From NCBI GenBank assembly GCA_046328255.1, contig JAXLWY010000003.1, forward strand, positions 64,398 to 128,397: a stretch of 64,000 nt of DNA. Reading direction: 5' to 3'. The number at the start of each line of letters is the position of its first letter. The stretch's first letter is position 1. A program made the translations under genes and the position numbers. The stretch comes from Dehalococcoidia bacterium. GTDB lineage: Bacteria > Chloroflexota > Dehalococcoidia > UBA2979. The notes beneath the pieces were generated by a model. That model ran no database searches, was not told the DNA's origin, and worked only from the letters and a program-made list of their open reading frames with translations. Of the stretch, positions 1-64,000 are shown in pieces.

Positions 1-1
1 C

Positions 2-568
2 GACATCTCCGTGCTCGAGTGCACCGCCTCCCTCCTCGAGCACTTCGACATGCAGTGGATCTACGCCCACACCATCCCGCCGAGGGCGGGCAACGGCGCG
101 AGGGCGGCCTGGGGGCTCTACCCCGCCGCCGATGGCTGGGTCGGCGTAGTCTCCGGTCCAGCCCGGCGCTGGGCGAACATCGGGGTGCTGATGGAGTCCG
201 AGGAGCTGCGCGACGAGCGCTTCCTCGCGCCCGGCGCGCAGATGGAGCTCCGAGACGAGATCGACGCGCTGATGCTCCCCTGGCTCGTCACCCACGAGAA
301 GGAGGAGATTTACCACCGCGCGCAGGCCCTCGGCCTGCCGTTCGGCTACGCGGCCACCCCCGCCGACCTCTTCGGCGTCGAGCAGCTCGAGCACCGCGGC
401 TTCTTCGAGCGCATCGAGCACCCGGTGGCCGGCAGCGCGCGCTACCCCACGGTCGCCGCGAAGTTCACCGACGGCCTGTGGTCGCTCGGTCGCGCGCCCC
501 TCCTCGGCGAGCACAACACCGAGGTGCTCGGCGCCGCCGGGTCGCACGTCGCAGGAAGGAACGCCTGA
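2..568 (+). CDS. CoA-transferase family III (CaiB/BaiF-like), C-terminal part; the 5' end is upstream of the window.
   Basis: The ORF is open from the window edge. Motifs HPVAG...YP..AAKF and GEHN are typical of family III CoA-transferase C-termini. The TGA stop overlaps the next ATG (TGATG). Confidence 0.75.
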   Translation, partial: DISVLECTASLLEHFDMQWIYAHTIPPRAGNGARAAWGLYPAADGWVGVVSGPARRWANIGVLMESEELRDERFLAPGAQMELRDEIDALMLPWLVTHEKEEIYHRAQALGLPFGYAATPADLFGVEQLEHRGFFERIEHPVAGSARYPTVAAKFTDGLWSLGRAPLLGEHNTEVLGAAGSHVAGRNA

Positions 569-1312
569 TGCGCGTCTTCGTTGCGGGCGCCTGGGGCGCC
601 GTCGGACGCATCCTCTGCCCCCTCCTCCTCGAGGCCGGTCACGAGGTGACTGGCAGCACGCGCTCCTCCGAGCGTGCGGAGGAGATGCGCGCCGCCGGTG
701 TCACGCCCGCCCTCGTTGATGTGTACGACGCCGCTGCGCTCACGGACGCGGTCGTCGCGGCCCGGCCCGAGGTCGTCATCCACCAGCTCACAGACCTCGC
801 AGGGCTGCGGACCGGCGGACGCACGCCCGGCGTCCTCCGGCCGGGGTCCTGAGCGGCAACGCGCGCGTGCGCATCGAGGGCACACGCAACCTCGTCGAGG
901 CGGCGCTCGCCGCGGGAGCCACGAGATTGATCGCGCAGAGCATCTGCTGGCTCTACGAGGAGGGGCCGCTCCCGCACGTGGAGAGCGATCCGCTCCACCG
1001 ACCCGACGATGGTTCGGACACCACCGGCGTCGACGCCGTGATCGCGCTCGAGACGGCCGTCACCGGGACGCCCGGCATCGACGGGCTGGTGCTCCGCTAC
1101 GGTCGCTTCTTCGGTCCCGGCACGCGGTCGAGGAGGCCCCGCGCTCGGCGCCCGTGCACGTCGCGGCGGCCGCGCATGCGGCCCTCCTCGCCGTCACCCG
1201 AGGCGAGCCCGGGATCTACAACGTGGCCGTCGAGGACGGCTACGTCAGCACCGAGCGCGTCCGCACCCAGCTCGGCTGGTCGCCCGACTTCCGCGTGTCC
1301 ACCCAGGCCTGA
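568..1312 (+). pseudogene. NAD(P)-binding epimerase/dehydratase (NmrA/SDR-like), split over three frames.
   Basis: AGGAAGGA ribosome-binding site before ATG 568. The N-terminus MRVFVAGAWGAVGR is a Rossmann GxxGxxG. The protein continues in a second frame (867..~1140, GTRNLVEAALAAGATRLI) and a third (~1150..1312, PGIYNVA...GWSPDF), so there are two frameshifts. Confidence 0.6.
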
Positions 1313-1407
1313 CGGAGGCACCCCGATGACCACCACCGAAGGCGGCACGGCCACCGGCCCTACGCCCGCAGCGGCCCCTCGAGGACGTCGTCATCCTCGA
1401 TTGCTCC

Positions 1408-2664
1408 ATGGTCTGGGCGGGACCGTACGCGACGAAGCTCCTCGGCGAGATGGGCGCCACGATCATCAAGGTCGAGGCTGCCCGTCACATGGACAGCGTC
1501 CGGGGCCTCGCGAAGCCCGTCCCCGGCGTCGGCGCGTACCCCGACGACGACCCCGGCGCCGAGCCGTGGAACCGCGCCGGCTACTACAACAAGCTGAACC
1601 GCAACAAGCTCAGCCTCTGCATGGACATCCTGCAGCCGGCGGGCCGCGCGGTCTTCCTCGAGCTGGCGGCGCGCGCCGACGTCGTCCTCGAGAACTTCGG
1701 CGGCGGCGTGTTCAACCGCATGGGCTACACCCTCGAGACGCTGCAGGCGGTGAACCCCGACGTCATCCTCGTCTCCATGCCCCCGAGCGGGAACGGTGGA
1801 CCCGAGGGCAACTACGTCGGCTACGGCGTCGCCATCGAGCAGCTGGGTGGCATCGTCGCCCGTACCGGCTACGCCGGCGACATCCCGATGAAGACCGGCA
1901 TCAACTACGGCGATCCCATCGCCGGCATCCACGCCGCGGGCTACATCATGACCGCGCTCATGCATCGACGCCGCACCGGCCGCGGCGGCTTCGTGGACCT
2001 CTCCCAGCGCGAGGGCGCGATCATGTGGGGCGGCGACGAGGTGGTCCGCTACGAGCTCACCGGCAAGGTGTCCGAGCGCATCGGCAACCGCGATGCCTAC
2101 ATGGCCCCGAGCGGCGTGTACCGCTGCGCCCCGGACGAGGCGCACCTCGGTTGCGAGGGCACCACAGCCGGCTCCGACGCGTGGGTTGGCCTCGCCGTCG
2201 GCTCCAACCACGAGTGGGCCGCCCTGGCCGCGGCCATCGGGCACGCCGAGCTCGCCTCGGATCCCGAGTACCTCACCGTCGAGGGCAGGCGCGCCCGTCA
2301 CGACGCCATCGACGCCCTGATTACCGCGTGGACCTCGCAGCGCACGCCCGACGAGGCGATGACGCAGCTGCAGGCGGTCGGCGTCGCCGCGGGCACGGTG
2401 GCGAACATGCGCCGGGTTGTGGAGGACCCGCACCTGCGCGCGCGAGGCTTCTGGCCCGAGGTCGATCAGCCCTCGGTTGGGCGGCACGTGATCGCCGGCG
2501 TTTCGTGGAAGTTCGATCGCACGCCGGGCGGCGTCCGATGGGCCGCGCCCAACCTCGGCCAGCACACCGACTACATCCTGCGCACGATTCTCGGGAAGAG
2601 CGACGCGGACATCGAGGCGCTGCGCGCCACCGGAGTGCTCAACAACATCCCCGACGACGCCTAG
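1408..2664 (+). CDS. CoA-transferase family III (CaiB/BaiF, formyl-CoA-transferase-like).
   Basis: 418-aa ORF. The conserved N-terminal block PLEDVVILDCSMVWAGPY...GATIIKVE runs upstream to 1330 with no in-frame start. An ATG at 1326 lies in another frame, so a 1-nt indel in the CCCC run near 1375 is likely and the true start is about 1326. Confidence 0.8.
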   Translation: MVWAGPYATKLLGEMGATIIKVEAARHMDSVRGLAKPVPGVGAYPDDDPGAEPWNRAGYYNKLNRNKLSLCMDILQPAGRAVFLELAARADVVLENFGGGVFNRMGYTLETLQAVNPDVILVSMPPSGNGGPEGNYVGYGVAIEQLGGIVARTGYAGDIPMKTGINYGDPIAGIHAAGYIMTALMHRRRTGRGGFVDLSQREGAIMWGGDEVVRYELTGKVSERIGNRDAYMAPSGVYRCAPDEAHLGCEGTTAGSDAWVGLAVGSNHEWAALAAAIGHAELASDPEYLTVEGRRARHDAIDALITAWTSQRTPDEAMTQLQAVGVAAGTVANMRRVVEDPHLRARGFWPEVDQPSVGRHVIAGVSWKFDRTPGGVRWAAPNLGQHTDYILRTILGKSDADIEALRATGVLNNIPDDA

Positions 2665-2673
2665 CGAGCGCTG

Positions 2674-3269
2674 CTAGCGGCCGCCCGCAGCCTCGAGGGC
2701 GCTCGCGATCTCGCGGTAGCCGCGCGCCCGCGCATGCCCGAGGGGCGTCACGCCGTCGCGGTCGGCGATGTTCGGGTCCGCCCCGTGCGCGAGGAGCAGC
2801 CGCACCACCTCCTGGTGACGCGAGCCGCCGCTCGAGAGCACGATCGCCTCGAGGAGCGCGGTCCACCGGAGGTTGTTGACATGGTTGACGTCCACGCGCG
2901 TCGACTCGACCAGGAAGCGCACGGCCTCGACGTGTCCTCGCTCGGCAGCCGGGATGAGCGCGGTGCCGCCGAACCGGTTCAGGAGCGTCACATCCGCCGA
3001 CGGCGCGGTCAGACGCAGGATCGCGACGTCGCCCTCGGCCCCCGCGAGGAGGAACGGCGTGTCGAGCCGGTCGTCGCGCAGGTTGACGTCGGCGCCAGCC
3101 TCGACGAGCACCCGTGCCACCTCGGCGGAGTGACCCGCGGTCGCCACGAGGAGCGCCGTGCGCTGCCGCCCGTCGCGCGTGTCCACCAGCGCTCCTGATC
3201 GAGGGCGGCTCGAGCCGCTACCGCATCGCCGAGCGAAGCGGCCGTCAGCAGGTCGGCGTCCGCGCTCAC
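2674..3269 (-). CDS. Ankyrin-repeat protein with an apparent frameshift near 3190-3200; possibly a lipoprotein with a Pro/Ser linker.
   Basis: The 3186 frame encodes at least five ANK repeats (GADVN, TALL.A..GH). The GTG-3269 frame encodes MSADADLLTAASLGDAVAARAAL, which reads as the preceding half-repeat. The upstream sequence in the same frame reads RGLLASACAAGPEPIPQSPTSSPLVSPSPLVSP. Confidence 0.6.
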
Positions 3270-3342
3270 GCGGTCGTCCGGAGAGTTGTTCGCCGTCGGG
3301 GGAGCCGGGCTGGCGACAGGAGCTGACGCGGCCGGAACGCTC

Positions 3343-3378
3343 GGGCTGACCAGGGGGCTCGGGCTGACCAGGGGACTC
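3343..3378. repeat. 18-bp tandem repeat x2 (gggctgaccaggg[g/a]gctc).
   Basis: Direct adjacent duplication, 17/18 identical. On the minus strand it encodes SPLVSP SPLVSP in the linker upstream of the ankyrin repeats. Confidence 0.7.
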
Positions 3379-3461
3379 GAGGTGGGTGACTGCGGTATCG
3401 GCTCCGGACCGGCGGCGCAGGCACTGGCGAGGAGGCCACGCTCACGAGGAGGAGCGTCGCG

Positions 3462-3689
3462 CTACGACGCAGGGCGCGCCTCTTCGTCGAGGTCGGTGGG
3501 CTCCGGCAGGTCGATGCGCCCCTCCCGTACGATTCGCATCCGCAGCCGTCGCACCTGCGCGCGCAATCGATCCACGGGCAGCACCGTCGGGTCGCTGATC
3601 TCGTGCTGACAGAGGACGCCCGCCTGCACGAGGCCCACCACCTCCGTCACCAGCTCGTCGCGCGACATCGCCTCGATGTACCGGCTCAT
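3462..3689 (-). CDS. Small hypothetical protein (75 aa).
   Basis: Protein-like, non-biased composition: MSRYIEAMSRDELVTEVVGLVQAGVLCQHEISDP... AGGA-type ribosome-binding site 8 nt upstream. Its stop is in the same frame as the ankyrin N-terminal segment, 64 codons upstream of it. Confidence 0.45.
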   Translation of the reverse strand: MSRYIEAMSRDELVTEVVGLVQAGVLCQHEISDPTVLPVDRLRAQVRRLRMRIVREGRIDLPEPTDLDEEARPAS

Positions 3690-3837
3690 GCGGTCGATCC
3701 TGTGACCCCGCCCCGCATCGAGGGGTGACCTGTGTCACTCCTCGGTGCGATCATCGCTCGGAGGTCGGAGCGACCGCATGACAGATCGATGCACACGCGC
3801 ACACGGAGGCCGGTGCGAGCACAGGGAGGCCGCCCAG

Positions 3838-4206
3838 ATGGACCAGCGCACCGGCATCCACATCGTGAGGATTGCGGCGTTCAGCGTCGCAACGCTCCTC
3901 GGCGCCTGTTCCGGCGAGCCGACACCCGAGGGCGCATCCGGAGTGGCTCCGGGTGCGGCGTCATCGCGAACCACCTCCGTCACCGCGGTCGCTCGCGTGG
4001 CCACGCCCGCGTCGACGGCTCCGCCGAAGACGGGAGTGCCCGCGGGCAAGGGAGGCGAGGGCGGGATCGTGGCCTTCACGAAGGGCGTCGCGCACGTGAC
4101 CTGCGCCACGGGCGGCACCGCCGCGGACGAAGACCTGCCGCTCACCGTCGGCGCTGCGGCCCTGCCGGGACGCCGGCCGATCTCGAGTTTCGCAAGCCCG
4201 GCATGA
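3838..4206 (+). CDS. Hypothetical lipoprotein.
   Basis: Signal peptide MDQRTGIHIVRIAAFSVATLLGAC with a LLGAC lipobox, followed by an Ala/Thr/Pro-rich mature region. The TGA overlaps the next ATG (ATGA). Confidence 0.55.
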   Translation: MDQRTGIHIVRIAAFSVATLLGACSGEPTPEGASGVAPGAASSRTTSVTAVARVATPASTAPPKTGVPAGKGGEGGIVAFTKGVAHVTCATGGTAADEDLPLTVGAAALPGRRPISSFASPA

Positions 4207-4445
4207 GAGTGTCAGCCTCGGTGGGCCAGACCGCGACGGTGAGCCTCGTCGTGCGCGAGCTGACCGTGTTTCCGAGGTCCACCTCCTCCAGTTCGCCCAT
4301 CGAGGCGTGCACGGTCACGATCACGAAGAACGAGCCGACCTCGATCGCCGGCACCTTCTCCTGTCCCGAAGTTCGCTACTCCGACGTCGGTCGACAGGGC
4401 GGCGAGGGCTCCGTCAGAGGCAGTTTCGAGGCCAGCGCCAACTAG
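4203..4445 (+). CDS. Small hypothetical protein (80 aa), possibly the C-terminal part of the preceding lipoprotein.
   Basis: ATG 4203 overlaps the upstream stop. The sequence MRVSASVGQTATVSLVVRELTVFPRSTSSSSPIEACTVTITKNEPTSIAGTF is protein-like. It could instead be fused to 3838..4206 by a frameshift. Confidence 0.35.
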   Translation: MRVSASVGQTATVSLVVRELTVFPRSTSSSSPIEACTVTITKNEPTSIAGTFSCPEVRYSDVGRQGGEGSVRGSFEASAN

Positions 4446-4597
4446 CGACGGCGCCGAGGTGCGCTCGTGCCACCATCACCTGTCCTGGCCACCCGGCACC
4501 CACGATCTGCCGACTCGCCCTTTCTGGGAGTCTGACCCTCTCCCCATGGGAGAGGGCCGCGTGAGGGTCGCCCTCCGTCCTCCGGTTCGCCTCACCC

Positions 4598-4633
4598 GTT
4601 CGTGGTGAGCGAAGCGAAGCGGAGCCGAACCAC
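4598..4633. repeat. 36-nt interspersed repeat, copy 1 (gttcgtggtgagcgaagcgaagcggagccgaaccac).
   Basis: 34/36 identical to 46389..46424. Both copies are intergenic. The terminal GTTCG/CGAAC is an inverted pair. Upstream is a perfect 9-bp palindrome ccctctccc-cat-gggagaggg (4536..4556). Confidence 0.6.
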
Positions 4634-4698
4634 CTGCGCCATCGAATGCGGCACGGATGGACGCAGTCCGCGGAGGGACTTGCCCGTGGGGGCCCCGA

Positions 4699-5277
4699 CT
4701 ATCCCGCCAGCGCCAGCCGCGGCTGCGTCCCGGCGACCACACCTGCCTGAGGCCACGCCACCCGCGACTCGAGCTCGAGCAGCCAGCGCTTGCGCTCGAT
4801 GCCGCCCGCGTACCCCGTCAGCGTCCCGTTCGCGCCGACCACTCGATGGCACGGCACCACGATGCCGATCGGGTTGCGCCCCACGCTCGCGCCCACGGCT
4901 CTCGAGGCGTTCGGGCGTCCGAGCGCGTGCGCGATCGCGCCGTAGGTCGTCGTGGCGCCGAACGGGATCTTGAGCAGCTCGCGCCAGACCGACTGCTGCC
5001 AAACGGTGCCGACAGGCGCCAGCGCGAACGTGAACTCGCGACGCGACCCGTCGAGGTACTCCCGCAGCTGCCCGATCGACTCGCGCGCGGCCTCGGCGTC
5101 GCGAACCGCCGGCTCGCCCGACTCCACCTCGAGGCGGTGCGCCCAGTACGCCACGTCGTAGTCGCCCGGGTGCCCGTTGCGGTGATCGCGCACGAAGTCC
5201 ACCCGGTGCACCCCTCGCGCCGAGCCACCCACGAACAGCTCACCCAGCGGCGTCTCCAACAGCTCGAACCATGCCAT
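4699..5277 (-). CDS. ogt: Methylated-DNA--protein-cysteine methyltransferase.
   Basis: PCHRV active-site motif. Start taken at the MAWFELL ATG, which has an AAGGAG ribosome-binding site 6 nt upstream; the ORF track extends to a GTG at 5316. Confidence 0.85.
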   Translation of the reverse strand: MAWFELLETPLGELFVGGSARGVHRVDFVRDHRNGHPGDYDVAYWAHRLEVESGEPAVRDAEAARESIGQLREYLDGSRREFTFALAPVGTVWQQSVWRELLKIPFGATTTYGAIAHALGRPNASRAVGASVGRNPIGIVVPCHRVVGANGTLTGYAGGIERKRWLLELESRVAWPQAGVVAGTQPRLALAG

Positions 5278-5554
5278 GGCACGCTCCTTTCGAAGCAGGA
5301 CCTTTCGGGGCCACACCTTCCGGGGAGATGCCGCCGATCATAGCCTCGACGCGGGCCAGCTCCCCATCCGAGCTGGCATCGTCGTCCTGTATCCTCCCGC
5401 GGACCGGATTGGTAAGGCCGCTTCCCTTCCTGTCCCAACGGCGCCGCCGTCAAGGAAATCGGCCGAAACAACCAGGGCGCGAACCTGGCCCGGAGCAGCA
5501 CCCGCAAACAGTCAAGCCGGCCGCCTCACGGCGGACCGAGGAAGGACCAGCCCG

Positions 5555-6340
5555 ATGCGACCCAACCCCGTCCTCCGCGCCTGGCGCGAGGGCCGTCAGA
5601 CCATCGGCGGCTGGCTGTCCATCGACTCCTCCCTCACCGCCGAGGTGATGGCGCACCAGGGTTTTGACTGGCTCTGCATCGATATGCAGCACGGCGCGGT
5701 CGACTACCTGACGTGCCTCCACATGCTCCAGGCCATCTCGAGCACCAGCACCGTCCCGTTCGTGCGCGTTCCCAGCAACGACTTCGCCGAGATCGGGCGC
5801 GCCCTCGACGCCGGCGCGTACGGCATCGTCGTTCCGCTGGTGAACAACCGCGCCGATGCGGAGCGCGCCGTCCGAGCCGTGCGCTACCCACCCGTCGGCG
5901 ACCGCTCCTCGGGGCCCGTCCGCGCCGCCATCTACGGCGGACCCGATTACCAGCGCCACGCCAACGAGGAGATCGCCTGCATCGTCATGATCGAGACCGT
6001 CGAGGCGCTCCAGAACCTCGACGAGATCATGTCCACCCCCGGCGTCGACTGCGCCTACATTGGCCCGTCGGACCTCGCCTACGCCCTCGGCATCGAGCCC
6101 ACCGGCGACAACCGCGACGAGCGCCACGCCGCCACGGTGATGCAGATCCTCGAGGCGGCGAAGCGCCACGGCATCGCGCCCGGCGTCCACACCGCCAGCG
6201 TCGAGTTCACCACGCGCTGGCTCGAGGCTGGCTTCCAGATGGTCATGCTCGGCGCCGACCGCGCATTCATGCAGCGCCAGGCCGCCGCCGACCTCGCCGC
6301 CGCCCGCGCCGCCTCGGGCTCCGCGCGAGTCACGGGCTAG
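5555..6340 (+). CDS. HpcH/HpaI-family aldolase (2-keto-3-deoxy-acid aldolase).
   Basis: 261 aa. GAGGAAGGA ribosome-binding site before ATG 5555. The family fold block is present: ...DWLCIDMQHG...IVMIETVEAL... Confidence 0.8.
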   Translation: MRPNPVLRAWREGRQTIGGWLSIDSSLTAEVMAHQGFDWLCIDMQHGAVDYLTCLHMLQAISSTSTVPFVRVPSNDFAEIGRALDAGAYGIVVPLVNNRADAERAVRAVRYPPVGDRSSGPVRAAIYGGPDYQRHANEEIACIVMIETVEALQNLDEIMSTPGVDCAYIGPSDLAYALGIEPTGDNRDERHAATVMQILEAAKRHGIAPGVHTASVEFTTRWLEAGFQMVMLGADRAFMQRQAAADLAAARAASGSARVTG

Positions 6341-6718
6341 CCCCATGCCCGAGGTCTGGCAATGCCCTCAACGCGACTGGCGCCTACCCGAATGGCAGGC
6401 GCTGGCCACCGCTCGTATGAAGACTCGTATGAAGAGAGGTGGACCAGCGGTCAGAGTGTCGGTCCCCGAGAGGTGGCGACGCCCTCAAGCGAGGGGTAGG
6501 TTCTTTGGCGGTAGACGTGGCCGACGCCGCGGACCTTCCCGCTGGGAGTTGTGAAGCCTTGCAGCGTCGCGCGCTCGGCCCTGGCCTCCTGCCGGGGAGC
6601 GCGAGGGGCGGAGCCCTCCGCATGAAAAGGGGTGGGTGGGCAGATCCTCCGCCCCGGAGGGCCGACCTCGTTCCCGCAAGGGATCGCTACGTCTGCCAGA
6701 GAGGCTAGGCCGCCCGCG

Positions 6719-7801
6719 ATGCCCGAGGTCAGCCCGCCCGAGCTCCTCGACTACGTCGAGCGCATCCTCGTCGCCGCGGGTGCGCCCGACCAGGACGCCG
6801 CAATCGTCGCGGCCCACCTCGTCGAGGCCAACCTCAAGGGCCACGACTCACACGGCGTCGTCCGCGTCCCCGAGCACGTCGAGGCGGTGCGGTCCGGCAT
6901 CGTTCAGGCTGACGGCCACTTCACCGTCGAGAAGCAGTCTGCGAGCACCGCGCTCATCGATGGCGGATGGGGCTTCGGACAGGTGGTGGCCCGCCGCGCG
7001 ACCCGCATGGCCATCGAGATGGCGCGCGCGACCGGCGTCGGCGTCGTGAGCGGCCGCCGAGTCGCGCACGTCGGCCGCCTCGGCGCCTACGCCGAGCAGG
7101 CTGTCGAGGCGGGCAAGATCGGCCTCGTCGCCTCGAGCGGCTCGCCCTTGATGGCGGCGCACGGCGGCACGACTCCCCGCCTGTCGACCAACCCGATCGC
7201 GATCGGCGTCCCCACCGCGGACGAGGGCAGCCCGTTCGTCCTCGACATGGCGACCTCGGTGGTGGCGGCGGGCAACGTGCGGCTCGCCCAGCGCCTCGAC
7301 GCCCGCATCCCCGAGGGCTGGCTCGTCGACGCGTCTGGCGCGCCGACCACTGATCCCGCCGCGCTCTCCGCGGGCGCGCTGCTCCCCCTCGGTGGTGCGC
7401 AGGGCTACAAGGGCTTCGGCCTCGCCCTCGCCATCGAGGCGCTGGCGTCGCTCCTCGGCGGCAGCGCCCCCTCGGGTCCCGACTCCCCGCCCGACGTCGG
7501 CCTGTTCGTACTCGTCTTCGATCCCGACCACTTCGCCGGACGCGCGAGCCTCGGCGCCTCGATGTCGACCCTCATCGAATGGGTGAAGCAGCCGCCCTAC
7601 CAGCCCGGCGTCAGCGAGATCCTCGTGCCCGGCGAGCGCGCGCAACGCTCGATGGAGGAACGCGCCCTGGCCATCCCCCTGGACGCCTCGACGTGGGCCG
7701 CGCTCAGCGAGGCGGCAACGTCGCTGGGGGTTGTCCCGCCCTCGCTCGAGCCACCTCGGCGGCGGCACGGGCGGGACGCCGAGGACGACTCGGGCGCCTG
7801 A
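6719..7801 (+). CDS. Ldh family 2 oxidoreductase (malate/L-lactate/sulfolactate dehydrogenase family, PF02615-like).
   Basis: 360 aa. Contains the characteristic HGVVRVPEHV...G.KGFGLALAIE blocks. Confidence 0.8.
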   Translation: MPEVSPPELLDYVERILVAAGAPDQDAAIVAAHLVEANLKGHDSHGVVRVPEHVEAVRSGIVQADGHFTVEKQSASTALIDGGWGFGQVVARRATRMAIEMARATGVGVVSGRRVAHVGRLGAYAEQAVEAGKIGLVASSGSPLMAAHGGTTPRLSTNPIAIGVPTADEGSPFVLDMATSVVAAGNVRLAQRLDARIPEGWLVDASGAPTTDPAALSAGALLPLGGAQGYKGFGLALAIEALASLLGGSAPSGPDSPPDVGLFVLVFDPDHFAGRASLGASMSTLIEWVKQPPYQPGVSEILVPGERAQRSMEERALAIPLDASTWAALSEAATSLGVVPPSLEPPRRRHGRDAEDDSGA

Positions 7802-8714
7802 CCGGCCGCCTTCCGAGCAGTGGTGCGTTGCTCACCAGCAGCTCGTCGATCGGCCCGCGCCCGCCCACCTTCGAGTTGATGGCGCGGCGCGCCGGGATCC
7901 GTCGCAGCTCGTACCCCGCCGACTCGTACAGGTACACGATGAGCGGATGAGGCGAATCCGACAGGAGCACGTGCACCCCTCGCGCGGTCAGACCATCGAT
8001 GCACACGCGCAGCCGCTCCTGGTCCCGCCACCCAAAGTCGGCCGAGGTGTAGCGCGTGAAGCTCGAGGTGGGCGAGAGCGGGTGGAACGGCGGGTCGAAG
8101 TAGACGAAGTCGCCTGCCACCGCCGAGGCGGACGTGATCTCGACGTCGTCGCACGCGAGCTCGGCATCCGCCAGTGCTCGCGACGCCGCCTCGAGCACCG
8201 GCCGGTCGAGGATGCGCGGCGCCTTGTAGCGCCCGTGCGGCACGTTGAACCGGCCGTTCGAGTTGACCCGGTAGAGGCCGTTGTAACACGTCTTATTGAG
8301 GAAGATGAAGCGCGCCGCCACCCCCAGCTTCGAGGTCGGCCGCGACTCGCGAATGCGGTAGTAGGCCGCGGCGCGCCCCTCGGCGTCCTCGGCGTGGTAC
8401 TCGCCCTCGAGGCGCGCGAGGTGCGCACACAGCGCATCGAGGTGATCGCGCACTACCTCGTACGTCGCGATCAGGTCCGCATTCGCGTCCCCGAGGACCG
8501 CGCGCAGCGGAGCGCGCTCACCGGCGAGCGCAAAGAAGAACGCCCCTCCACCGAGGAACGGCTCGAAGTACCGGTTGAAGCTCGACGGCATCGCCTCGAG
8601 GAGCGCGGGCAGCAGCTGCTGCTTGCCGCCCGCCCACTTCAGGAACGGCCGTGCTGCCGAGGGCGTATCGCCCCGGACGTCCTTCCGTGCCTCGATGATC
8701 GTGGGGCGTGGCAT
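7704..8714 (-). CDS. dam: DNA adenine methyltransferase (Dam/D12 class N6-MTase); orphan.
   Basis: Motif I PFLKWAGGK and catalytic DPPF. Its Arg/Pro-rich C-terminal tail overlaps the Ldh2 3' end by about 100 nt. No restriction endonuclease gene is adjacent. Confidence 0.8.
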   Translation of the reverse strand: MPRPTIIEARKDVRGDTPSAARPFLKWAGGKQQLLPALLEAMPSSFNRYFEPFLGGGAFFFALAGERAPLRAVLGDANADLIATYEVVRDHLDALCAHLARLEGEYHAEDAEGRAAAYYRIRESRPTSKLGVAARFIFLNKTCYNGLYRVNSNGRFNVPHGRYKAPRILDRPVLEAASRALADAELACDDVEITSASAVAGDFVYFDPPFHPLSPTSSFTRYTSADFGWRDQERLRVCIDGLTARGVHVLLSDSPHPLIVYLYESAGYELRRIPARRAINSKVGGRGPIDELLVSNAPLLGRRPVRRPSRPRRPARAAAEVARARAGQPPATLPPR

Positions 8715-8962
8715 GAGGCATTCAAACACCCGAGGCGTGCTCGGGGCAAACCCGCCACCCCCGTGACGCGCCCTCGGTGCTTCACGTGCTTCGTCGATCA
8801 CTGTCGCCGCGCAGGGCGACACTGCGAAGCACGCCGCATCCGCGCCGAACCACGCGCCGTGCGGCGCCGTGGCTCAGGGCCCCACTCCGGGTGCGCGAGG
8901 GCCAGTCCTCGCCAGGAGGGGCCAACCTCGCCGAGGGAAGCCGCGGTGGTGTCGAGTCGCGC

Positions 8963-9022
8963 GAAACACGTGCGTAACACGCGCGCAACCTGCACGTCAT
9001 CTACGAGAAAACCGGGTGAAAC
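8963..9022 (+). promoter_or_regulatory. GlnR-box array upstream of amtB.
   Basis: Six 5-mers at exact 11-bp spacing: GAAAC-n6-GTAAC-n6-GCAAC-n6-GTCAT-n6-GAAAA-n6-GAAAC. This matches the actinobacterial gTnAc-n6-GaAAc GlnR site. It lies 50-110 nt upstream of amtB. Confidence 0.6.
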
Positions 9023-9072
9023 GAACTCCCGGCATGCTCCACCAGTCGACAGGGGCGAGGTGGAGGTTACGG

Positions 9073-10329
9073 ATGAACGGCTTTGAGGCGGACACCGGCA
9101 GCATCGCCTGGATGCTGACCAGCTCCGCGCTGGTGCTCTTCATGACACCAGGGCTGGCGCTCTTCTACGGCGGCATGGTCCGCGCAAAGAACGTGCTGAA
9201 CATGCTGATGAAGAACTTCATCAGCATGGGCATCATCACCATCCTCTGGGTGCTGGTGGGCTACAGCCTCGCCTTCGGAGGCGACGCTCCCTTCATCGGG
9301 AACTTCGACCATGTCGGGCTCCGAGGGCTGGTCGGGGGACACCCGGCGAACGCGATTCACGGCGTCGCAGGCGTCCCCGACAGCGTGATCATGGTGTTCC
9401 AGATGATGTTCGCGATCATCACCCCCGCCCTCATCGCGGGCGCGGTCGCGGAGCGCATCAAGTTCAGCGCCTGGGTCGTGTTCATCTCGATCTGGTCCCT
9501 CGTGGTCTACTCGCCGATGGCCCACTGGGTCTGGGACTTCACCGCAACCCCCGAGGGCGTCACGGGTGGCTTCATCGCCAGCACCATCGGCGCGATCGAC
9601 TTCGCCGGCGGACTGGTCGTGCACATCAACGCGGGCGCCGCGGCGCTCGCGCTCATCCTCGCGCTCGGGCCACGCCTCGGCTGGCGGCACACCATCATCC
9701 GACCGCACAACCTGCCCCTGACGCTGCTCGGGACGGGCATCCTGTGGTTCGGCTGGTTCGGATTCAACTCGGGCTCTGCGCTCACCTCGGGCGAGCTCGC
9801 GGCGTGGGCGTTCGTGAACACGCACATCGCGGCAGCGGTCGCTGCGACGGTCTGGGCACTCGTCGAGAAGCTGAAGACGGGCGCGCCGACCACCCTCGGT
9901 GTGGCCTCCGGTGCCGTCGCCGGCCTCGTCGCGATTACCCCGGCAGCCGGCTTTGTGACCCCGGTGGGCTCGATCATCATCGGCGCTGCCGCCGGGCTGA
10001 TCTGCTACCTCGCGCTCGAGATCAAGTTCCGGTTCAACTTCGATGACTCGCTCGACGTCATCGCGGTCCACCTCGTCGGTGGCATCCTGGGTTCGCTGCT
10101 CCTCGGGTTTCTCGCGAGCACCGAGATCAACACGTTCGCGGGGGGCGTCGCGCAGTTCGTCACGCAGCTCGAGTCCGTGGGCCTCGCGCTCGTCTTCTCG
10201 TGCAGCGTCTCGTATGCCCTCGCGATGGCCATCAAGGCGACGATCGGGCTGCGCGTGACCGAGGACCAGGAGCGCCGGGGCCTCGACATCACCCTCCACG
10301 ACGAGCAGGCGTACGCACTCTCCGAGTAG
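9073..10329 (+). CDS. amtB: Ammonium transporter.
   Basis: 418 aa, multi-transmembrane, Amt family. GGAGG ribosome-binding site 7 nt upstream. Confidence 0.9.
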   Translation: MNGFEADTGSIAWMLTSSALVLFMTPGLALFYGGMVRAKNVLNMLMKNFISMGIITILWVLVGYSLAFGGDAPFIGNFDHVGLRGLVGGHPANAIHGVAGVPDSVIMVFQMMFAIITPALIAGAVAERIKFSAWVVFISIWSLVVYSPMAHWVWDFTATPEGVTGGFIASTIGAIDFAGGLVVHINAGAAALALILALGPRLGWRHTIIRPHNLPLTLLGTGILWFGWFGFNSGSALTSGELAAWAFVNTHIAAAVAATVWALVEKLKTGAPTTLGVASGAVAGLVAITPAAGFVTPVGSIIIGAAAGLICYLALEIKFRFNFDDSLDVIAVHLVGGILGSLLLGFLASTEINTFAGGVAQFVTQLESVGLALVFSCSVSYALAMAIKATIGLRVTEDQERRGLDITLHDEQAYALSE

Positions 10330-10392
10330 CCGGATGCCGAACTCGACCACGGATGATTAGCTGGTGAGCGAGCAAGGAGAAGGAACACCCCG

Positions 10393-10731
10393 ATGAAGAT
10401 GGTCATCGCCTACATCAACCCGTTCAAGCTCGAGGAGATTCGCGACGCGCTGAAGGAGACGGGCGTCACCGGCCTCTCCGCCGAGAACATCCAGGGCTTC
10501 GGTCGCCAGGCCGGCCACACCGAGACCTACCGCGGCGCCGAGTACGAAGTGGACTTCGTGCCCAAGGTCCGCATCGAGGTGCTGGTCGACGACAGTCTTG
10601 CGCCCGCGGTGATCTCGACCATCGAGATGACCGCGCGCACCGGCTCGATCGGCGACGGCAAGATCGCGGTCCTCAACGTCGAGGACGTGATCCGCATCCG
10701 CACCGGTGAACGCGGACGGGACGCGCTCTAG
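10393..10731 (+). CDS. glnK: Nitrogen regulatory protein P-II.
   Basis: 112 aa. T-loop RGAEYEVDFVPK carries the uridylylation/adenylylation Tyr. Located immediately downstream of amtB. Confidence 0.9.
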   Translation: MKMVIAYINPFKLEEIRDALKETGVTGLSAENIQGFGRQAGHTETYRGAEYEVDFVPKVRIEVLVDDSLAPAVISTIEMTARTGSIGDGKIAVLNVEDVIRIRTGERGRDAL

Positions 10732-10752
10732 CCGGGGGCAGGGCGAACCTCG

Positions 10753-13108
10753 ATGGCGACGCGCGAGTCCCTGATCTCCGGGGCACTGACGCCGTTCATG
10801 GAGGCGCGGGTGGCAGCCACCACCCGCGCCTTCGCGCGTCGGGGGCGCTTGTTCAGCCCGCGCGACGCCTGCGACATCCTCTCGGATCGCCTCGACGAGG
10901 CACTGGTCGAACTGACGGCCCAGGCCGAGGCGCACGACGTCGCCGTGGTCGCCGTCGGCGGATACGGCCGTCGCGAGCAGTTCCGCCACAGCGACATCGA
11001 CCTCATGCTGCTCGTGCCCGGCGGCGATACCGCGAGAGCGACGGCCATCCTCTATCCGCTCTGGGACGCCGACCTCAAGGTCGGGCACTCGATCCGCACG
11101 GTCGAACAGGCTGCCGAGGCGGCGCGGGGCAACATCGAGACGATGACCGCGCTGTTGACGGCGCGGCTCGTCGCGGGCGACACCGGCCTGTACACGCGCT
11201 GGCAGGCCTCGTTCACGAAGGTCGTCCGAGGCGACTCGGCTGGATCGAGCAGTCGCTCCGGGCTCAACACGCCGAGACAGCGGTACGTGAGCCGTGGCAG
11301 CTCCAGGAGTTCGACGTGAGCGGGCCGCGGCGGGCTGCGCTCATTCCAGGCCGCGCGCGCTGGGTCGAGCTTGCCCATGCCCGCGTCGCGGGGCGCGAAC
11401 CGCAGCCGCTCGCGCCCCCCATCGAGGGCGCACTCGACGTCCTGATGACCGTGCGTCACGCCCTGCATGCGCTGGGGGAACGCAAGAACGACCGGGCTAC
11501 CTGCGCGACGTCGGCGCCGACGTGGCAACGTTCGAGCGTCCGCGCGTGCCCTCGAACGCGCGCTCTTCGAGGCCGGCCGCGCCATCGACGCCTACGCTGG
11601 CGAGCACCTTGAGCGCGACACCGGGCAGCGTCAGGGCCTGCTCGGAAGGCTTCTGCGGCGCGCGAAGGCGGGGTCTGAGGTGCAGGCGCCCGAACCCGAG
11701 ACAGACCTCGCGAAGCTGTACGCCATGCTCGAGGCCGCGAGCTCGAAGCGCCCTGGAGCCCATGCCGCGCGCGCCCTGGCTCGATCGACTGCTTCCCGAG
11801 TGGGAGGTGCTGCGCTGCCTGCCGCACGTCGCGCCGTTCCACCGCCACCCCGTCGACGTGCACTCGTGGCGCACCGTCGAGGAAATCGGATTCGCCATGC
11901 GCGACGACGCGGACGGCACCGGCACCCCCGAGGCGGCCGGCCACCTGACGGACCGCCGCGAGGTGTTGCTCGCCGCGCTGCTGCACGACATCGGCAAGGG
12001 TCACGAGGGCGATCGCGCCCCTGCGGGCGCCGTGATCGTCGAGCGCTTCGGGAACCGCGCCGGCCTCGATCCCGAGGCCGTGCAACGCCTCACCGAGATC
12101 GCTCGCCTGCACCTCCTGCTCCCCACCGTCGCCACGCGGCGCGACATCGCGGATGCGCAGGTGATCCGCGAGACCGCCGAGGCGGTCGGCGATCCGCGTC
12201 TGCTCCACCTCCCCTCTACCTGCTCGCGGTCGCCGGACGCGCGCGCGAGCGGACCCGACGTCTGGAGTCCGTGGAAGGCGCAACTGATCCGCGGCCTCTA
12301 CCTGCGCGTGTTCGACTCGATGACCCACGATCACGCCGAGGAGGAGACGTACGCGCGGTTGCGCGCGCGGGCTGCGGAGGCCCTCGACGGGCAGTTCGCG
12401 GCCGCCGAGGTCTACGCACACCTCGACCGGATGCGTCCTGCGTACCTCCTCAGCACCCCTCCCGAGGTGATCGGCGAGCACCTCGCGCTGATCCGGCAGG
12501 CGAACCACGGCACGGCCGCCCGCCACGACTCGCTGGGTTCCATCGAGCGATTCACGCTCGTCACGCCCGACCGGCCGGGCATCCTCTCGCTCGTCGCGGG
12601 CACGCTCGCGGTGCACAACGCGAACGTCCTCGGTGGAACCGCGTTCACGCGCGACGACGGCGTGGCGATCGAGGTCTGGCACGTGAACGACGCGCTCGGC
12701 CACGACATCGATGGTCGCCGCTGGGGCCGCATCTTCGAGGCGGTGCCGCGCGCGCTCGCGGGCGAGTTCCCGGTCGCGGAGAGCCTCGCGGAGACCCGTG
12801 CCGCCTACCGGGCGGTGCCCCGCGTGCGCATGGAGACCACCGTCCACGTCGACAACCTCGGCTCCGAGCGGTACTCGATCGTCGAGGTGAACACGGCCGA
12901 CCGGCTCGGCCTGCTCTGGGCAATCACGAACGCTCTCCACGAGCTCGCCCTCGATATCCACCTCGCGAAGGTCGACACGATTGGGCCCGAGGTGGTGGAC
13001 GCGTTCTATGTGCTCCGCGAGAACGGACGCCGCGTGGAGGGCGCCGATGAGATCGAACGACTCGTCCGACGCATCACAAAGGCTGTGAACGACCTCGACG
13101 AGATGTGA
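10753..13108 (+). pseudogene. glnD: [Protein-PII] uridylyl/adenylyl-transferase GlnD, full length but read across four frameshifts between ~11225 and 11765.
   Basis: The nucleotidyltransferase domain (GGYGRREQFRHSDIDLMLL) is intact in frame 1. The continuation reads sensibly only by hopping frames: RLGWIEQSL...HALGERKNDR, then LRDVGADVATFER, then ALERALFEAGRAIDAY...SSKRPG, then PWLDRLLPEW...FHRHPVDVHSW...LLHDIGKG (HD domain) plus ACT domains to 13108. Total length (~785 aa) is conserved. Confidence 0.75.
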
Positions 13109-13255
13109 TGCCGTGCAGGTCCCCTGCGCCCCCCTCGTTTTGACGCGGCGGCGCTGATGCTAGGATGACGCCGCTCCGATCCGGATTCTGAGCCGCTCGG
13201 CCTCGAGTGCTGGATCGAGGGCGAGCCGCTGGGCGCGTGTGCGAAGGGGGACCGA

Positions 13256-14506
13256 ATGCCCGAGGTCAAGGACCTGTACGAGCTCGGCGAGACGCCGCCG
13301 CTGGGCCACGTGCCGAAGCAGATGTACGCCTCGCTGATCCGCGCCGAGCGGTTCGGCCGTCCCGAGGACGCCTTCAAGGTCGAGGTCGTCGACGTGCCGT
13401 CGATCGGCCCGAAGCAGGTGCTGGTCTGGGTCATGGCCGCGGGCACGAACTACAACAACGTCTGGGCCGCCCTCGGGACGCCGGTGAACGTGATCGCCGC
13501 GAGGAATCGCGCCGGGGAGCCCGAGGACTTCCACATCGGCGGCTCAGACGCGTCCGGCATCGTGTGGGCCGTGGGCGACCAGGTGACCAACGTCAAGGTC
13601 GGCGACGAGGTGGTCCTGTCCTGCGGGATGTGGGACGAGAACGCGGCGGACATCCAGGCGGGCATGGACCCGATCATGTCCTCGTCGAACAAGATCTGGG
13701 GCTACGAGACCAACTTCGGCTCGTTCGCCCAGTTCACCCGCGTCGATTACTACCAGTGCTTCCCGAAGGCGCCCCAGCTGAGCTGGGAGGCCGCCGCCGC
13801 CTACATGCTCGTCGGCGCGACCGCCTACCGGATGCTGCACGGCTGGGCCCCGCACGTGGTCCACGAGGGCGACCCTGTCCTCGTCTGGGGCGGCGCCGGC
13901 GGCCTCGGCTCGATGGCGATCCAGATCGTGCGCGAGGCGGGCGGGGTCCCGATCGCCGTGGTCTCCGAGGAGAACAAGTACGAGTTCTGCCTCCAGCTTG
14001 GCGCGAAGGGCGTCATCAACCGCAAGGAGTTCAACCACTGGGGCCGCCTTCCGGACGTCGATGACGCCGCCGCGTTCGCAACGTGGATGCAGGGCGCGCG
14101 CGCGTTCGGGGCCAAGTTCTGGGAGGTCCTCGGCGAGCGAAAGAGCCCGAAGCTCGTCTTCGAGCACCCCGGTGAGGCCACCATCCCCACGTCGGTATTC
14201 ATGGTCGACAACGGTGGCATGGTGGTGATCTGCGCGGGCACCTCGGGCTACAACGCCGATGTCGACCTGCGCTACCTCTGGATGCGCCAGAAGCGCCTGC
14301 AGGGCTCGCACTTCGCGAACCCGGAGCAGTGCGCCGAGTTCAACCAGATGGTGATCGACGGCAAGATCGACCCCGTGCTTTCCGAGGTCTTCCCGTTCGC
14401 CGAGGTGGGCCGCTCCCACCAGCTGATGCACGAGAACAAGCACGCGCCCGGCAACATGGCCATCCTGGTCAACGCGCCGCGCCGCGGGATGACCACGCTC
14501 CCGTAG
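13256..14506 (+). CDS. ccr: Crotonyl-CoA carboxylase/reductase.
   Basis: 416 aa. N-terminus [20 protein letters not shown] and MDR-fold blocks are typical of Ccr. Confidence 0.85.
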
Positions 14507-14534
14507 TCGCAGGGCACGCAGCCACCTGACGAGA

Positions 14535-14560
14535 GGGCCACCGCGAGGTGGCCCTTGTCG
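14535..14560 (+). terminator. Intrinsic terminator after ccr.
   Basis: GGGCCACC-GCGA-GGTGGCCC hairpin followed by TTGTCGTG. Confidence 0.5.
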
Positions 14561-15069
14561 TGCGGCGGTTCGCGGACCAGCAGTCGAGCGTGCGCTACTC
14601 CTCGGTGACTCCATCGGCCTTGCGCCCGCGACCCACTCCTCGAGGTCCCCTTGTTCCGCTCCACGATGGGTGGGAACACGGCGCGCCGCTCAACAGGGTC
14701 GTGACCGCTCGCGCGCATCGGGACGTCCGCAGTGGCGCCGTTCTTGATGTGCAGCGTCAGGCGCGGCTCCGCCAGGGTTCGCGTGCAGGACTTCGGCGGC
14801 GGACGCCCACGGCCAGGAACACGCGGTCACCGATGGCGTGCACCAGATCTCCATCCGATGCGTGCGCCTGCTCCTGCGTCGGGTGATGCTGATGTCAGCA
14901 GCAGGGTTGGCGCGGAGCGCCTCGCGGGCGGCGGGATCATCAACGGTCGCTTTCGAGGCGCACGGGCATCGGCCGGACGTCAGGCCTGGCGTGGCGAACA
15001 TCGCGACGCCCGGCGGCCGCCAGCATCGGTCAGCGTCGTGACCAGCCGATCGCGAGCACGAGCGCACTC

Positions 15070-16670
15070 GGACGGAAGGTCCCCCAGGATCCGACGGTCG
15101 TGCGCGCTCCATGAGGGCGAGCAGGAGCGGCGCGATCACGCCGTTCCTGACCAGCCACGTAGAGCGCCTGGATCTCCCGTGACGGGGCTGAAGAATCGCG
15201 ACGCCGCCCAGCGTCGCGGGGATGATCACGCCGTAGAACTGCGGTGCGCTGGAAGGGTGCGGTTCAGTCCCTCGAGCCCAGTCGAACAGCTCTGCGCTGG
15301 CGTAGACGGCCGACCCCGCGAGCACGGGGACCGCGAGGCAGCCCGATACCGATGAGGCCAAGGGCGAACAACATCGAGGCCGCGTTCCCGCGGCGCAGCG
15401 CCTCGGCCGCCTCCGCCGCCGTGCGGATGTCCATCGGACCGCGCGAGTGCAGCGCGGCCGCCGAGGTGAGCACGACGAAGTAGAACCCGATGTGTGCCAT
15501 CACCATGCCGACGCCCACGTCGGCGTCGCCCGCGCGGACCAGTCGAGCGAGACCCGTCGGCGACAACCCTGCGGGATCGATGCCGGGGCGGCCTCCTCCT
15601 CAGTCTCCTGCGCCGTCTGCAGAAGAGGTAGAGGGCGAGATCGTCGTGCCGAGCAGTGCGACCACGGTCGCCGAGGAGGCTGCGTCGGAGACAGCCTCGG
15701 CAGGAGCGTACCGACGAGCGCGGCGCTCAGTCGGGTTGCGCCGCGAACGCTCCGACGACGTGCGCAAGCAGGACGGCGTCAGGGCTTGAGGTAGCGCTGA
15801 ACGTCGAGTACGGCACCACCACCTCGGTGGCCGCGATCCGCCAGTCGAATCGGCACTACGAAGACGCGGCAAGAATGGGCGTGAGGAGGGCGATGGCGGC
15901 GATCGCCCCGAGGTCGGCGGCGATGTTGACGACATTCGCCACGAACAGCAGCGCCACGAGGCCATCAGCCAGCGCCCGTAGTGCCTCGCGATGTTGGTGG
16001 TCAGGCCTCGGCCAGCCGAGCCAGACCGTGCGTGCGCAGATCGACTGCACCGCGTAGTTCATCGGCGGCGGACGACGGTTGCAGACCAGGAGATTGTACG
16101 TGGACCAGTGGCGTTCCGCGATCGTGTAGGTCGAGATCCCGGAGGTCATCGTCGGCCACGCACCGGTGACGAGGCCGGGCCCCAGCCCGTGCCAGCCCGC
16201 GCGCGCCTCCGCGCGATCCGTGCGACGGACCCTCGATCTCGGAGTCGCAGGCGCGATCACGGGCGAGTCTAGAGGACGGCCGTTGTTCGAGGCGACGCCG
16301 CCGCGCGCCGCTACGGCCCGGCGATGCCAATCGGAACGCCGCCGGGCGCGAGCACTCGCGACGGTGACATCGTCGGAGACGCGCTGGGGCGCCTGGAGCG
16401 GCGTCGCTCCGCGGCAACCGCGGCATCGAGGAAACAGCCTGGCAGTCCTCGACGTGGACGAACAGCGTCGTGCGCGGGCCGTCGGCATCCGCCTGCGCGA
16501 TCACCACCACCCTCGGCGGAGTACGTGAAGAGCAGGTAGTCCCGCCGGGTGTCGGCATCGGCGGCTGGAACGCCCAGCCGAGGAACAGTCGCAAGAGCTT
16601 TCCGTCGCACCGGGATCGGTGCTCGCGATGTCGGTGTGGGTGGTGTGCCCACTGCAGCAGGTCCGTCATC
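15070..16670 (-). pseudogene. mntH: NRAMP/MntH divalent-metal transporter gene fragmented by many frameshifts.
   Basis: Minus-strand fragments in different frames match the family: DIASTDPG (like IAYIDPGN), LVALLFVANVVNIAADLGAIAAIALLTPIL, GMVMAHIGFYFVVLTSAAALH (the VMPH..LHS region), AEALRRGNAASMLFALGLIGIGL. No frame is open for more than ~200 codons. Confidence 0.55.
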
Positions 16671-18466
16671 GGAGGTCCTTTCGGCTCCACGTTCGGGTGG
16701 AGGCTAGTCCTCCTCGAGGGGTGGAGGTGTCGCCCTCGGGCAGGCCGAGCTCGCGGGCCTTGAGCAGGCGGCGCATGATCTTGCGGAGCGCGTCTTCGGC
16801 AGGTGATCGAGGATGGTCGATCTCCTCGGCGCCACACCCGGTCCGGGCGTGCTCGCGCGTGGCCGATGAGCTCACGACGCGGCTGGTCCGACCACTCGTA
16901 CCCGTCGTTCCGGCGCGACGAACCTTCACCACCTCCATCGCCACCAGGTCGGGCTTGCGCCGATCACGCCCGCCGCAACTGCGGGATGCTCGATGAGGAT
17001 GCTCTCGACCTCGAACAGCCCGACGAGGTGCCCGGCGGTGTTGATCACGTCGTCGTCACGCCCGATGAACCAGAAGTAGCCGTCCGGCGTCCTTTTTCGC
17101 GCGGTCGCCGGTGATGTACCAGCGCGGACCGCCGTCGGCGTCGTCCTTAAATCGCGAGCTGTAGCGCTCCTCGTCGTGCCAGTAGGCGCGCATCATCGAG
17201 GGCCACGGGACGCGGATGGCCAGCTGCCCCTCCACGTCTGGCTCCGTGATCTCGCGGTACTCGTCGTCGATGACCGCCGGGTGGACGCCGGGGAATGGCT
17301 TGCCCATCGAGCCGGGACGGATGGGAAGCGAGGGGTAGTTCGCGATCCGCGATCGGCGCCGTCTCCGTCTGCCACCAGTTGTCGTGGAACGGCAGCCCGA
17401 ACGCCTCGAGGCCCCACACGACGCCCTCGGGAGGTTGAGCGGCTCGCCGACCGACATCGCGTAGCGCAGACTCGAGAGGTCGAAGCGGTGCGGAATCGCG
17501 ACGCCCGCCTTCATCAGCAGCCGGATCGCCGTCGGCGCCGTGTACCAGACCGTCACGCGGTGGCGCTGGATCAGCTCGAACCACTTCGCCGAGCTGAACC
17601 CACCCTCGTAGATCAGGCTCGTCACGCCGTTCGACCACGGCGCGAACATCCCGTAGAGTGCCCGTGACCCAGCCGGGGTCGGCGGTGCACCAGTCCCCGT
17701 CGTCCGGCTGGAGGTCCTGCACGTACTTGCCCGTCGCGTAGTGCCCGAGGACGGCGCCGTGCACGTGCGACCCGCCCTTGGGCAGGCCGGTCGTGCCGCT
17801 GGTGAAGTGGATGATCGACCAGTCCTCGTTGCCCGTGGGCTCGAGGGGCGCTTCGACCGCGTCCTGCATCAGCGTGGCGTAGTCGAGTGTGGCGCCCTCG
17901 GGACCGCGACGCCCGGCGCGGTCGCCGATCACGATCACCTGGCGCACCGTGGGGATGCGCTCGCGGATCGCCTCGATCTTGGGGTAGAGCGCGGGTGAGG
18001 TGATCACGATCGCGCCCTGCGCCCGGTTGATGCGCTCGGCGATGGGGTCGGGGCCGAACGCGGAGAACAGCGGACAGACGACCGCGCCTCGACGGAGCGT
18101 GCCGAAGACTGAGAAGTAGAGCTCGGGGACGCGGTCCATGAGGAAGAAGACGCGCTCGCCCTTCTCGAGGCCGAGGGTGCCGAGGACGCTCGCGAACTTC
18201 GCGGACTCGCGCCGCATGTCCTCGAAGCTGTAGTTCTCGACGGCGCCGTTCGCGCCCTCCCAGATCATCGCGGTCTTCGCTGGGTTCGCCGCCGCGTGCC
18301 GGTCGACGCACTCGTGGGCGAGGTTCACCACGCCGCCCGGCAGGTCGAGCTCGGCGCGGATTGCGTCCCAGGAGAACGAGGCGAGCAGCGCCTCGTAGTC
18401 GGGCATGTTGGGAGCGGCCTTCAGGGCGCTGACGTCCTTGGCGATCTCCTCGTAGGTGGTGGTCAT
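16666..18466 (-). pseudogene. AMP-forming acyl-CoA synthetase (acetate/propionate-CoA-ligase family) with at least five frameshifts.
   Basis: The first 275 aa are intact from ATG 18466 (GGAGG ribosome-binding site): ...IHFTSGTTGLPKG...CTADPGWVTG. The rest hops frames: MFAPWSNGVTSLIYEGG..., FHDNWWQTETAPIA, GSMGKPFPGVHPAVIDDE...[27 protein letters not shown]..., ...KIMRRLLK... Confidence 0.65.
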
Positions 18467-18619
18467 GCGGTGCCTCCGCCTCGAACGTCCGGGGACTCGA
18501 AACGGGGCGAGTATAGCGAGGGACCGGCGCCTCCCGAGTTGCGAGCGCGGTCCGCTCGACCGGCGGGGCGGCGTACAACGAGAGTGGTGGTAGCCTCGCC
18601 GAGGACGGAGGCGAGTTCG

Positions 18620-19369
18620 ATGGCGGACGCGCGAGCATCGATGGGGCGGGTCCACCTCTGGCTGAGCGCGCAGAGCCTCGTGCTCGTGCTGGCCTCGGCC
18701 AACCGGCTGTCGAACCTCACCACCGGCTACGTGTCGGCCAACGAGTTCCTGCGCTGGGTGGACCTGCTCAACCTGCTGGTGTTCCCGCTCGCGAGCACGC
18801 TGGTGCTGTGGCTGCTCTGGCGCGAGCTGCGCCACAACCCCTCGAGAGTCGGTGGGACCTCGAGGATGGCGCTCGAGCTGGGGTTCATCGCGGGGCTCTA
18901 CCTGCTGGCCGCCTCGTACGGGACGCACGAGGTGACGAACTACATCAACACTCGCTTCTGCTTCAACGGCAGGTCGGGCGTGGACGCCTCGATCGGTCCG
19001 GTCGCCGTGAAGATGTGCGGGATCATCGCCTTCAACGACGACGAGTTCTCGCACTGGGTGTTCTTCACGGGCTTCTCGCTGGTGAACGCGGCGCTGATGC
19101 TGCACCCGGGCGGCCCATCCCTTCGAGGCGAGGACGGGCATCCGCGACCTCGCGCTGCTCGCGCTCAACGGTGGGTTCATCGCACTCGCGATCCTCGCCA
19201 ACCTCGCATTCGAGGAGATCGGGCTCGACCTCGGGTGGTGGTGGGCCTCACGCTCGTCGCGTTCGCGCTGCTCTGGCGCGCCGGGCGGCAGCCGCTGCAC
19301 GTCTACTACGCGATTGCGTACGGCGTGGGACTCGTGGCGACGGTGGCCATCCGTGCGGCGAGCGGGTAG
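18620..19369 (+). CDS. Hypothetical integral membrane protein, with two apparent frameshifts (~19110 and ~19240).
   Basis: GGAGG ribosome-binding site before ATG 18620. Multi-transmembrane: LVLVLASANRL...LLNLLVFPLASTLVLWLLW... A membrane-like stretch FEARTGIRDLALLALNGGFIALAILANLAFEEIGLDLGW is readable only in another frame. Confidence 0.5.
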   Translation: MADARASMGRVHLWLSAQSLVLVLASANRLSNLTTGYVSANEFLRWVDLLNLLVFPLASTLVLWLLWRELRHNPSRVGGTSRMALELGFIAGLYLLAASYGTHEVTNYINTRFCFNGRSGVDASIGPVAVKMCGIIAFNDDEFSHWVFFTGFSLVNAALMLHPGGPSLRGEDGHPRPRAARAQRWVHRTRDPRQPRIRGDRARPRVVVGLTLVAFALLWRAGRQPLHVYYAIAYGVGLVATVAIRAASG

Positions 19370-19394
19370 CCGATCCGCCCGCGCTCGGTATCGT

Positions 19395-19594
19395 CGTCGC
19401 GACTGAGGGGAGTAGTCCACCTCGCGCCCGTCGACATGCCTCTCACGAGGGCGGCGGCGCGGCCCCTGCCCGGGGCGGACGAGACTCTCGGCCCAACCCA
19501 CGCGTGCTGCGTGGCGGGCCGAGGCATGCGTTCCCCTCGCGGCGAACCGCCTCCCCGGACCGAAACGCAGCACTCCATTGACCGTAGGAGTGCC
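19395..19594 (+). promoter_or_regulatory. Candidate yybP-ykoY (Mn2+) riboswitch in the leader of the UPF0016 gene.
   Basis: cuGAGGGGAGUAGucc at 19402..19417 matches the invariant GGGGAGUAG of the L1 Mn-binding loop. A downstream cgucGACAUgcc resembles the conserved uuGACAUacg segment. Position is 5' of a Mn-exporter-family gene. Confidence 0.5.
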
Positions 19595-20164
19595 ATGTCC
19601 GCGTTCGCCCTATCCACTCTGCTCATCTTCGTCGCCGAGCTCGGGGACAAGTCGCAGCTCGTCGCGTTGTGGTTCTCGACTCGCTACCGCTGGTGGATCG
19701 TCATCGCGGGCGTCTCGGCGGCCACACTCGTCGTCCACCTGGGGTCCGTGGCGGCCGGACGCGTGCTGGATGGCCTTGTGCCCGACACGGTGCTTCGTCT
19801 GATCGTGGGGGCGTCGTTCCTCGGGTTTGCGTGGTGGAGTCTGCGCGGCGACACGATGGACGAGTCCGACACGAGGGAACGGCAGATGCCGTACTTCGGC
19901 GCGTTCGGCATCGTGGCGGTCGCATTCTTCATCTCCGAGCTCGGGGATAAGACGCAGCTGGCCACGGTCTCCATTGCCGGGAGCGAGGAGGGCTGGATCG
20001 GCGTGTGGCTGGGATCGACGCTCGGCATGGTGATGGCGGACGCACTCGCCGTTGGTGTGGGACGGACGCTGGGAAGGCAACTGCCACAGCGGCGGATCGG
20101 CCAGGTGGCGGCCGTGCTCTTCGTTGTCTTCGGGGTGATCACGATGGCGAGCGCGTTCGTATAG
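19595..20164 (+). CDS. UPF0016/GDT1-family cation (Mn2+/Ca2+) transporter (TMEM165/MneA-like).
   Basis: 189 aa. Two E-x-G-D-K-[ST] motifs (ELGDKSQL, ELGDKTQL). GTAGGAG ribosome-binding site 5 nt upstream. Confidence 0.85.
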   Translation: MSAFALSTLLIFVAELGDKSQLVALWFSTRYRWWIVIAGVSAATLVVHLGSVAAGRVLDGLVPDTVLRLIVGASFLGFAWWSLRGDTMDESDTRERQMPYFGAFGIVAVAFFISELGDKTQLATVSIAGSEEGWIGVWLGSTLGMVMADALAVGVGRTLGRQLPQRRIGQVAAVLFVVFGVITMASAFV

Positions 20165-20324
20165 AAGCGCGTTCGCGTACAGGGGTGGGCGGCCCGCCTG
20201 AACCGACGCTCGCGAGTCGCAGGCGTGTGCCCGAGGATGACGCGGTGCTTGAGGCCGGCTCGCGCGTCCGACAAGCTCACGGCGTACAGAGACGGCAACG
20301 CGCACCCGCGCCAGGAGGGCATCG

Positions 20325-20939
20325 ATGCCGGCCAACGAGTACCACTTCACTACGCACTGGTACGCGCTCAACTCCACCCTCGACGAGGTGTCCGCCGTCC
20401 TCGCCGACGCGGCCGACCTGCCTCGATGGTGGCCGTCGGTCTACCTCCAGACGTGCGTGACGAAACCGGGCGACGCGCGCGGCGTCGGTCGTGAGGTGGA
20501 GCTCTACACGAAAGGCTGGCTGCCCTACACGCTGCGCTGGACGTTCCGCCTCACCGAGAACAACGCCCCTCGAGGGATGGCCGTGGACGCCTGGGGTGAC
20601 TTCGTGGGGCGCGGCGTCTGGATCTTCGAGCAGGCGGGTCCCGACGTGCACATCGTGTACGACTGGCGCGTCCGTGCCGAGAAGCCGCTGCTGAGGTTCC
20701 TGTCTCCGCTCCTCAAGCCCGTGTTCGCCGCGAACCACCGCTGGGCGATGGCGCGCGGCGAGGAGTCGTTGCGCCTCGAGCTGCAGCGTCGACGTGCCAC
20801 CTCCGAGGCGGCGCGCGCTCTGATCAAGGCGCCCCCCGGCCCCACCCCTCGGATGCCGTGGGTCGTACTGCCCGCGCTCGCCGTGGCCCTCCTCGGCGCG
20901 CTCGGCCTGCGACGGACGCTGCGAGGTCGGGACGCCTAG
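20325..20939 (+). CDS. SRPBCC (START/polyketide-cyclase-like) domain protein.
   Basis: 204 aa. CCAGGAGGG ribosome-binding site. Confidence 0.6.
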   Translation: MPANEYHFTTHWYALNSTLDEVSAVLADAADLPRWWPSVYLQTCVTKPGDARGVGREVELYTKGWLPYTLRWTFRLTENNAPRGMAVDAWGDFVGRGVWIFEQAGPDVHIVYDWRVRAEKPLLRFLSPLLKPVFAANHRWAMARGEESLRLELQRRRATSEAARALIKAPPGPTPRMPWVVLPALAVALLGALGLRRTLRGRDA

Positions 20940-21319
20940 CAGGCCACCACGCGCATGCGCCGTCCGGCGGCCTCGACGAGACGCGCGATGTCGGCGGGAC
21001 CGCTGGTGAGGATGATGTCGCCATGCTCGGCGAGGCTGACGACGGTGGCGTCGATGGCGTCGCTGGTCCCGGCGCGGCCGAGGAGGACTCCCGCCCGACG
21101 ACCGAGAGCTTCATCGACGGGCACGACATCGATGCCCGCGATCGCCCTCGCCAGGCGTGCCTGCCGCCCCCTCGGGTCGCGCCACACCTGTGCGAGCACT
21201 ATCGCCGGCGTCCGCAGCACCAGACCGTCGGTGAGTGCGATTCGCAGTCTCTCGGCTACGCCCAGGTCAGCGCGCTCCACCGCGATGAGCGCGCCGGCGT
21301 CGAGGACGATCGCGGCCAC
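20936..21319 (-). CDS. vapC: PIN-domain toxin (VapC-like).
   Basis: 127 aa. GTG start 3 nt after the antitoxin TAA. Conserved acidic PIN residues (D7, E..., D...). Confidence 0.7.
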   Translation of the reverse strand: MAAIVLDAGALIAVERADLGVAERLRIALTDGLVLRTPAIVLAQVWRDPRGRQARLARAIAGIDVVPVDEALGRRAGVLLGRAGTSDAIDATVVSLAEHGDIILTSGPADIARLVEAAGRRMRVVAC

Positions 21320-21322
21320 GGA

Positions 21323-21578
21323 TTAGCCAGCAGCGTCGGCGGAGGAAGGCGCCTCCGTGAGGCCGAGGTCGATCTGGCCTGCTCCAGCCCCTCCTCGGTG
21401 AAGGGGCCGAACTCCTGCTCGTACTCGTCGAGGAAGCGGCGAAGGGCCTCGAGCGCAGGCGCGGGCGTACAGCCTCGGCGATCCACGCCGACACCGAGAC
21501 GTCGGCCTTCTTCGCGGCCTCGCGGATCTCGGCGGCGAGGGCGGCGTCGAGGGAGATCGAGAGCTTGGCGACCTTCAT
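21323..21578 (-). CDS. vapB: RHH/CopG-type antitoxin (VapB-like), frameshifted.
   Basis: MKVAKLSISLDAALAAEIREAAKKADVSVSAWIAEAV is a ribbon-helix-helix N-terminus. The continuation ALEALRRFLDEYEQEFGPFTEEGLEQA is in a second frame and the terminal GQIDLGLTEAPSSADAAG* in a third. Confidence 0.55.
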
Positions 21579-21587
21579 GGCCGAATA

Positions 21588-22614
21588 CTACCACGGTAGG
21601 AACGGAGCACGGTAGGAACGAGGCAGGACGCTACCCTTGGCCCGCCCCGCCGCCTCGAAGGTCCGGCGGATGGAGCCCGCCTGCATCGCATCGACGTCCG
21701 CCTGGCTGGCGCCGTGCGCGAGGAGCCACGGCAGCTCGATGGTGCTGACCGCCGTCCAGCAGTCGGGGTTCTCCGGGACATTCGAGGTGAACCGGTAGTA
21801 CGGCGACGCGTCGTGCCCGAGCGAGGTCTGGCCCGCGAACCCCGCCTTCGCCAGCTCGAGGGCGATCTGCGCCCGGCGCGCGATCTCCTCGTCACCCCTC
21901 GCAGCGCTGAAGCGGTCGAGTCGATGTTGAACCCGCGTCGCGCAATGCCGAGCACGTAGTCGAGGTTCCTCGAGTCGTTGGTGTGGCCGATCGTGACCAT
22001 CGCCGGGTCGACGCCCTCGTCGGCGAAGAGGTCCATCAGTGGCGTGCCCAGCTCGTCCGCCGCGTTCGTGTGGCACGAGATGGGGACGCCGCCCTGCTCG
22101 CGCGCGCGCGCGGCGCGCGCGGGCGGTCCGCTCGAGGCCGGCGCGCGCCATGCCCTCGCCCGCCGGGCCTTCCGCGGTCAGCCGGTACTCGAAGTCCCAC
22201 GCGAGCTTGATGATCCCCGCGCGGATGCCGGTTCCGTCGATGCCGTGCTCGATGTCGTGGAGGAAGATGCTCGCCACCTCGTCGATGTCGCGGCGGAAGA
22301 GGTAGAACGGCACCCAGCGGTAGACGCCCGTCGCGCACACGATGTGCACGCCCGTGTCCGCCTCGGCGACGCGCTGGAACAGCGGCGCCTGTCGACCGAG
22401 GTCGAGCGGGGTGAGGTCGATCATCGAGTCGACCCCCGCCGCCTTCGCGCGCCGGAGCGCCTCGATATTGCGTCGGACCGCCTCGTCGAGGTCGTAGATG
22501 AGGCGGCATGACGCGCTCCATCGCCGCCGCGCCGCCGGTGAGGTGCTCGTGCGAGAGCGTGCGGCCCAGCTCGGAGCTGTCGACTTGCCCTCGGATGGTG
22601 TTGACGGTGGACAT
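21588..22614 (-). pseudogene. Phosphotriesterase-family (PTE/PHP-homology) hydrolase with at least three frameshifts.
   Basis: GAGGAAGGA ribosome-binding site before ATG 22614. N-terminus MSTVNTIRGQVDSSELGRTLSHEHL (HxH metal site). Later segments sit in other frames: LIYDLDEAVRRNIEALRRAKAAGVDSMIDLTPLD...GVHIVCATGVY...GIRAGIIKLA, then MDLFADEGVDPAMVTIGHTNDS... Confidence 0.6.
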
Positions 22615-22779
22615 CGAGGCAGGTCCTTCCTCGGAGAGCGTCGCGGGTGCGCGCGATTCTAGGCGCAAAGCCCGCATCGGGGTTCGCATGGTCCGAACCC
22701 GTCGCGCGCGAGGTATCCTGCGGCCCACTCGGAGGACGACGTCCGTCTCCTCGATGGAAACAGTGGCGGGGGAATCGCG

Positions 22780-23847
22780 ATGCCGACGACGACACGGGCG
22801 GCGGTGATGGTCGAGTACGGGGCGCCGCTCGCCATCGAGGAGATCGAGCTGCCGGACCCCGGCCCCGATGACGTGCTCGTGCAGCTCTACGCCTCGGGCA
22901 TCTGCCACAGTCAGTTGCACCAGATTCACAATCCCCGCCATCCGAGGCCCGCGCTGCTGGGTCACGAGGCGACCGGCGTGGTCCTCGCCACCGGGCGCGA
23001 GGTCACGCACGTCCGCGAGGGGGACCGCGTCATGGTGCCGTTCGTGCCTCGCGATCTGCCCGAGCATCTCACGACGCCCGCACGCGCGAAGTACTCGTTC
23101 CACGGCGACGAGTTGCTGACCGGCGTCTACACCTGGGCCGAGCACGCGCTCCTCAACGAGCAGATGGTGGTCCCCCTCCCCGATGACGTGCCGACCGACG
23201 TGACCGCGATCGTCGGTTGCGCCGTGATCACCGGCGTCGGGGCGGTGATCCACACGGCGCAGGTCCGCGAGGGGCAGTCGGTGGCCGTGTTCGGCGTCGG
23301 CGGCGTGGGTACGAACATCCTCGCGGGCGCGAAGATCGCGGGCGCCTACCCGATCATCGTCGTCGACCTGCAGGAGGCCAAGCTCGGCTACGCGCGAGAG
23401 ATGGGCGCGACGCACGTCGTCAACGCCTCGGACGTGGACCCCGTCGAGGCGATCCGCGACCTCACCGGCGGCGGCGTCGACTTCGCCTTCGACGGCATCG
23501 GCGTGCCTCGGGTGACCGCGCAGATCGTCGAGGCGCTGAAGCCCGGCGTGCTCGGCGTGCGTCGAGGCGGGACCGCAGTCAGCGTCGGCATCGGCCAGGG
23601 TCCGATCGAAATCCCGCGCGGCCTGTTCCCGATGGGTGAGCGCTCGCTGATCGGCTCGATGGGCGGCTCCGCCCGCCCTGCCGAGGTGATGCCGCAGTAC
23701 ATCGAGTGGTTCCGAGAGGGGAAGCTCCCCCTCGAGCGCATGATCTCGAAGCGCTACGACGGGCTGGACCACATCAACGAGGGTGTGCGCGCCCTCGAGT
23801 CGGGCGAGATCGAGGGCCGCTCGATCATGGTCTACGCCACGCCGTAG
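22780..23847 (+). CDS. Zn-dependent alcohol dehydrogenase (MDR family).
   Basis: 355 aa. GHEATGVV catalytic-Zn region and GVGGVG NAD-binding motif. Confidence 0.85.
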   Translation: MPTTTRAAVMVEYGAPLAIEEIELPDPGPDDVLVQLYASGICHSQLHQIHNPRHPRPALLGHEATGVVLATGREVTHVREGDRVMVPFVPRDLPEHLTTPARAKYSFHGDELLTGVYTWAEHALLNEQMVVPLPDDVPTDVTAIVGCAVITGVGAVIHTAQVREGQSVAVFGVGGVGTNILAGAKIAGAYPIIVVDLQEAKLGYAREMGATHVVNASDVDPVEAIRDLTGGGVDFAFDGIGVPRVTAQIVEALKPGVLGVRRGGTAVSVGIGQGPIEIPRGLFPMGERSLIGSMGGSARPAEVMPQYIEWFREGKLPLERMISKRYDGLDHINEGVRALESGEIEGRSIMVYATP

Positions 23848-23869
23848 GGCGACGGTGGGCGAGCGCGCC

Positions 23870-25027
23870 TTACTCCGCGTCCCAGCCCTCGAGGACCGCG
23901 AGGCAGGCGCGAGCAGCGGCGGCGACTGCCTCGGCGTCACACGCGAGCTCGAACGTGTCGTTGGGCGAGTGGAAGTACTCGTTCACGCCGCGCACCGAGA
24001 GGTAGCGACCGCCGGCACGTCCGATGTTCTGCGCCTCGCCACCGCGCGCCTCGGTCACCTCGAAACGGGCGCCCGCGGCCTCGAACGCGCCGCGCGCGGC
24101 CTCGAGGATGGCTTCCGCGGGCGATTCGATGCGCGTCGGTCCCGTGGCCGTGCCGATGTTCGCCCCGAGGTGCAGCCACGCGAGCGCTTTTGAGGCCACG
24201 CCGCTGTGTGCGTTGAGGTACGCCTCCATGCCCCGGAAGTTGAGCTCGTGCCCCGACGTCGCGACCAGCTCGATGGTGCGCCGGTGCGGGCGTCCCGCGA
24301 ACGCCTCCGCCAGCGCGAGGAGGGTCGCGATGCCGCCCCCCCGTTCCGAGGCGCAGGTGAACCAGCCGGAGCGAGGCGTGGTGAGGCCGATCGGCGGGGC
24401 ATCGAGGTCGGTGCCGGGCAGCGTCGCGACCACGTTGCGCGCCCGCGACTGGAGTCGGTCGCCGTCCACCTCGAGGGTGACCTCGGCGTGCATCAGCAGG
24501 CTGCTCGCCAGGCGGCGCGCCTCGCGGGTCCCGATTTGCAGTACCGGAAGCTGGCGTGGCTCGGACAACCGCGTTGCGTTGAGGACCTTCATCGCGCCCC
24601 GGGGGTCCGCCGTCACGATCACCAGCCCGACCGCGCCCTGTTCCTCGAGGTCCTCGATTGAGCGGCCGGCGCGCTCCTGCGAGAAGGCGAGGTCGTTCTC
24701 GGTGGTGAGGACGATGTTGCCGAAGGGGTCGCCGCTGCCGAGCTCGACCAGCTCGCCCGTCGTGCCGCCGCCGGGCGTCGTGAAGCCGGCGTCGTAGAGG
24801 GGAACGCCATCGATGGAGCCATCCGGGGTTACGAGACGGGTGCGGCGGTACTCGACGAGCGGGAACGGGAAGCGCTCAAGAGTCGACGTAACACCAGAGA
24901 CATGGAGGACCTCCTGCATCCACGTCGCCGAGCGATCGTCTCCAGTGGACCCGGTGCGATGGATGCCGAACGCCTCGTAGGCCCGGATGCGGTCGGCGAT
25001 AACGGCGGGAGAGAAGCCATCGGTCAT
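23870..25027 (-). CDS. M28-family Zn peptidase-like protein.
   Basis: Start taken at MTDGFSPAV. Zn-ligand-like motifs ATSGHE and HSPNDT. Confidence 0.55.
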   Translation of the reverse strand: MTDGFSPAVIADRIRAYEAFGIHRTGSTGDDRSATWMQEVLHVSGVTSTLERFPFPLVEYRRTRLVTPDGSIDGVPLYDAGFTTPGGGTTGELVELGSGDPFGNIVLTTENDLAFSQERAGRSIEDLEEQGAVGLVIVTADPRGAMKVLNATRLSEPRQLPVLQIGTREARRLASSLLMHAEVTLEVDGDRLQSRARNVVATLPGTDLDAPPIGLTTPRSGWFTCASERGGGIATLLALAEAFAGRPHRRTIELVATSGHELNFRGMEAYLNAHSGVASKALAWLHLGANIGTATGPTRIESPAEAILEAARGAFEAAGARFEVTEARGGEAQNIGRAGGRYLSVRGVNEYFHSPNDTFELACDAEAVAAAARACLAVLEGWDAE

Positions 25028-25157
25028 GCGGCCCCCGTGGAACGCGCGCCCGCCCGCCGAGCGGCGGCACGCGGACATCTCGTGACGCCGCGTGACACGA
25101 CGGCCAGCGTGCAAGGAAAGTGGCCGCTAGCATAGTCGCCCTGGGGACCCCGAGCGC

Positions 25158-26867
25158 ATGAGGCGCTCGACGCATCGCAGGAGGCCGCCGATCTTCGAGC
25201 CGCAGCCCAAGCACGTCATCTGGACGCGTCGGGCGCTGTTGCTCGCGCTCATTGCCTGCTCGTCGCTGGCGATTGGCGGCAGCCGGGCGCTCGCGGACGG
25301 CCCCTCGAGATTGCGCCCCGGCGAGATCTATTACGACGACGCCCCCGTCGCCCGAACCGGCCTCGCGAGGTGGGCGGCAGACTCCTTCATCCAGCCGCTG
25401 GTGCGCTACATCACCGACTGTGACGGCGCGGGTTCGACGCCCGACTGTGGAGGACCACCGGCCCGCTGGCGCTCGAGCGCGGTGCCGGTGCGCGTGTGCT
25501 CGGCGCAGAGTGCACGGCCGTCGGGGGTCACCTCCGATGAGTTCCGCGACGCGGTGTCGCGCGCGGCAGCCACCTGGAACGCCCAGGAATTCGCGGCAGG
25601 CATCGTGTACTCGGGCGATTGCGCCGGAGGCGACGCCTGGGTTTTCAACAATCAACAGAACGAGGTGGGCTGGGACGACGCACGACGGGTGCTGGCGCCC
25701 TCGCAGGCCGCTGTCACGCGCTCGACGCTGCCGATCGTCGGTGGTGCCCGCGAGATCCGCGAGGCGGACGTGGTGCTCGACCCCAACCTCGCGAGGGTGC
25801 CGCGCGCCTGCCTCGAGTCGACGATCGCCCACGAGTTCGGCCACCTGCTCGGGCTGGGTCACAGCGACGACCGTGCCGACCTGATGTACCCGTCGTTCGA
25901 CCCGAGTGCAGCCTCCGGATGCAAGCTCGCACCCAGCGCTTCGGAGCGCGATCGGATGCAGGGGCTGTACGGCATCAATCGTGCGCCCACCATCTCGATT
26001 CCCGGTGGCGGCGCGATCGAGCCGGGCGCGGTCGCCATCGCCACGGCGGCTGCCACGGATCCCGAGGGCGCCCCGCTAACCTTCGAGTGGCAGCAGCTCG
26101 CGGGGCCATCCGTGAGCGTCATCTCCGAGGGCGCCACGGCGCGATTCGCTGCCCCGTCCACCCTCGGGACGATGGTCACGTTACGCGCGACGGCGTTCGA
26201 CAACTACCGGCACGCCGCCAGTGCGCAGATCGTGTTCGTGGTTGGTGCCGCGGGGGCCGTGCCCGCGATCGCCCCGGGGCTGGAAGCGTTCAAGCTCGGG
26301 CTCGATGGCAACGCGGAGCTCGGGTGGAGCGAGTCCTCGGGCGCCGCGAGCTACGAACTCTGCTCGCGCCCGGCCTGGCTCGATGTGCCGTTCGAGTGCG
26401 TCCCGGTCACCACACCGACGGCGGGCGTCAGCTGGGACACGGTGCTCGGGGCGAGCGGGCGCTCCGACGACCGCCGTCTGTTCACCCTCGCCGAGCGCGA
26501 GACCTACCTGCGAGCATGCAACGCGCAGGGTTGCTCGGGCCCGGGCACCGGCGGCCTGACAGGCGGTCTGCGCTGGCCGACGTGGAACATCGACTACGAC
26601 TACCTGGCATTCGCCTACGACGTGGGGAACCTGCAGTTCACGATCGCGGGCGTGGTGAACGTGACGGGTGAGGCGCGCAGCTTCACGATGGCCACCGGCC
26701 CCGCCTCGGACCCTACGCAGATACGACTGACAGCATGCGGTCGCGTGCCGTCCGGAGGGGTGTGCTTCGGCTTCCTCGGGCCCGGCGCGCGACACGGCGA
26801 CTACGTCGACATCGTGAGCGAGGCGCCGGACAAGCCAACTACCGAGCACCGGATCCGGATCCGGTAG
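25158..26867 (+). CDS. Secreted/lipoprotein matrixin-like metzincin (peptidase M10-like) with a large C-terminal extension.
   Basis: Signal peptide with LIAC lipobox. HEFGHLLGLGHSDD is the HExxHxxGxxH metzincin Zn site. About 300 aa of Cys-containing C-terminal domains follow. Confidence 0.75.
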   Translation: MRRSTHRRRPPIFEPQPKHVIWTRRALLLALIACSSLAIGGSRALADGPSRLRPGEIYYDDAPVARTGLARWAADSFIQPLVRYITDCDGAGSTPDCGGPPARWRSSAVPVRVCSAQSARPSGVTSDEFRDAVSRAAATWNAQEFAAGIVYSGDCAGGDAWVFNNQQNEVGWDDARRVLAPSQAAVTRSTLPIVGGAREIREADVVLDPNLARVPRACLESTIAHEFGHLLGLGHSDDRADLMYPSFDPSAASGCKLAPSASERDRMQGLYGINRAPTISIPGGGAIEPGAVAIATAAATDPEGAPLTFEWQQLAGPSVSVISEGATARFAAPSTLGTMVTLRATAFDNYRHAASAQIVFVVGAAGAVPAIAPGLEAFKLGLDGNAELGWSESSGAASYELCSRPAWLDVPFECVPVTTPTAGVSWDTVLGASGRSDDRRLFTLAERETYLRACNAQGCSGPGTGGLTGGLRWPTWNIDYDYLAFAYDVGNLQFTIAGVVNVTGEARSFTMATGPASDPTQIRLTACGRVPSGGVCFGFLGPGARHGDYVDIVSEAPDKPTTEHRIRIR

Positions 26868-26916
26868 TCACGGTCTCGAGGAGGGCCGCGAGGCGCCTCC
26901 GCGCGATCAGCAGCGA

Positions 26917-27102
26917 TCAGCGCTTGCCGGCTGCCACCCTGTACGGGTTCGTGATGCGGGCGGCGCGCTCCTTGTCCTCGGGACAGACGACGCCACGGTC
27001 GCCGAACTTGACCGCGCCCTTGATCACGTAGGTGCCGCAGATCGCGCACTTGCCCTCGAGGAGTCCGCTGTCACCGATCTTGTACGTACCCATCACGGAC
27101 AT
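26917..27102 (-). CDS. Small Zn-ribbon-like hypothetical protein (~60 aa).
   Basis: MSVMGTYKIGDSGLLEGKCAICGTYVIKGAVKFGDRGVVCPEDKERAARITNPY. GGAAGGA ribosome-binding site. The longer ORF-track start has a non-protein-like N-terminus. Confidence 0.5.
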   Translation of the reverse strand: MSVMGTYKIGDSGLLEGKCAICGTYVIKGAVKFGDRGVVCPEDKERAARITNPYRVAAGKR

Positions 27103-27253
27103 CCTTCCGAGTCGTAACCGTTGCCGCGTGGGCCCTCGATGAGGCTCCGCGCGCGCCGTCTGCTGCCCCATATACTAGCCCCGCGACTCGAGAGGTTCGA
27201 GCCGGAACCGCACGAACAGGGGCCGGAATGGTCTCGCCCTCACGGCGGCGCGG

Positions 27254-28615
27254 GTGTGCCGGGAGTCTGCTCCCGTGACCGCTCCCGCCGATGTCGCTCT
27301 CGAGGCGGCCCTCGAGGAAGTCACGAGGACCCCCGCGGACGCGTTCCGAGGTGTGCCCCTCCCCGAGACATTCGACGCCAGACGCCTCTTCAGCGGATCC
27401 GCCGCGCGCGAGATCGTCGCGAGCTACGAACGCCCGCACCTCGGTGTGGCGCTGATCGGGGTGGGCGAAGCCGGGCGCATGGCCTTGGAGCGAGGCGCCG
27501 GCATCGAGGACGCGCGCTCAGGCGCGGCTGTGCTGCTCGGCGCGCCGCTCACGTCGGGGCCCAACGAGCTGCGTCCGCGTCTGCTCGGTGGGTTCGCGTT
27601 CGATGGCGAAGGCGAGCGGCACGCGCCATGGGAGGACTACGGCAGCGGTTCGCTCGTGCTGCCCCGCATGCTCTTTGTCCGTGAAGGCACGATGCGCGGT
27701 GTCGTGCTGGCGCCGGGCGTCAGCGCCGACGAGCTGGCGACGTGCCTCGGTGGCGAGAGCGAGGAGGACCTGCGCGCGACGCTCCCACCGAGGAGGATCC
27801 GCGGCATCGATCGCGACGCGTGGCTTGCCGGCGTGCGCTCGATCGTGAGCCAGGTCCGCGAGGGCGCCATCGACAAGGCAGTGCTGGCGACCACCCAGGA
27901 GTTGCTGGCCGCAGCCCCCTTCGATGTCGGCCGCGTGCTCTCGAAGCTGCGCGCGCTCTATCCCGAGTGCCACGTGTTCTCAATCCGCGCCGGCAACTCG
28001 ACCTTTCTCGGCGCGAGCCCGGAGCTGCTCGTGAGCCTCCGCGACGGCCTCGCCAGTGCGCTCGGCCTCGCAGGATCAGCGCGCCGAGGCGACACGCCGG
28101 ACGAGGACGAGCGCCTCGGGCGCGGCCTTCTCTCCAGCGCGAAGGACCGCCGCGAGCACGCGACCACCGTCGACGCGATCCGCGAGGCGTTGAGCGGCGT
28201 GACGGAGCAGTTGCTCGCCCCTGATCAGCCGCAACTGCGCCGTCTGCGCAACATCCAACACCTCGCCACCGAGATCGCGGGGCGCGCGCTGCCCGGCGTC
28301 GACGTGCTCGAGCTCGTGCGACGCCTCCACCCGACGCCCGCGGTCTGCGGCTGGCCTCGCGAGGCGGCGCGTCGCGCCATCGCCGCGATCGAGCGCTTCG
28401 ACCGCGGCTGGTATGCCGGTCCCGTCGGCTGGCTCGACGGGCGCGGCGAGGGCGAGTTCGCCGTCGCCCTGCGTTCCGCCCTCGTGCGACTCGATCACGC
28501 GTGGCTCTTTGCCGGAAGCGGGATCATGGGCGACTCCGTGCCGGAAGCGGAGCTGGCCGAGGTGCAGCTGAAGTTTCGGCCGCTCACCGAGGCACTCGGC
28601 GGCACCTCGATCTAG
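27254..28615 (+). CDS. menF: Isochorismate synthase.
   Basis: 453 aa. Chorismate-binding-enzyme C-terminal domain. First gene of the men cluster. Confidence 0.8.
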   Translation: MCRESAPVTAPADVALEAALEEVTRTPADAFRGVPLPETFDARRLFSGSAAREIVASYERPHLGVALIGVGEAGRMALERGAGIEDARSGAAVLLGAPLTSGPNELRPRLLGGFAFDGEGERHAPWEDYGSGSLVLPRMLFVREGTMRGVVLAPGVSADELATCLGGESEEDLRATLPPRRIRGIDRDAWLAGVRSIVSQVREGAIDKAVLATTQELLAAAPFDVGRVLSKLRALYPECHVFSIRAGNSTFLGASPELLVSLRDGLASALGLAGSARRGDTPDEDERLGRGLLSSAKDRREHATTVDAIREALSGVTEQLLAPDQPQLRRLRNIQHLATEIAGRALPGVDVLELVRRLHPTPAVCGWPREAARRAIAAIERFDRGWYAGPVGWLDGRGEGEFAVALRSALVRLDHAWLFAGSGIMGDSVPEAELAEVQLKFRPLTEALGGTSI

Positions 28616-28666
28616 GCGCTCCGCGTTCGTGGCTGGCGAGCGAATCCAGCCCCTACACTGGAGCCC

Positions 28667-30506
28667 GTGCCCGATCCGAGTGCGAACCCCCTCGCGAACC
28701 CGCAGTACCCCTCGGCGCTTCCCCCCGGCGCGGGCGAGCGGTACGTGCGCGCCTTCACCGATCAGCTTCTCGCGAGCGGCGTGCACCACGTCGTGGTCTG
28801 CCCCGGCTCGAGGTCCACACCGCTGACGCTGGTGTTCGCACGGGACACCCGCTGGCGCGCATGGCTGCACATCGATGAGCGCTCAGCCGGCTACTTCGCG
28901 CTCGGCCTCGCGAGGCAACTCGGGGAGCCAGTCGCGCTGGTGTGCTCCTCGGGCACCGCGGCCGCGAACTTCCTTCCCGCGGTCGTCGAGGCGTCGCTGT
29001 CTCGCGTGCCGCTGCTCGTCCTGACGGCCGATCGCCCTCCCGAGCTGCGGGACGTCGGCGCGCCCCAGACCATCGACCAGGTGCGCATGTTCGGCAGCCA
29101 CGCGCGCTGGGCCATCGATATGACGCCCGCCGACGGCAGCGCCTCGCTGGAGCGCGCGGCTCGAGGGGTGGCGGCGCGCGCGACCGCCACATCGCTCGCC
29201 GCACCGCCTGGGCCCGTGCACGTGAACTTCCCCTTCCGCGAGCCGCTCGTCGAACGATCCCTCGCCGAACCCCGGCCACCAGCAGGACGCGCGATTGCGG
29301 TCACGCGGTCGGTAGTCGAGCCTGCCGCCGAGGCAGTGCGCGCTCGTCGACTCGGCGCGCGGGCGGCAGGATTGGTCGATCGCGGGTCCCGAGGCGGGCG
29401 GCCTCCCCGCCGCCGAGGTCGCCGCCGTGGCTCGCGCCTTCGGATGGCCCCTGCTCGCCGATCCTCTCTCGGGCTTGCGCGCCGGCACGCACGACCTTGA
29501 TGGCGTGATCGAGACCTACGACGTCCTGACACGATCGGCGGGGTTCATCGCCAACCGCACGCCCGAGGTCACGCTGCGCTTCGGCGCGGCGCCGACCTCG
29601 AAGTCACTCAACGTCTGGCTCGGCGCTCATCCGGAGATCGATTCGTGGATCGTGGATGCCGAGGGCCAGTGGCGAGAACCAGACGCGACGGTCTCCACGA
29701 TGCTGCGCGGCGACGCGAGCGCGGTGTGCCGGGCGCTCCTCGGGACGCTTGCGCCCGGCGACCGAGCGGCCTCGGACTGGCTCGAGGGGTGGCGCGCTGC
29801 CAACGCGGTGGTGGCGTCGGTGCTTCGCGACGCGATGGACGCTCTCGATGAGCCATTCGAGGGGCGCACGCCGCTCGAGCTGGCGGCCGCGCTCGGGTCC
29901 GTGCCGGGCGCCACGCTGGTCGTCGGCAACTCGATGCCCGTGCGCGACGTCGACACGTTCTTTCCTCGACTGGCGAGCGCGCTCCGCATCGAGGGTACGC
30001 GAGGCGCCTCCGGCATCGACGGCGTCATCTCGACGGCGGTCGGCGCGGCTGCCGCCGCTGCCGGACCTGTCGTGCTGCTCATCGGCGACCTGTCGTTCCT
30101 GCACGACCTCAACGGGCTCTGGGCGGTCAACCGACACCGCCTCGACCTGACGGTGTTACTGGTCAACAACGACGGCGGCGGCATCTTCCACTTCCTGCCG
30201 CAGGCGGAGCTCGCGCCCGACGCCTTCGAGGAATGGTGGGGCACGCCGCACGGCCTCGACCTCGCGCAGGCCACCGCGCTGCACGGCGGTAACCACGTCC
30301 GCCTCGAGGGCGCGCGCGGCTGGGCCTCCGAACTCACCGCGGCGCTGGCGCGTCCCGGCCTGCAGGTGCTCGAATTGCGCACCGAGCGCGTACGCAACGT
30401 CGAGCTGCATCGCGAGGTGATCGGACGCGCCACGCGCGCCCTCGAAGTGGCGCTGGAATCGAAGAATGCGACGGCGGAAACCGCGCCGATGGAGGCACAG
30501 CCATGA
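28667..30506 (+). CDS. menD: SEPHCHC synthase (2-succinyl-5-enolpyruvyl-6-hydroxy-3-cyclohexene-1-carboxylate synthase), with one frameshift near 29378.
   Basis: ThDP-enzyme N-terminal domain in the 28667 frame, up to ...AAGLV. It continues as IAGPEAGGLPAAEVAAVARAFGWPLLADPLSG... in the 29427 frame to 30506. A 1-nt indel in gtcGatcgc explains the break. Confidence 0.8.
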
Positions 30507-31330
30507 AGCTGGACATCGACGGGTTGCGGGTCAACGTCGAGCGCTGGGGAGCCGGAGCGGGCGGTCCGCCGGTCGTGCTGCTGCACGGATTCACCGGCAG
30601 CGCCTCGGGATGGGCCGAGGTGGCAAGCATGCTCGCGCCTGAGTTCGAGGTGAATGCGATCGACATCGTCGGCCACGGCCAGACCGACGCTCCCGAGGAC
30701 GTTGAGCGATACGTAATGCGACGCGTCGTCGACGACCTCGCCTCGACGCTGCGCGCGCTGGGTCACGAGCGCGCGACCTGGCTCGGCTACTCGATGGGTG
30801 GGCGCACCGCACTCCAGGTCGCAGTCCATCGCCCCGAGGTGGTGAGTGCGCTGATTCTCGAGGGCGGCACGCCGGGCCTCGAGACCGAGGAGGAACGCAC
30901 CGCGCGCGTCGCCGCCGACGAAGTGCTCGCGCAGAAGGCACTCACCGAGGGCGTCGAGGCGTTCGTCGACTTCTGGCAGGAGGTGGCCCTGTTCGCCTCG
31001 CAGAAGCGGATGCCGCAGGAGCGCCAGGACCGAGTGCGCGCCGGCCGGCTGCGGAACCGCGCGATCGGCCTCGCCAACAGCCTCCGAGGGATGGGAACGG
31101 GTGCGCAGGAGGACGTGCGAGCCCGCCTCGGTGGGGTGCGCGTGCCGGCCTTCCTCATTACGGGCGCCCTCGACACGAAGTTCACCGGGCTTGCGCAGGA
31201 GATGGCAGAGCGGCTTCCGAACGCTACGATTGCAGTCATTGATGACGCGGGGCACGCGGCGCATGTCGAGCGGCCGGGCGAGTTCTCAGCGCTGGTCCTC
31301 GACTTCCTGCGACGCACACACGCCGGCTGA
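30503..31330 (+). CDS. menH: SHCHC synthase (alpha/beta hydrolase).
   Basis: 275 aa. GYSMGG nucleophile elbow. ATGA overlap with menD. Confidence 0.8.
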   Translation: MKLDIDGLRVNVERWGAGAGGPPVVLLHGFTGSASGWAEVASMLAPEFEVNAIDIVGHGQTDAPEDVERYVMRRVVDDLASTLRALGHERATWLGYSMGGRTALQVAVHRPEVVSALILEGGTPGLETEEERTARVAADEVLAQKALTEGVEAFVDFWQEVALFASQKRMPQERQDRVRAGRLRNRAIGLANSLRGMGTGAQEDVRARLGGVRVPAFLITGALDTKFTGLAQEMAERLPNATIAVIDDAGHAAHVERPGEFSALVLDFLRRTHAG

Positions 31331-31363
31331 GGTCGGCGCGACCACACGAAGAGGCACCACCAC

Positions 31364-32182
31364 ATGGCTACTGACTGGCGGACTGTCCGCGAGTACAGCG
31401 ACATCCTGTACGAGAAGACGGACGGCATCGCAAAGATCGCGATCAACCGTCCCGAGGTGCACAACGCGTTCAGACCTCAGACGCTGGACCAGCTGCTCGA
31501 GGCGTTCCGCGACGCGCACCATGACCCCGAGGTGGGTGTGATCCTGCTCACCGGCACCGGCGGACGCTCGTTCTGCTCCGGCGGCGATCAGCGCGTCCGT
31601 GGCGAGGGCGGCTACGTCGGTGACGATGGCGTCCCGCGCCTGAACGTCCTCGAGTTGCAGCGCTACATCCGCACGATGCCCAAGCCCGTGATCGCCCTCG
31701 TGGCGGGGTACGCCATCGGCGGTGGACACGTGCTTCATGTGATCTGCGACCTCACGATTGCCGCCGAGAACGCGCGCTTCGGGCAGACGGGCCCTCGAGT
31801 CGGCTCCTTCGACGCCGGTCTCGGCAGCACGCAGCTGGCGCGAATCGTCGGCCACAAGAAGGCGCGCGAGATCTGGTACCTGTGCCGCCAGTACGACGCC
31901 GCGCAGGCCCTCGCGATGGGACTCGTGAACGCCGTCGTCCCGCTCGACCAGCTGGAGGACGAGGGCGTGAAGTGGGCCCGGGAGATCCTCGGCCACAGCC
32001 CGACCGCGATCCGCTTCATCAAGGCGGCGTTCGTCGCGGACACCGATGGCATCGTCGGTCTGCAGCAGCTCGCGGGGGACGCGACATCGCTCTTCTATCA
32101 GACCGCCGAGGGCAAGGAAGGGCGCAACGCGTTCCTCGAGAAGCGACAGCCCAACTTCGCGCAGTTTCCCCGGCTCCCGTAA
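31364..32182 (+). CDS. menB: 1,4-dihydroxy-2-naphthoyl-CoA synthase.
   Basis: 272 aa crotonase fold with a strong MenB signature ([21 protein letters not shown]). Confidence 0.9.
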
Positions 32183-32189
32183 CCGCGCG

Positions 32190-33110
32190 ATGAGCATTCC
32201 GCGGTCCGGCGCTCCCCTCGATATCTCACGCCTGTCGAAGTTCGACATCTGGCGCCTCGCGATCCGGCCACCGACGTTGATGGCCGCCGTCGCGCCCGTG
32301 GTCGTCGGGACCGCGGTCGCCGCTCGTGATGGCGTGCTGGCGTGGTTGCCGGCCGGCGCCGCGATGGTCGGCGGGCTTGCGCTGCAGGTCGCCGCCAACC
32401 TCGCGAACGATGTCTCCGATTTCCGCCACGGCGCCGACACCGAGCATCGAATCGGGCCACCGCGTGTGACGCAGCTGGGACTCCTCACGGAGCGCGAGGT
32501 GGTGGCGGGCCTCTGGGTGGCGATCGGCGTCGCGACGCTCGCCGGGCTTTACCTGACCGCGGTGGCCGGCTGGCCGGTCGTGGCGATCGGGCTCTCCTCG
32601 ATCGGCGCGCTCCTCGCTTACACCGGTGGGCCGTGGCCGTTCGGCTACCGAGGGCTGGGCGAGGTGTTCGTGTTCGCGTTCTTCGGCGTCGCGGCCGTCG
32701 TCGGCACGTACTACGTGCAGGCGCTGCGTGTTTCGGGCGCCGCGCTCGGCGCCTCGATTCCGGTGGGCCTCACGACTTCGGCGATCCTCGTGGTGAACAA
32801 CGTCCGCGACATCCACACCGACCGCGTGGCAGGCAAGCGCACGCTCGCTGTGATCCTCGGGCCGCGGCTCGCGCGCTGGCACTTCGTCCTCACGCTGGTG
32901 GCGGCGTACCTGGCGGCAGCCGCGCTGTGGCTCCTCGGCGAGTTCTCTGCCTGGACGCTGCTCGCATTCCTCAGCCTGCCGCTCGCCTGGGCGCCGACAG
33001 CTGCCGTGCTGGCACAGCGCGAAGGGCCGGCACTCAACACTGCGCTTCGAGCGACCGCCCGATTGCACCTCGTGTTCGGCCTGTTGCTCGCGGTGGGCGT
33101 GGCGCGGTAG
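32190..33110 (+). CDS. menA: 1,4-dihydroxy-2-naphthoate polyprenyltransferase.
   Basis: UbiA-family membrane protein (NDVSD, ...DIHTDRVAGKRTLAV). Confidence 0.85.
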   Translation: MSIPRSGAPLDISRLSKFDIWRLAIRPPTLMAAVAPVVVGTAVAARDGVLAWLPAGAAMVGGLALQVAANLANDVSDFRHGADTEHRIGPPRVTQLGLLTEREVVAGLWVAIGVATLAGLYLTAVAGWPVVAIGLSSIGALLAYTGGPWPFGYRGLGEVFVFAFFGVAAVVGTYYVQALRVSGAALGASIPVGLTTSAILVVNNVRDIHTDRVAGKRTLAVILGPRLARWHFVLTLVAAYLAAAALWLLGEFSAWTLLAFLSLPLAWAPTAAVLAQREGPALNTALRATARLHLVFGLLLAVGVAR

Positions 33111-33119
33111 CGCCTCGCT

Positions 33120-34268
33120 GTGGACCCCTCGAGGTCGCCCGCTCTCGAGCTCGTCCGCCGCACCTCCATCCGCTGGCGGCCGTTCCGCCTGCCGATGCGC
33201 CACCGCTTCGAGGCGGCGCACGGCGCGCTCGCCGATCGCGAGGGCGTCCTCCTCGAGCTCGCGGCCGCCGATGGCGTCACGGGGATGGGTGAGGCCTCGC
33301 CGATGGCCTCGATCGGCGGTGGGACCATGGCCGACGTGCTCGCGCTCCTCGAAGCGCACGCGGCCGCGTTGCTCCGCTCGGGTGACCCTCTCGACGTGCT
33401 GCCGCTCGTGGGGCCGGGCGTGGCCGCCCTGCGCTGCGCCGTCGATGTCGCGCTACTCGATCTCGAGGGCCACCGTCGAGGGATGCCGATCGCGCGACTC
33501 CTTGCGGCGGACGCGCCGGACGACGTCGCCGTGAACGCAATCATCGGCGGTGGCACACCGGCGGAAGTCGCGGCGAACGCCCTCGAAGCGCGCGCGGCGG
33601 GGTACTCCGTCGTCAAGCTGAAGGTCGGCATCGGCAGCGTCGAGGAGGACGTGGCACGGGTTCGCGCCGTCGGTGACGCCTGGCCACGGGCCATCATCCG
33701 CCTCGATGCGAACGGCGCGTGGAGCGAGGCAACGGCGCGCGAAGCTCTCGAGGCACTCGAGGGGCTGGAGGTCGAGCTGCTCGAGCAGCCGGTGCCTGCC
33801 GCAGATGTCGAGGCGCTGGGCCGCCTGACGCGAGTGACGGCCATCCCCCTCGGTGCGGACGAGGCACTGCGCGACGTGAGCACCCGGCAGGCGGTCCTCG
33901 GCGCGCGCGCTGCCGAGGTACTGGAGCTGAAGCCGATGGTCGTTGGCGGACTGCGTGAGGCGCTCGACATCGCGCGCGAGGGCGCCGGCCTGGGCATGCG
34001 GGCGCTCGCGACGACCACGTTCGATTCGAGCGTCGGGACGGCGGCCGCGCTGCACCTCGCCGCGGCGTTGCGTGCGGTGGCGCCGGGCAGCGAGCTGGCG
34101 CACGGCCTCGGCACCGGGGAACACCTCGCGGGGGACCTCGTGACACCGACGCTCGTGGCGACCAGCGGTCGCATGCGCGTGCCCCTCGGCGGCGGGCTCG
34201 GCATCGAGGTGGACACGGACGCCCTCGAGCGCCGGGCGCTGGGGCCGTGGCGGAACCTGAGTGCCTGA
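33120..34268 (+). CDS. menC: o-Succinylbenzoate synthase (enolase superfamily).
   Basis: 382 aa. MR/MLE motifs (KLKVG, IRLDANGAW, ELLEQP). GTG start. Confidence 0.8.
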   Translation: MDPSRSPALELVRRTSIRWRPFRLPMRHRFEAAHGALADREGVLLELAAADGVTGMGEASPMASIGGGTMADVLALLEAHAAALLRSGDPLDVLPLVGPGVAALRCAVDVALLDLEGHRRGMPIARLLAADAPDDVAVNAIIGGGTPAEVAANALEARAAGYSVVKLKVGIGSVEEDVARVRAVGDAWPRAIIRLDANGAWSEATAREALEALEGLEVELLEQPVPAADVEALGRLTRVTAIPLGADEALRDVSTRQAVLGARAAEVLELKPMVVGGLREALDIAREGAGLGMRALATTTFDSSVGTAAALHLAAALRAVAPGSELAHGLGTGEHLAGDLVTPTLVATSGRMRVPLGGGLGIEVDTDALERRALGPWRNLSA

Positions 34269-34323
34269 GTGGTCCCGTACTCTCGAAGGCGGTCAGAGTC
34301 GAACGCAGGCTGGGGAGCACCGA

Positions 34324-34932
34324 GTGCGCACACTCGTCGTGTCGGAGTTCGTGACGCTGGACGGGGTGATCGAGGCGCCCGGTGGCGAGACCTCGCACCC
34401 CCACACGGGCTGGACGATCCCGTTCGGGACGCCAGAGCTGTACGCCTACAAGCTGCGCGAGACCCTCGAGGCCGAGTCGCTGCTCCTCGGGCGCCGGACC
34501 TACGAGATGTTCGCCGAGGCGTGGTCGGTGCGCGACGGTGAGTTCGCCGACAAGATGAACGCGATGCCGAAGCACGTCGCCACCAGGACGCTGGAGCGCC
34601 TCGAGTGGAACGCCACACGCCTCGAGGGGCCGCTTCCCGCCGCGGTCGACGCCCTGCGGCACACCGAGGGCGGTCCGATCCTCCTTGCTGGCAGCGCGAC
34701 GCTCGCACAGACCCTTTTGCAGCACGGCCTCGTCGACGAACTGCGGCTGATGGTGTTCCCGGTCGCCATCGGCGGCGGCCTGCGACTGTTCCCCGAGGGC
34801 CGTCGGCGCCAGGCCTTCGAACTCGTCGAGCTGGAGCGCTATTCGAGCGGCGTCCTGCGGCAGATGTACCGGCCGACTGCGGAGCCGGATGCCGACTCCG
34901 GGGCGGCGGAACTCCAGGCCGCGCTTCGCTGA
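34324..34932 (+). CDS. Dihydrofolate-reductase-like protein (RibD C-terminal domain family).
   Basis: Start taken at a GTG with GGGGAG ribosome-binding site 6 nt upstream. Motifs VSEFVTLDGV...LLLGRRTYEMF...PILLAGSATL. Confidence 0.65.
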   Translation: MRTLVVSEFVTLDGVIEAPGGETSHPHTGWTIPFGTPELYAYKLRETLEAESLLLGRRTYEMFAEAWSVRDGEFADKMNAMPKHVATRTLERLEWNATRLEGPLPAAVDALRHTEGGPILLAGSATLAQTLLQHGLVDELRLMVFPVAIGGGLRLFPEGRRRQAFELVELERYSSGVLRQMYRPTAEPDADSGAAELQAALR

Positions 34933-34975
34933 GCGGCGGTCGCTCGAGCACGCCCGCGCCTGCCGGGGACGGTCC

Positions 34976-35626
34976 TCAGCGCGTGGCAGCCTCGAGGGGC
35001 GCGGGCGTACCCGTGCATGCGCGCCATGCCTGCGCAAGGAACACGCGGCCGTAGGCGGCGCCGGGGCAGTGGTTCTGCACGATGTGGTCCTCGAAGATGC
35101 CGTAGTTGCGCGTGAAGAAGTCGCGGCCCGCGAAGGCACGCGTGATGTCGAGGTAGGCGGCGCGCTCGCCCGGTGCAGGCACGTAGGCCTCGTCCACGGC
35201 GGGTGACGTCCAGAGCACGGATTCGAGGAGCGCGCGCACCGAGTCGACGCCGACGCGCACGAACGACTGCTGGTCCGCGGTCTCCGGGATGCCGAGGCGT
35301 ACGCACGCCCTCGCCAGCAGTGAGTGCATTGCTCGAGCCCACGCTTCGGTGCGCAGAGTGCCCGGCGCGGCTGTCGAGGCGGCTTCGCCGTAGGCCTCGA
35401 GGACGGCGCTCTCGTCGACGAGCTCCGGTAGTGCCTCGAGCAGGGCGTGGAGCTGCGGCGCGAACCCCTCCTGGAACTTCGACACCAGCGCCGAGTCCTC
35501 GTCGAGCCGTGCCAGCCGCCGCCACTCGGCGACGCCGACCTCACGCTCAAGCCAGTTACGCATGCGCGCCTCGAAGGCTACGAACGCCTCAGAGCCGGGC
35601 GCGGGCGGGGGGACGGATGCGGTCAT
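34976..35626 (-). CDS. Hypothetical protein.
   Basis: 216 aa from the MTASVPPP ATG. Helical, protein-like composition. Downstream of the ABC permease on the same strand. Confidence 0.4.
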   Translation of the reverse strand: MTASVPPPAPGSEAFVAFEARMRNWLEREVGVAEWRRLARLDEDSALVSKFQEGFAPQLHALLEALPELVDESAVLEAYGEAASTAAPGTLRTEAWARAMHSLLARACVRLGIPETADQQSFVRVGVDSVRALLESVLWTSPAVDEAYVPAPGERAAYLDITRAFAGRDFFTRNYGIFEDHIVQNHCPGAAYGRVFLAQAWRACTGTPAPLEAATR

Positions 35627-35772
35627 GGCCCGGAGTGTGGGCCCTGAGGGTGGCCGCAGCAAGCGACGGAGGTCACCGCCGGAGACGCCGTGCCGCATCC
35701 TCACCCGAGGGCAGCAAGAAGCCCCCGCGCGAGCGGGGGCTTCGTCGTATCGAGTCGCCTCGATCGCCCGTG

Positions 35773-36723
35773 CTAGCTGTACCGGATGCGCGGGTCCAGC
35801 CACGAGTAGGAGATGTCCACCATGAGGTTCGAGAGCAGGCTCACGCTCACGAGGATGAGCAGGATGCCCTGGACCAGCGGGTAGTCGCGCTGCGTGACCG
35901 CATCGATGTAGGTGCGGCCGATGCCGTTGATGGCGAAGACGCTCTCGACGATGACGGAGCCACCGATGACGCCCGCCACCTGGAATCCGAGGAGTGTCAC
36001 CACCGGGATGAGGGCGTTCCGGAACGCGTGCTTGTAGATGACGCTCATCTCCGCGAGGCCCTTGGCGCGCGCGGTGCGGACGTAGTCCTCACGCATGGCC
36101 TCGAGCATCGTGGTGCGGATCATGCGCATGTTCGAGGCCGAAGCGCTCAGACCAAGCACGGTCGCGCCCGGGATGAACTGCTGCAGGTTACCGAACGGGT
36201 TGGTGAAGATGCTCTGGTACGACATTGGTGGGAACCAGCCGAACCAGACGGCGCCGTAGATGATGACGAGCGTCGCCAGGAAGAAGTTGGGAATCGAGAT
36301 CCCGCCGATCGATATCGATCGGCCGATGTAGTCGATCCATGTGTCCTGGTAGATCGCGGATACCACCCCGATGGGTACCGCGATGATGAGGCCAATCGTC
36401 AGGGCGAGGAATCCGAGCTCGAACGAGATCGGCAGCGCGCGCCCGATGACCGCGGTCACCGGCTTGTTCTGCCAGTACGACTTGCCCCAGTCGCCCGTCA
36501 CGATGCCGCTGATCCAGCGCACGTACTGGATGTACGGCGGGACATCGAGGCCGAGCTCCTTGCGCAGCTTCTCGAGGAGTGCGGGGTCTGAGCCTCGCGA
36601 CTCCGCCATCTGCGCGACGATCGCGTCGCCGGGCATGATGCGCAGCAGCCCGAAGGTGAACATCGTCGTCACGATGATCGTCGGAATGAGGTAGAGGAGT
36701 CGCCGGATGATGTAGCGCTGCAT
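35773..36723 (-). CDS. ABC transporter permease (DppB/OppB family); no cognate partners adjacent.
   Basis: 316 aa, 6 transmembrane segments. EAA-like loop (RTARAKGLAEMSVIYKHAFRNAL). GGAGGG ribosome-binding site 6 nt upstream of ATG 36723. Confidence 0.85.
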   Translation of the reverse strand: MQRYIIRRLLYLIPTIIVTTMFTFGLLRIMPGDAIVAQMAESRGSDPALLEKLRKELGLDVPPYIQYVRWISGIVTGDWGKSYWQNKPVTAVIGRALPISFELGFLALTIGLIIAVPIGVVSAIYQDTWIDYIGRSISIGGISIPNFFLATLVIIYGAVWFGWFPPMSYQSIFTNPFGNLQQFIPGATVLGLSASASNMRMIRTTMLEAMREDYVRTARAKGLAEMSVIYKHAFRNALIPVVTLLGFQVAGVIGGSVIVESVFAINGIGRTYIDAVTQRDYPLVQGILLILVSVSLLSNLMVDISYSWLDPRIRYS

Positions 36724-37083
36724 CAGTTCCCTCCGCTCGGTCGAGGTGTCGACCTCAACCCCTCTGCGTACCGACGTCCGAAAACGACGCCTGCCCCGAT
36801 AGTACGCACACGATGGCCGGTCCGATCTGTCGAGGCCCTCGGAACATCGACATCGACCGGACCCACCGGCACCCGAGGGCGGCGGCAGGTCACGAATGTG
36901 TACCCGATCGGGCCGGATCCTGCAACACGACCGTTTGTGTTGTGTCAGAGCCTTGCGAGCCCCTCGAGTCCCGCTCGGCTGTCGGATTTGACGCGGCGGG
37001 GTCGCGCCCGGAGAATCAGGCGCCACTGTAATTGCGCGCGTGCCGGGCGCTCGCAGGCGCCATCGAGGGGTGACAGGGCCGTA

Positions 37084-37764
37084 ATGCCTGACTACTACTA
37101 TTTCGACCTCCATTCACACTCCACCGACGCCTCCGACGACGCCGGCGGCACCGTCGAGGGCTACCTGAAGTGGATCGTGGCTCGCCGGAAGAAGGGGTAC
37201 AAGATCAACGGGATCGTGCTGACGGAGCACCGCCAGTTCGACCCGAACGTCGACTACTCGGCGCTGGCGGAGCAGTACGACGTGGTGGTGCTCAAGGGTG
37301 CCGAGGTGGAGACGGACATCGGGCACGTCCTCACCTATGGGCTCACCCCGCAGTTCACCTCGCAGTTCGACCTCTCGAACGTCTCGCTGCCCTACCAGGA
37401 CGTGTTTAACGCGATGTACGACTGCGGCGGGTTCGCCGTCGGCGCGCACGCCGGTCGGCCGCGCATCGGCCTCGAGGAGCACTACCGGCTCCGAGGTGTC
37501 TCGGTTCCGCCGGTGAAGGTCGTCGAGCAGCTGAATGGCGGCAGCAACGACGAGGAGAACGGCCGCGCGCTGGTTTTCGCGAAGGAGCACGGACTCGGCC
37601 GCGTGGGGGGCTCCGACGCGCACTTCGTCAGCGCGATCGGGCGCTGCCTCACCGCGTTCAGGCGACCGGTGAAGTCCGTGGAGGACCTGGTCCAGGAGCT
37701 GAAGAGCGGTGAGTTCTTCCCGGTGACGGTCGAGCAGACGCTGACCGGACACGGGGACGAGTAG
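37084..37764 (+). CDS. PHP-domain phosphoesterase.
   Basis: FDLHSHS motif at the N-terminus, with later His/Asp ligands (GAHAGRP, GGSDAH). Confidence 0.7.
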   Translation: MPDYYYFDLHSHSTDASDDAGGTVEGYLKWIVARRKKGYKINGIVLTEHRQFDPNVDYSALAEQYDVVVLKGAEVETDIGHVLTYGLTPQFTSQFDLSNVSLPYQDVFNAMYDCGGFAVGAHAGRPRIGLEEHYRLRGVSVPPVKVVEQLNGGSNDEENGRALVFAKEHGLGRVGGSDAHFVSAIGRCLTAFRRPVKSVEDLVQELKSGEFFPVTVEQTLTGHGDE

Positions 37765-37832
37765 GCTCGCAGCGCAACGCAGGGCATCGGTTCGCAGCCC
37801 CGAGGACGACTCGGGCAGGCCTCGGAGGGGCA

Positions 37833-38294
37833 ATGACAGCAGACGGTACGCAGGACGCGCAGTTCGAGTACGACAAGAGCGTCGTGGGCGTACAGGTGCA
37901 GCTCGGTGAGTTCACCATTACGTCGGAGCAGGTGCAGAAGTACTGCGCCACCATGGGCGAGCAGAACCCGCAGTTCACCTCGGGGAAGACGGCGCCACCC
38001 GGCATGCTGAGCTCGGTCTCGTTCGGGGGCGGGCAGGCGCTCGATCCGAAGGTGAAGTTCGGCAACACCTCGTTCATGGCCGGCTCGCGCATGGAATTCA
38101 AGCAGCCGCTCGAGGTGGGCAAGCCGATCAGGGCGCAGACTTCGGTGAAAGAGGTATACGGGAAGACCGGTCGCACCGGCACGATGGTCTTCATCGTGCG
38201 GCGGACCGAATTCCTCGATTCCGCGAGCGGCTCGCTGCTCGGCGCGATGGAGCAGTCGACCGTGCTCCGCGAGACGGAGGCCGTGCGTGAGTGA
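37833..38294 (+). CDS. MaoC-like (hot-dog) dehydratase, HadA-like N-terminal subunit.
   Basis: 153 aa hot-dog fold. Followed by a second hot-dog gene with a GTG/TGA overlap. Confidence 0.65.
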   Translation: MTADGTQDAQFEYDKSVVGVQVQLGEFTITSEQVQKYCATMGEQNPQFTSGKTAPPGMLSSVSFGGGQALDPKVKFGNTSFMAGSRMEFKQPLEVGKPIRAQTSVKEVYGKTGRTGTMVFIVRRTEFLDSASGSLLGAMEQSTVLRETEAVRE

Positions 38295-38727
38295 TCAGCG
38301 CTTCTTCGACGAGGTCAGCCTCGGCGATGAATACGCCGAGGAGATGACGCCGACTCCCGAGCTCGTGCGCGACTTCCTGGCGTTGAACCCCGCCCGAGGG
38401 GGACCCGGCGACGGCCGCTTCACCAGCGACGAGGGTGCACGCAGCATCGGCATGCGGGCGGCGATCGTGCCCGGCGTGATGAGCATGTCGATCATCAGCC
38501 GCCTCGTCGAGGACTGGATGGGCCCGCAGGGCACCCTCCACTCCCTCGATGTGTCGTACCGCCGTCCGGTGCTGCAGGGCGATGAGCTCAAGCTGCAGGC
38601 GCTGGTGACCGATGCCGATGAGACGCCCGAGGGCCCTCGAGTGAAGCTCGACGTCTACATGGAGAACGCGCGCGGCGAGCGCCCGCTGCAGGGCACCGCC
38701 GTGGTGGAGCTGCCTCGGAAGGCGTAA
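38287..38727 (+). CDS. MaoC-family (R)-specific hydratase/dehydratase, HadB-like subunit.
   Basis: 146 aa hot-dog fold (...GARSIGMRAAIVPGVM...). Confidence 0.65.
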   Translation: MSDQRFFDEVSLGDEYAEEMTPTPELVRDFLALNPARGGPGDGRFTSDEGARSIGMRAAIVPGVMSMSIISRLVEDWMGPQGTLHSLDVSYRRPVLQGDELKLQALVTDADETPEGPRVKLDVYMENARGERPLQGTAVVELPRKA

Positions 38728-38886
38728 CCACCGAGTCGCGACGTAATCCGGCCGCCGCTCGCGGCGGTCGAAGACAGAACGAGGCGGCCATGAAGCCGCC
38801 TCGTTGGTTCGTCACGGGTGCGAGGCTTGAATCGGCGTCGACCGAACCTGACCCGCCCGGTGCGCCGAGTTATGGTTGGCCGGCCC

Positions 38887-39372
38887 TCAATCCCAGGGCC
38901 AGCGATCGGTTCCCTCGAGGAGCGCGCGCAGGTGGTTCACCTCGCCCGCGTGGTAGAGGTCGTGCTCCTGGACGATGCGCACGATGTCGCGAATCTGCAT
39001 CCGCTCGTGCCAGGGCGTTGGTCGCTCCTCGGTCAGTCGGAGGTCGGTGATCGCACCCAGCGAGGTCGTGAACCGCCGGTGTCCCTCGCGCAGCCACTCG
39101 ACGACGGCTTCGCGGCCCGATGGCGCCACCACCGGCGGCTGGCCGTTCTCAAACGTGGCGTCACCGAACGCGTAGTTCTCGTACATGTACTTCGCGCCGC
39201 CGACGTGCCCGAGGATGGCGCCGACCGTGCGCCCGGCACCCTCGGGCACCTTGCTCCACGCGTCGTCGGGGAAGCTGGCGACGTTCGCGAGCAGGGAGTG
39301 CTCACCACCGTCGAACGCCTGGTCCAGCAGCCAGACGAGGTGCTCCACGGTCGAGCGCGGTCCTGAGGCCAT
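38887..39372 (-). CDS. DinB/YfiT-family (DinB_2) protein.
   Basis: 161 aa. His-rich four-helix motifs (GHVGGAKYMYENYAF, VQEHDLYHAGEV). GGAGG ribosome-binding site. Confidence 0.65.
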   Translation of the reverse strand: MASGPRSTVEHLVWLLDQAFDGGEHSLLANVASFPDDAWSKVPEGAGRTVGAILGHVGGAKYMYENYAFGDATFENGQPPVVAPSGREAVVEWLREGHRRFTTSLGAITDLRLTEERPTPWHERMQIRDIVRIVQEHDLYHAGEVNHLRALLEGTDRWPWD

Positions 39373-39416
39373 GCCCCCTCCTCGAGGTTGATGCGACCTG
39401 TCCAGCGTACCGCGCG

Positions 39417-40070
39417 CTACCCCTCGCCCTGGCCGACCTCCATCTGCAGCCGTTGCATCACCCTCTCGAACGCCGGGTACTCCTGCGCGCCGACGATCGC
39501 GTACTTCTCGTTGAAGATGAACGTGGGGATGCCCGTGACGCCGATGGCGCGCGACCACTCGATGCCGGCGTCCACCTCGTCTGCGAAGCGCCCGGTCGTC
39601 AGTGCGTCGCGCACGTCGTCACGGTCCATCGAGTGCTGCCCGGCGATATCGGTTAGCACGTCGATGTTCGAGATGTCGGCGTGGTCGTCGAAGTGCGCCT
39701 TGAACAGCTGCCGGTGGAGCGCGTCGATGGCGGCGCCTTCGAGGCCATGCCCGTACGCGTACTCCTGCAGCTCGAGCGCCCGGTGCGTGTTCGGGGTGAA
39801 GCGGCGCCCTCGCCGGAACAGGATGCCCGACTCCTCGCCGCGCAGCTCGAGGTGGGACTTCGGCGTGTCCGCCGTGGTGGTGGGTTCGCGGGTCCGACCC
39901 TCAGGCGGGATCGTGGGATCGAGGAAGAAGGGGACCCACCGGACGTGCGTGTCCGGATACTCGCGCTGGACCTTCTCGACCTCCACGAGGCCGACGTAAC
40001 ACCACGGTCAGATGAAGTCTGACACCACCAGCAACGAAATGCCGCTTGCCTTCGAGTCGTCCTGGACCAC
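39417..40070 (-). CDS. DsbA/FrnE-family thiol-disulfide oxidoreductase with an in-frame TGA at the first active-site Cys position; candidate selenoprotein (UxxC) or nonsense pseudogene.
   Basis: GTG 40070 with GAGGAG ribosome-binding site 6 nt upstream. Reads MVQDDSKASGISLLVVSDFI-TGA(40010..40008)-PWCYVGLVEVEKVQREYPD..., then 189 aa of FrnE-like sequence in the same frame. An 8-bp hairpin UCGGCCUC-GUG-GAGGUCGA starts 14 nt after the UGA. Confidence 0.5.
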
Positions 40071-40252
40071 GCGCTGCTCCTCGAGTCCCGGTGTGGCGAG
40101 CGCCACGTTGATCTGGTGTATCGCATGCATCGTAGCAATCGGAGCCGCGCACCGCGCCATCGAGGCGCGAAGGCGCGGGTTTGTCCCGAGCGCGGACGTC
40201 TCGCCGTCGGATTAGCCTCCGAGATGACGTTCGGTCCGGCTGACGAGGGACC

Positions 40253-41032
40253 ATGCCCAACCCGAGGTTCCTGCCCCGCGAACCATTCCTGGAGCGCCTC
40301 GCCGCGCGGGCAGCGCGCCGCAGTTCCGCGGCCAGTCGCGGCGAGATCTCGCTGCTCGCGGGCGCCGGCGTCGTAGTCTGGGCCTTCCTCACCGTCACGG
40401 TGCTCGTCTCGACGCCCCAGGCATTGCCACTCCAGCAGACACAGCTGGCCGTCGGCGTCGGCGGTGGACTCGTGCGCACCGAGGCACCCGCCGAGGCGCC
40501 CGCGGCCTCCGACCCGCCGTCCTCGACTTCCGCGCTCTCGACGCCCAACGCTCCGACGGCGGCCCCGACACCGCCTCCGGCAACCCCGACGCCCGTCGTC
40601 GCGGCCGGACCGCCGCCCTCGAGTGCGAAGTCCGCGCCCAGCACGCCCGCGCCCACGCCTCGCACGACGGCCACGCCGGTGCCGTCACCCGCTCCCCCGG
40701 TGGCGCCGCCGGCGCTTCCGGTCGAACCGCCCGCTGCGACGCCCGCGGCCACACCGACCGCGACGCCGACGCCGAGCTCGACTCCCGCGCCGTCGGTCAC
40801 ACCGGCCGGGGAGAGCGTGCAGGTGGTGGGACCGAACGGGACCGTGATCACCGGGCCCCGCGGTGGACCGCTCAACACTCGCGGTGCCGACCTCTACAAC
40901 TGCAGCGACTTCACGAACTTCGAGCAGCTGATCGCCGTCTTCATCGCAAGCGGTCCCTCTGATCCAAACCACCTCGACCCCCAGCACACCGGTAGCCCGT
41001 GTCCGCCCGAGGACGAGCAGCAGGTCGAGTAG
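40253..41032 (+). CDS. Membrane-anchored Pro/Ala/Thr-rich protein with a C-terminal Excalibur Ca-binding domain.
   Basis: N-terminal transmembrane segment, about 120 aa of low-complexity P/A/T linker, and a C-terminal DLYNCSDFTNFEQLIAVF...LD...G.PC. Confidence 0.7.
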   Translation: MPNPRFLPREPFLERLAARAARRSSAASRGEISLLAGAGVVVWAFLTVTVLVSTPQALPLQQTQLAVGVGGGLVRTEAPAEAPAASDPPSSTSALSTPNAPTAAPTPPPATPTPVVAAGPPPSSAKSAPSTPAPTPRTTATPVPSPAPPVAPPALPVEPPAATPAATPTATPTPSSTPAPSVTPAGESVQVVGPNGTVITGPRGGPLNTRGADLYNCSDFTNFEQLIAVFIASGPSDPNHLDPQHTGSPCPPEDEQQVE

Positions 41033-41064
41033 CGTGCTGCGCGCTGGCGTGGAATGCCGGGGCG

Positions 41065-42327
41065 ATGCACCATGGGCCCCATGAAACCCTCCTTGCACGG
41101 TTCGGTCCGGTCCGCATCACGAGCGCAGCCGTGGTAGAGGCACCCGAGGCGACGATCACCACCGCCGAGGACGTCGAGCGCGTCGCCGACGCGCTGCGCG
41201 CCGCTGGCGCGTTCGCCCTCGACCTCGAGTTCATGTCCGAGGAGCGCTACGTGCCCGAGCTGGCGCTCGTGCAGGTGGCGTGGCGCTCGAGCGGCGTACC
41301 GACGGCGGTCGCCATCGACCCCCTCTCAGTCGACGCCTCCCCCATCGCGAGGTTGGTCGCGGACCCCTCGGTGGTCACGATCCTGCACTCCGGCCAGGCC
41401 GACCTCTCGTTGCTGCGCGCGCGTTTCGCCGTCGCCGGCGCGTCCATCGTCGACACGCAGGTGGCGGCGGCCTTCCTCGGCATGGGCGAGCAGATTGGAT
41501 ACGCGCCGTTCATCCAGCGCACACTCGGGCTCACCGTCGACAAGGGTGGCCAGTTCACCGAGTGGCTGCGACGCCCGCTGTCCGAGGATCAACTTCGCTA
41601 CGCCCTCGACGACGTGCTCCACCTGTTGCCCGCGTGGCAGCTCGTCGAAGAGGACCTGCGCGCCCGGGGACGCCTCGCGTGGGTCCTCGAGGAGTGCGAG
41701 CGCATGGCGCGCGGCTGGTCGGAGCGTCCCGCCCCCGAGGAGATGTACCGTCGCGTGGCAGGCTGGGCCACGCTCCGCCCGCGGCAGCAGGGCGCGCTGC
41801 GAGCAGTGGCCGCCTGGCGCGAGCGCGAATCGCTGTCCGCGAACCGCCCGCCCGCCCGCCTCGTCGCCGAGCGTACGCTGCTCGAGCTGGCGCGCCGCCC
41901 TCCACGGACCGCCGAGGGCCTGCGCGAGGTGCGCGGCATGACCGACGGCATCGTGCGCCGGTTCGGCGCGCAGATCCTCACCGCGCTCCACGAGGGCGAA
42001 CAGCACCCGACCGACGGTGGCGACGCCCCCCGGCCCCTGCCGCCCGCGGCGCAGGCGTGGGCCGGCGTGCTCGGTGGACTGGTGCAGGCGCACTGCCGCG
42101 ATGCCGACATCGCGGCGCGCTTCGTCGCCTCGCGCGCCGACCTCGAGGCTGTGGCCTTGTGGTGGTTCGAGGGCGATCACGACCTCGAGCCCGACGTACC
42201 GGTGATGCGTGGGTGGCGTCGTGAGCTGGTCGGCGAGGTGGTGCTGCGGTGGCTGCACGGTTCGCTGGGCCTCGTCGCCGACGTGCTCTCGCCGTTCGGA
42301 TTCCGCCTCGTCGACCTGCCTTCGTAG
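41065..42327 (+). CDS. rnd: Ribonuclease D (DEDDy 3'-5' exonuclease plus HRDC).
   Basis: FALDLEF...VQVA, ...ILHSGQADL, ...Y...DV exonuclease motifs, and an HRDC-like C-terminus. Confidence 0.75.
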   Translation: MHHGPHETLLARFGPVRITSAAVVEAPEATITTAEDVERVADALRAAGAFALDLEFMSEERYVPELALVQVAWRSSGVPTAVAIDPLSVDASPIARLVADPSVVTILHSGQADLSLLRARFAVAGASIVDTQVAAAFLGMGEQIGYAPFIQRTLGLTVDKGGQFTEWLRRPLSEDQLRYALDDVLHLLPAWQLVEEDLRARGRLAWVLEECERMARGWSERPAPEEMYRRVAGWATLRPRQQGALRAVAAWRERESLSANRPPARLVAERTLLELARRPPRTAEGLREVRGMTDGIVRRFGAQILTALHEGEQHPTDGGDAPRPLPPAAQAWAGVLGGLVQAHCRDADIAARFVASRADLEAVALWWFEGDHDLEPDVPVMRGWRRELVGEVVLRWLHGSLGLVADVLSPFGFRLVDLPS

Positions 42328-42517
42328 CCTCATCAGACAGAACGATAGACGGGCTTCGCGACAGAAACGCGCATGCACGTGCCCGGATATGCCGTTACGT
42401 AGCTCACGACGGATCGTGCTGCCATCAAGAGGCGGTTACGTCCGCTGGCGCCGCCCTGTCGCTGCAAGCGCGGACCCAGCCCGCGCCGCACGACGCGTTC
42501 TGTCTCAGGCGATGAGG
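42328..42517. repeat. Inverted-repeat-flanked, lower-GC intergenic element.
   Basis: CCTCATCAGACAGAACG (42328..) pairs with CGTTCTGTCT-caggc-GATGAGG (42495..42517). The right arm overlaps the lldD-like stop and the left arm abuts the rnd stop. The interior ~150 nt is AT-richer than the surrounding sequence. Confidence 0.45.
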
Positions 42518-43596
42518 TCGGGCGTGAGGTCGCCGAGGGTGGCCGCGCCGCAGAGTGCCATCGCGAGGTCGAGCTCGCCCGCCAGCAGCTCGAGGACGTG
42601 ACGCGCGCCCGCCTCGCCGTCCACCGCGAGCCCCCACAGGAGCGGCCGCCCGAGGAGCACGCCCCGCGCACCGAGGGCGATCGCCTTCACGACGTCGGTG
42701 CCGCGCCGCACGCCGCCATCGACCAGCACCTCGATGCGACCGGCGACTGCCTCGATTACCTCGGGCAACGCCTCGATGGTGGACACGGCGGTGTCGAGCT
42801 GGCGTCCGCCGTGGTTAGAGACCACGAGGGCGGAGGCGCCCGCCTCGATGGCGAGGACGGCGTCATCGCCTCGGAGGATGCCCTTCACGATCACCGGCAG
42901 GCGGGTGATCGAACGCAGCCACGTCACGTCGCCCCACGTAATCGAGGGGTCCATGAGCGAAGCGAAGTAACGACCGAGTCCGGACTGGCCCGGGGCGGCC
43001 AGGGGACGTCGCATCAGCTCGAGTTCAAAGTTCGCGGCAGCAAGCCCCGGGGGCAGGGCGAACGCATTGCGCGCATCGCGCTCGCGGCGGCCGAGCAGCG
43101 GCGCGTCCACGGTGAGCACCAGGGCTTCGTAGCCGGCGGCCTCCGCGCGCTCGACCAGTGAGCGAGTGAGGTCGCGATCTGCATAGACGTAGAGCTGAAA
43201 CCAGCGGGGGCCGTCTGCGGCCGCCGCGACGTCCTCGATGGAGGCCGTCGCGAGCGTGCTGAGCGTGAACGCGACGCCGAAGGAGGCCGCGGCCCGCGCG
43301 AGCGCGAGTTCGCCCTCAGGGTGCGCGAGGCGCTGAAAGGCCATGGGGGCCGTGATGATGGGCTGCGGGTGCACTCGACCGAGCACCACGGTGGATGGGT
43401 CGCGGTTCGAGACGTTGCGCATGACGCGCGGCCGCAGCCTCAGTCGCTGGAAGGCCTCACGGTTGGCAGCGAGCGTGATCTCGTCGTGGGCGCCGCTGGC
43501 AAAGTAGTCGAGCGCCATCGTGGGCAGATGCTCGGCGGCCAGAGCCTCGTACTCATCGAGATTCAGGGGACGCGGAGCCCGAGCGGACTGAGTCAT
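42505..43596 (-). CDS. FMN-dependent alpha-hydroxy-acid dehydrogenase (L-lactate dehydrogenase/glycolate oxidase family).
   Basis: TIM-barrel FMN motifs (ITAPMAFQ, LVLTVDAP, VVSNHGGRQLD). An alternative ATG at 43623 adds 9 residues. Confidence 0.8.
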   Translation of the reverse strand: MTQSARAPRPLNLDEYEALAAEHLPTMALDYFASGAHDEITLAANREAFQRLRLRPRVMRNVSNRDPSTVVLGRVHPQPIITAPMAFQRLAHPEGELALARAAASFGVAFTLSTLATASIEDVAAAADGPRWFQLYVYADRDLTRSLVERAEAAGYEALVLTVDAPLLGRRERDARNAFALPPGLAAANFELELMRRPLAAPGQSGLGRYFASLMDPSITWGDVTWLRSITRLPVIVKGILRGDDAVLAIEAGASALVVSNHGGRQLDTAVSTIEALPEVIEAVAGRIEVLVDGGVRRGTDVVKAIALGARGVLLGRPLLWGLAVDGEAGARHVLELLAGELDLAMALCGAATLGDLTPDLIA

Positions 43597-43677
43597 GGCC
43601 CGGAGCTTAGCCGAGGAGCGCATGCACGGAAGGGACCGTCGGCACCTCGCGTGACCTCGGCATCTGAGCGGCGAACC

Positions 43678-44226
43678 TCAGCCCGAGTACGTCCAGCCGG
43701 TGTACGTGGTGGTCAGCGGCTCGGCGCTGTGCTGGATGCGACCGTCAACGACGCGGCCGACGACGAGCACGTGGTCGCCCGCGGGTGCTTCCGACTCGAG
43801 CGTGCACTCGAGCCACATCAGCGCGTCCTCGAGAAGCGGCAGGCCTCGCGAGGAGCGCGCGTAGTCGATGCCGTCCAGCTTCTGGTGGTGCTGTCGCGAC
43901 GCGGTTTCACGCCGCCCCTCCACCTTCGAGGCGTCGGCGGGCTGGACGAACTGCATCGCCATCCGCATGGAGTCGGGTTCGGCGGTCAGGAGGTTGATCG
44001 AGAAGCAGCCCGACGCCCGGATGCGCCCGAGCGAGCTCGAATCCGCCTCGAGGACCACGGCCACCAGCCGAGGGTTGAACGACACCTGCATCACCCAGTC
44101 GGCCACCATCACGTTCGCTTCCTGCGCATCGACCGAGCCGATTGCGTAGACGCCATACGGCATCTGGTGCATCGCCTCGGCGACCGGGTCGATATGGCGG
44201 TGGGGCACTGAGGGCAGGTCGGGCAT
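43678..44226 (-). CDS. Flavin reductase (FMN-binding split-barrel).
   Basis: 182 aa from the MPDLPS ATG. GAGGAG ribosome-binding site 5 nt upstream. Confidence 0.65.
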   Translation of the reverse strand: MPDLPSVPHRHIDPVAEAMHQMPYGVYAIGSVDAQEANVMVADWVMQVSFNPRLVAVVLEADSSSLGRIRASGCFSINLLTAEPDSMRMAMQFVQPADASKVEGRRETASRQHHQKLDGIDYARSSRGLPLLEDALMWLECTLESEAPAGDHVLVVGRVVDGRIQHSAEPLTTTYTGWTYSG

Positions 44227-44399
44227 CGGTGCTCCTCGAAGCGGCGTGGCCTGGTGCGTGACGGGGTGATCGAGTCGGAGTCGAGCGGGGACCAGCCCAC
44301 TGTAGCCAACGTGGACGCTCGGGCCACGCCTCGTTACGATGGCGCCGTCCCGGTCGCGGGACGTTGACGCGCGCCCGCGGTGTCGCTTCGGAGGTCGTA

Positions 44400-45095
44400 G
44401 TGGCATTCGTTATCACGCAGCCCTGCATCGACACGACCGACAAGTCGTGCGTCGAGGTGTGCCCGGTGGACTGCATCCACTACGAAGAGGGCACCGACCG
44501 GATGCTCTACATCAACCCCGCCGAGTGCATCGACTGCGGCGCGTGCCAGCCCGCGTGTCCCGTGTCCGCGATCTATCCGGACGGCGACGTCCCTGCCGAG
44601 ATGGCCCCCTTCACCGAGATCAACGCGCTCTGGTACGACGACGCCGCCGGCGCGCGCCAGCGCGTCGCGGCGCTCCTCGGCGGCAGCGCGGCGCCTGCCG
44701 CTCCCGCCCCTGCTGCTGCCGCCGCAGCGCCCGCGGCGGCCGCATCCACCGAGGCATCCGCGGCAGCGCCCGCGACAGAAGCCCCCGCAGCCGCTGCAGC
44801 CGCTGCAGCCGCCGAGGCGCCCGCCGCCCCGGCGGTCGCCGAGGTCGCGTACAGGCCCCCGACGCCGCACGCCGGCAAGGCCGACTTCAAGAAGGCGTTC
44901 GCCGGGTTCAGCTACCCGATCTCGAAGGATGGCGTCTTCCGAGGCGCCCGCGACAAGGGCGGGCTGGACCGCGAGGTCGGGCGCATCCTCGCGCAACTGC
45001 CCGGCAAGAAGTACCGCTCCGAGGAGGAACTCGTCGAGGCGGTGCGCTGGGTGTACATGATGTACGGGGTGCCGGAGGACGCGCTCCCCGTCTAG
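44400..45095 (+). CDS. fdxA: 7Fe ferredoxin (FdxA-type) with a long Ala-rich C-terminal extension.
   Basis: GTG start with GGAGG ribosome-binding site 5 nt upstream. CIDTTDKSCVEVCPVDCI...CIDCGACQPACP is a [3Fe-4S][4Fe-4S] motif. The tail is AAPAAPAPAAAAAAP... Confidence 0.8.
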   Translation: MAFVITQPCIDTTDKSCVEVCPVDCIHYEEGTDRMLYINPAECIDCGACQPACPVSAIYPDGDVPAEMAPFTEINALWYDDAAGARQRVAALLGGSAAPAAPAPAAAAAAPAAAASTEASAAAPATEAPAAAAAAAAAEAPAAPAVAEVAYRPPTPHAGKADFKKAFAGFSYPISKDGVFRGARDKGGLDREVGRILAQLPGKKYRSEEELVEAVRWVYMMYGVPEDALPV

Positions 45096-45248
45096 CCGAG
45101 GGTGGCGTGCACGGCGAGCCCGTCAGGCTCCGTCGCGACGCATAGACCTGACGGGTCACTGAGAAGCTGCCGCTACGCGCGACTCTGAGGGGCGGAGTAC
45201 CCTCGCGAGCACGGGTGCACCGAGGCAGGCCGAGCGCGGGAGGGTCAG

Positions 45249-46304
45249 ATGCGCAGCGCCAGGGACTTCTTCAAGCCGCTCGCGGTCGGCGCGCCACAGC
45301 CGCTCCATGAGATCGAGGTGCGGCCGGGCCGCATGATCCACTTCTTCCCGCCGCACAACGAACGGATGCGCGAGCGCATTCCCGAGATCATCCCCCAGGT
45401 CGACATCCTCCTCGGCAACCTGGAGGACGCGATCCCCGCCGACGCCAAGGTCGATGCCCGCCGGGGACTCATCGAGGTCGCGCGAAACAACGAGTTCGGC
45501 AACACCCAGCTCTGGACGCGCGTCAACAGCCTCGACAGTCCGTGGTGCCTCGATGACCTGATGGAGCTCGTCGAGGCGGTCGGCGACAGGCTCGACGTAA
45601 TCATGGTGCCCAAGGTGGAGGGCGCGCACGACATTCACTACGTCGATCGCCTCCTCGCGCAGCTCGAGGGGCGCCACGGGCTGCGCAAGCCCCTGATGAT
45701 CCACGCGATCCTCGAAACCGCCTCGGGCGTGAACAACGTCGAGGAGATCGCCGGCTCGAGTCCGCGCATGCAGGGCATCTCGCTCGGCCCGGCGGACCTC
45801 GCCGCCTCGAGGCGCATGAAGACGACGCGCGTCGGCGGAGGTCACCCCGGCTACGTCGTGCGCGCCGACGCCGACGCCGCCAATCCCGAGGCAGCTCGCG
45901 GGACCGCGCAGCAGGACCTGTGGCACTACACGATGGCGAAGATGGTCGATGCGTGCGCCGCCAACGGCATCCTGCCCTACTACGGCCCATTCGGCGACAT
46001 CGGCGACCCCGTGGCGTGCGAGGACCAGTTCCGCAACGCCTTCCTCATGGGCTGCGTCGGCGCCTGGTCGCTGCACCCGAGTCAGATCGAGATCGCCAAG
46101 CGCGTCTTCAGCCCGGATCCCGAGGAGGTGGCGTTCGCGCGCCGCATCGTCGAGGCGATCGGCTGGGCGGGCTCCGGCGTGGCGATGCTCGACGGCAAGA
46201 TGCAGGATGACGCGACGTTCAAGCAGGCGAAGGTGATCCTCGCAACCGCTGAGCTGATCGCCAAGAGCGACCCCGCCTTCGCCACCGCCTACGGCTTCGA
46301 GTAG
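45249..46304 (+). CDS. HpcH/HpaI-family CoA-ester lyase (CitE / malyl-CoA-lyase-like).
   Basis: 351 aa with CitE-like motifs (...[19 protein letters not shown]). GGGAGGG ribosome-binding site. Confidence 0.7.
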
Positions 46305-46388
46305 GCACGCCGCCTCAGGGGCGCCACTTCGGGACGAGGGTCGCGGCCCGGGAACTCGAGAAAGCTCGGGACAAGGCGCGCCCACCCT

Positions 46389-46424
46389 GTTCGTGGTGAG
46401 CGGAGCGAAGCGGAGGCGAACCAC
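46389..46424. repeat. 36-nt interspersed repeat, copy 2.
   Basis: gttcgtggtgagcggagcgaagcggaggcgaaccac, 34/36 identical to 4598..4633. Intergenic. Confidence 0.6.
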
Positions 46425-46571
46425 ACCGCCCTCCTCGGATGGCCCGCCACCGACGGCCCCGGAGGGGTCTGCCCCGCGGCGCTACCCCTCGCGAGAAGGC
46501 GTGGCCGAGTCTCGCCATCCGGAGGGCCGTCCATGGCTCCGCGCGAGGTCGCGGTTCCGAGGCAGCCCGCG

Positions 46572-47552
46572 CTAGTGCACCCGGTCGGGGTACAGCGCCA
46601 GCGCGAGGACGCGGATGCCCTCGGCGAGGCGCGGTCCCGGCCGGTTCACCAGGTCCGGATTCACCGCGTAGATGCGCGAATTGCGCACCGCCGAGACAGC
46701 TCCCCAGCCCGGACGCGCGCCCACGTCGCTGGTCGCGCCGGGGTGGGACAGGATGATCACCTCGGGGTCCGCGGCGAGCACGGCCTCGGCTGTGACCTGC
46801 GGGAAGGGTGAGCTTCCCGAGGGTGCGATGTTGCGCGCCTTGAGCGTCGTCAGCATGGCCCCCACGAACGAGTTCGGCGCCACTGTGAACAGCGTCGGGT
46901 CGAGCTCGAAGAAGACGCGCGGACCGGTCGTCACATCCGACAGCGATGCCGTCACTGCCTCGATCTTCGTGCGCATCTCAGTGCTGACACGCGCGGCCTC
47001 GACGGGACGTCCGGTCAGCCGCCCGAGCAGATCGATGCTCGCGTACACCCCCTCGAGGTTCTCGGGCTCGCGCGCGAGGAACACGGTCATGCCCAGGCTG
47101 CGGAACTGCGCGACGAACTGCTCCTGCCGCGTCGCCATGATCACGAGGTCGGGCTTGAGCGCGATCGCGGCCTCGGGGCTGGGATTCGAGTAGTCGATCT
47201 TCTGAGTCTTCGCGGCGGCATCGGGGAAGTCGGAGAAGGCGTCCGTGCCCACGACCCGATCGCCGGCGCCGATCGAAAACAGGATCTCGGTGGCGCCGGG
47301 CGAGAGCGAGATCACGCGCTCCGGCACCTTGGCGAGTCGCACCTCGGTTCCGGTGGAATCGCGGAGCACGAGCGGAAACGTCGCCGGTGCGGCGCCGGTG
47401 ACCGGCGTTCCCGCGCCGCTGCCCGCCGACGGCGCACCTCGATCCTCGCCGGCGCACGCCGAGGCCAGCAGGGCGAGCGCGCCAAGCGCGAGGAACGCCG
47501 CGAGTCCACCTCGGACGGCGCGGCCGCGACGCTTCGCTGGCGACTGAACCAC
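46572..47552 (-). CDS. ABC-transporter periplasmic binding lipoprotein (TroA/BtuF-like, cluster A).
   Basis: Signal peptide ...KRRGRAVRGGLAAFLALGALALLASAC with a lipobox. Start taken at GTG 47552; the ORF is open to GTG 47660. Confidence 0.7.
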   Translation of the reverse strand: MVQSPAKRRGRAVRGGLAAFLALGALALLASACAGEDRGAPSAGSGAGTPVTGAAPATFPLVLRDSTGTEVRLAKVPERVISLSPGATEILFSIGAGDRVVGTDAFSDFPDAAAKTQKIDYSNPSPEAAIALKPDLVIMATRQEQFVAQFRSLGMTVFLAREPENLEGVYASIDLLGRLTGRPVEAARVSTEMRTKIEAVTASLSDVTTGPRVFFELDPTLFTVAPNSFVGAMLTTLKARNIAPSGSSPFPQVTAEAVLAADPEVIILSHPGATSDVGARPGWGAVSAVRNSRIYAVNPDLVNRPGPRLAEGIRVLALALYPDRVH

Positions 47553-47938
47553 GGGTGATGCGAGCACGGCGATCCTCCGCACGCTGGTGCGAGGACTGCC
47601 CGCGAGGGTGAGGAGCGCTGCTCCCGACACGCCTGCGCGACGGCGCGTGGGGCAGCCCACGTGCCTGGCCCGTTCCTCGCGAGCCCTTCAGACACAGACG
47701 CAAGTCGTCGACCTGGCTCGCCCCGGGCCTCGACGGCCGGGGACCACAGTTGCGGGACAGCGCCGGGATCGCACCGGACTTCGCGGGCCTTGCGCCAGCA
47801 CCGGGAACGCTAGCAGCCATCCGACGTGCGGGCGACCCTGGGAGCTCGCGGTCGCCGGGTCGGTGAACGTGGCGCGCACCGCGCACCTCGCAGCTACGAT
47901 GCCGCCATCGAATGGTTCGGAAGCGGGAGGACGACACG

Positions 47939-48934
47939 ATGAGGAGGATCAGCGTCTCGCTGAGCTGGTCGAGTCACGACGACGTCGACCAGTTCGTCGA
48001 GCAGGCGAAGGTGGCCGACGACAGTGGCGTTGCGGTCCTGTTCACGGGTGAGAACTGGCGTCGGGAGGCGTTCACGCCCATGGCCGTGCTGGCGCGCGAG
48101 ACGAAGCACGCGCAACTTGGTACCGCGATCGTCAACATCTGGTCGCGATCCGCGGCCGCCCTCGCCGAGCACTTCGCGACCATCGACGAGCTGGCGGGCG
48201 GACGGGTCATTATCGGCCTCGGCGCCTCGAGCGCGAACGTCGCCGAGGGCTTTGCGGGTGTGCCCTACAAGCGCCCGCTTCGCCGCATGCGCGAGTACAT
48301 CGAGATCATGAACATGCTGATCTCGGGCGCCCCGCTGCAGTACCACGGCGAGCTGTTCCAGCTCGAGCGCGGCTTCCGCCTCGAGATCAATAACCCGAGG
48401 CCGCACATCCCCGTGTACATTGCCGCCACCTCGCCGGCCTCCGTCCGCCAGACGGCCGAGATCGCCGACGGCTGGATGCCGATCCAGATCCCGCGCTCGC
48501 AGTGGAAGGCCGCGACGGGCGAGTTCTACGAGCACGCACGCCAGGCGGGGCGCGACCCCTCGGAGCTCACGATCAAGACGGCCAACTCGATCTACGTGAC
48601 CGACGACCCGGGCCCCGAGCTCGAGAAGACGCGAGGCACCGTCGCGTTCTACATCGCGCGGATGGGCGACGGCTACTACAACCAGTTCGCGCAGCGCGGA
48701 TTCCGGGACATGGCCGACGCCGTGCGCGCGGCCTGGGCCGAGGGTGGCTCGAAGGCCGGTGCCGAGGCGGTGCCACCGGAGTTCGCGGAGCAGATGTTCT
48801 TCGCCGGACCGCCCGAGGCGTGCGCCGAGCACCTCGATGAGCTCGAGGAGGCCGGCTTCAACCTCCACTCCGTCCAGATCGCAGAGCGTGACCCCGCGAA
48901 GCGTGCCTCGATCTACCGCACGCTGGTGGGGTAA
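47939..48934 (+). CDS. LLM-class (luciferase-like) F420-dependent oxidoreductase.
   Basis: 331 aa. GGGAGG ribosome-binding site 8 nt upstream of the MRRISVSL ATG. Confidence 0.75.
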   Translation: MRRISVSLSWSSHDDVDQFVEQAKVADDSGVAVLFTGENWRREAFTPMAVLARETKHAQLGTAIVNIWSRSAAALAEHFATIDELAGGRVIIGLGASSANVAEGFAGVPYKRPLRRMREYIEIMNMLISGAPLQYHGELFQLERGFRLEINNPRPHIPVYIAATSPASVRQTAEIADGWMPIQIPRSQWKAATGEFYEHARQAGRDPSELTIKTANSIYVTDDPGPELEKTRGTVAFYIARMGDGYYNQFAQRGFRDMADAVRAAWAEGGSKAGAEAVPPEFAEQMFFAGPPEACAEHLDELEEAGFNLHSVQIAERDPAKRASIYRTLVG

Positions 48935-49055
48935 GGACATGGCGGGGAGTGCTCCGATTTTGTGGCCCCGTTGCTGGCGATCCGCTAGCCCGTGGGCGGA
49001 AACGAACGTACGCTTACACCGCTGAGGCGGGATCGAAAGCGCATGGAGGTTTGGG

Positions 49056-49370
49056 ATGCTGAAGTCTGACCTGGTGGCCCTGGTAACGGCACAGTCCGGC
49101 ACGAACGTCGGGAAGTCCGATGTCGAGAAGATCCTCGATAGCTTCCGCGATGTCGTGCAGGCGACCGTGAAGAAGGGCGATGACGTCTCGTATCCCGGGC
49201 TGGGCAAGTTCAGCCGCGTCGCCCGCAAGGCGCGCCAGGCGCGCAACCCGCGCACCGGCGAGGCGATCAAGGTCCCGGCGTCGAAGGCGCCGAAGTTCAC
49301 CGCATCGGCGACGCTGCGCAGCGTGGTCAACGGCAAGGCCCCCGCGCCCAAGCTCGCCAAGGTCTCGTAG
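49056..49370 (+). CDS. hup: HU-family DNA-binding protein.
   Basis: 104 aa with the HU fold (...GLGKFSRVARKARQARNPRTGEAIKVPASKAPKFTAS). Lys/Ala-rich tail. GGAGG ribosome-binding site. Confidence 0.85.
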   Translation: MLKSDLVALVTAQSGTNVGKSDVEKILDSFRDVVQATVKKGDDVSYPGLGKFSRVARKARQARNPRTGEAIKVPASKAPKFTASATLRSVVNGKAPAPKLAKVS

Positions 49371-49395
49371 CCCTCGAGGGCACACCGACGCCGAA

Positions 49396-49420
49396 GGGGA
49401 CCGCGCAAGCGGTCCCTTTT
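49396..49420 (+). terminator. Intrinsic terminator after the HU gene.
   Basis: GGGGACCGC-GCAA-GCGGTCCC followed by TTTTGCG. Confidence 0.7.
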
Positions 49421-49546
49421 GCGTGTCGCCTCGCGGGAGAGTCCCGCTCGATGACGACTCTCGGATCGAGACACACACGAGGCGCCGACTTATCGAGCGC
49501 CTGACGCTGCACCGCTGGTAGGCTGGATCTCGACGCCGACAGCGAG

Positions 49547-50284
49547 GTGGATGTGTTCCCGATCCGAGACCTGAACCCCTCGGTCGTGACTCCCGTGGTC
49601 ACGCTCACGCTGATCCTCGCGAACGTCCTCGTGTTCTTCGGCCTCCAGCCCCAGACGCAGCGCGAGGGCGTCACGTTCGCCCTGCGCCACGCCGCCATCG
49701 CCTGCGAGCTGACCACGCGCGAACCGCTCACGCGCGCCGAGGCTCAGTCGGGCGAGTGCACACCCAATTCGAGGGACACGCCCCTGTTCCCGCAGAAGCA
49801 GCTCGCGCTCTCGGTGCTGGTGTCGCTGTTCCTCCATGGCGGGCTCGTGCACCTCGCAGGCAACATGTGGTTCCTCTGGATCTTCGGCAATAACGTCGAG
49901 GAGGCGTTCGGGTACCTCGGCTACGCGGCGCTATACCTCGTGGGCGGCGTCGCCGCGACCTTCGCCTTCGTGTGGGCCAACCCCGGCGCCACCGACCCGC
50001 TGATCGGCGCGTCCGGCGCGATTGCGGCGGTGCTCGGTGCCTATCTCGTGCTGTTCCCGCGGCGGCTGGTGCTGTCGCTGGTCTTCATCACGCTGATTCC
50101 GGTCCCCGCCGTGCTGTTCCTCGGGTTGTGGTTCGTCGGCCAGTTCGGGGTGGCCGACACCGGCGTTGCCTGGGAGGCGCACGTAGGAGGGTTCGTCGTC
50201 GGCGCTGCCGTCGCGTTCGTGATGCGCGAGGTGCTGCTCGACCGCGTGCGGCGCGCGCACTCGATGGCGGCCTATGCCCGCTAG
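49547..50284 (+). CDS. Rhomboid-family intramembrane serine protease.
   Basis: 245 aa. GASGAI (catalytic Ser) and AHVGGFVVG (catalytic His). Confidence 0.8.
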   Translation: MDVFPIRDLNPSVVTPVVTLTLILANVLVFFGLQPQTQREGVTFALRHAAIACELTTREPLTRAEAQSGECTPNSRDTPLFPQKQLALSVLVSLFLHGGLVHLAGNMWFLWIFGNNVEEAFGYLGYAALYLVGGVAATFAFVWANPGATDPLIGASGAIAAVLGAYLVLFPRRLVLSLVFITLIPVPAVLFLGLWFVGQFGVADTGVAWEAHVGGFVVGAAVAFVMREVLLDRVRRAHSMAAYAR

Positions 50285-51215
50285 GCTCCTGCCGGTCGCA
50301 TTCGCCGCGTCGTTGGCCCTGCTCCTGGCGTCGGCATGCGACGGCGGCCTCGCCGGCCTGACGGCGACGCCTACCCCGACCTCGAGCCGCTTGCGCATCG
50401 AGACTCCGGGGGCGTCACCGACGGCACGGCCGTCCTCCTCGCCGACTGCGGGCGCAACGTCCAGCCCCTCGGCGGGGCGCACCCCCACGTCGTCACCGAC
50501 GACCCCGCCCACCGCTCCCGAGGCGAAACGCGTGATCGTGCTGGGCGAGTCGGTTGCGCTGCGCCCCACCATCGAGGTCGAGGTCGGCGGCACCTCCTCC
50601 ACCCTGATCTTCGAGGGCATCGACAGAGACTCGCGCTGTCCCACCGACGTCGTCTGCGTGCAGGCGGGCAGCGTGACGGCCATCTTCGACAGCTGGGACG
50701 GGCGCACCACCCATCGAGGCGCGATCACGCTGCCCTCAGCCGGCGGCCTCCCGACGGTCACACTCGGCCCGATCGAGGTCATGCTCCTCAATGTCGAGCC
50801 CGCCCCAGAGGTGGGGAAAAAGACCGAACCCTTCGACTACCGTGCCGTTGTCAGGGTGACGCGTTCCGTGACCAGCAGCGCGCAGGGCGGCACCGCCGCG
50901 GCCGGCGCGATCACGGGCATCGATGGTGCGGTCACGCTCGGACCCACGTGCCCGGTCCAGAAGGCCGACTCCCCCTGCCCGGACCGTCCCTACGTCGCGA
51001 CCCTCGTGGTCAAGACGGCGCTCGGCCAGACCGTGACGACCATCCGTTCCGACGCCGCCGGGAAGTTCTCCCTCGATCTGCCCCCGGGTAAGTACGTGAT
51101 CGAGCCGCAGCTCGCGAACTCCGCGCGACTCCCCTTCGCCGCACCCCTCGATGTGAGCGTGCCTGCCGGCGGACGCGCCGCTGTGACCATCGCCTACGAC
51201 ACGGGCATCCGCTAG
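50274..51215 (+). CDS. Hypothetical lipoprotein with a Pro/Ser/Thr linker.
   Basis: Signal peptide with LLASAC lipobox. Low-complexity P/S/T stretch, then a globular Cys-containing domain. Confidence 0.6.
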   Translation: MPARLLPVAFAASLALLLASACDGGLAGLTATPTPTSSRLRIETPGASPTARPSSSPTAGATSSPSAGRTPTSSPTTPPTAPEAKRVIVLGESVALRPTIEVEVGGTSSTLIFEGIDRDSRCPTDVVCVQAGSVTAIFDSWDGRTTHRGAITLPSAGGLPTVTLGPIEVMLLNVEPAPEVGKKTEPFDYRAVVRVTRSVTSSAQGGTAAAGAITGIDGAVTLGPTCPVQKADSPCPDRPYVATLVVKTALGQTVTTIRSDAAGKFSLDLPPGKYVIEPQLANSARLPFAAPLDVSVPAGGRAAVTIAYDTGIR

Positions 51216-52018
51216 CGCGGCCAGCGCGCCCCGGCCTCGAGGAGCAGCGCGCGCAGCGGCTCGAAGATCGCGGGGTGGGCGGCGATCACGACCGCCGGAA
51301 GCTCGAGGGCGGACGCGACCCCCTCGAGGCTGCCGACGAGGCCGCCTGCCTCGCGCACGATCACCTCGCCTGCCCCCACGTCCCACAGGCCCCCGAGGTC
51401 CCACTCGTAGAAGCCATCGAGGCGTCCACACGCCACCCAGGCGAGGTCGAGCGAGGCGGCGCCGCGCCTGCGAATGTCCCGCACAGCAGGGAGCACGTGG
51501 CGCAACACCTCGGACTGCTGAGCGCGCGTGCCGGAGTCGTAGCTGAAGCCCGTGCCGATGAGCGACGAGGCCAGTCCCGAGGCGTCGCGCACTCGGATCG
51601 GCGCCCCGTCCAGCGTCGCACCGCCGCCGCGATGCGCGGCAAACGTCTCACCGAGGGCGACGTCGTGGATCACACCGACTGCGCGCTCGCCCTCGACCTC
51701 TGCCCCGATCGAGACGGCGTAGCCCGGCAGCCCGTACACGAAGTTGGTGGTGCCATCGATCGGATCGACAAGCCAGCGCACTCCCGAAGTGCCCTCGCGC
51801 GCCCCGCTCTCCTCGCCGAGCACCGCATCGTGTGGGCGCTCTGCCTGCAGCCGTTCGACGACGAGGCGCTCGACCTGTCGATCGAGGTCGGTCACGAGGT
51901 CGACTGCCGTGCGCTTGGTCTCGATCGCGCTCGGGCCGCCGGCGGCACGCAGCAGGTCGCCCGCCTCGAGGGCGACACGCGTGGCGAGGCGGCGGAGGGC
52001 GGCGAGGTCGTGGGGCAT
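51212..52018 (-). CDS. Inositol-monophosphatase-family phosphatase (SuhB/ImpA/HisN-like).
   Basis: Metal-binding motifs (WLVDPIDGT, ...GEESG). Start taken at the MPHDLAAL ATG. Confidence 0.7.
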   Translation of the reverse strand: MPHDLAALRRLATRVALEAGDLLRAAGGPSAIETKRTAVDLVTDLDRQVERLVVERLQAERPHDAVLGEESGAREGTSGVRWLVDPIDGTTNFVYGLPGYAVSIGAEVEGERAVGVIHDVALGETFAAHRGGGATLDGAPIRVRDASGLASSLIGTGFSYDSGTRAQQSEVLRHVLPAVRDIRRRGAASLDLAWVACGRLDGFYEWDLGGLWDVGAGEVIVREAGGLVGSLEGVASALELPAVVIAAHPAIFEPLRALLLEAGARWPR

Positions 52019-52117
52019 CGAGGGGAGCGTAGTCGATGTCCGGTTCGCGTATGCAGACACGCACAGAGGGCAGGCCATGCGGCCTGCCCTCTCGACTGAC
52101 CGAACCGTGGTGACTCG

Positions 52118-52615
52118 CTACTGCCCGAGGCGGAACGGATTGTGCGCGGGATGCAGGCCATCCTGTCCCAGGAAGATGTGGTCCGTGCTGATGAGCTCGT
52201 CGTTCAACTCGAGGCGGAACGTGACCAGGTTGCCGTCGCGGACCCTGAAGTTCACGCCATCGACGCCGTCGAAGCTGTGCACGTCGTAGCGCAGGGTGTG
52301 TCCGCTGTCCGAGATGCGAAACGCGTCACCGCGCTCGAACCGGACCGACTCCACATCGACGAACGTGCCGTCGGTGCGCAGCACCGCCGTGAAATGGTGC
52401 CGGGCGCTGGGTCCGTGCGTGCGCAGCGCGATGCCGCCATCGCCATCCCGACCGATGTAGTAGCCCGTGGGCGCGCCGTCGCGGTCGGCATCGGGGCTCA
52501 CGCCCTGGGCGGACTCGGGTGCGTCCGCCTGGCCGTCGTCGGCGCTGACCGGGACGAGCACGGTCGAGAGCAGCGCGAGGGCGCCCGCGAGGACCAGCAA
52601 TGACTTGCGGAACAT
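52118..52615 (-). CDS. Secreted hypothetical protein.
   Basis: Signal peptide MFRKSLLVLAGALALLSTVLVPVSA. AAGGAG ribosome-binding site 7 nt upstream. Confidence 0.6.
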   Translation of the reverse strand: MFRKSLLVLAGALALLSTVLVPVSADDGQADAPESAQGVSPDADRDGAPTGYYIGRDGDGGIALRTHGPSARHHFTAVLRTDGTFVDVESVRFERGDAFRISDSGHTLRYDVHSFDGVDGVNFRVRDGNLVTFRLELNDELISTDHIFLGQDGLHPAHNPFRLGQ

Positions 52616-52655
52616 CGGATTCTCCTTCGTTGGCAGCCGCGAGTGCTGTTGGGCC

Positions 52656-53183
52656 CTATGGCTTCGGCGTTGCCGACGGCGGAGGCCCCACGTAGACACG
52701 TCCTTCGACGGTGCCTGCGACCGTGTAGTCGATGCCCTGGCCCGTGATGTGAACCGTGACCTCGTCGGTCGCGCCGTCGAGGTCGAGCGTGAAGCGCACG
52801 CGAGTGCGCGTGCCGTCGGGCTTCACGAGTGGCCCGGCGCCCTCGGCGTGCACGTGCTGGCCGTTGATCTCGACCTTCCGCGATCCGCCGTTGTAGAAGC
52901 CGTCGTCCTCCGACCACAGGCGCAGGTGCCCGCGGCTGCCCGCGTCGCCTTCGCCCGCCTTGAAGTCGATGACCGTGGACTCGCCGCCCGTGACCTGGCC
53001 GAACGCGATTGCCACCTCGTTGGCCCGAGGATGCTTCGCGGGTCGCGCTGGTGCGGCCTTGCGCGCGCCCGCCGTCGGCGTGGCGGTCGGCGTCTGCGCC
53101 CCCACCGTCGAGGGCATCGCGATCGCCGCCGTAGTGAGAGCGAGTCCGCCGAGCGAAATCGCGAGGGCTGGGAGTCTCTGCAT
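52656..53183 (-). CDS. Secreted hypothetical protein.
   Basis: Signal peptide MQRLPALAISLGGLALTTAAIAMPSTVGA. AGGAG ribosome-binding site 8 nt upstream. Confidence 0.6.
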   Translation of the reverse strand: MQRLPALAISLGGLALTTAAIAMPSTVGAQTPTATPTAGARKAAPARPAKHPRANEVAIAFGQVTGGESTVIDFKAGEGDAGSRGHLRLWSEDDGFYNGGSRKVEINGQHVHAEGAGPLVKPDGTRTRVRFTLDLDGATDEVTVHITGQGIDYTVAGTVEGRVYVGPPPSATPKP

Positions 53184-53413
53184 ACGTTTTCTCCTGTTTC
53201 AGGTCGGGACCGCGTTCCCATGTCGGTGGCCCCGCGCGCCGGTGGTGTTCGAGATGTCGCCGCGCGCCCCCGAGGATGTACGGGCGGATCTGTCAGAACG
53301 TGACAGAACATTCCTACAGGTGCGGCCGTACGCTCCCCGCTCGCCACAACGACTTCCCGAGTGCGAAGGTGGCGTGGGAGGACGCGCGCTGCGGCTTCCT
53401 CGAAAGGGGTCCG

Positions 53414-53989
53414 GTGGGCGCTCCGGACGAAGCGGCGCAGTTCGCAGCCCTCATCCGACGCGCCCGCGGCTACGACCGCGACGCGTTCGGAGAGCTCTAT
53501 CGACGCTCGCTCGGGCCGGTCTACCGCTACTGCCGCTCCCGTGTGAGCAGCACCGCGGAGGCCGAGGAGCTGACGCAGGAAGTGTTCATGGCAGCACTGC
53601 AGAGCATCCAGAACGTCCGAGCGGAGCACGAGCCGGGATGGCTCGCGTGGCTGTTCCAGGTCGCGCGCTACAAGCACGCCGACGCACTCCGTCGTCGCTA
53701 CCGACGCCCCCAGGCGCCCCTCGAGGCGGCGGGCGACGCGCCGGATGACGCTGCGCCCCAGCCCCTCGAGGCCGTGCTTGCCGCGGACGATCGCGTCGAG
53801 GTGCGGCGCGCCATCGAGCAGCTCACCGACGATCAGCGCGAGGTCATCGTCTGCAAGTACGTGCTGGGCTACGACAACGCCCGTACCGCCGAGGTGGTGG
53901 GAAAGAACGTGAACGCGGTCAACCAGCTTCACCATCGCGCGGTCTCGAGCCTGAGGCGCCTGCTGGCAGCCGCGGAGTTCCAGCGATGA
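53414..53989 (+). CDS. ECF (sigma-70 family) RNA polymerase sigma factor.
   Basis: GTG start with AAAGGGG ribosome-binding site. Region 2 (...AFGELYRRSLGPVYRYC...) and region 4 (...LTDDQREVIVCKYVLGYDNARTAEVVG). The TGA overlaps the next ATG. Confidence 0.75.
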   Translation: MGAPDEAAQFAALIRRARGYDRDAFGELYRRSLGPVYRYCRSRVSSTAEAEELTQEVFMAALQSIQNVRAEHEPGWLAWLFQVARYKHADALRRRYRRPQAPLEAAGDAPDDAAPQPLEAVLAADDRVEVRRAIEQLTDDQREVIVCKYVLGYDNARTAEVVGKNVNAVNQLHHRAVSSLRRLLAAAEFQR

Positions 53990-54855
53990 CCCTCGACGGC
54001 CCGACTCCCCTCGTGGACGACGCGCGCGAGGCCCTCATCCTCGATGCGGTCGACGCCGTCGAGGCGCGCCTCGCCGCAGGATCGACGCGCGACGCGTCCC
54101 TCGAGGCTGTGCCCGCTGACCTTCGCGACGAGGTGTCCGCCACCCTTCGAGTGCTCGGACGCGTGAGCCGCCTCGGCGAGGGCCCGTCCGAGGGGTTCGG
54201 CCACCGCCTCGAAGCGAGCTTCCTCGAGGCCGTCGACCGCGCGCGGCGCGAGCAATCGCCCGGCCCCGCCTCGAGGAGCTGGTTCCGCTCGACGTTCCTG
54301 CGCGCGGCGGCGGCGCTCGGCGCCGTCGTGCTGGCGCTCGCAGGCAGCGGCTTCGCCGCCACCTACGCAGCTGATGACTCGATCCCGGGCGACACCCTCT
54401 ATCCGGTGAAGGAAGCGGGCGAGGCGGTCCAACTCTTCCTGGCCCGCGGGGACGCAGTCACCCGACTGCGCCTGGCCCAACTCGCGAAGCGGCAGCAGGA
54501 ACTCGAGGCAGCGCTCCGCCGCCAGGCTCCGCCTCGGGCGGTCGTCGCCCTCGAGATGCGCGTGGTCGCCACGACCCAGCAGCTTGTGGCCGTGTCGAAG
54601 CGAGCGCAGAACGGCGGCAACCCGGCGCCCGCGCTCGCCTCGCTCGAGGCGATGTCGAGGCTCCAGACGCGGATCGACGTGCTCCGCGCGAGCGAGACCC
54701 GGCCCGACGTGGCGCGCACGCTGACGCGGATGTCGGCGTACCTCGCGGGGAAGGAGCGCGAGCTCGAGGTGCTTGCGCCCGCCGCCCCCGCGGTCCCCAT
54801 CCCATCAGGCACGCCGCGAGGCGGGACCACAGCGACGCCGACACCGCGCTCCTGA
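53986..54855 (+). CDS. Putative membrane anti-sigma factor.
   Basis: 289 aa with one central transmembrane segment (LRAAAALGAVVLALAGSGFAA). Translationally coupled (ATGA) to the sigma factor gene. Confidence 0.55.
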   Translation: MTLDGPTPLVDDAREALILDAVDAVEARLAAGSTRDASLEAVPADLRDEVSATLRVLGRVSRLGEGPSEGFGHRLEASFLEAVDRARREQSPGPASRSWFRSTFLRAAAALGAVVLALAGSGFAATYAADDSIPGDTLYPVKEAGEAVQLFLARGDAVTRLRLAQLAKRQQELEAALRRQAPPRAVVALEMRVVATTQQLVAVSKRAQNGGNPAPALASLEAMSRLQTRIDVLRASETRPDVARTLTRMSAYLAGKERELEVLAPAAPAVPIPSGTPRGGTTATPTPRS

Positions 54856-54870
54856 AGACGCCCGAAGACG

Positions 54871-56184
54871 CTAGCCGGCCGCCTCGGCCTCCTGCTCGAG
54901 CGCCAGTCTCCGCCGCGTCTCGATCGGCTTCGGCAGGCGCAACGAGAGTCCGAAGAGCGCCAGGGCGAGCGAGAACGTCCCGATGAACACGAGCAGCGCG
55001 AGGTCATAAGAGCCGGTCGCGTCATAGATCGCACCCGTGAGGGTGGGGCTCGTGATCTGTCCCACCGTCTCGACCACGACAACGGCGCCGAGGATCGTCG
55101 CGAAGTGGGTGACGCCGAACGCGCGTGTCAGGACGAGCGCCTCCATCATCGGCCCACCTGCCGTGCCGACGATCCACAGCCCGACGAACAGCACGATCGC
55201 CGCCGGCGAGGTGCTGATCGAGAGCGTGATCATCGCCGCGATGAGCACCACCGCGAGGCCCATCACCACCACCTCGAAGCGGGCGGCACGGTCTGCGAGC
55301 AGCCCGGCGATCAGCCTCGTGACGATGCTCGCGCCCGCCGACAGCGACACGATGAGCGCGGCCGTCCCCCTCGAGACGCCCACCGACTCGTAGAACGGCA
55401 CCTGGTGCACCAGCCAGCCGAACATGCCGAAGAAGAAGCTCATGAACCCGCACGCGAGCACCCAGAAGACCGGCGAGCGCATCGCCTCGCGGACGGTGAG
55501 GCCCACCTCGGGAGGCGGAGCGGCCGCGGCATCCGTATGCGATTGGCCGTCGGCGAGCAGGCCCACTTCGGCGGGCGAATTGCGCACCACGAAGAGGCCG
55601 ACGGGCAGGAACACGAGCGCGATCGCGACGCCCGACACGAGGAACGACTGCCGCCACCCCAGCACGTCGATCGCGAGGCGCACGAACGGCACCACGACGA
55701 ACCCGCCGAGCGAGAAGCCCGTCCCGAGGATGCTCGTCGCGATTCCGCGCCGCCGGTCGAACCACCTCGAGATCAGCGCCATGAACGGGATGAAGAACAT
55801 CAACTGGCGCAGCACGGCGTTGATCGAGGAGTACACGTACCACTCCCAGAGCGTGCTCGTGGTGGCCAGCAGCAGATAGGACAGCGCCGTGAGCGTGGCG
55901 CCGACCAGGATCGCCGAGCGCGGACCGCGCACGTCGACCCAGCGTCCGATGAGTGGACCCGAGACGCCACTGACGAGCAGCGCCGCGGAGAAGCCGAGTG
56001 AGACCTCGGCCCGCGACCAGCCGAACTGCGACTCGAGGGGCTCGATGTAGAGCCCGAACGCCCAGAACGACACCCCGCTGCCGAGGGCCATCGCGGCCAC
56101 CGAGGCAGCCAGCAACCACCAGCCGTAGAAGACCGGTCGGCGGCCCGAGAGGACCTCGGCGGTGGCGGCCAGCGGAGCGAGCAC
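54871..56184 (-). CDS. MFS transporter.
   Basis: 437 aa, 12 transmembrane segments. Confidence 0.8.
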   Translation of the reverse strand: MLAPLAATAEVLSGRRPVFYGWWLLAASVAAMALGSGVSFWAFGLYIEPLESQFGWSRAEVSLGFSAALLVSGVSGPLIGRWVDVRGPRSAILVGATLTALSYLLLATTSTLWEWYVYSSINAVLRQLMFFIPFMALISRWFDRRRGIATSILGTGFSLGGFVVVPFVRLAIDVLGWRQSFLVSGVAIALVFLPVGLFVVRNSPAEVGLLADGQSHTDAAAAPPPEVGLTVREAMRSPVFWVLACGFMSFFFGMFGWLVHQVPFYESVGVSRGTAALIVSLSAGASIVTRLIAGLLADRAARFEVVVMGLAVVLIAAMITLSISTSPAAIVLFVGLWIVGTAGGPMMEALVLTRAFGVTHFATILGAVVVVETVGQITSPTLTGAIYDATGSYDLALLVFIGTFSLALALFGLSLRLPKPIETRRRLALEQEAEAAG

Positions 56185-56482
56185 AGGTCACCTCGTCGAG
56201 GGCTGCGACGGCGAAGTCCGAAGGTGGAGAAGATCTAATCTCGCGCGTGGTCACGCTGGCGTCCAGTGTGCGGCGGCCGAATCAGCCCGCGTTTGCCTCG
56301 AGGCAATCCGGCTCCGGGTCGTCCACGAAGCGCAGCCCGGTCGCCGCGCTCAGCCTGTGCAGTCGGGCGTTCCCGATTCGACGACCGCCACCCATCGGCT
56401 GCCGGTCGACCGAGAGCATCACCGGGGAGCGATGTTCGCGTCGAAGATCACCCGCTCGCGGCCCGGTGCCTGCTCGCCTGGC

Positions 56483-57307
56483 TCAGTCTCCGGTGTAGAT
56501 CGGCGGACGCCGCTCGAGGAAGGACCGACGCGACTCCTCGACGTCGTGGGGCGCGAGCCGCGAGAACTTCAGCCCCGAGCTCTCGTAGCGCACCGCCTCG
56601 TCCACGCCCGACGCCTCGACGTTGTGCTGCAGCACGCGCTTTGCGCTCCGCATCGCCACCGGCGGCCAGCCGGCGATCTGCCTCGCGACGCCGAGCGCCG
56701 TGTCGATGAGTTGCTCGGAGGCGACATAGCGGTTCACGAGGCCGAGCGCGAAGGCCTCCTCGCCTTCGACCATGCGACTCGTGAAAATCAGGTCTGCGGC
56801 GCGGGCATACCCCACGATGCGCGGCAGGAAGAAGCTCATGCCCGAGTCCGGCGACAGGCTGCGCTCGATGAAGGTGGTCTTCATCCGCGTCAGCTCCGAG
56901 CCGACCCGGATGTCGCAGGCCAGCGCCATGCTCATGCCGGCGCCCGTGGCGACGCCGTTGACCGCAGCCACGATCGGCTTCGGGAAGTGGTGGAAGGCGA
57001 GCGCCTGCCGGCCGACCCACCCGTACTCGTCGAGGCGCGCGGCGTGCGAGGTGGGCGCCGGCTCCGAGTTGGGGTCGACCAGCCGATCGGGACTCGTCAG
57101 GTCAGCGCCCGAGCAGAACCCGCGCCCCGCGCCGGTCACCACCACCGCGCGCACGCTGTCGTCGTCGGCCAGCGCCGCGAGGACCGCGCGCGAGTCGTCC
57201 TGCAGGCCTCTATTCAGGGCGTTCAGCTTCTCGGGCCGGTTCAGTGTCACGAGGGCCACGTGCCCCTCGAGGTGCTCCAGCGTGAGGAACTCGTACGCGC
57301 TCGACAT
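56483..57307 (-). CDS. Enoyl-CoA hydratase/isomerase (crotonase) family protein.
   Basis: 274 aa with the oxyanion-hole region (VVTGAGRGFCSGADL). Confidence 0.8.
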   Translation of the reverse strand: MSSAYEFLTLEHLEGHVALVTLNRPEKLNALNRGLQDDSRAVLAALADDDSVRAVVVTGAGRGFCSGADLTSPDRLVDPNSEPAPTSHAARLDEYGWVGRQALAFHHFPKPIVAAVNGVATGAGMSMALACDIRVGSELTRMKTTFIERSLSPDSGMSFFLPRIVGYARAADLIFTSRMVEGEEAFALGLVNRYVASEQLIDTALGVARQIAGWPPVAMRSAKRVLQHNVEASGVDEAVRYESSGLKFSRLAPHDVEESRRSFLERRPPIYTGD

Positions 57308-57343
57308 CGGATCTGTCCTCCACTCGCGAGGAGGGTAAGGCCC

Positions 57344-59176
57344 TCAGGGGGTCTTGCGCTGCGGCGCGTCCTTGTCGAGCCACATCGAGCTCAGGTTGTG
57401 GTTGGCGTAGCAGACCCACCCATCGAGGAGGCCGTGGGGGCGGTAGTTGAGCACCCAGTTGTGCCACGCCGACCGCAGGTGTGCCTCCGGCCACCAGAGG
57501 TCCCACACCTGCTCGTGGATCGTGGTCCAGATCTTCTGCCACGTTGCCTTGCGGCTCTCGAGGTTCGACTCGCGACGCTGCTGGTCGAGCAGCTTATCGA
57601 GGTCGTCGTTCCCCTTCGACCCGTAGTTCAGCCCGCCCTTCGAGTGGTACCAGGGGTAGAGCCACTGGTCGACGGAGTTGCCGGGCGGCCCCCAGACGAT
57701 CCCTGTCGTCTCCTGGAAGCTGCGGTCCGCGAGAGCCGCCACCTGCGTCGCCGAGTCGATCTGCTTGAGCTCGACCTTCACCTCCGGCAGTACGCCATTC
57801 AACGAGGGGATGATCTCGCCGGACGCTTCGCGGTCGTACCACGTCACGTGGCTCCAGCGCAGCGGCCGTTCCTTCGAGAAGCCCGCCGCCTGCATCAGGC
57901 GGCTCGCCTCCTTCGGGTCGTAGGCGTAGTAGCGGCCGTTGGCCTTGCCGGTGGGCGCGCCATCGAAGAGGAACGGCCAGGGCAGCGGGGCATTCGAGTA
58001 CGGCCCCTCCGGGTTGGCGTTGTCGCCCGCGTTGCGACTCTCGTCGATCTTCGTGCGGTCGATCGCCAGCGAGATCGCGCGGCGTACGCGCTCGTCGCGG
58101 AACGAGGGCGAGCGCATCTGGAACTGCCAGCCGTTGGTGTTCGAACCGCGCGACCGTGGACGCGTCCACATCACCATGTCGTTGACCCGCGATCCCATCG
58201 AGTCGGTGTCGGAGTCGTCGAGGGCGGTCCAGAAGGCGTATGTGTTGTCGGCAAAGCCCTTGGCCTGCGCGCTGAGGTCGTTCTGCACGTGCGCCACGTA
58301 GCGATCGATATACGGACGGCCGGTCTCGTAGTAGTCGGGATGCTTCCGGAAGACGGAGCGTTCCTGCTTCGTCCACTCTTCCTGGATGAACGGCCCCGAC
58401 CCGACGGCCTTCGTCTGGATCAGGTTGTCGTCCTCCACCAGCTCCTTGAGCCAGATGAAGCACCATGCCGCGAGGTCCGTGGGCAGGTCCACGCGCGGAC
58501 TCGCGAGGCGCACGCGCACCGTCGAGGCGTCAGGCGCGTCAATCGATGCGACCTCGGCGAACACGTCCTTCTGGGAGCCGCCCGCGCGATAGCGCTCGAG
58601 GGAAAGCCGCACGTCCTCAGACGTGAGATCGCGGCCGTTCGCGGGAGCGACGTTGTGCGTCTTCACGCCCTTCCGCAGGTGGAACGTGAACTCCAGGTTG
58701 TCCGGCGTCGCCTCCCAGCTCGAGGCGAGGTCTGGCTCGATCTCGGGCAGCACGGCGTTCGCGCCCGCACCCACCTTCACCCGCGTCAGCCGCGAGTTGG
58801 TGAGGTTCATCGTGTGCTGCACCGTGCATGAGAGCGTGCGGTTGATGTCCATCGTGGTGGGGTCGAGGTAGCGGTCGACCAGCGTGCCGCCGGGAATCGC
58901 GTTCGCGGATGGATTCGCCTCCGCGGCGGTGGGTGCCAGGATTCGCCGGTACGAGCCGGGCGTCAGCCGCACGTCGCCCGCCGCGACGCTCGGTGCCGGC
59001 TCCGGAGCCGCCGTGCGGGCCGCGCGCGCAGTCGCGCTCGCCGCGGGCTCCGGCGGCGGAGCGCTCGAGGAGCACCCGAGCAGGGCTGCGCCGGCCATCC
59101 CTGCGATGCTCGCGGCCCCGCCTCGGAGGGCTGCTCGCCGGGTGAGTCTGCGGCTCCAGTACCCACGCTCGGCCAA
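57344..59176 (-). CDS. ABC-transporter substrate-binding lipoprotein, family 5 (peptide/nickel, DppA/OppA-like); no cognate partners adjacent.
   Basis: Tat-like leader SRRLTRRAALRGGAASIAGMAGAALLGC with a lipobox. 610 aa. Confidence 0.8.
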   Translation of the reverse strand: MAERGYWSRRLTRRAALRGGAASIAGMAGAALLGCSSSAPPPEPAASATARAARTAAPEPAPSVAAGDVRLTPGSYRRILAPTAAEANPSANAIPGGTLVDRYLDPTTMDINRTLSCTVQHTMNLTNSRLTRVKVGAGANAVLPEIEPDLASSWEATPDNLEFTFHLRKGVKTHNVAPANGRDLTSEDVRLSLERYRAGGSQKDVFAEVASIDAPDASTVRVRLASPRVDLPTDLAAWCFIWLKELVEDDNLIQTKAVGSGPFIQEEWTKQERSVFRKHPDYYETGRPYIDRYVAHVQNDLSAQAKGFADNTYAFWTALDDSDTDSMGSRVNDMVMWTRPRSRGSNTNGWQFQMRSPSFRDERVRRAISLAIDRTKIDESRNAGDNANPEGPYSNAPLPWPFLFDGAPTGKANGRYYAYDPKEASRLMQAAGFSKERPLRWSHVTWYDREASGEIIPSLNGVLPEVKVELKQIDSATQVAALADRSFQETTGIVWGPPGNSVDQWLYPWYHSKGGLNYGSKGNDDLDKLLDQQRRESNLESRKATWQKIWTTIHEQVWDLWWPEAHLRSAWHNWVLNYRPHGLLDGWVCYANHNLSSMWLDKDAPQRKTP

Positions 59177-59278
59177 TCTCGCCTCCTGCCGGTCACCCCG
59201 CGACGCCGCGAGGAGTGCTCAAGCCAGTATCCGAGCGCCCCCTCGTGCGGTAAAGCCACGGTTCATAGACTCGGACGA

Positions 59279-59940
59279 ATGGATGCGCTGACCGTGCTCA
59301 TCGATGTCGACCACACCCTGCTCGATGGCGACGCCATCCGCGCGTGCATCTCCGACGCCATCACAGGCGTCGCCGGCGGTCGGCGGCCGGTCGGTTCTGG
59401 GAGCTGTACCCCGAGGTGCGCGAGGAGCTGGGGCGCGTGGACGTGCCCGCGACCGCCGCGCGCCTCGAGCGGGAGCTGGGTCTCGAGGCGGGCGTCGTGG
59501 GTAACGCGGTCCGGCGTGCACCATTCGCGTCGTGCCTCCACCCGGGCGCTCTCGAGGTGGTGGCGCACCTGGCGACGCTCGGGCGGACCGTCGTCCTCTC
59601 GGACGGTGAGACGACCTTCCAGCAGCTCAAGATCGAGGCGGCAGGCATCGAGGCGGCAGTCGAGGGACGCGTGATGATCACGCTGCACAAGGAGGACGAG
59701 CTGGACGAGGTGCGACGTCGGTTTCCCGCGCGGCACTACGCTCTCATCGATGACCGCGTGGGCATCCTTGCGCGGGTGAAGGCGCAGCTCGGGCCGCAGG
59801 TCACGACCGTGCTCGTGCGGCAGGGGCGCTACGCCGACGAGCTCGACGCCGCCGATGTCACTGCGCCCGACCTCGTCGTCACGCCACTCGCCGAGTTGCT
59901 CGAGTTCGACCGCTCGATGCTGATGCGCGGTGCTCGATGA
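59279..59940 (+). CDS. HAD-superfamily hydrolase, with one frameshift near 59385.
   Basis: The N-terminus MDALTVLIDVDHTLLDG (DxD motif) is in one frame. The remainder RFWELYPEVREELG...VVLSDGETTFQQLK...LIDDRVGIL is in the next. The break is in a G/C run. Confidence 0.6.
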
Positions 59941-60440
59941 CCGAGAACGCGATGGTCACACGCGTGGTCCGCGCGCTCGTCTCGCTCGTGCTCGGACTGA
60001 CGCTCGCGGCGTGCGGCCTGACCGAGGCGAGCCCTCCACCGACGGTGATGCCGACGCCCCTCGGGGGAGGCAATGCCGCCCCCGCCGGGCTGTTCGACTC
60101 CGGCCGCGCCGACAATGGCTGCGGCGACGTCTCGAGGGTGGCGGCCGTCCAGCGACCAGTTGTCGTCTCGTTCGGCGCGCAGGTCGGCGAGCACTTCCGT
60201 CCGCGATGCATCGTGGTCGAGGTCGGTACGCGCGTGGTGTTCCGCGGCGATCTCGAGCAGCACCCGCTCACCGGTGGCGCCGCCGTGGACGGCCAGATCT
60301 ACCGCGACCCCTCGAGCCCGATCCCGTACGTCGCAACGGGCACCGAGGCGGCGTTCGTGCCGCTCGCGTCCGGCATCTACCCTTTCGTCTGCCAGGTGCA
60401 CTGGGCGATCGGGATGACGGGCGCAATCGTCGTCCCGTGA
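59937..60440 (+). CDS. Cupredoxin-like (type-1 Cu) lipoprotein.
   Basis: LAAC lipobox. C-terminal YPFVCQVHWAIGM matches the Cys-x2-His-x4-Met Cu-ligand spacing, with an upstream His (EQHPL). Confidence 0.55.
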   Translation: MTENAMVTRVVRALVSLVLGLTLAACGLTEASPPPTVMPTPLGGGNAAPAGLFDSGRADNGCGDVSRVAAVQRPVVVSFGAQVGEHFRPRCIVVEVGTRVVFRGDLEQHPLTGGAAVDGQIYRDPSSPIPYVATGTEAAFVPLASGIYPFVCQVHWAIGMTGAIVVP

Positions 60441-60476
60441 CCCTCGAGGTCCGGGTGGACGGCCGAGGGCGTCGGG

Positions 60477-61067
60477 CTAGCGCGCCTCCGCCTCGTGCTC
60501 GTGGCGCATGTGCTGGTATTCGGACACGTCCTGACTCAGTACCACGAGGTCGTACGTCTTGCCGTCACGGTCCTTGACGTGGTTCCGCAGCCGCGCCTCC
60601 TCTTCGAAGCCGAGGCGGTAGAAGGTGCTGATCGCACCCTCCTGGTCGACGGTCATCTGCGCCATCATCTTCTCGACACCCATGTCGACCGCGACCCGGA
60701 ACGCCGCGGTGATCAGCAGCCGCCCGAGGCCGCCACGCCGGTACTGCTCGGCGACGAGCACACGCAGTTCCGCCACGTGCGCCATCCAGCGAGGGCCGCT
60801 CCTCGCGACCGCCGAGTACCCCACGATCGCGTCCCCATCGAGGGCAACGATCGTCGCGCTCTGGCCCGCCTCGATGTCATCGATCCACTCGGCCACCTCC
60901 TCGGGGCGCGTGATATCACGCCGCAGGAAGAGCAGGTCGCTGGTGGGGAGGGCGCGCGCGAACGCGAGCATGCGCTGGGCGTCGAGGGCCGTCATCAGGC
61001 GCAGCGTGAGCGAGTGCTCGCCCACCTCGACGGTCTGGGGGAGGTGCACTGGGTTGAGCTGCGGCAT
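60477..61067 (-). CDS. GNAT-family N-acetyltransferase.
   Basis: 196 aa with motif A (QYRRGGLGRLL). Confidence 0.75.
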   Translation of the reverse strand: MPQLNPVHLPQTVEVGEHSLTLRLMTALDAQRMLAFARALPTSDLLFLRRDITRPEEVAEWIDDIEAGQSATIVALDGDAIVGYSAVARSGPRWMAHVAELRVLVAEQYRRGGLGRLLITAAFRVAVDMGVEKMMAQMTVDQEGAISTFYRLGFEEEARLRNHVKDRDGKTYDLVVLSQDVSEYQHMRHEHEAEAR

Positions 61068-61212
61068 GAAAAGACCCTCTCCCGCTACATCGAGGCTGCG
61101 ATGGTAGCGGGAGAGGGTTCGTTCCGCCCGATACGCTCACCCTTTCGAGGAGCGCGCGTGGGGTGGAGGTCTGTCGGGCTCTAGACGAGCCTGCCCGTAT
61201 TCGCTTCAGGCT

Positions 61213-61626
61213 CTACACGAGCCTGAAGACCGGGATCGGGTACTCGCCCGTGTCCTGCTTCTCGAAGTCGACCTTCACTCGGGCGTCGCACGCGACGTCC
61301 TTGGTCGGGTCGGCGACGCCGACGACGTTGCTCAGCATCCGGAAGCCCTCGTCGAGGTCGATCCATGCGAGGACGTACGCGCCGAGCGGTGCGAAGGCGG
61401 GGTTCCGGTTCTGGCGCACCACCGTGTAGGTGTACACCTTGCCCTCGCCCTTGGAGTCCTTCCACGCGAGGTTGCTGGAGCCGCAGCTCGTGCACAGGAT
61501 GCGAGGGGTGAACACCACCGTGCTGCAGTCGGCGCACTGCTGATAGGTCAGCTTGCCTTCCTTGACTGCGTTCCAGTAGCGCTCGGTGTTCGGCTCCGGG
61601 AATCGCGGCTGAGGCCGGTCTGGCAT
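61213..61626 (-). CDS. DUF35 Zn-ribbon/OB-fold protein, partner of the SCP-x-type thiolase.
   Basis: 137 aa from the MPDRPQP ATG. GGGAGG ribosome-binding site. Motifs CADCSTVVFTPRILCTSCGS... Confidence 0.7.
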   Translation of the reverse strand: MPDRPQPRFPEPNTERYWNAVKEGKLTYQQCADCSTVVFTPRILCTSCGSSNLAWKDSKGEGKVYTYTVVRQNRNPAFAPLGAYVLAWIDLDEGFRMLSNVVGVADPTKDVACDARVKVDFEKQDTGEYPIPVFRLV

Positions 61627-61663
61627 GTTCGTGTTCCTCCCAGTCCGTAGCGGGTCGTCTCGG

Positions 61664-62857
61664 CTAGTCGGCGGCCAGGATGACGCTGCCGCCGGCGTGC
61701 GTGCCGCCGAGGGCGCCACCGTTGCCGTGCGCAATCGCCAGCCGCGCGTTCGCAACCTGTGAGGTCGACTCGCCGCGGAGCTGCCGCACCGACTCGAACA
61801 GCAGGAAGATGCCGCGCATGCCGGGGTGGTTGCTCGAAAGTCCGCCGCCGTCGGTGTTGAGCGTCGGCTTGAGCGCAGTGTCGAAGCGGAACCGGCCGTT
61901 CTTGGCCAGGTCCTTGTACTCACCCTTCTTGCAGAACCCGAGATCCTCGAGGATCGTCGCCACCGTGATCGTGAACGAGTCGTAGATCATCGCGATGTCG
62001 ATCTCGGCCGGCGTGATCTCCGCCTCCGCGAACGCGATCGGGCCGCCCTGCGCCGCTGCGCTGGTGGTGATGTCCCCGCCGTTCTCGCGGTACTTGATCG
62101 CCTCGCCGGTCCCGATGATCCACGCGGGCTTCTTCTTCGTGCCCCGCGCCACATCGCGGCTGGCGATGATCACCGCGCCGCCGCCGTCGGACTGCATGCA
62201 GCACTCGAGGAGGTGCAGCGGGTCCGAGATCATGCGCGAGTCGATGACGTCCTGCACGGTAATCTCGCCCGTGCCCATGAACTGGAGGTCGGTCATGGCC
62301 TTGACCGCCTCGGGGTTGCGCGTGGCGTGGAGGCGAGTCGAGACGGAGATCTCGGCGAGGTCCGCCGTCGTGGTGCCGTACTCGTGCATGTGGCGGTGGG
62401 CGACCAGCGCGTAGTTCCCGACGGTGATCATGCCGTACGGGTCTTCCATGTTGCCCTGCCAGTTCGGCAGGCCCTGGCCCGTGGCGCCGCCGGTGCCGAT
62501 CGCGCGGCGGCTCGAGGCCGCGGTCGAGCCGTAGGTCAGGACGGCGACGTTTGCCTTGCCTGCCGCGATGTCGCGGAAGGCGTGCGCGGTCTGGAACTCG
62601 TAGGACGAGCCACCTACCTGAGTCGTGTCGATGACGGTGGGCTTCAGGCCGAGGTACGGGGCCATGCCGAGGCCGCCGCCGCCCTCACCATCGTTGGTGT
62701 CGTACACCGCGTCGATGTCGGACCACTTGAGGCCCGCGTCGTCGAGCGCCGCCTTGATCGACTCGACCTTGATCTGCATCGCGGAGCGCCCCGGGGCGAC
62801 GCGCAGCGGGTACTCGTGGATACCGACGATGGCGGCGTCGCGCCGCTGACTTGCCAT
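61664..62857 (-). CDS. Thiolase-like (SCP-x/lipid-transfer-type) acyl-CoA acetyltransferase-like protein.
   Basis: 397 aa thiolase fold. Operonic with the DUF35 gene. Confidence 0.75.
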   Translation of the reverse strand: MASQRRDAAIVGIHEYPLRVAPGRSAMQIKVESIKAALDDAGLKWSDIDAVYDTNDGEGGGGLGMAPYLGLKPTVIDTTQVGGSSYEFQTAHAFRDIAAGKANVAVLTYGSTAASSRRAIGTGGATGQGLPNWQGNMEDPYGMITVGNYALVAHRHMHEYGTTTADLAEISVSTRLHATRNPEAVKAMTDLQFMGTGEITVQDVIDSRMISDPLHLLECCMQSDGGGAVIIASRDVARGTKKKPAWIIGTGEAIKYRENGGDITTSAAAQGGPIAFAEAEITPAEIDIAMIYDSFTITVATILEDLGFCKKGEYKDLAKNGRFRFDTALKPTLNTDGGGLSSNHPGMRGIFLLFESVRQLRGESTSQVANARLAIAHGNGGALGGTHAGGSVILAAD

Positions 62858-62964
62858 GTGTCCCCTCCATCACGATGACGTTGGCGGCGCGCATCATTCA
62901 GCCTCACTGCGAGGCTGTCAACGCCGGACGTGTTCAGATCGAGTCTGACGGACGGCCGAGGGAG

Positions 62965-63573
62965 CTACCGCGCATCCTCCGGGAGCAACGGGTCGGCGAG
63001 CCGCACGGACAACCCGTAGCCGACCGTGCAGATGTCGCCGTTCGACTTCGTGACGACGAGCTGAGCGGTCCCGCTCGCCTTCGTGAAGTCCTCGTTGAGC
63101 TGCAGCACCGAGGTGGATCGCATCGTCAGCGCCCCGGCGGTGTTCGGCGAAGAGTCGAGTCGGACATCGTGCGACTCCGGGTTCAGCTCCCCCGTGAGCC
63201 GTGCTCCCGACTCGTACTGCGCCACGAGCTCGAACGAGCTTGGCCCACGCCGAGTCGCCGTCCACGTGCCCTGTCCGGTGATGGGCGTGACGGTGCGTGC
63301 CTGCGGCACGCCGTCGCACGATCCCGCCGTACCCGTCTGCGTGTTCTCGAAACTCACCGCCGACGTGAACGGACCGACCGAGGTCGCGGTCGGAAGGCCG
63401 GCATGGGCCGTGGCTTCGCGCGACGGCGCGCGCTGTCCGCACGCGGCGACGAGGGCAATCGCAAGCGCTCCGAGCGCGAGCCCGCGGACGGCCCACCCGC
63501 CCGACCTCGATGGTGCTTGGTGCGCGCCGCGTGCCGCGAGCCGTGCACCTCGTGTCCCCCGTGTACCGCGCAC
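62965..63573 (-). CDS. Hypothetical lipoprotein.
   Basis: ...GLALGALAIALVAACG lipobox. Start taken at the in-frame GTG 63573; the ORF track runs further upstream through Arg-rich sequence. Confidence 0.45.
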   Translation of the reverse strand: MRGTRGTRGARLAARGAHQAPSRSGGWAVRGLALGALAIALVAACGQRAPSREATAHAGLPTATSVGPFTSAVSFENTQTGTAGSCDGVPQARTVTPITGQGTWTATRRGPSSFELVAQYESGARLTGELNPESHDVRLDSSPNTAGALTMRSTSVLQLNEDFTKASGTAQLVVTKSNGDICTVGYGLSVRLADPLLPEDAR

Positions 63574-63577
63574 GGCG

Positions 63578-64000
63578 CTACCGCCGACGTCGCTTCTCGG
63601 GAGCAACGCCACGCCACGTGCACTTGCACCACCCGAGCTCGCACTCGGGGTTCGGGATCGGCGCGTCCTCGATGGCGCGCGCGAACGAGAACTCCTCGCC
63701 ATCGAGCTCGGCGCATGTCGGGCAGCAGCGCTTCCCCTCGACGGCCACGCGCGCGTGGTGCTTGCGCTTCTGGATATCGAGGACCGCCGCGCTGTGGGCG
63801 AGGCGTAACGACTCGCGGTAGTCCGCGTCCGGCTCATGCTCGAACAGGAACCGCGCCTGCGCGAGGTAGACCAGCCCCGCGCCGTCCCAGTCGCGCGCGC
63901 GCGTGTAGCGCTCGATCGCGCGCGTCGTGAGCGCCCACAGCACGTCCCCCGGCGACGCCGCACCGCCCGACTGCTCGCGCAGCAGGCGCTCTTCGCGTGC
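63578..64000 (-). CDS. Cys-rich hypothetical protein; the 5' end is probably beyond the window.
   Basis: ...CCPTCAELDG...CELGWCKC. The frame stays open to the window edge. Confidence 0.4.
   Translation of the reverse strand, partial: AREERLLREQSGGAASPGDVLWALTTRAIERYTRARDWDGAGLVYLAQARFLFEHEPDADYRESLRLAHSAAVLDIQKRKHHARVAVEGKRCCPTCAELDGEEFSFARAIEDAPIPNPECELGWCKCTWRGVAPEKRRRR

Follow-up and report, generated by a model that had tools for sequence, protein, structure and literature searches.

Patches of 1–2-nt indels split conserved genes in a Dehalococcoidia metagenome contig and very probably represent assembly consensus errors

The window analyzed here, a stretch of 64,000 nucleotides, lies on a contig of 132,882 bp from a metagenome-assembled genome (MAG) in NCBI, that of an uncultured organism named "Dehalococcoidia bacterium" (locus tags U0360_), a MAG being among the possible sources given in the first-pass annotation. 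Frame breaks were placed by homologue-guided frameshift-aware alignment combined with Pfam matches across the junctions, and frame changes were also read from the codon-model path. At least 50 small indels were detected in 11 genes of the window, encoding an epimerase, a CoA-transferase, an ankyrin-repeat protein, GlnD, MntH, an acyl-CoA synthetase, a membrane protein, VapB, a phosphotriesterase-family protein (PTE), MenD and a HAD-family hydrolase. In 20 alignments of 15 apparently intact genes used as controls, no shift was found within the gene bodies, so the indel signal is not an artefact of the method; shifts at the N-terminal edge of three controls (amtB, a Dam-like methyltransferase and ADH2) were discarded because the alignments had run into non-coding sequence upstream of these genes. 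tRNA and Rfam genes, which might have provided an independent means of detecting indels, were not found in the window.

The first affected gene, an NAD-dependent epimerase/dehydratase on the plus strand (568–1312), contains two -1 breaks at approximately 837 and 1123, and the codon-model path switches frame at both junctions (residues 94 and 188 of the frame-joined translation), which are covered by a Pfam Epimerase match spanning residues 7–208. Its 94-aa N-terminal fragment is present in the database as MFN8638477.1. The following family III CoA-transferase (1326–2664, plus strand) lost single nucleotides from two C runs, at 1357 and at 1375–1380, and the window encodes the peptide PYARSGP in a third frame between the two deletions. 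The Pfam CoA_transf_3 match extends over positions 1–366 of 366, and the orthologue in the related population L027 is intact (447 aa, 89% nucleotide and 94% amino acid identity). A reconstruction of this gene with one insertion was wrong, the alignment to L027 showing two deletions, and a search with two variants of that later rejected reconstruction gave no exact sequence match. A single -1 break at approximately 3199 was placed by frameshift-aware alignment in the ankyrin-repeat gene on the minus strand (2677–3233), which has Pfam ankyrin repeats and 90% identity to an intact 186-aa L027 orthologue.

The PII uridylyltransferase gene glnD (10753–13105, plus strand) has about seven indels, all between 11228 and 12235, as mapped by alignment to the L012 and L013 orthologues; among these, a deletion at 12213 is compensated by an insertion at 12235. 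The N-terminal 188 aa of GlnD appear in the public record as MFN8638489.1. The densest patch lies in the Nramp-type transporter gene mntH (15009–16241, minus strand), in which alignment to P0390, an Nramp representative, revealed about 19 changes of frame within 1.2 kb; a Pfam Nramp match was obtained from one fragment, and a 134-aa junk ORF of this region entered the database as MFN8638493.1. A search of representatives with a noisy mntH fragment returned mostly spurious GC-rich ORFs, together with usable Nramp sequences. The acyl/acetyl-CoA synthetase (16707–18466, minus strand), aligned to L002, L004 and L028 with 85–95% identity after correction, carries at least 10 indels (±1 or ±2 nt) confined to the 950 nt at its 3' end, the 810 nt at the 5' end being clean, and is publicly annotated as a 439-aa fragment. 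Its corrected C-terminal half, used as a query for near-identical Logan fragments, returned mostly full-length homologues with 70–89% identity. A membrane protein of unknown family (18620–19366, plus strand) has an insertion at 19105 and a deletion at 19232; its orthologue is intact in L028 (248 aa) and partial in L029.

Two 1-nt deletions, at approximately 21448 and 21374, interrupt the antitoxin gene vapB (21326–21578, minus strand; Pfam RHH_1), and both homologues used, from L002 and L028, gave the same two breaks; the adjoining vapC (20939–21319) is intact. The PTE gene (21633–22614, minus strand), with nucleotide identities of 84% to L001, 89% to L025 and 99% to L006, has three indels located by nucleotide alignments: an A inserted inside GGG at 22501, a +1 event in a GC repeat at 22115 and a loss of one G from GG at 21920. 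The Pfam match, covering positions 1–297 of 298, includes all junctions. Within an otherwise intact, syntenic men operon, menD (28667–30506, plus strand) is broken once, at 29340, where a GC unit (-2) was lost from a (GC)n tract, leaving residue 225 with only 1 nt, as determined by tblastn and frameshift-aware alignment with L002 and L004. It is deposited as two proteins, MFN8638506.1 (277 aa) and MFN8638507.1 (359 aa), and a reconstructed intact menD with GC restored had no exact sequence match, a result of little weight. L011, a Logan relative of menH with only 80% identity, begins 4 nt past the menD break. The last affected gene, a HAD-family hydrolase (59279–59940, plus strand), has one -1 break at approximately 59380, where the frame path switches, and the Pfam HAD/Hydrolase match (residues 6–130) covers this junction at residue 33.

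Alignment and Pfam thus confirmed frame breaks at or near all places named in the first-pass annotation; its coordinates mostly fell within 10–45 nt of the mapped sites, one PTE site being about 120 nt away. The three genes it had listed separately, glnD, mntH and the synthetase, were affected as well. The estimate of at least 30 frameshifts turned out to be too low and that of more than a dozen affected genes too high, and the events were not all single-base as described, menD having lost a 2-nt unit and the synthetase carrying +2 and -2 events. The conserved flanking protein sequence and preserved gene lengths reported at that stage held after frame correction (82–95% amino acid identity to close relatives), and the predicted split ORFs already exist in the public record, for example for menD, the synthetase and the epimerase.

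The distribution of the indels along the window was extremely uneven: 46 of 48 mapped events lie within the first 22.6 kb (p~1e-18), only two are present in 41 kb of the same contig, and the dispersion index per kb bin reached 7.9. The 30 kb between 29400 and 59300, in which neither the codon-model path nor homologue alignments detected an indel, serve as an internal control; all codon-model frame changes from 29.4 to 59.3 kb coincide with ordinary gene boundaries, and no shifts were found in homologue alignments of menH, menB, menA, menC and others. The clustering persists below the gene level. All nine synthetase shifts tested fall within the 3' 54% of the gene (p=0.004), the glnD events are all confined to 1 kb, and the dense patches begin in the middle of genes (synthetase, glnD) and cross gene borders, one of them covering mntH together with the 3' half of the synthetase. 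The indels therefore follow patches of sequence, not genes, a feature missed in the first-pass annotation. GC content did not differ between patches and clean regions.

The breaks had initially been assigned to G/C runs and considered typical of homopolymer errors, but in a window with 70% GC such placement was no better than chance. The sequence context was evaluated with the 28 best-placed sites and again with mntH included. Runs of at least 4 nt within ±5 nt were found at 11% of the indel sites and 11% of the background positions, and for runs of at least 3 nt the proportions were 57% vs 39% with the 28 best-placed sites (p=0.04, uncorrected) and 49% vs 39% with mntH included (p=0.12); only 2 of the 97 runs of at least 5 nt in the window are near an indel. 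The comparison of indel sites with homopolymer positions thus gave no meaningful enrichment, and a homopolymer-length error mechanism was not upheld. The two deletions in the CoA-transferase gene (C5 to C4 and C4 to C3) are the only ones that match this picture, while the A inserted at 22501, the T lost at 19232 and the gains or losses of GC-dinucleotide units at 29340, 16954 and 22115 are clear non-homopolymer events. The homopolymer signature of the Nanopore R9, 454 or Ion Torrent type is absent. Neither did motif enrichment near the indels, such as a methylation-type error signature (TCGA, GATC and others), give anything convincing, the best motif being CGGA with p=0.007 before correction for approximately 170 k-mers.

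After frame correction, dN/dS against close relatives was 0.10–0.22 in the shifted genes vs 0.05–0.14 in their intact neighbours, and against L004 it was 0.14–0.23 and 0.26–0.34, respectively, so that purifying selection was similar in the two groups. In the synthetase, the half with nine shifts had a value of 0.14 vs 0.20 in the clean half, and window-specific amino acid changes were not raised. All indels are ±1 or ±2 nt, with insertions about as frequent as deletions, and the members of compensating pairs are 2–22 nt apart. The aligned gene bodies of the shifted genes contained no convincing premature stops, the sole flagged in-frame stop, at 15032, belonging to the C-terminal end of mntH, where the alignment is poor; besides in-frame codon gaps, these genes had no deletions longer than 2 nt, and their lengths were kept. 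Accordingly, relaxed selection, nonsense codons, larger deletions and deletion bias, by which pseudogenes would be recognized, were not found, and the genes beneath the indels appear functional and under normal purifying selection, being very probably intact in the organism.

An independent Logan assembly of run SRR26348421 included contigs that match the window with identities of 99.9% and 99.1%. The latter, L006, aligned over 2.5 kb and lacks the extra base at 22501, the one site comparable out of about 50; its PTE N-terminus is intact and identical to the consensus of the relatives. L006 may be a sister strain, since it differs from the window at 22 positions, 15 of which fall in a strain-difference patch (22513–22642) adjoining the 22501 insertion, and in the coding part of this patch all differences but one are synonymous. 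Orthologues were intact in five related populations; the comparisons, covering L001, L002, L004, L012/L013, L025, L027 and L028, gave unbroken genes throughout, and no recurrence of lesions was seen in the same lineage, with 22501 intact at the one same-population site and the relatives' orthologues unbroken. A scan of genome contigs for relatives produced one match, with 74% amino acid identity. The truncated products of the window are deposited in databases from this MAG only; their absence from Logan is uninformative, since that run yielded only two of eight intact proteins used as controls.

These results indicate with high confidence that the frame breaks are consensus errors of the deposited assembly and do not represent mutations in the organism itself. 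The consensus contains patches of 0.1–2.6 kb with approximately 0.5–1.6% small indels of 1–2 nt in both directions, the window outside the patches, including one 30-kb stretch, being clean. The likeliest cause may be a noisy-read consensus corrected only locally, as could happen, for example, when long reads are polished by short reads that failed to map everywhere or, alternatively, when reads from co-occurring strains are merged; gene callers would then split or truncate the genes.

The preference for assembly error over reductive decay, already expressed in the first-pass annotation, was upheld by dN/dS, lesion spectrum, patchiness and intact orthologues. If the lineage were in reductive decay and eleven genes had been inactivated by real frameshifts, it would be understandable that many genes are affected and several of them repeatedly, as expected once a gene is dead, and the lesions are indeed present in the deposited sequence and its annotation, with the comparison to another assembly covering one site. 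However, neither dN/dS nor lineage-specific substitutions are raised even in the gene half with nine shifts, convincing nonsense codons and a deletion bias are missing, no deletion exceeds 2 nt if in-frame codon gaps are set aside, the events group into patches smaller than a gene, which also extend across gene borders, and compensating pairs lie a few nucleotides apart. Moreover, a 99%-identical population has no lesion at 22501, the one site that could be compared, the targets include glnD, acetyl-CoA synthetase and menD inside an intact men operon, and 41 kb of the contig have only two events, all of which makes genuine pseudogenes very improbable. Apart from the possibility of joining the frames, nothing speaks in favor of programmed recoding, in which ribosomal frameshifting or transcriptional slippage would restore them. 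It is already refuted by the single-frame orthologues in all relatives, and the sites share no slippery motif, with up to 19 shifts in one gene, in both directions and with ±2 steps; its probability is negligible.

Many indels combined with normal dN/dS would also fit a real burst too young to have left a substitution signal, for example in a replication- or repair-defective mutator, and the strain differences beside one indel do indicate a heterogeneous population. Yet the indels of mismatch-repair mutators arise mainly in homopolymers and repeats, a pattern not seen here, and a mutator would not restrict its events to patches of 0.1–2.6 kb, sparing 30 kb. Independent mutations could not credibly account for about 19 events in a single 1.2-kb gene and for compensating pairs spaced by 2 nt, and the joint loss of glnD, menD, acs and mntH would be strongly deleterious, so a recent burst appears marginally less probable than decay. 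An equally slight chance is left to a real burst of 1–2-nt indels localized to the region of approximately 22 kb, possibly caused by region-specific error-prone repair or replication; if true, glnD, mntH, acs, menD and others would have been knocked out before substitutions accrued.

Consensus errors of this kind have known parallels. Small-indel frameshifts that fragment gene calls are documented for the consensus of long-read and of low-coverage MAGs, and the IDEEL test, proovframe and Kastor address such gene-fragmenting errors (PMC9262707; bioRxiv 10.1101/2021.08.23.457338; PMC12007338). Similarly, conserved genes of the window are split by short indels with their length and flanks kept and the annotation fragmented, and an indel disappears when the same population is assembled accurately, here at one site, 22501. 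The textbook error profile of Nanopore R9 consists mostly of homopolymer deletions; in contrast, the indels of the window are bidirectional, in part 2 nt long, without homopolymer enrichment and strongly patchy. Pseudogene-rich reductive genomes, such as those of Mycobacterium leprae and recent obligate symbionts, are characterized by elevated dN/dS values, nonsense codons, a bias towards deletions, including larger ones, and lesions common to isolates. The window resembles them in having many unrelated genes disrupted in frame, often with several breaks each, but has none of these four characteristics. Co-occurring strains can also collapse into one consensus during metagenome assembly, and the variable patch at 22513–22642 adjoining an indel, together with the absence of this frameshift in a haplotype-consistent contig (one site only), is similar to that situation. 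A related effect has been described for alleles (PMC8445201).

In practical terms, this public MAG feeds split and truncated proteins into databases, such as the two halves of menD, the 439-aa piece of the synthetase and junk ORFs originating in mntH, and on a naive reading glnD, mntH, menD and acs would be scored as lost or the lineage reported as being in genome decay. Because these errors occur in patches and independently of homopolymers, most of them would escape homopolymer-aware filters, but not re-polishing or a frame correction guided by homology. Since the breaks are almost certainly assembly consensus errors, the finding is an ordinary one and has little significance for the biology of the organism, in which the genes are very probably intact.

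Frame was followed along the whole window with a codon-usage Viterbi path over six frames, which contained many same-strand frame changes without a gene boundary, and with a frameshift-tolerant protein-to-DNA aligner using the relatives' orthologues as queries. The closest relatives were uncultured, metagenome-derived Dehalococcoidia/Chloroflexota: two syntenic contigs for 14–35.6 kb of the window (L002 and L004), two for amtB-glnB-glnD-ADH (L012 and L013), and further contigs for the phosphotriesterase-family (PTE) gene (L001 and L025), the ankyrin and CoA-transferase genes (L027), and the synthetase 5' end with the membrane protein gene (L028). An independent Logan assembly of run SRR26348421 additionally provided L005, 99.9% identical to 6588–8640 without gaps, and L006, 99.1% identical to 22278–24799. 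No internal shift was found in 15 apparently intact control genes (20 frameshift-aware alignments); N-terminal-edge shifts in three of them (amtB, the Dam-like methyltransferase and ADH2) were rejected as the alignment running into upstream non-coding sequence.

The total reached at least 50 events across 11 genes, so that the minimum of 30 given in the first-pass annotation was surpassed, while its "more than a dozen" genes was slightly high; its break coordinates were close overall, the worst being about 120 nt off. Frameshift-aware alignment placed approximately 19 shifts in the Nramp gene mntH (15009–16241, minus strand), 9 net shifts in the acyl/acetyl-CoA synthetase (16707–18466, minus), one of which resolved into a deletion of 1 nt at 17655 and another at 17657, and, in glnD (10753–13105, plus), 5 net shifts together with two compensating indels (12213/12235). 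Alignment to relatives gave three shifts in the PTE gene; two each were present in vapB (identically placed by two homologues), the CoA-transferase and the membrane protein gene, and one each in menD and the ankyrin gene. For the two epimerase breaks and the single break in the HAD-family hydrolase, the Pfam match to the frame-joined translation was uninterrupted at the junctions. The proposal that the events were single-base did not hold for all of them: the (GC)n tract in menD was one GC unit short, and the synthetase had 2-nt events in both directions (+2 TC, +2 GC and -2). The ankyrin gene aligned from residue 1 of a 186-aa orthologue at window position 3233 (minus), where the codon is leucine, not ATG/GTG; either a TTG/CTG start or a further small error may account for this.

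The nitrogen-sensing cluster amtB-glnB-glnD (9020–13105, plus) was syntenic with L012 and L013, its glnB protein being 100% identical to genes on four contigs with a DNA identity of only 88–89%. A 2.4-kb block between vapC and the synthetase (18620–20939; membrane protein, TMEM165/GDT1 protein and SRPBCC protein) was absent from L002 and L004 and present in L028 minus the TMEM165 gene, and is a small variable region among the relatives. The slot adjoining the PTE gene, which holds vapBC in the window (20939–21578) and in L002, is occupied in L004 (9362–10906) by a DNA cytosine methylase and an HNH endonuclease; this slot exchanges small defence/addiction modules. The menaquinone operon (27275–34265, plus; menF, menD, menH, menB, menA and menC) was complete and in synteny with L002 and L004, with a break in menD only. 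Two adjacent secreted-protein genes (52118–53183, minus; signal peptides; 175 and 193 aa) belonged to no Pfam family.

Assembly error was favored over decay by seven independent lines: selection, lesion spectrum, compensating pairs, distribution, relatives, independent assembly and function. Reductive-evolution pseudogenes are marked by raised dN/dS, nonsense codons, larger deletions and reproducibility, and the window pattern departed from them in these respects. Frame-corrected dN/dS against close relatives was 0.10 for both the ankyrin gene and the 5' portion of the synthetase, 0.11 for the PTE gene, 0.13 for the CoA-transferase and 0.22 for the membrane protein, compared to 0.05 and 0.14 for the intact neighbors ADH and SRPBCC; against L004, the shifted genes had 0.14–0.23 and the intact genes 0.26–0.34. 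Within the synthetase, the half with nine shifts had a lower value (0.14) than the clean half (0.20), and window-specific amino acid changes, scored where two relatives agree, amounted to 6–10% in shifted genes versus 12–30% in intact neighbors. A single in-frame stop was flagged in the shifted genes, at 15032, where the C-terminal tail of mntH aligned poorly, and the aligned genes had no deletions above 2 nt other than the usual in-frame codon gaps. The gene lengths were preserved, as had been noted before, and the numbers of insertions and deletions were similar. Compensating indels 2–22 nt apart in glnD, mntH and the synthetase left a few garbled codons within an open frame. The orthologues in all related populations examined had a single frame. 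Programmed frameshifting, recognized by conservation and a slippery motif, also did not fit. Functionally, menD was broken inside an otherwise intact, syntenic menF-D-H-B-A-C operon, and other targets included glnD and acetyl-CoA synthetase.

The events were strongly clustered, with a dispersion index of 7.9 for per-kb counts: the first 22.6 kb contained 46 of the 48 mapped events (binomial p~1e-18), and the stretch from 29.4 to 59.3 kb none. All nine synthetase shifts fell in the 3' 54% of the gene (p=0.004), and every glnD event inside 1 kb of its 2.35 kb. Because the densest patch (15.0–17.66 kb) covers the whole of mntH and enters the 3' half of the adjoining synthetase, it follows the sequence and not the gene.

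Only one of the approximately 50 sites could be compared in the independent assembly. Contig L006, which may represent a sister strain, was without the base inserted at 22501 and encoded MERVMPPIYDLDE, the same as the relatives. Directly adjoining this insertion, 22513–22642 contained 15 of the 22 window–L006 differences (15 positions in 130 nt versus 6 in the remaining 2.4 kb), synonymous except one in the coding part; genuine strain variation thus lies immediately beside an indel. This suggests a merging of reads from co-occurring strains, or polishing reads that failed to map, in at least some of the patches. Truncated N-terminal products of menD, the synthetase, glnD and the epimerase were present only in the NCBI metagenome-assembled genome (MAG) to which exact sequence matches assign the window; their absence from Logan carries no weight, since just two of eight intact control proteins were found in that run.

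The diagnosis of assembly error was correct, but the homopolymer mechanism attached to it was wrong. Runs of at least 4 nt lay within ±5 nt of 11% of the 28 best-placed sites and of 11% of background positions, making the statement that breaks fall in G/C runs true only trivially, the whole sequence being G+C-rich (70% all along). For runs of at least 3 nt the values were 57% versus 39% (p=0.04, uncorrected), or 49% versus 39% with mntH included (p=0.12), and only 2 of 97 runs of at least 5 nt had an inferred indel within 10 nt. Nucleotide alignments to 84–99% identical relatives revealed clear non-homopolymer events: an A inserted into GGG (22501), a lost T (19232), a C lost from TACGAG (17655), and GC-repeat units gained or lost (22115, 29340 and 16954). 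Classic homopolymer-like changes were seen only in the CoA-transferase, where one deletion shortened C5 to C4 and the other C4 to C3. No sequence motif was convincingly enriched around the indels, nor were GATC or TCGA significantly enriched as indel markers. A D12-class (Dam-like) N6-adenine DNA methyltransferase is encoded at 7800–8822 (minus), without an obvious partner restriction gene. The error pattern, together with published work on indels that fragment genes in long-read and low-coverage MAGs (PMC9262707; bioRxiv 10.1101/2021.08.23.457338; PMC12007338), leads us to infer that the events would originate from an incompletely polished noisy-read consensus.

The split ORFs predicted earlier were evident in the deposited annotation (locus tags U0360_, proteins MFN86384xx): menD is present in two pieces (MFN8638506.1 and MFN8638507.1), the synthetase as a 439-aa "AMP-binding protein" whose final ~170 residues are out of frame, and the entries also include a 134-aa junk ORF of the mntH region. 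Three public Nramp cluster representatives (P0406, P0502 and P0511), with a good Nramp start and C-terminal halves of arginine/proline-rich nonsense, are other metagenome-derived entries with this frameshift artefact. The pattern works in the same way as known assembly-derived frameshift artefacts and agrees with their testable features. The frame breaks are very probably an ordinary artefact without biological novelty, and a useful caution for users of this MAG or its proteins.

Follow-up and report, generated by a model that had tools for sequence, protein, structure and literature searches.

An in-frame UGA at the catalytic position of a FrnE/DsbA-like gene from a Dehalococcoidia bacterium and its probable reading as selenocysteine

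Described relatives and organisation of the gene

DsbA-like selenoproteins with a UxxC motif were described in 2005 from nine Sargasso Sea sequences assigned to COG2761 (PMC1088965). COG2761 corresponds to the FrnE group. Sequenced genomes of Deltaproteobacteria and Clostridia yielded further cases in 2006 (PMC1794560), a count made in 2016 gave 45 genes from 41 organisms (PMC5029168), and a 2026 review lists them as 'DsbA-like protein form 1', with the Pfam domain PF01323 and a UxxC motif (PMC13188914). These four reports bear out the statement, made when the gene discussed here was first noticed, that DsbA-like selenoproteins exist in bacteria. The described Cys-containing counterpart is FrnE of Deinococcus radiodurans (drFrnE, DR_0659), which belongs to the FrnE subfamily (cd03024) and acts in the cytoplasm as a disulfide reductase/isomerase; it has its active site at 22-CXXC-25 and a C-terminal tail, 239-CXXXXC-244, implicated in regeneration of the active site (PMC8945050). 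The FrnE proteins of S. roseofulvus and D. maricopensis do not have the CXXXXC tail, which occurs in many members but is optional in the subfamily (PMC8945050).

The window, by which we mean the whole stretch of 64,000 nucleotides that was analysed, has a G+C content of about 70% and carries a gene that belongs to the established DsbA-like (COG2761, UxxC) selenoprotein family. The gene is complete and occupies positions 39417..40070 of the minus strand. Its frame extends over 217 codons from a GTG start (40070..40068) to a TAG stop (39419..39417), and the sole internal stop is a TGA at codon 21 (40010..40008); no other stop and no frameshift occurs within the 217 codons. The translation reads VVQDDSKASGISLLVVSDFI, the TGA, and then PWCYVGLVEVEKVQ and onward (in an alternative printed extent, VVQDDSKASGISLLVVSDFI, the TGA, and PWCYVGLVEVEK and onward), where the M at the first position is the initiator reading because the first codon is GTG. 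The continuous minus-strand frame through the TGA is thus as originally described. A Shine-Dalgarno-like GAGGAG (40077..40082, minus strand), the putative ribosome-binding site, is located 6 nt 5' of the GTG. The start is placed as in the Cys-form protein P0002, a homologue whose N-terminus is likewise 20 residues ahead of the redox residue.

When Cys is put in place of the stop, residues 15-205 of the predicted protein match the Pfam DSBA family (PF01323) over profile positions 4-190 of 191, with an E-value of 5.9e-28 and a score of 98.4 bits against a cutoff of 25.6, which points to a full-length DSBA domain. Because the match covers residues 15-205, the domain spans the TGA, and the full-length FrnE/DsbA-like domain that had been proposed can be accepted. 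Over the 189 residues that follow the TGA, the protein can be aligned without gaps to its relative P0001 at 94% identity. The window protein has a single Cys, C24; since there is no other, a redox pair can be formed only by C24 and the residue encoded by the TGA, U21. The N-terminus does not resemble a signal peptide, because strand beta-1 begins at about residue 11, and the protein is therefore probably located in the cytoplasm.

The closest solved structures are those of D. radiodurans FrnE (5CNW/5CP1, E = 1.4e-17 by phmmer), and the putative DsbA SCO1869 of Streptomyces (3GL5) is also among them. The similarity to drFrnE is distant and takes the form of a 187-residue local alignment that covers window residues 11-197. 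It includes the active-site context, SD[FI]xCPWCY[IV]G, and the loop predicted to hold the cis-proline, which reads GVTGIPTFIF in the window protein and GITGVPFFVL in drFrnE; P182, T183 and F184 in this region are invariant in the homologue alignment. Like the window protein, drFrnE is without a signal peptide. The two proteins differ at the active site, where drFrnE has Cys22 and the window protein has Sec21 (drFrnE numbering as in PMC8945050). The TGA is aligned with the first Cys of the drFrnE CPWC motif, which is the nucleophilic residue, and the suggestion that it falls at a catalytic codon is upheld. They differ also at the C-terminus, as the window protein stops at residue 217 and has no CXXXXC tail. 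Because U21 and C24 are its only candidate redox pair and the tail is absent, its reductant must be external.

We place the gene in the DsbA-like selenoprotein family because every defining feature that can be tested is present: the same Pfam domain, a UxxC motif with Sec at its N-terminal position, Cys homologues, and a hairpin of the bacterial SECIS (bSECIS) type. The likeness to the form 1 exemplars NIP15863.1 and AACY01178397 is judged from the family description, and a look-up of protein clusters gave no tie to the published exemplar NIP15863.1. Membership of another group of thioredoxin-fold (seleno)proteins, the Rcas_1661 thioredoxin-like (seleno)lipoprotein family (NF041057; Rcas presumably stands for Roseiflexus), was considered and rejected, as the window protein scores 29.3 bits where the cutoff is 190, has weak local similarity over residues 117-207, and is devoid of the lipoprotein signal.

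The TGA codon in related loci

Relatives of the gene were drawn from one-genome-per-species bacterial assemblies, from JGI/ENA metagenomes and from contigs encoding database proteins, and each was read upstream of the match. Besides the window, 24 independently assembled loci have TGA at the identical codon (L001-L010, L022-L024, L028-L032, L034, L062 and L102-L104). They are Dehalococcoidia/Chloroflexota MAGs or metagenome contigs, and their proteins are about 50-87% identical to that of the window. In all of them the reading frame is intact on either side of the TGA, and the peptide encoded 5' of it is conserved as [ILV]x[VI][VI]SD[FY]I. The Ser at position -4 is invariant (22/22) and is encoded by TCA, TCC, TCG or AGC, and the Val at position -6 is encoded by GTG, GTC or GTT among the relatives. 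Since the Ser is fixed despite its differing codons, selection acts on the translated protein upstream of the TGA.

Homologues with a sense codon at this site have Cys, within the sequence SDFICPWCY. In the alignment, SDFI-U-PWCY of the window protein corresponds column by column to SDFICPWCY of the Cys homologues and to SDIACPWCY of drFrnE, so that the correspondence between Cys and TGA that had been expected is exact. The Cys form P0002, encoded at locus L021, is 78% identical to the window protein and has TGC at the site; the Cys forms of L025-L027 have TGC or TGT, and many more-distant homologues also have Cys. Sec-form and Cys-form loci have a common neighbourhood comprising PHP_C, FAS1_DH-like and MaoC dehydratases and RNase D. 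Because this gene neighbourhood is common to both, the Sec and Cys forms are orthologues in which the two residues interchange. On a rough neighbor-joining tree, the truncated (presumed Sec) forms, 24 of which were verified as TGA from the DNA, make up one large block, with P0002 and P0016 as isolated Cys tips inside it. This pattern is compatible with occasional reversion from Sec to Cys.

We consider it very likely that the gene is intact and encodes a DsbA-like thiol:disulfide oxidoreductase of the FrnE subfamily, with Sec as the nucleophilic residue of the CxxC motif (U21-P-W-C24). The UxxC selenoprotein of the original prediction has gained support from a TGA common to 24 loci, conservation on both sides of it, syntenic Cys orthologues and a hairpin with frozen synonymous sites (see below). 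Translation would start at the GTG at 40070. The mRNA hairpin at 39994..39976, which lies about 20 nt past the UGA, would anchor SelB-GTP with Sec-tRNA(Sec), and Sec would be inserted at the UGA (40010..40008) in place of termination, following the pathway outlined in PMC13188914. The resulting protein of 217 residues would cycle between the selenol/thiol and the selenenylsulfide (U21-C24) states, and in doing so it would reduce or isomerise the disulfides of partner proteins, its predicted redox substrates. Sec, with its lower pKa and higher nucleophilicity, would bring the usual catalytic advantage.

It is very improbable that the TGA is a sequencing or assembly error and that the organism has TGC or TGT at this codon and a Cys-form FrnE like P0002. 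Such a form would not be out of place, as the close Cys relative P0002/L021 (78% identity), which has the same hairpin, shows that Cys forms occur inside the clade. Against an error, TGA is also read in the independently assembled sequences of the closest relatives, L001 and L002; in addition, P0001 (94% identity) and P0003 (89%) are truncated at the site at the protein level. The original prediction had also reported many frameshift lesions in the window, which hinted at a poor assembly, and this has not been confirmed: none could be substantiated near the gene. Five neighbouring genes give single, near-full-length and colinear tblastn matches to relatives, and the sixth, a Pro/Ala/Thr-rich ORF (40253..41032), has a near-full-length match only in L001. 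GC3 frame tracking places the changes of frame at gene boundaries. Neither approach indicated frameshift lesions in the genes around the locus.

The downstream hairpin and the truncated gene calls

In the bSECIS model, an apical loop of 3-9 nt has G in its first two positions, with G or U as the usual next base, and sits on an upper stem of 4-16 bp; the distance from the UGA to the loop is 16-37 nt, and the minimum free energy is -7.5 kcal/mol or lower (PMC13188914, Fig. 2 legend). The window gene has a candidate bSECIS at 39976..39994 of the minus strand, beginning 13-14 nt past the UGA. It can be written as UCGGCCUC-GUG-GAGGUCGA, with a stem of 8 bp and a 3-nt loop, or alternatively as a stem of 7 bp with the 5-nt loop CGUGG. 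All features of the hairpin fall within the model: the loop of 3 nt is G followed by U, the stem has 8 bp, the UGA-to-loop distance is 21 nt and the minimum free energy is -10.7 kcal/mol. The elements of E. coli fdhF and fdnG and the bSECIS consensus likewise have a hairpin within the coding sequence that follows the UGA directly, with a small apical loop of G then U at a UGA-to-loop distance of 20-21 nt. The window hairpin differs in that its sequence does not resemble that of the E. coli element and in that its loop is of minimal size, at 3 nt, or at 5 nt when the closing C-G pair is open.

The specificity of the model is low: of the 1225 TGA triplets that the window contains, 14.9% pass it too. 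The stable 8-bp hairpin with a GU loop that had been proposed is thus found at the position of a SECIS and agrees with the bSECIS model, but its stability as a single sequence is ordinary: the 50-nt fold is not exceptional for its composition (z = -1.16), and 23 of 200 shuffles are equally stable. A scan of the window against Rfam at the gathering thresholds, the curated SECIS families included, gave no match.

Comparison with the relatives is more informative. RNAalifold on 22 Sec-form sequences gave a 7-bp stem with the loop N1-G-U-N-N2, which is the loop pattern of the model; in 19 of the 22, a C-G pair is formed by N1 and N2. The pairs of the hairpin form in 97.7% of cells over the 22 sequences. 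There is zero covariation among these sequences, with 6 of the 8 pairs never varying; because the stem is invariant, the covariation test is uninformative. One orthologue, L004, has a C-A mismatch within the stem. Among 15 full-length orthologues, 3 of the 4 four-fold degenerate sites within the stem show no variation, and in the remainder of the gene this holds for 1 of 28 such sites (Fisher p = 0.003). The codon of the loop and the one that follows the stem on its 3' side are free to vary. This excess of synonymous conservation is supportive of a function for the hairpin, on few sites. The distant Cys forms, L025-L027, have neither the hairpin nor the GLVEVE peptide, and the close Cys form L021 retains the hairpin. 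Since the model accepts about 15% of random TGAs and covariation is absent, the hairpin counts as evidence only when set against the relatives.

The hairpin also accounts for the way in which the gene has been annotated. A GTG in its loop (39984..39986, minus strand) acts as a false start for ORF finders and public gene callers: the ORF finder reports an ORF for 189 residues at 39417..39986 that starts at the GTG at 39986 and whose product begins MEVEK. We attribute this miscall to a caller that halts at the Sec codon and restarts at the GTG of the SECIS loop. The same has happened to most public relatives. Among the 120 closest protein clusters, 74 are truncated, most of them beginning (M/V)EVE, which corresponds to the first start codon after the TGA, and 46 have the CPWC motif; U is annotated in none of the 120. 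The source names of the clusters are 'hypothetical protein [Chloroflexota bacterium]' or 'predicted DsbA family dithiol-disulfide isomerase'. The main value of the present analysis is the correction of this annotation, for the window gene and for most of its public relatives, as the correct reading restores a U-x-x-C oxidoreductase where the calls show a DsbA-fold protein without a redox motif.

We think it highly improbable that the annotation is right and that a functional product of 189 residues, with a DsbA fold and without CxxC, is made from the internal GTG at 39986, with translation either ending at the TGA or not being initiated 5' of it at all. It is exactly the product given by gene callers in 74 of the 120 closest clusters, and single-Cys DsbA-like proteins do exist (PMC8945050). 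However, the 20 codons upstream of the TGA, which encode strand beta-1 and SDFI, are conserved at the protein level in 22 of 22 loci, and the Pfam domain starts at residue 15, which is 5' of the TGA. The internal GTG is within the loop of a stable hairpin and has no Shine-Dalgarno sequence ahead of it, and a protein that began there would lose C24, its only Cys, together with the nucleophile and the N-terminus of helix alpha-1.

There is next to no likelihood that the gene is a decaying nonsense pseudogene in which a C/T-to-A substitution made a catalytic TGC or TGT into TGA: the codon is a single base away from TGC/TGT and other lesions had been noted in the window, which could not be substantiated near the gene, but the TGA is common to 24 loci of about 50-87% identity, the 217 codons contain no other stop or frameshift, the upstream codons are under purifying selection at the protein level, the product aligns with P0001 at 94% identity and with no gap, and a decaying gene would not hold frozen synonymous sites in its hairpin. 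A pseudogene, the alternative allowed for in the original prediction, is refuted above all by the conservation of the TGA among related loci. More generally, the nonsense pseudogene, an error specific to the window and the 189-residue product are all set aside because the TGA, the frame and the upstream peptide are conserved in relatives.

Probable selenocysteine decoding and the surroundings of the gene

TGA is in regular use as a stop codon in the window, where it terminates 16 of 44 long ORFs of high GC3. When every TGA of the window was scanned for coding potential in the same frame on both sides, two sites passed, the DsbA site and the TGA at 57346. The latter was rejected as a recoded site, since Pfam shows it to be an ordinary stop between the genes for an SBP_bac_5 protein and an enoyl-CoA hydratase (ECH_1). 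The DsbA site is left as the sole credible one, in line with the earlier remark that no other in-frame stop had been noticed in the window. Because TGA is normally a stop and one credible in-frame TGA is present, the recoding is site-specific, which is expected of Sec, unlike a codon reassignment. A scan of 21 related loci for in-frame TGA codons revealed nothing like a second selenoprotein, so that linked selenoprotein genes gave no indirect proof that Sec is used.

These observations bear on whether the UGA might be decoded as an amino acid other than Sec (Trp, Cys or Gly), by genome-wide reassignment or by SECIS-independent readthrough, which is hardly credible. UGA has been reassigned in some uncultivated bacterial lineages, and no Sec machinery was observed directly. 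Those lineages are of low GC, unlike the window genome at about 70%. Moreover, TGA ends 16 of the 44 long ORFs and a single in-frame candidate is present in the window, the site is aligned with the catalytic Cys in a classic Sec/Cys pair, and a conserved SECIS-like hairpin follows at the canonical spacing.

The Sec reading, to which we return, implies that the organism is a user of Sec. It predicts that selA, selB, selC and selD are encoded elsewhere in the same genome and that the genome contains, probably, dozens of further selenoprotein genes. ARAGORN detected no tRNA genes in the window and no tRNA-Sec in the window and ten related loci, and the Rfam scan of the window gave no match to the tRNA-Sec family. 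Searches by tblastn (E <= 1e-3) for SelA, SelB and SelD in the window and in about 0.9 Mb of related flanks were negative; the probes were approximate E. coli sequences, and the negative is therefore soft. Genes of the Sec machinery are not normally linked to selenoprotein genes. For both of these reasons, we do not read the lack of selA, selB, selD and tRNA-Sec in the window and flanks as evidence that the genome is without them.

Support for Sec decoding in the lineage comes from the literature, at the level of the class. In 2006 the Chloroflexi were placed among the Sec-decoding bacteria (PMC1794560), their tRNA-Sec has been described and is of the unusual 8/4 type (PMC5389517), and BSepDB records 49 and 46 selenoproteins for two Dehalococcoidia MAGs, which puts both with the bacteria richest in such proteins (PMC13326102). 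As DsbA-like selenoproteins and selenoprotein-rich Dehalococcoidia are thus both documented, the locus does not open a new question.

A more far-reaching proposal, which we regard as doubtful, is that the gene represents a large Dehalococcoidia/Chloroflexota clade of Sec-containing FrnE that arose on its own and has gone uncatalogued through truncation. Such a clade would comprise at least 74 clusters at 90% identity, would have a near-invariant 19-nt SECIS dictating the peptide G-L-V-E-V-E, and would include Cys revertants that still bear the SECIS (L021). If it were real, these SECIS-bearing Sec-to-Cys revertants would offer a ready-made system for the gain and loss of Sec sites.

Downstream of the selenoprotein gene and on the same strand lies a gene related to DinB_2/mycothiol-S-transferases (38887..39372, minus strand; DinB_2 E = 1.8e-11). 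A general functional link between the two was considered and rejected, and the gene is left out of the system because only the two closest relatives, L001 and L002, have it as a neighbour. It starts 44 nt after the stop of the selenoprotein gene, with which it is possibly co-transcribed.

Gene calls and the hairpin across the clade

Public gene calls for the Sec-FrnE clade are systematically mis-annotated. Among the 120 closest protein clusters at 90% identity (P0001-P0120), 74 are called as proteins of about 173-227 aa, mostly about 185-200 aa. Most of these 74 short-called clusters have (M/V)EVE as their N-terminus, and U is annotated in none of the 74. In the window, the false start codon is a GTG at 39984..39986 on the minus strand, within the apical loop of the candidate SECIS hairpin.

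The complete hairpin, with the loop GUC, is kept in L021 (163-228, plus strand), a related locus of the Cys form that carries TGC and encodes the 78% identical P0002; the GLVEVE peptide is likewise retained there. Both the hairpin and the peptide are lost in the more distant Cys forms L025-L027. L021 looks like a recent switch from Sec to Cys. In one orthologue, L004 (9977-10026, plus strand), which keeps the TGA, a C-A mismatch interrupts the hairpin stem midway, where GAGATC replaces GAGGTC and Val becomes Ile; either the SECIS tolerates this weakening or the assembly is wrong there.

Gene neighbourhood

Sec and Cys forms share a neighbourhood consisting of a PHP_C protein, a pair of FAS1_DH-like and MaoC dehydratases and RNase D, as found in the window (36898..38727 and 40999..42327, plus strand) and in the related loci L003, L004, L007-L009, L025, L027, L030 and L102-L104. 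In L102-L104 the gene is also adjoined by a menaquinone-biosynthesis-like set (chorismate-binding, TPP enzyme, abhydrolase, UbiA, MR_MLE and AMP-binding), which includes ECH_1 in L102 only. A DinB_2/mycothiol-S-transferase-like gene (38887..39372, minus strand) accompanies the gene in the window, L001 and L002 alone; because it starts 44 nt past the selenoprotein stop on the same strand, the two genes may be co-transcribed. Divergently oriented is a Pro/Ala/Thr-rich ORF of 259 aa (40253..41032, plus strand) that has no match in Pfam. By tblastn it is conserved at 34-75% identity across L001-L003 and so probably represents a genuine gene.

Reported frameshifts and a rejected second readthrough candidate

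The many frameshift lesions reported in the original prediction found no confirmation in the region around the gene (34000..46000), where five neighbour genes give single, colinear, near-full-length tblastn matches to relatives, the sixth, the Pro/Ala/Thr-rich ORF, gives such a match in L001 only, and GC3 frame changes fall at gene boundaries. Long ORFs overlap across the two strands, the artefact normally seen at 70% GC.

Another TGA, at 57344..57346 on the minus strand, lies between two long, high-GC3 ORFs in the same frame and was considered as a second readthrough candidate. It was rejected: Pfam identifies two complete, unrelated genes on either side, an SBP_bac_5 solute-binding protein and an ECH_1 enoyl-CoA hydratase, and the TGA is therefore an ordinary stop.
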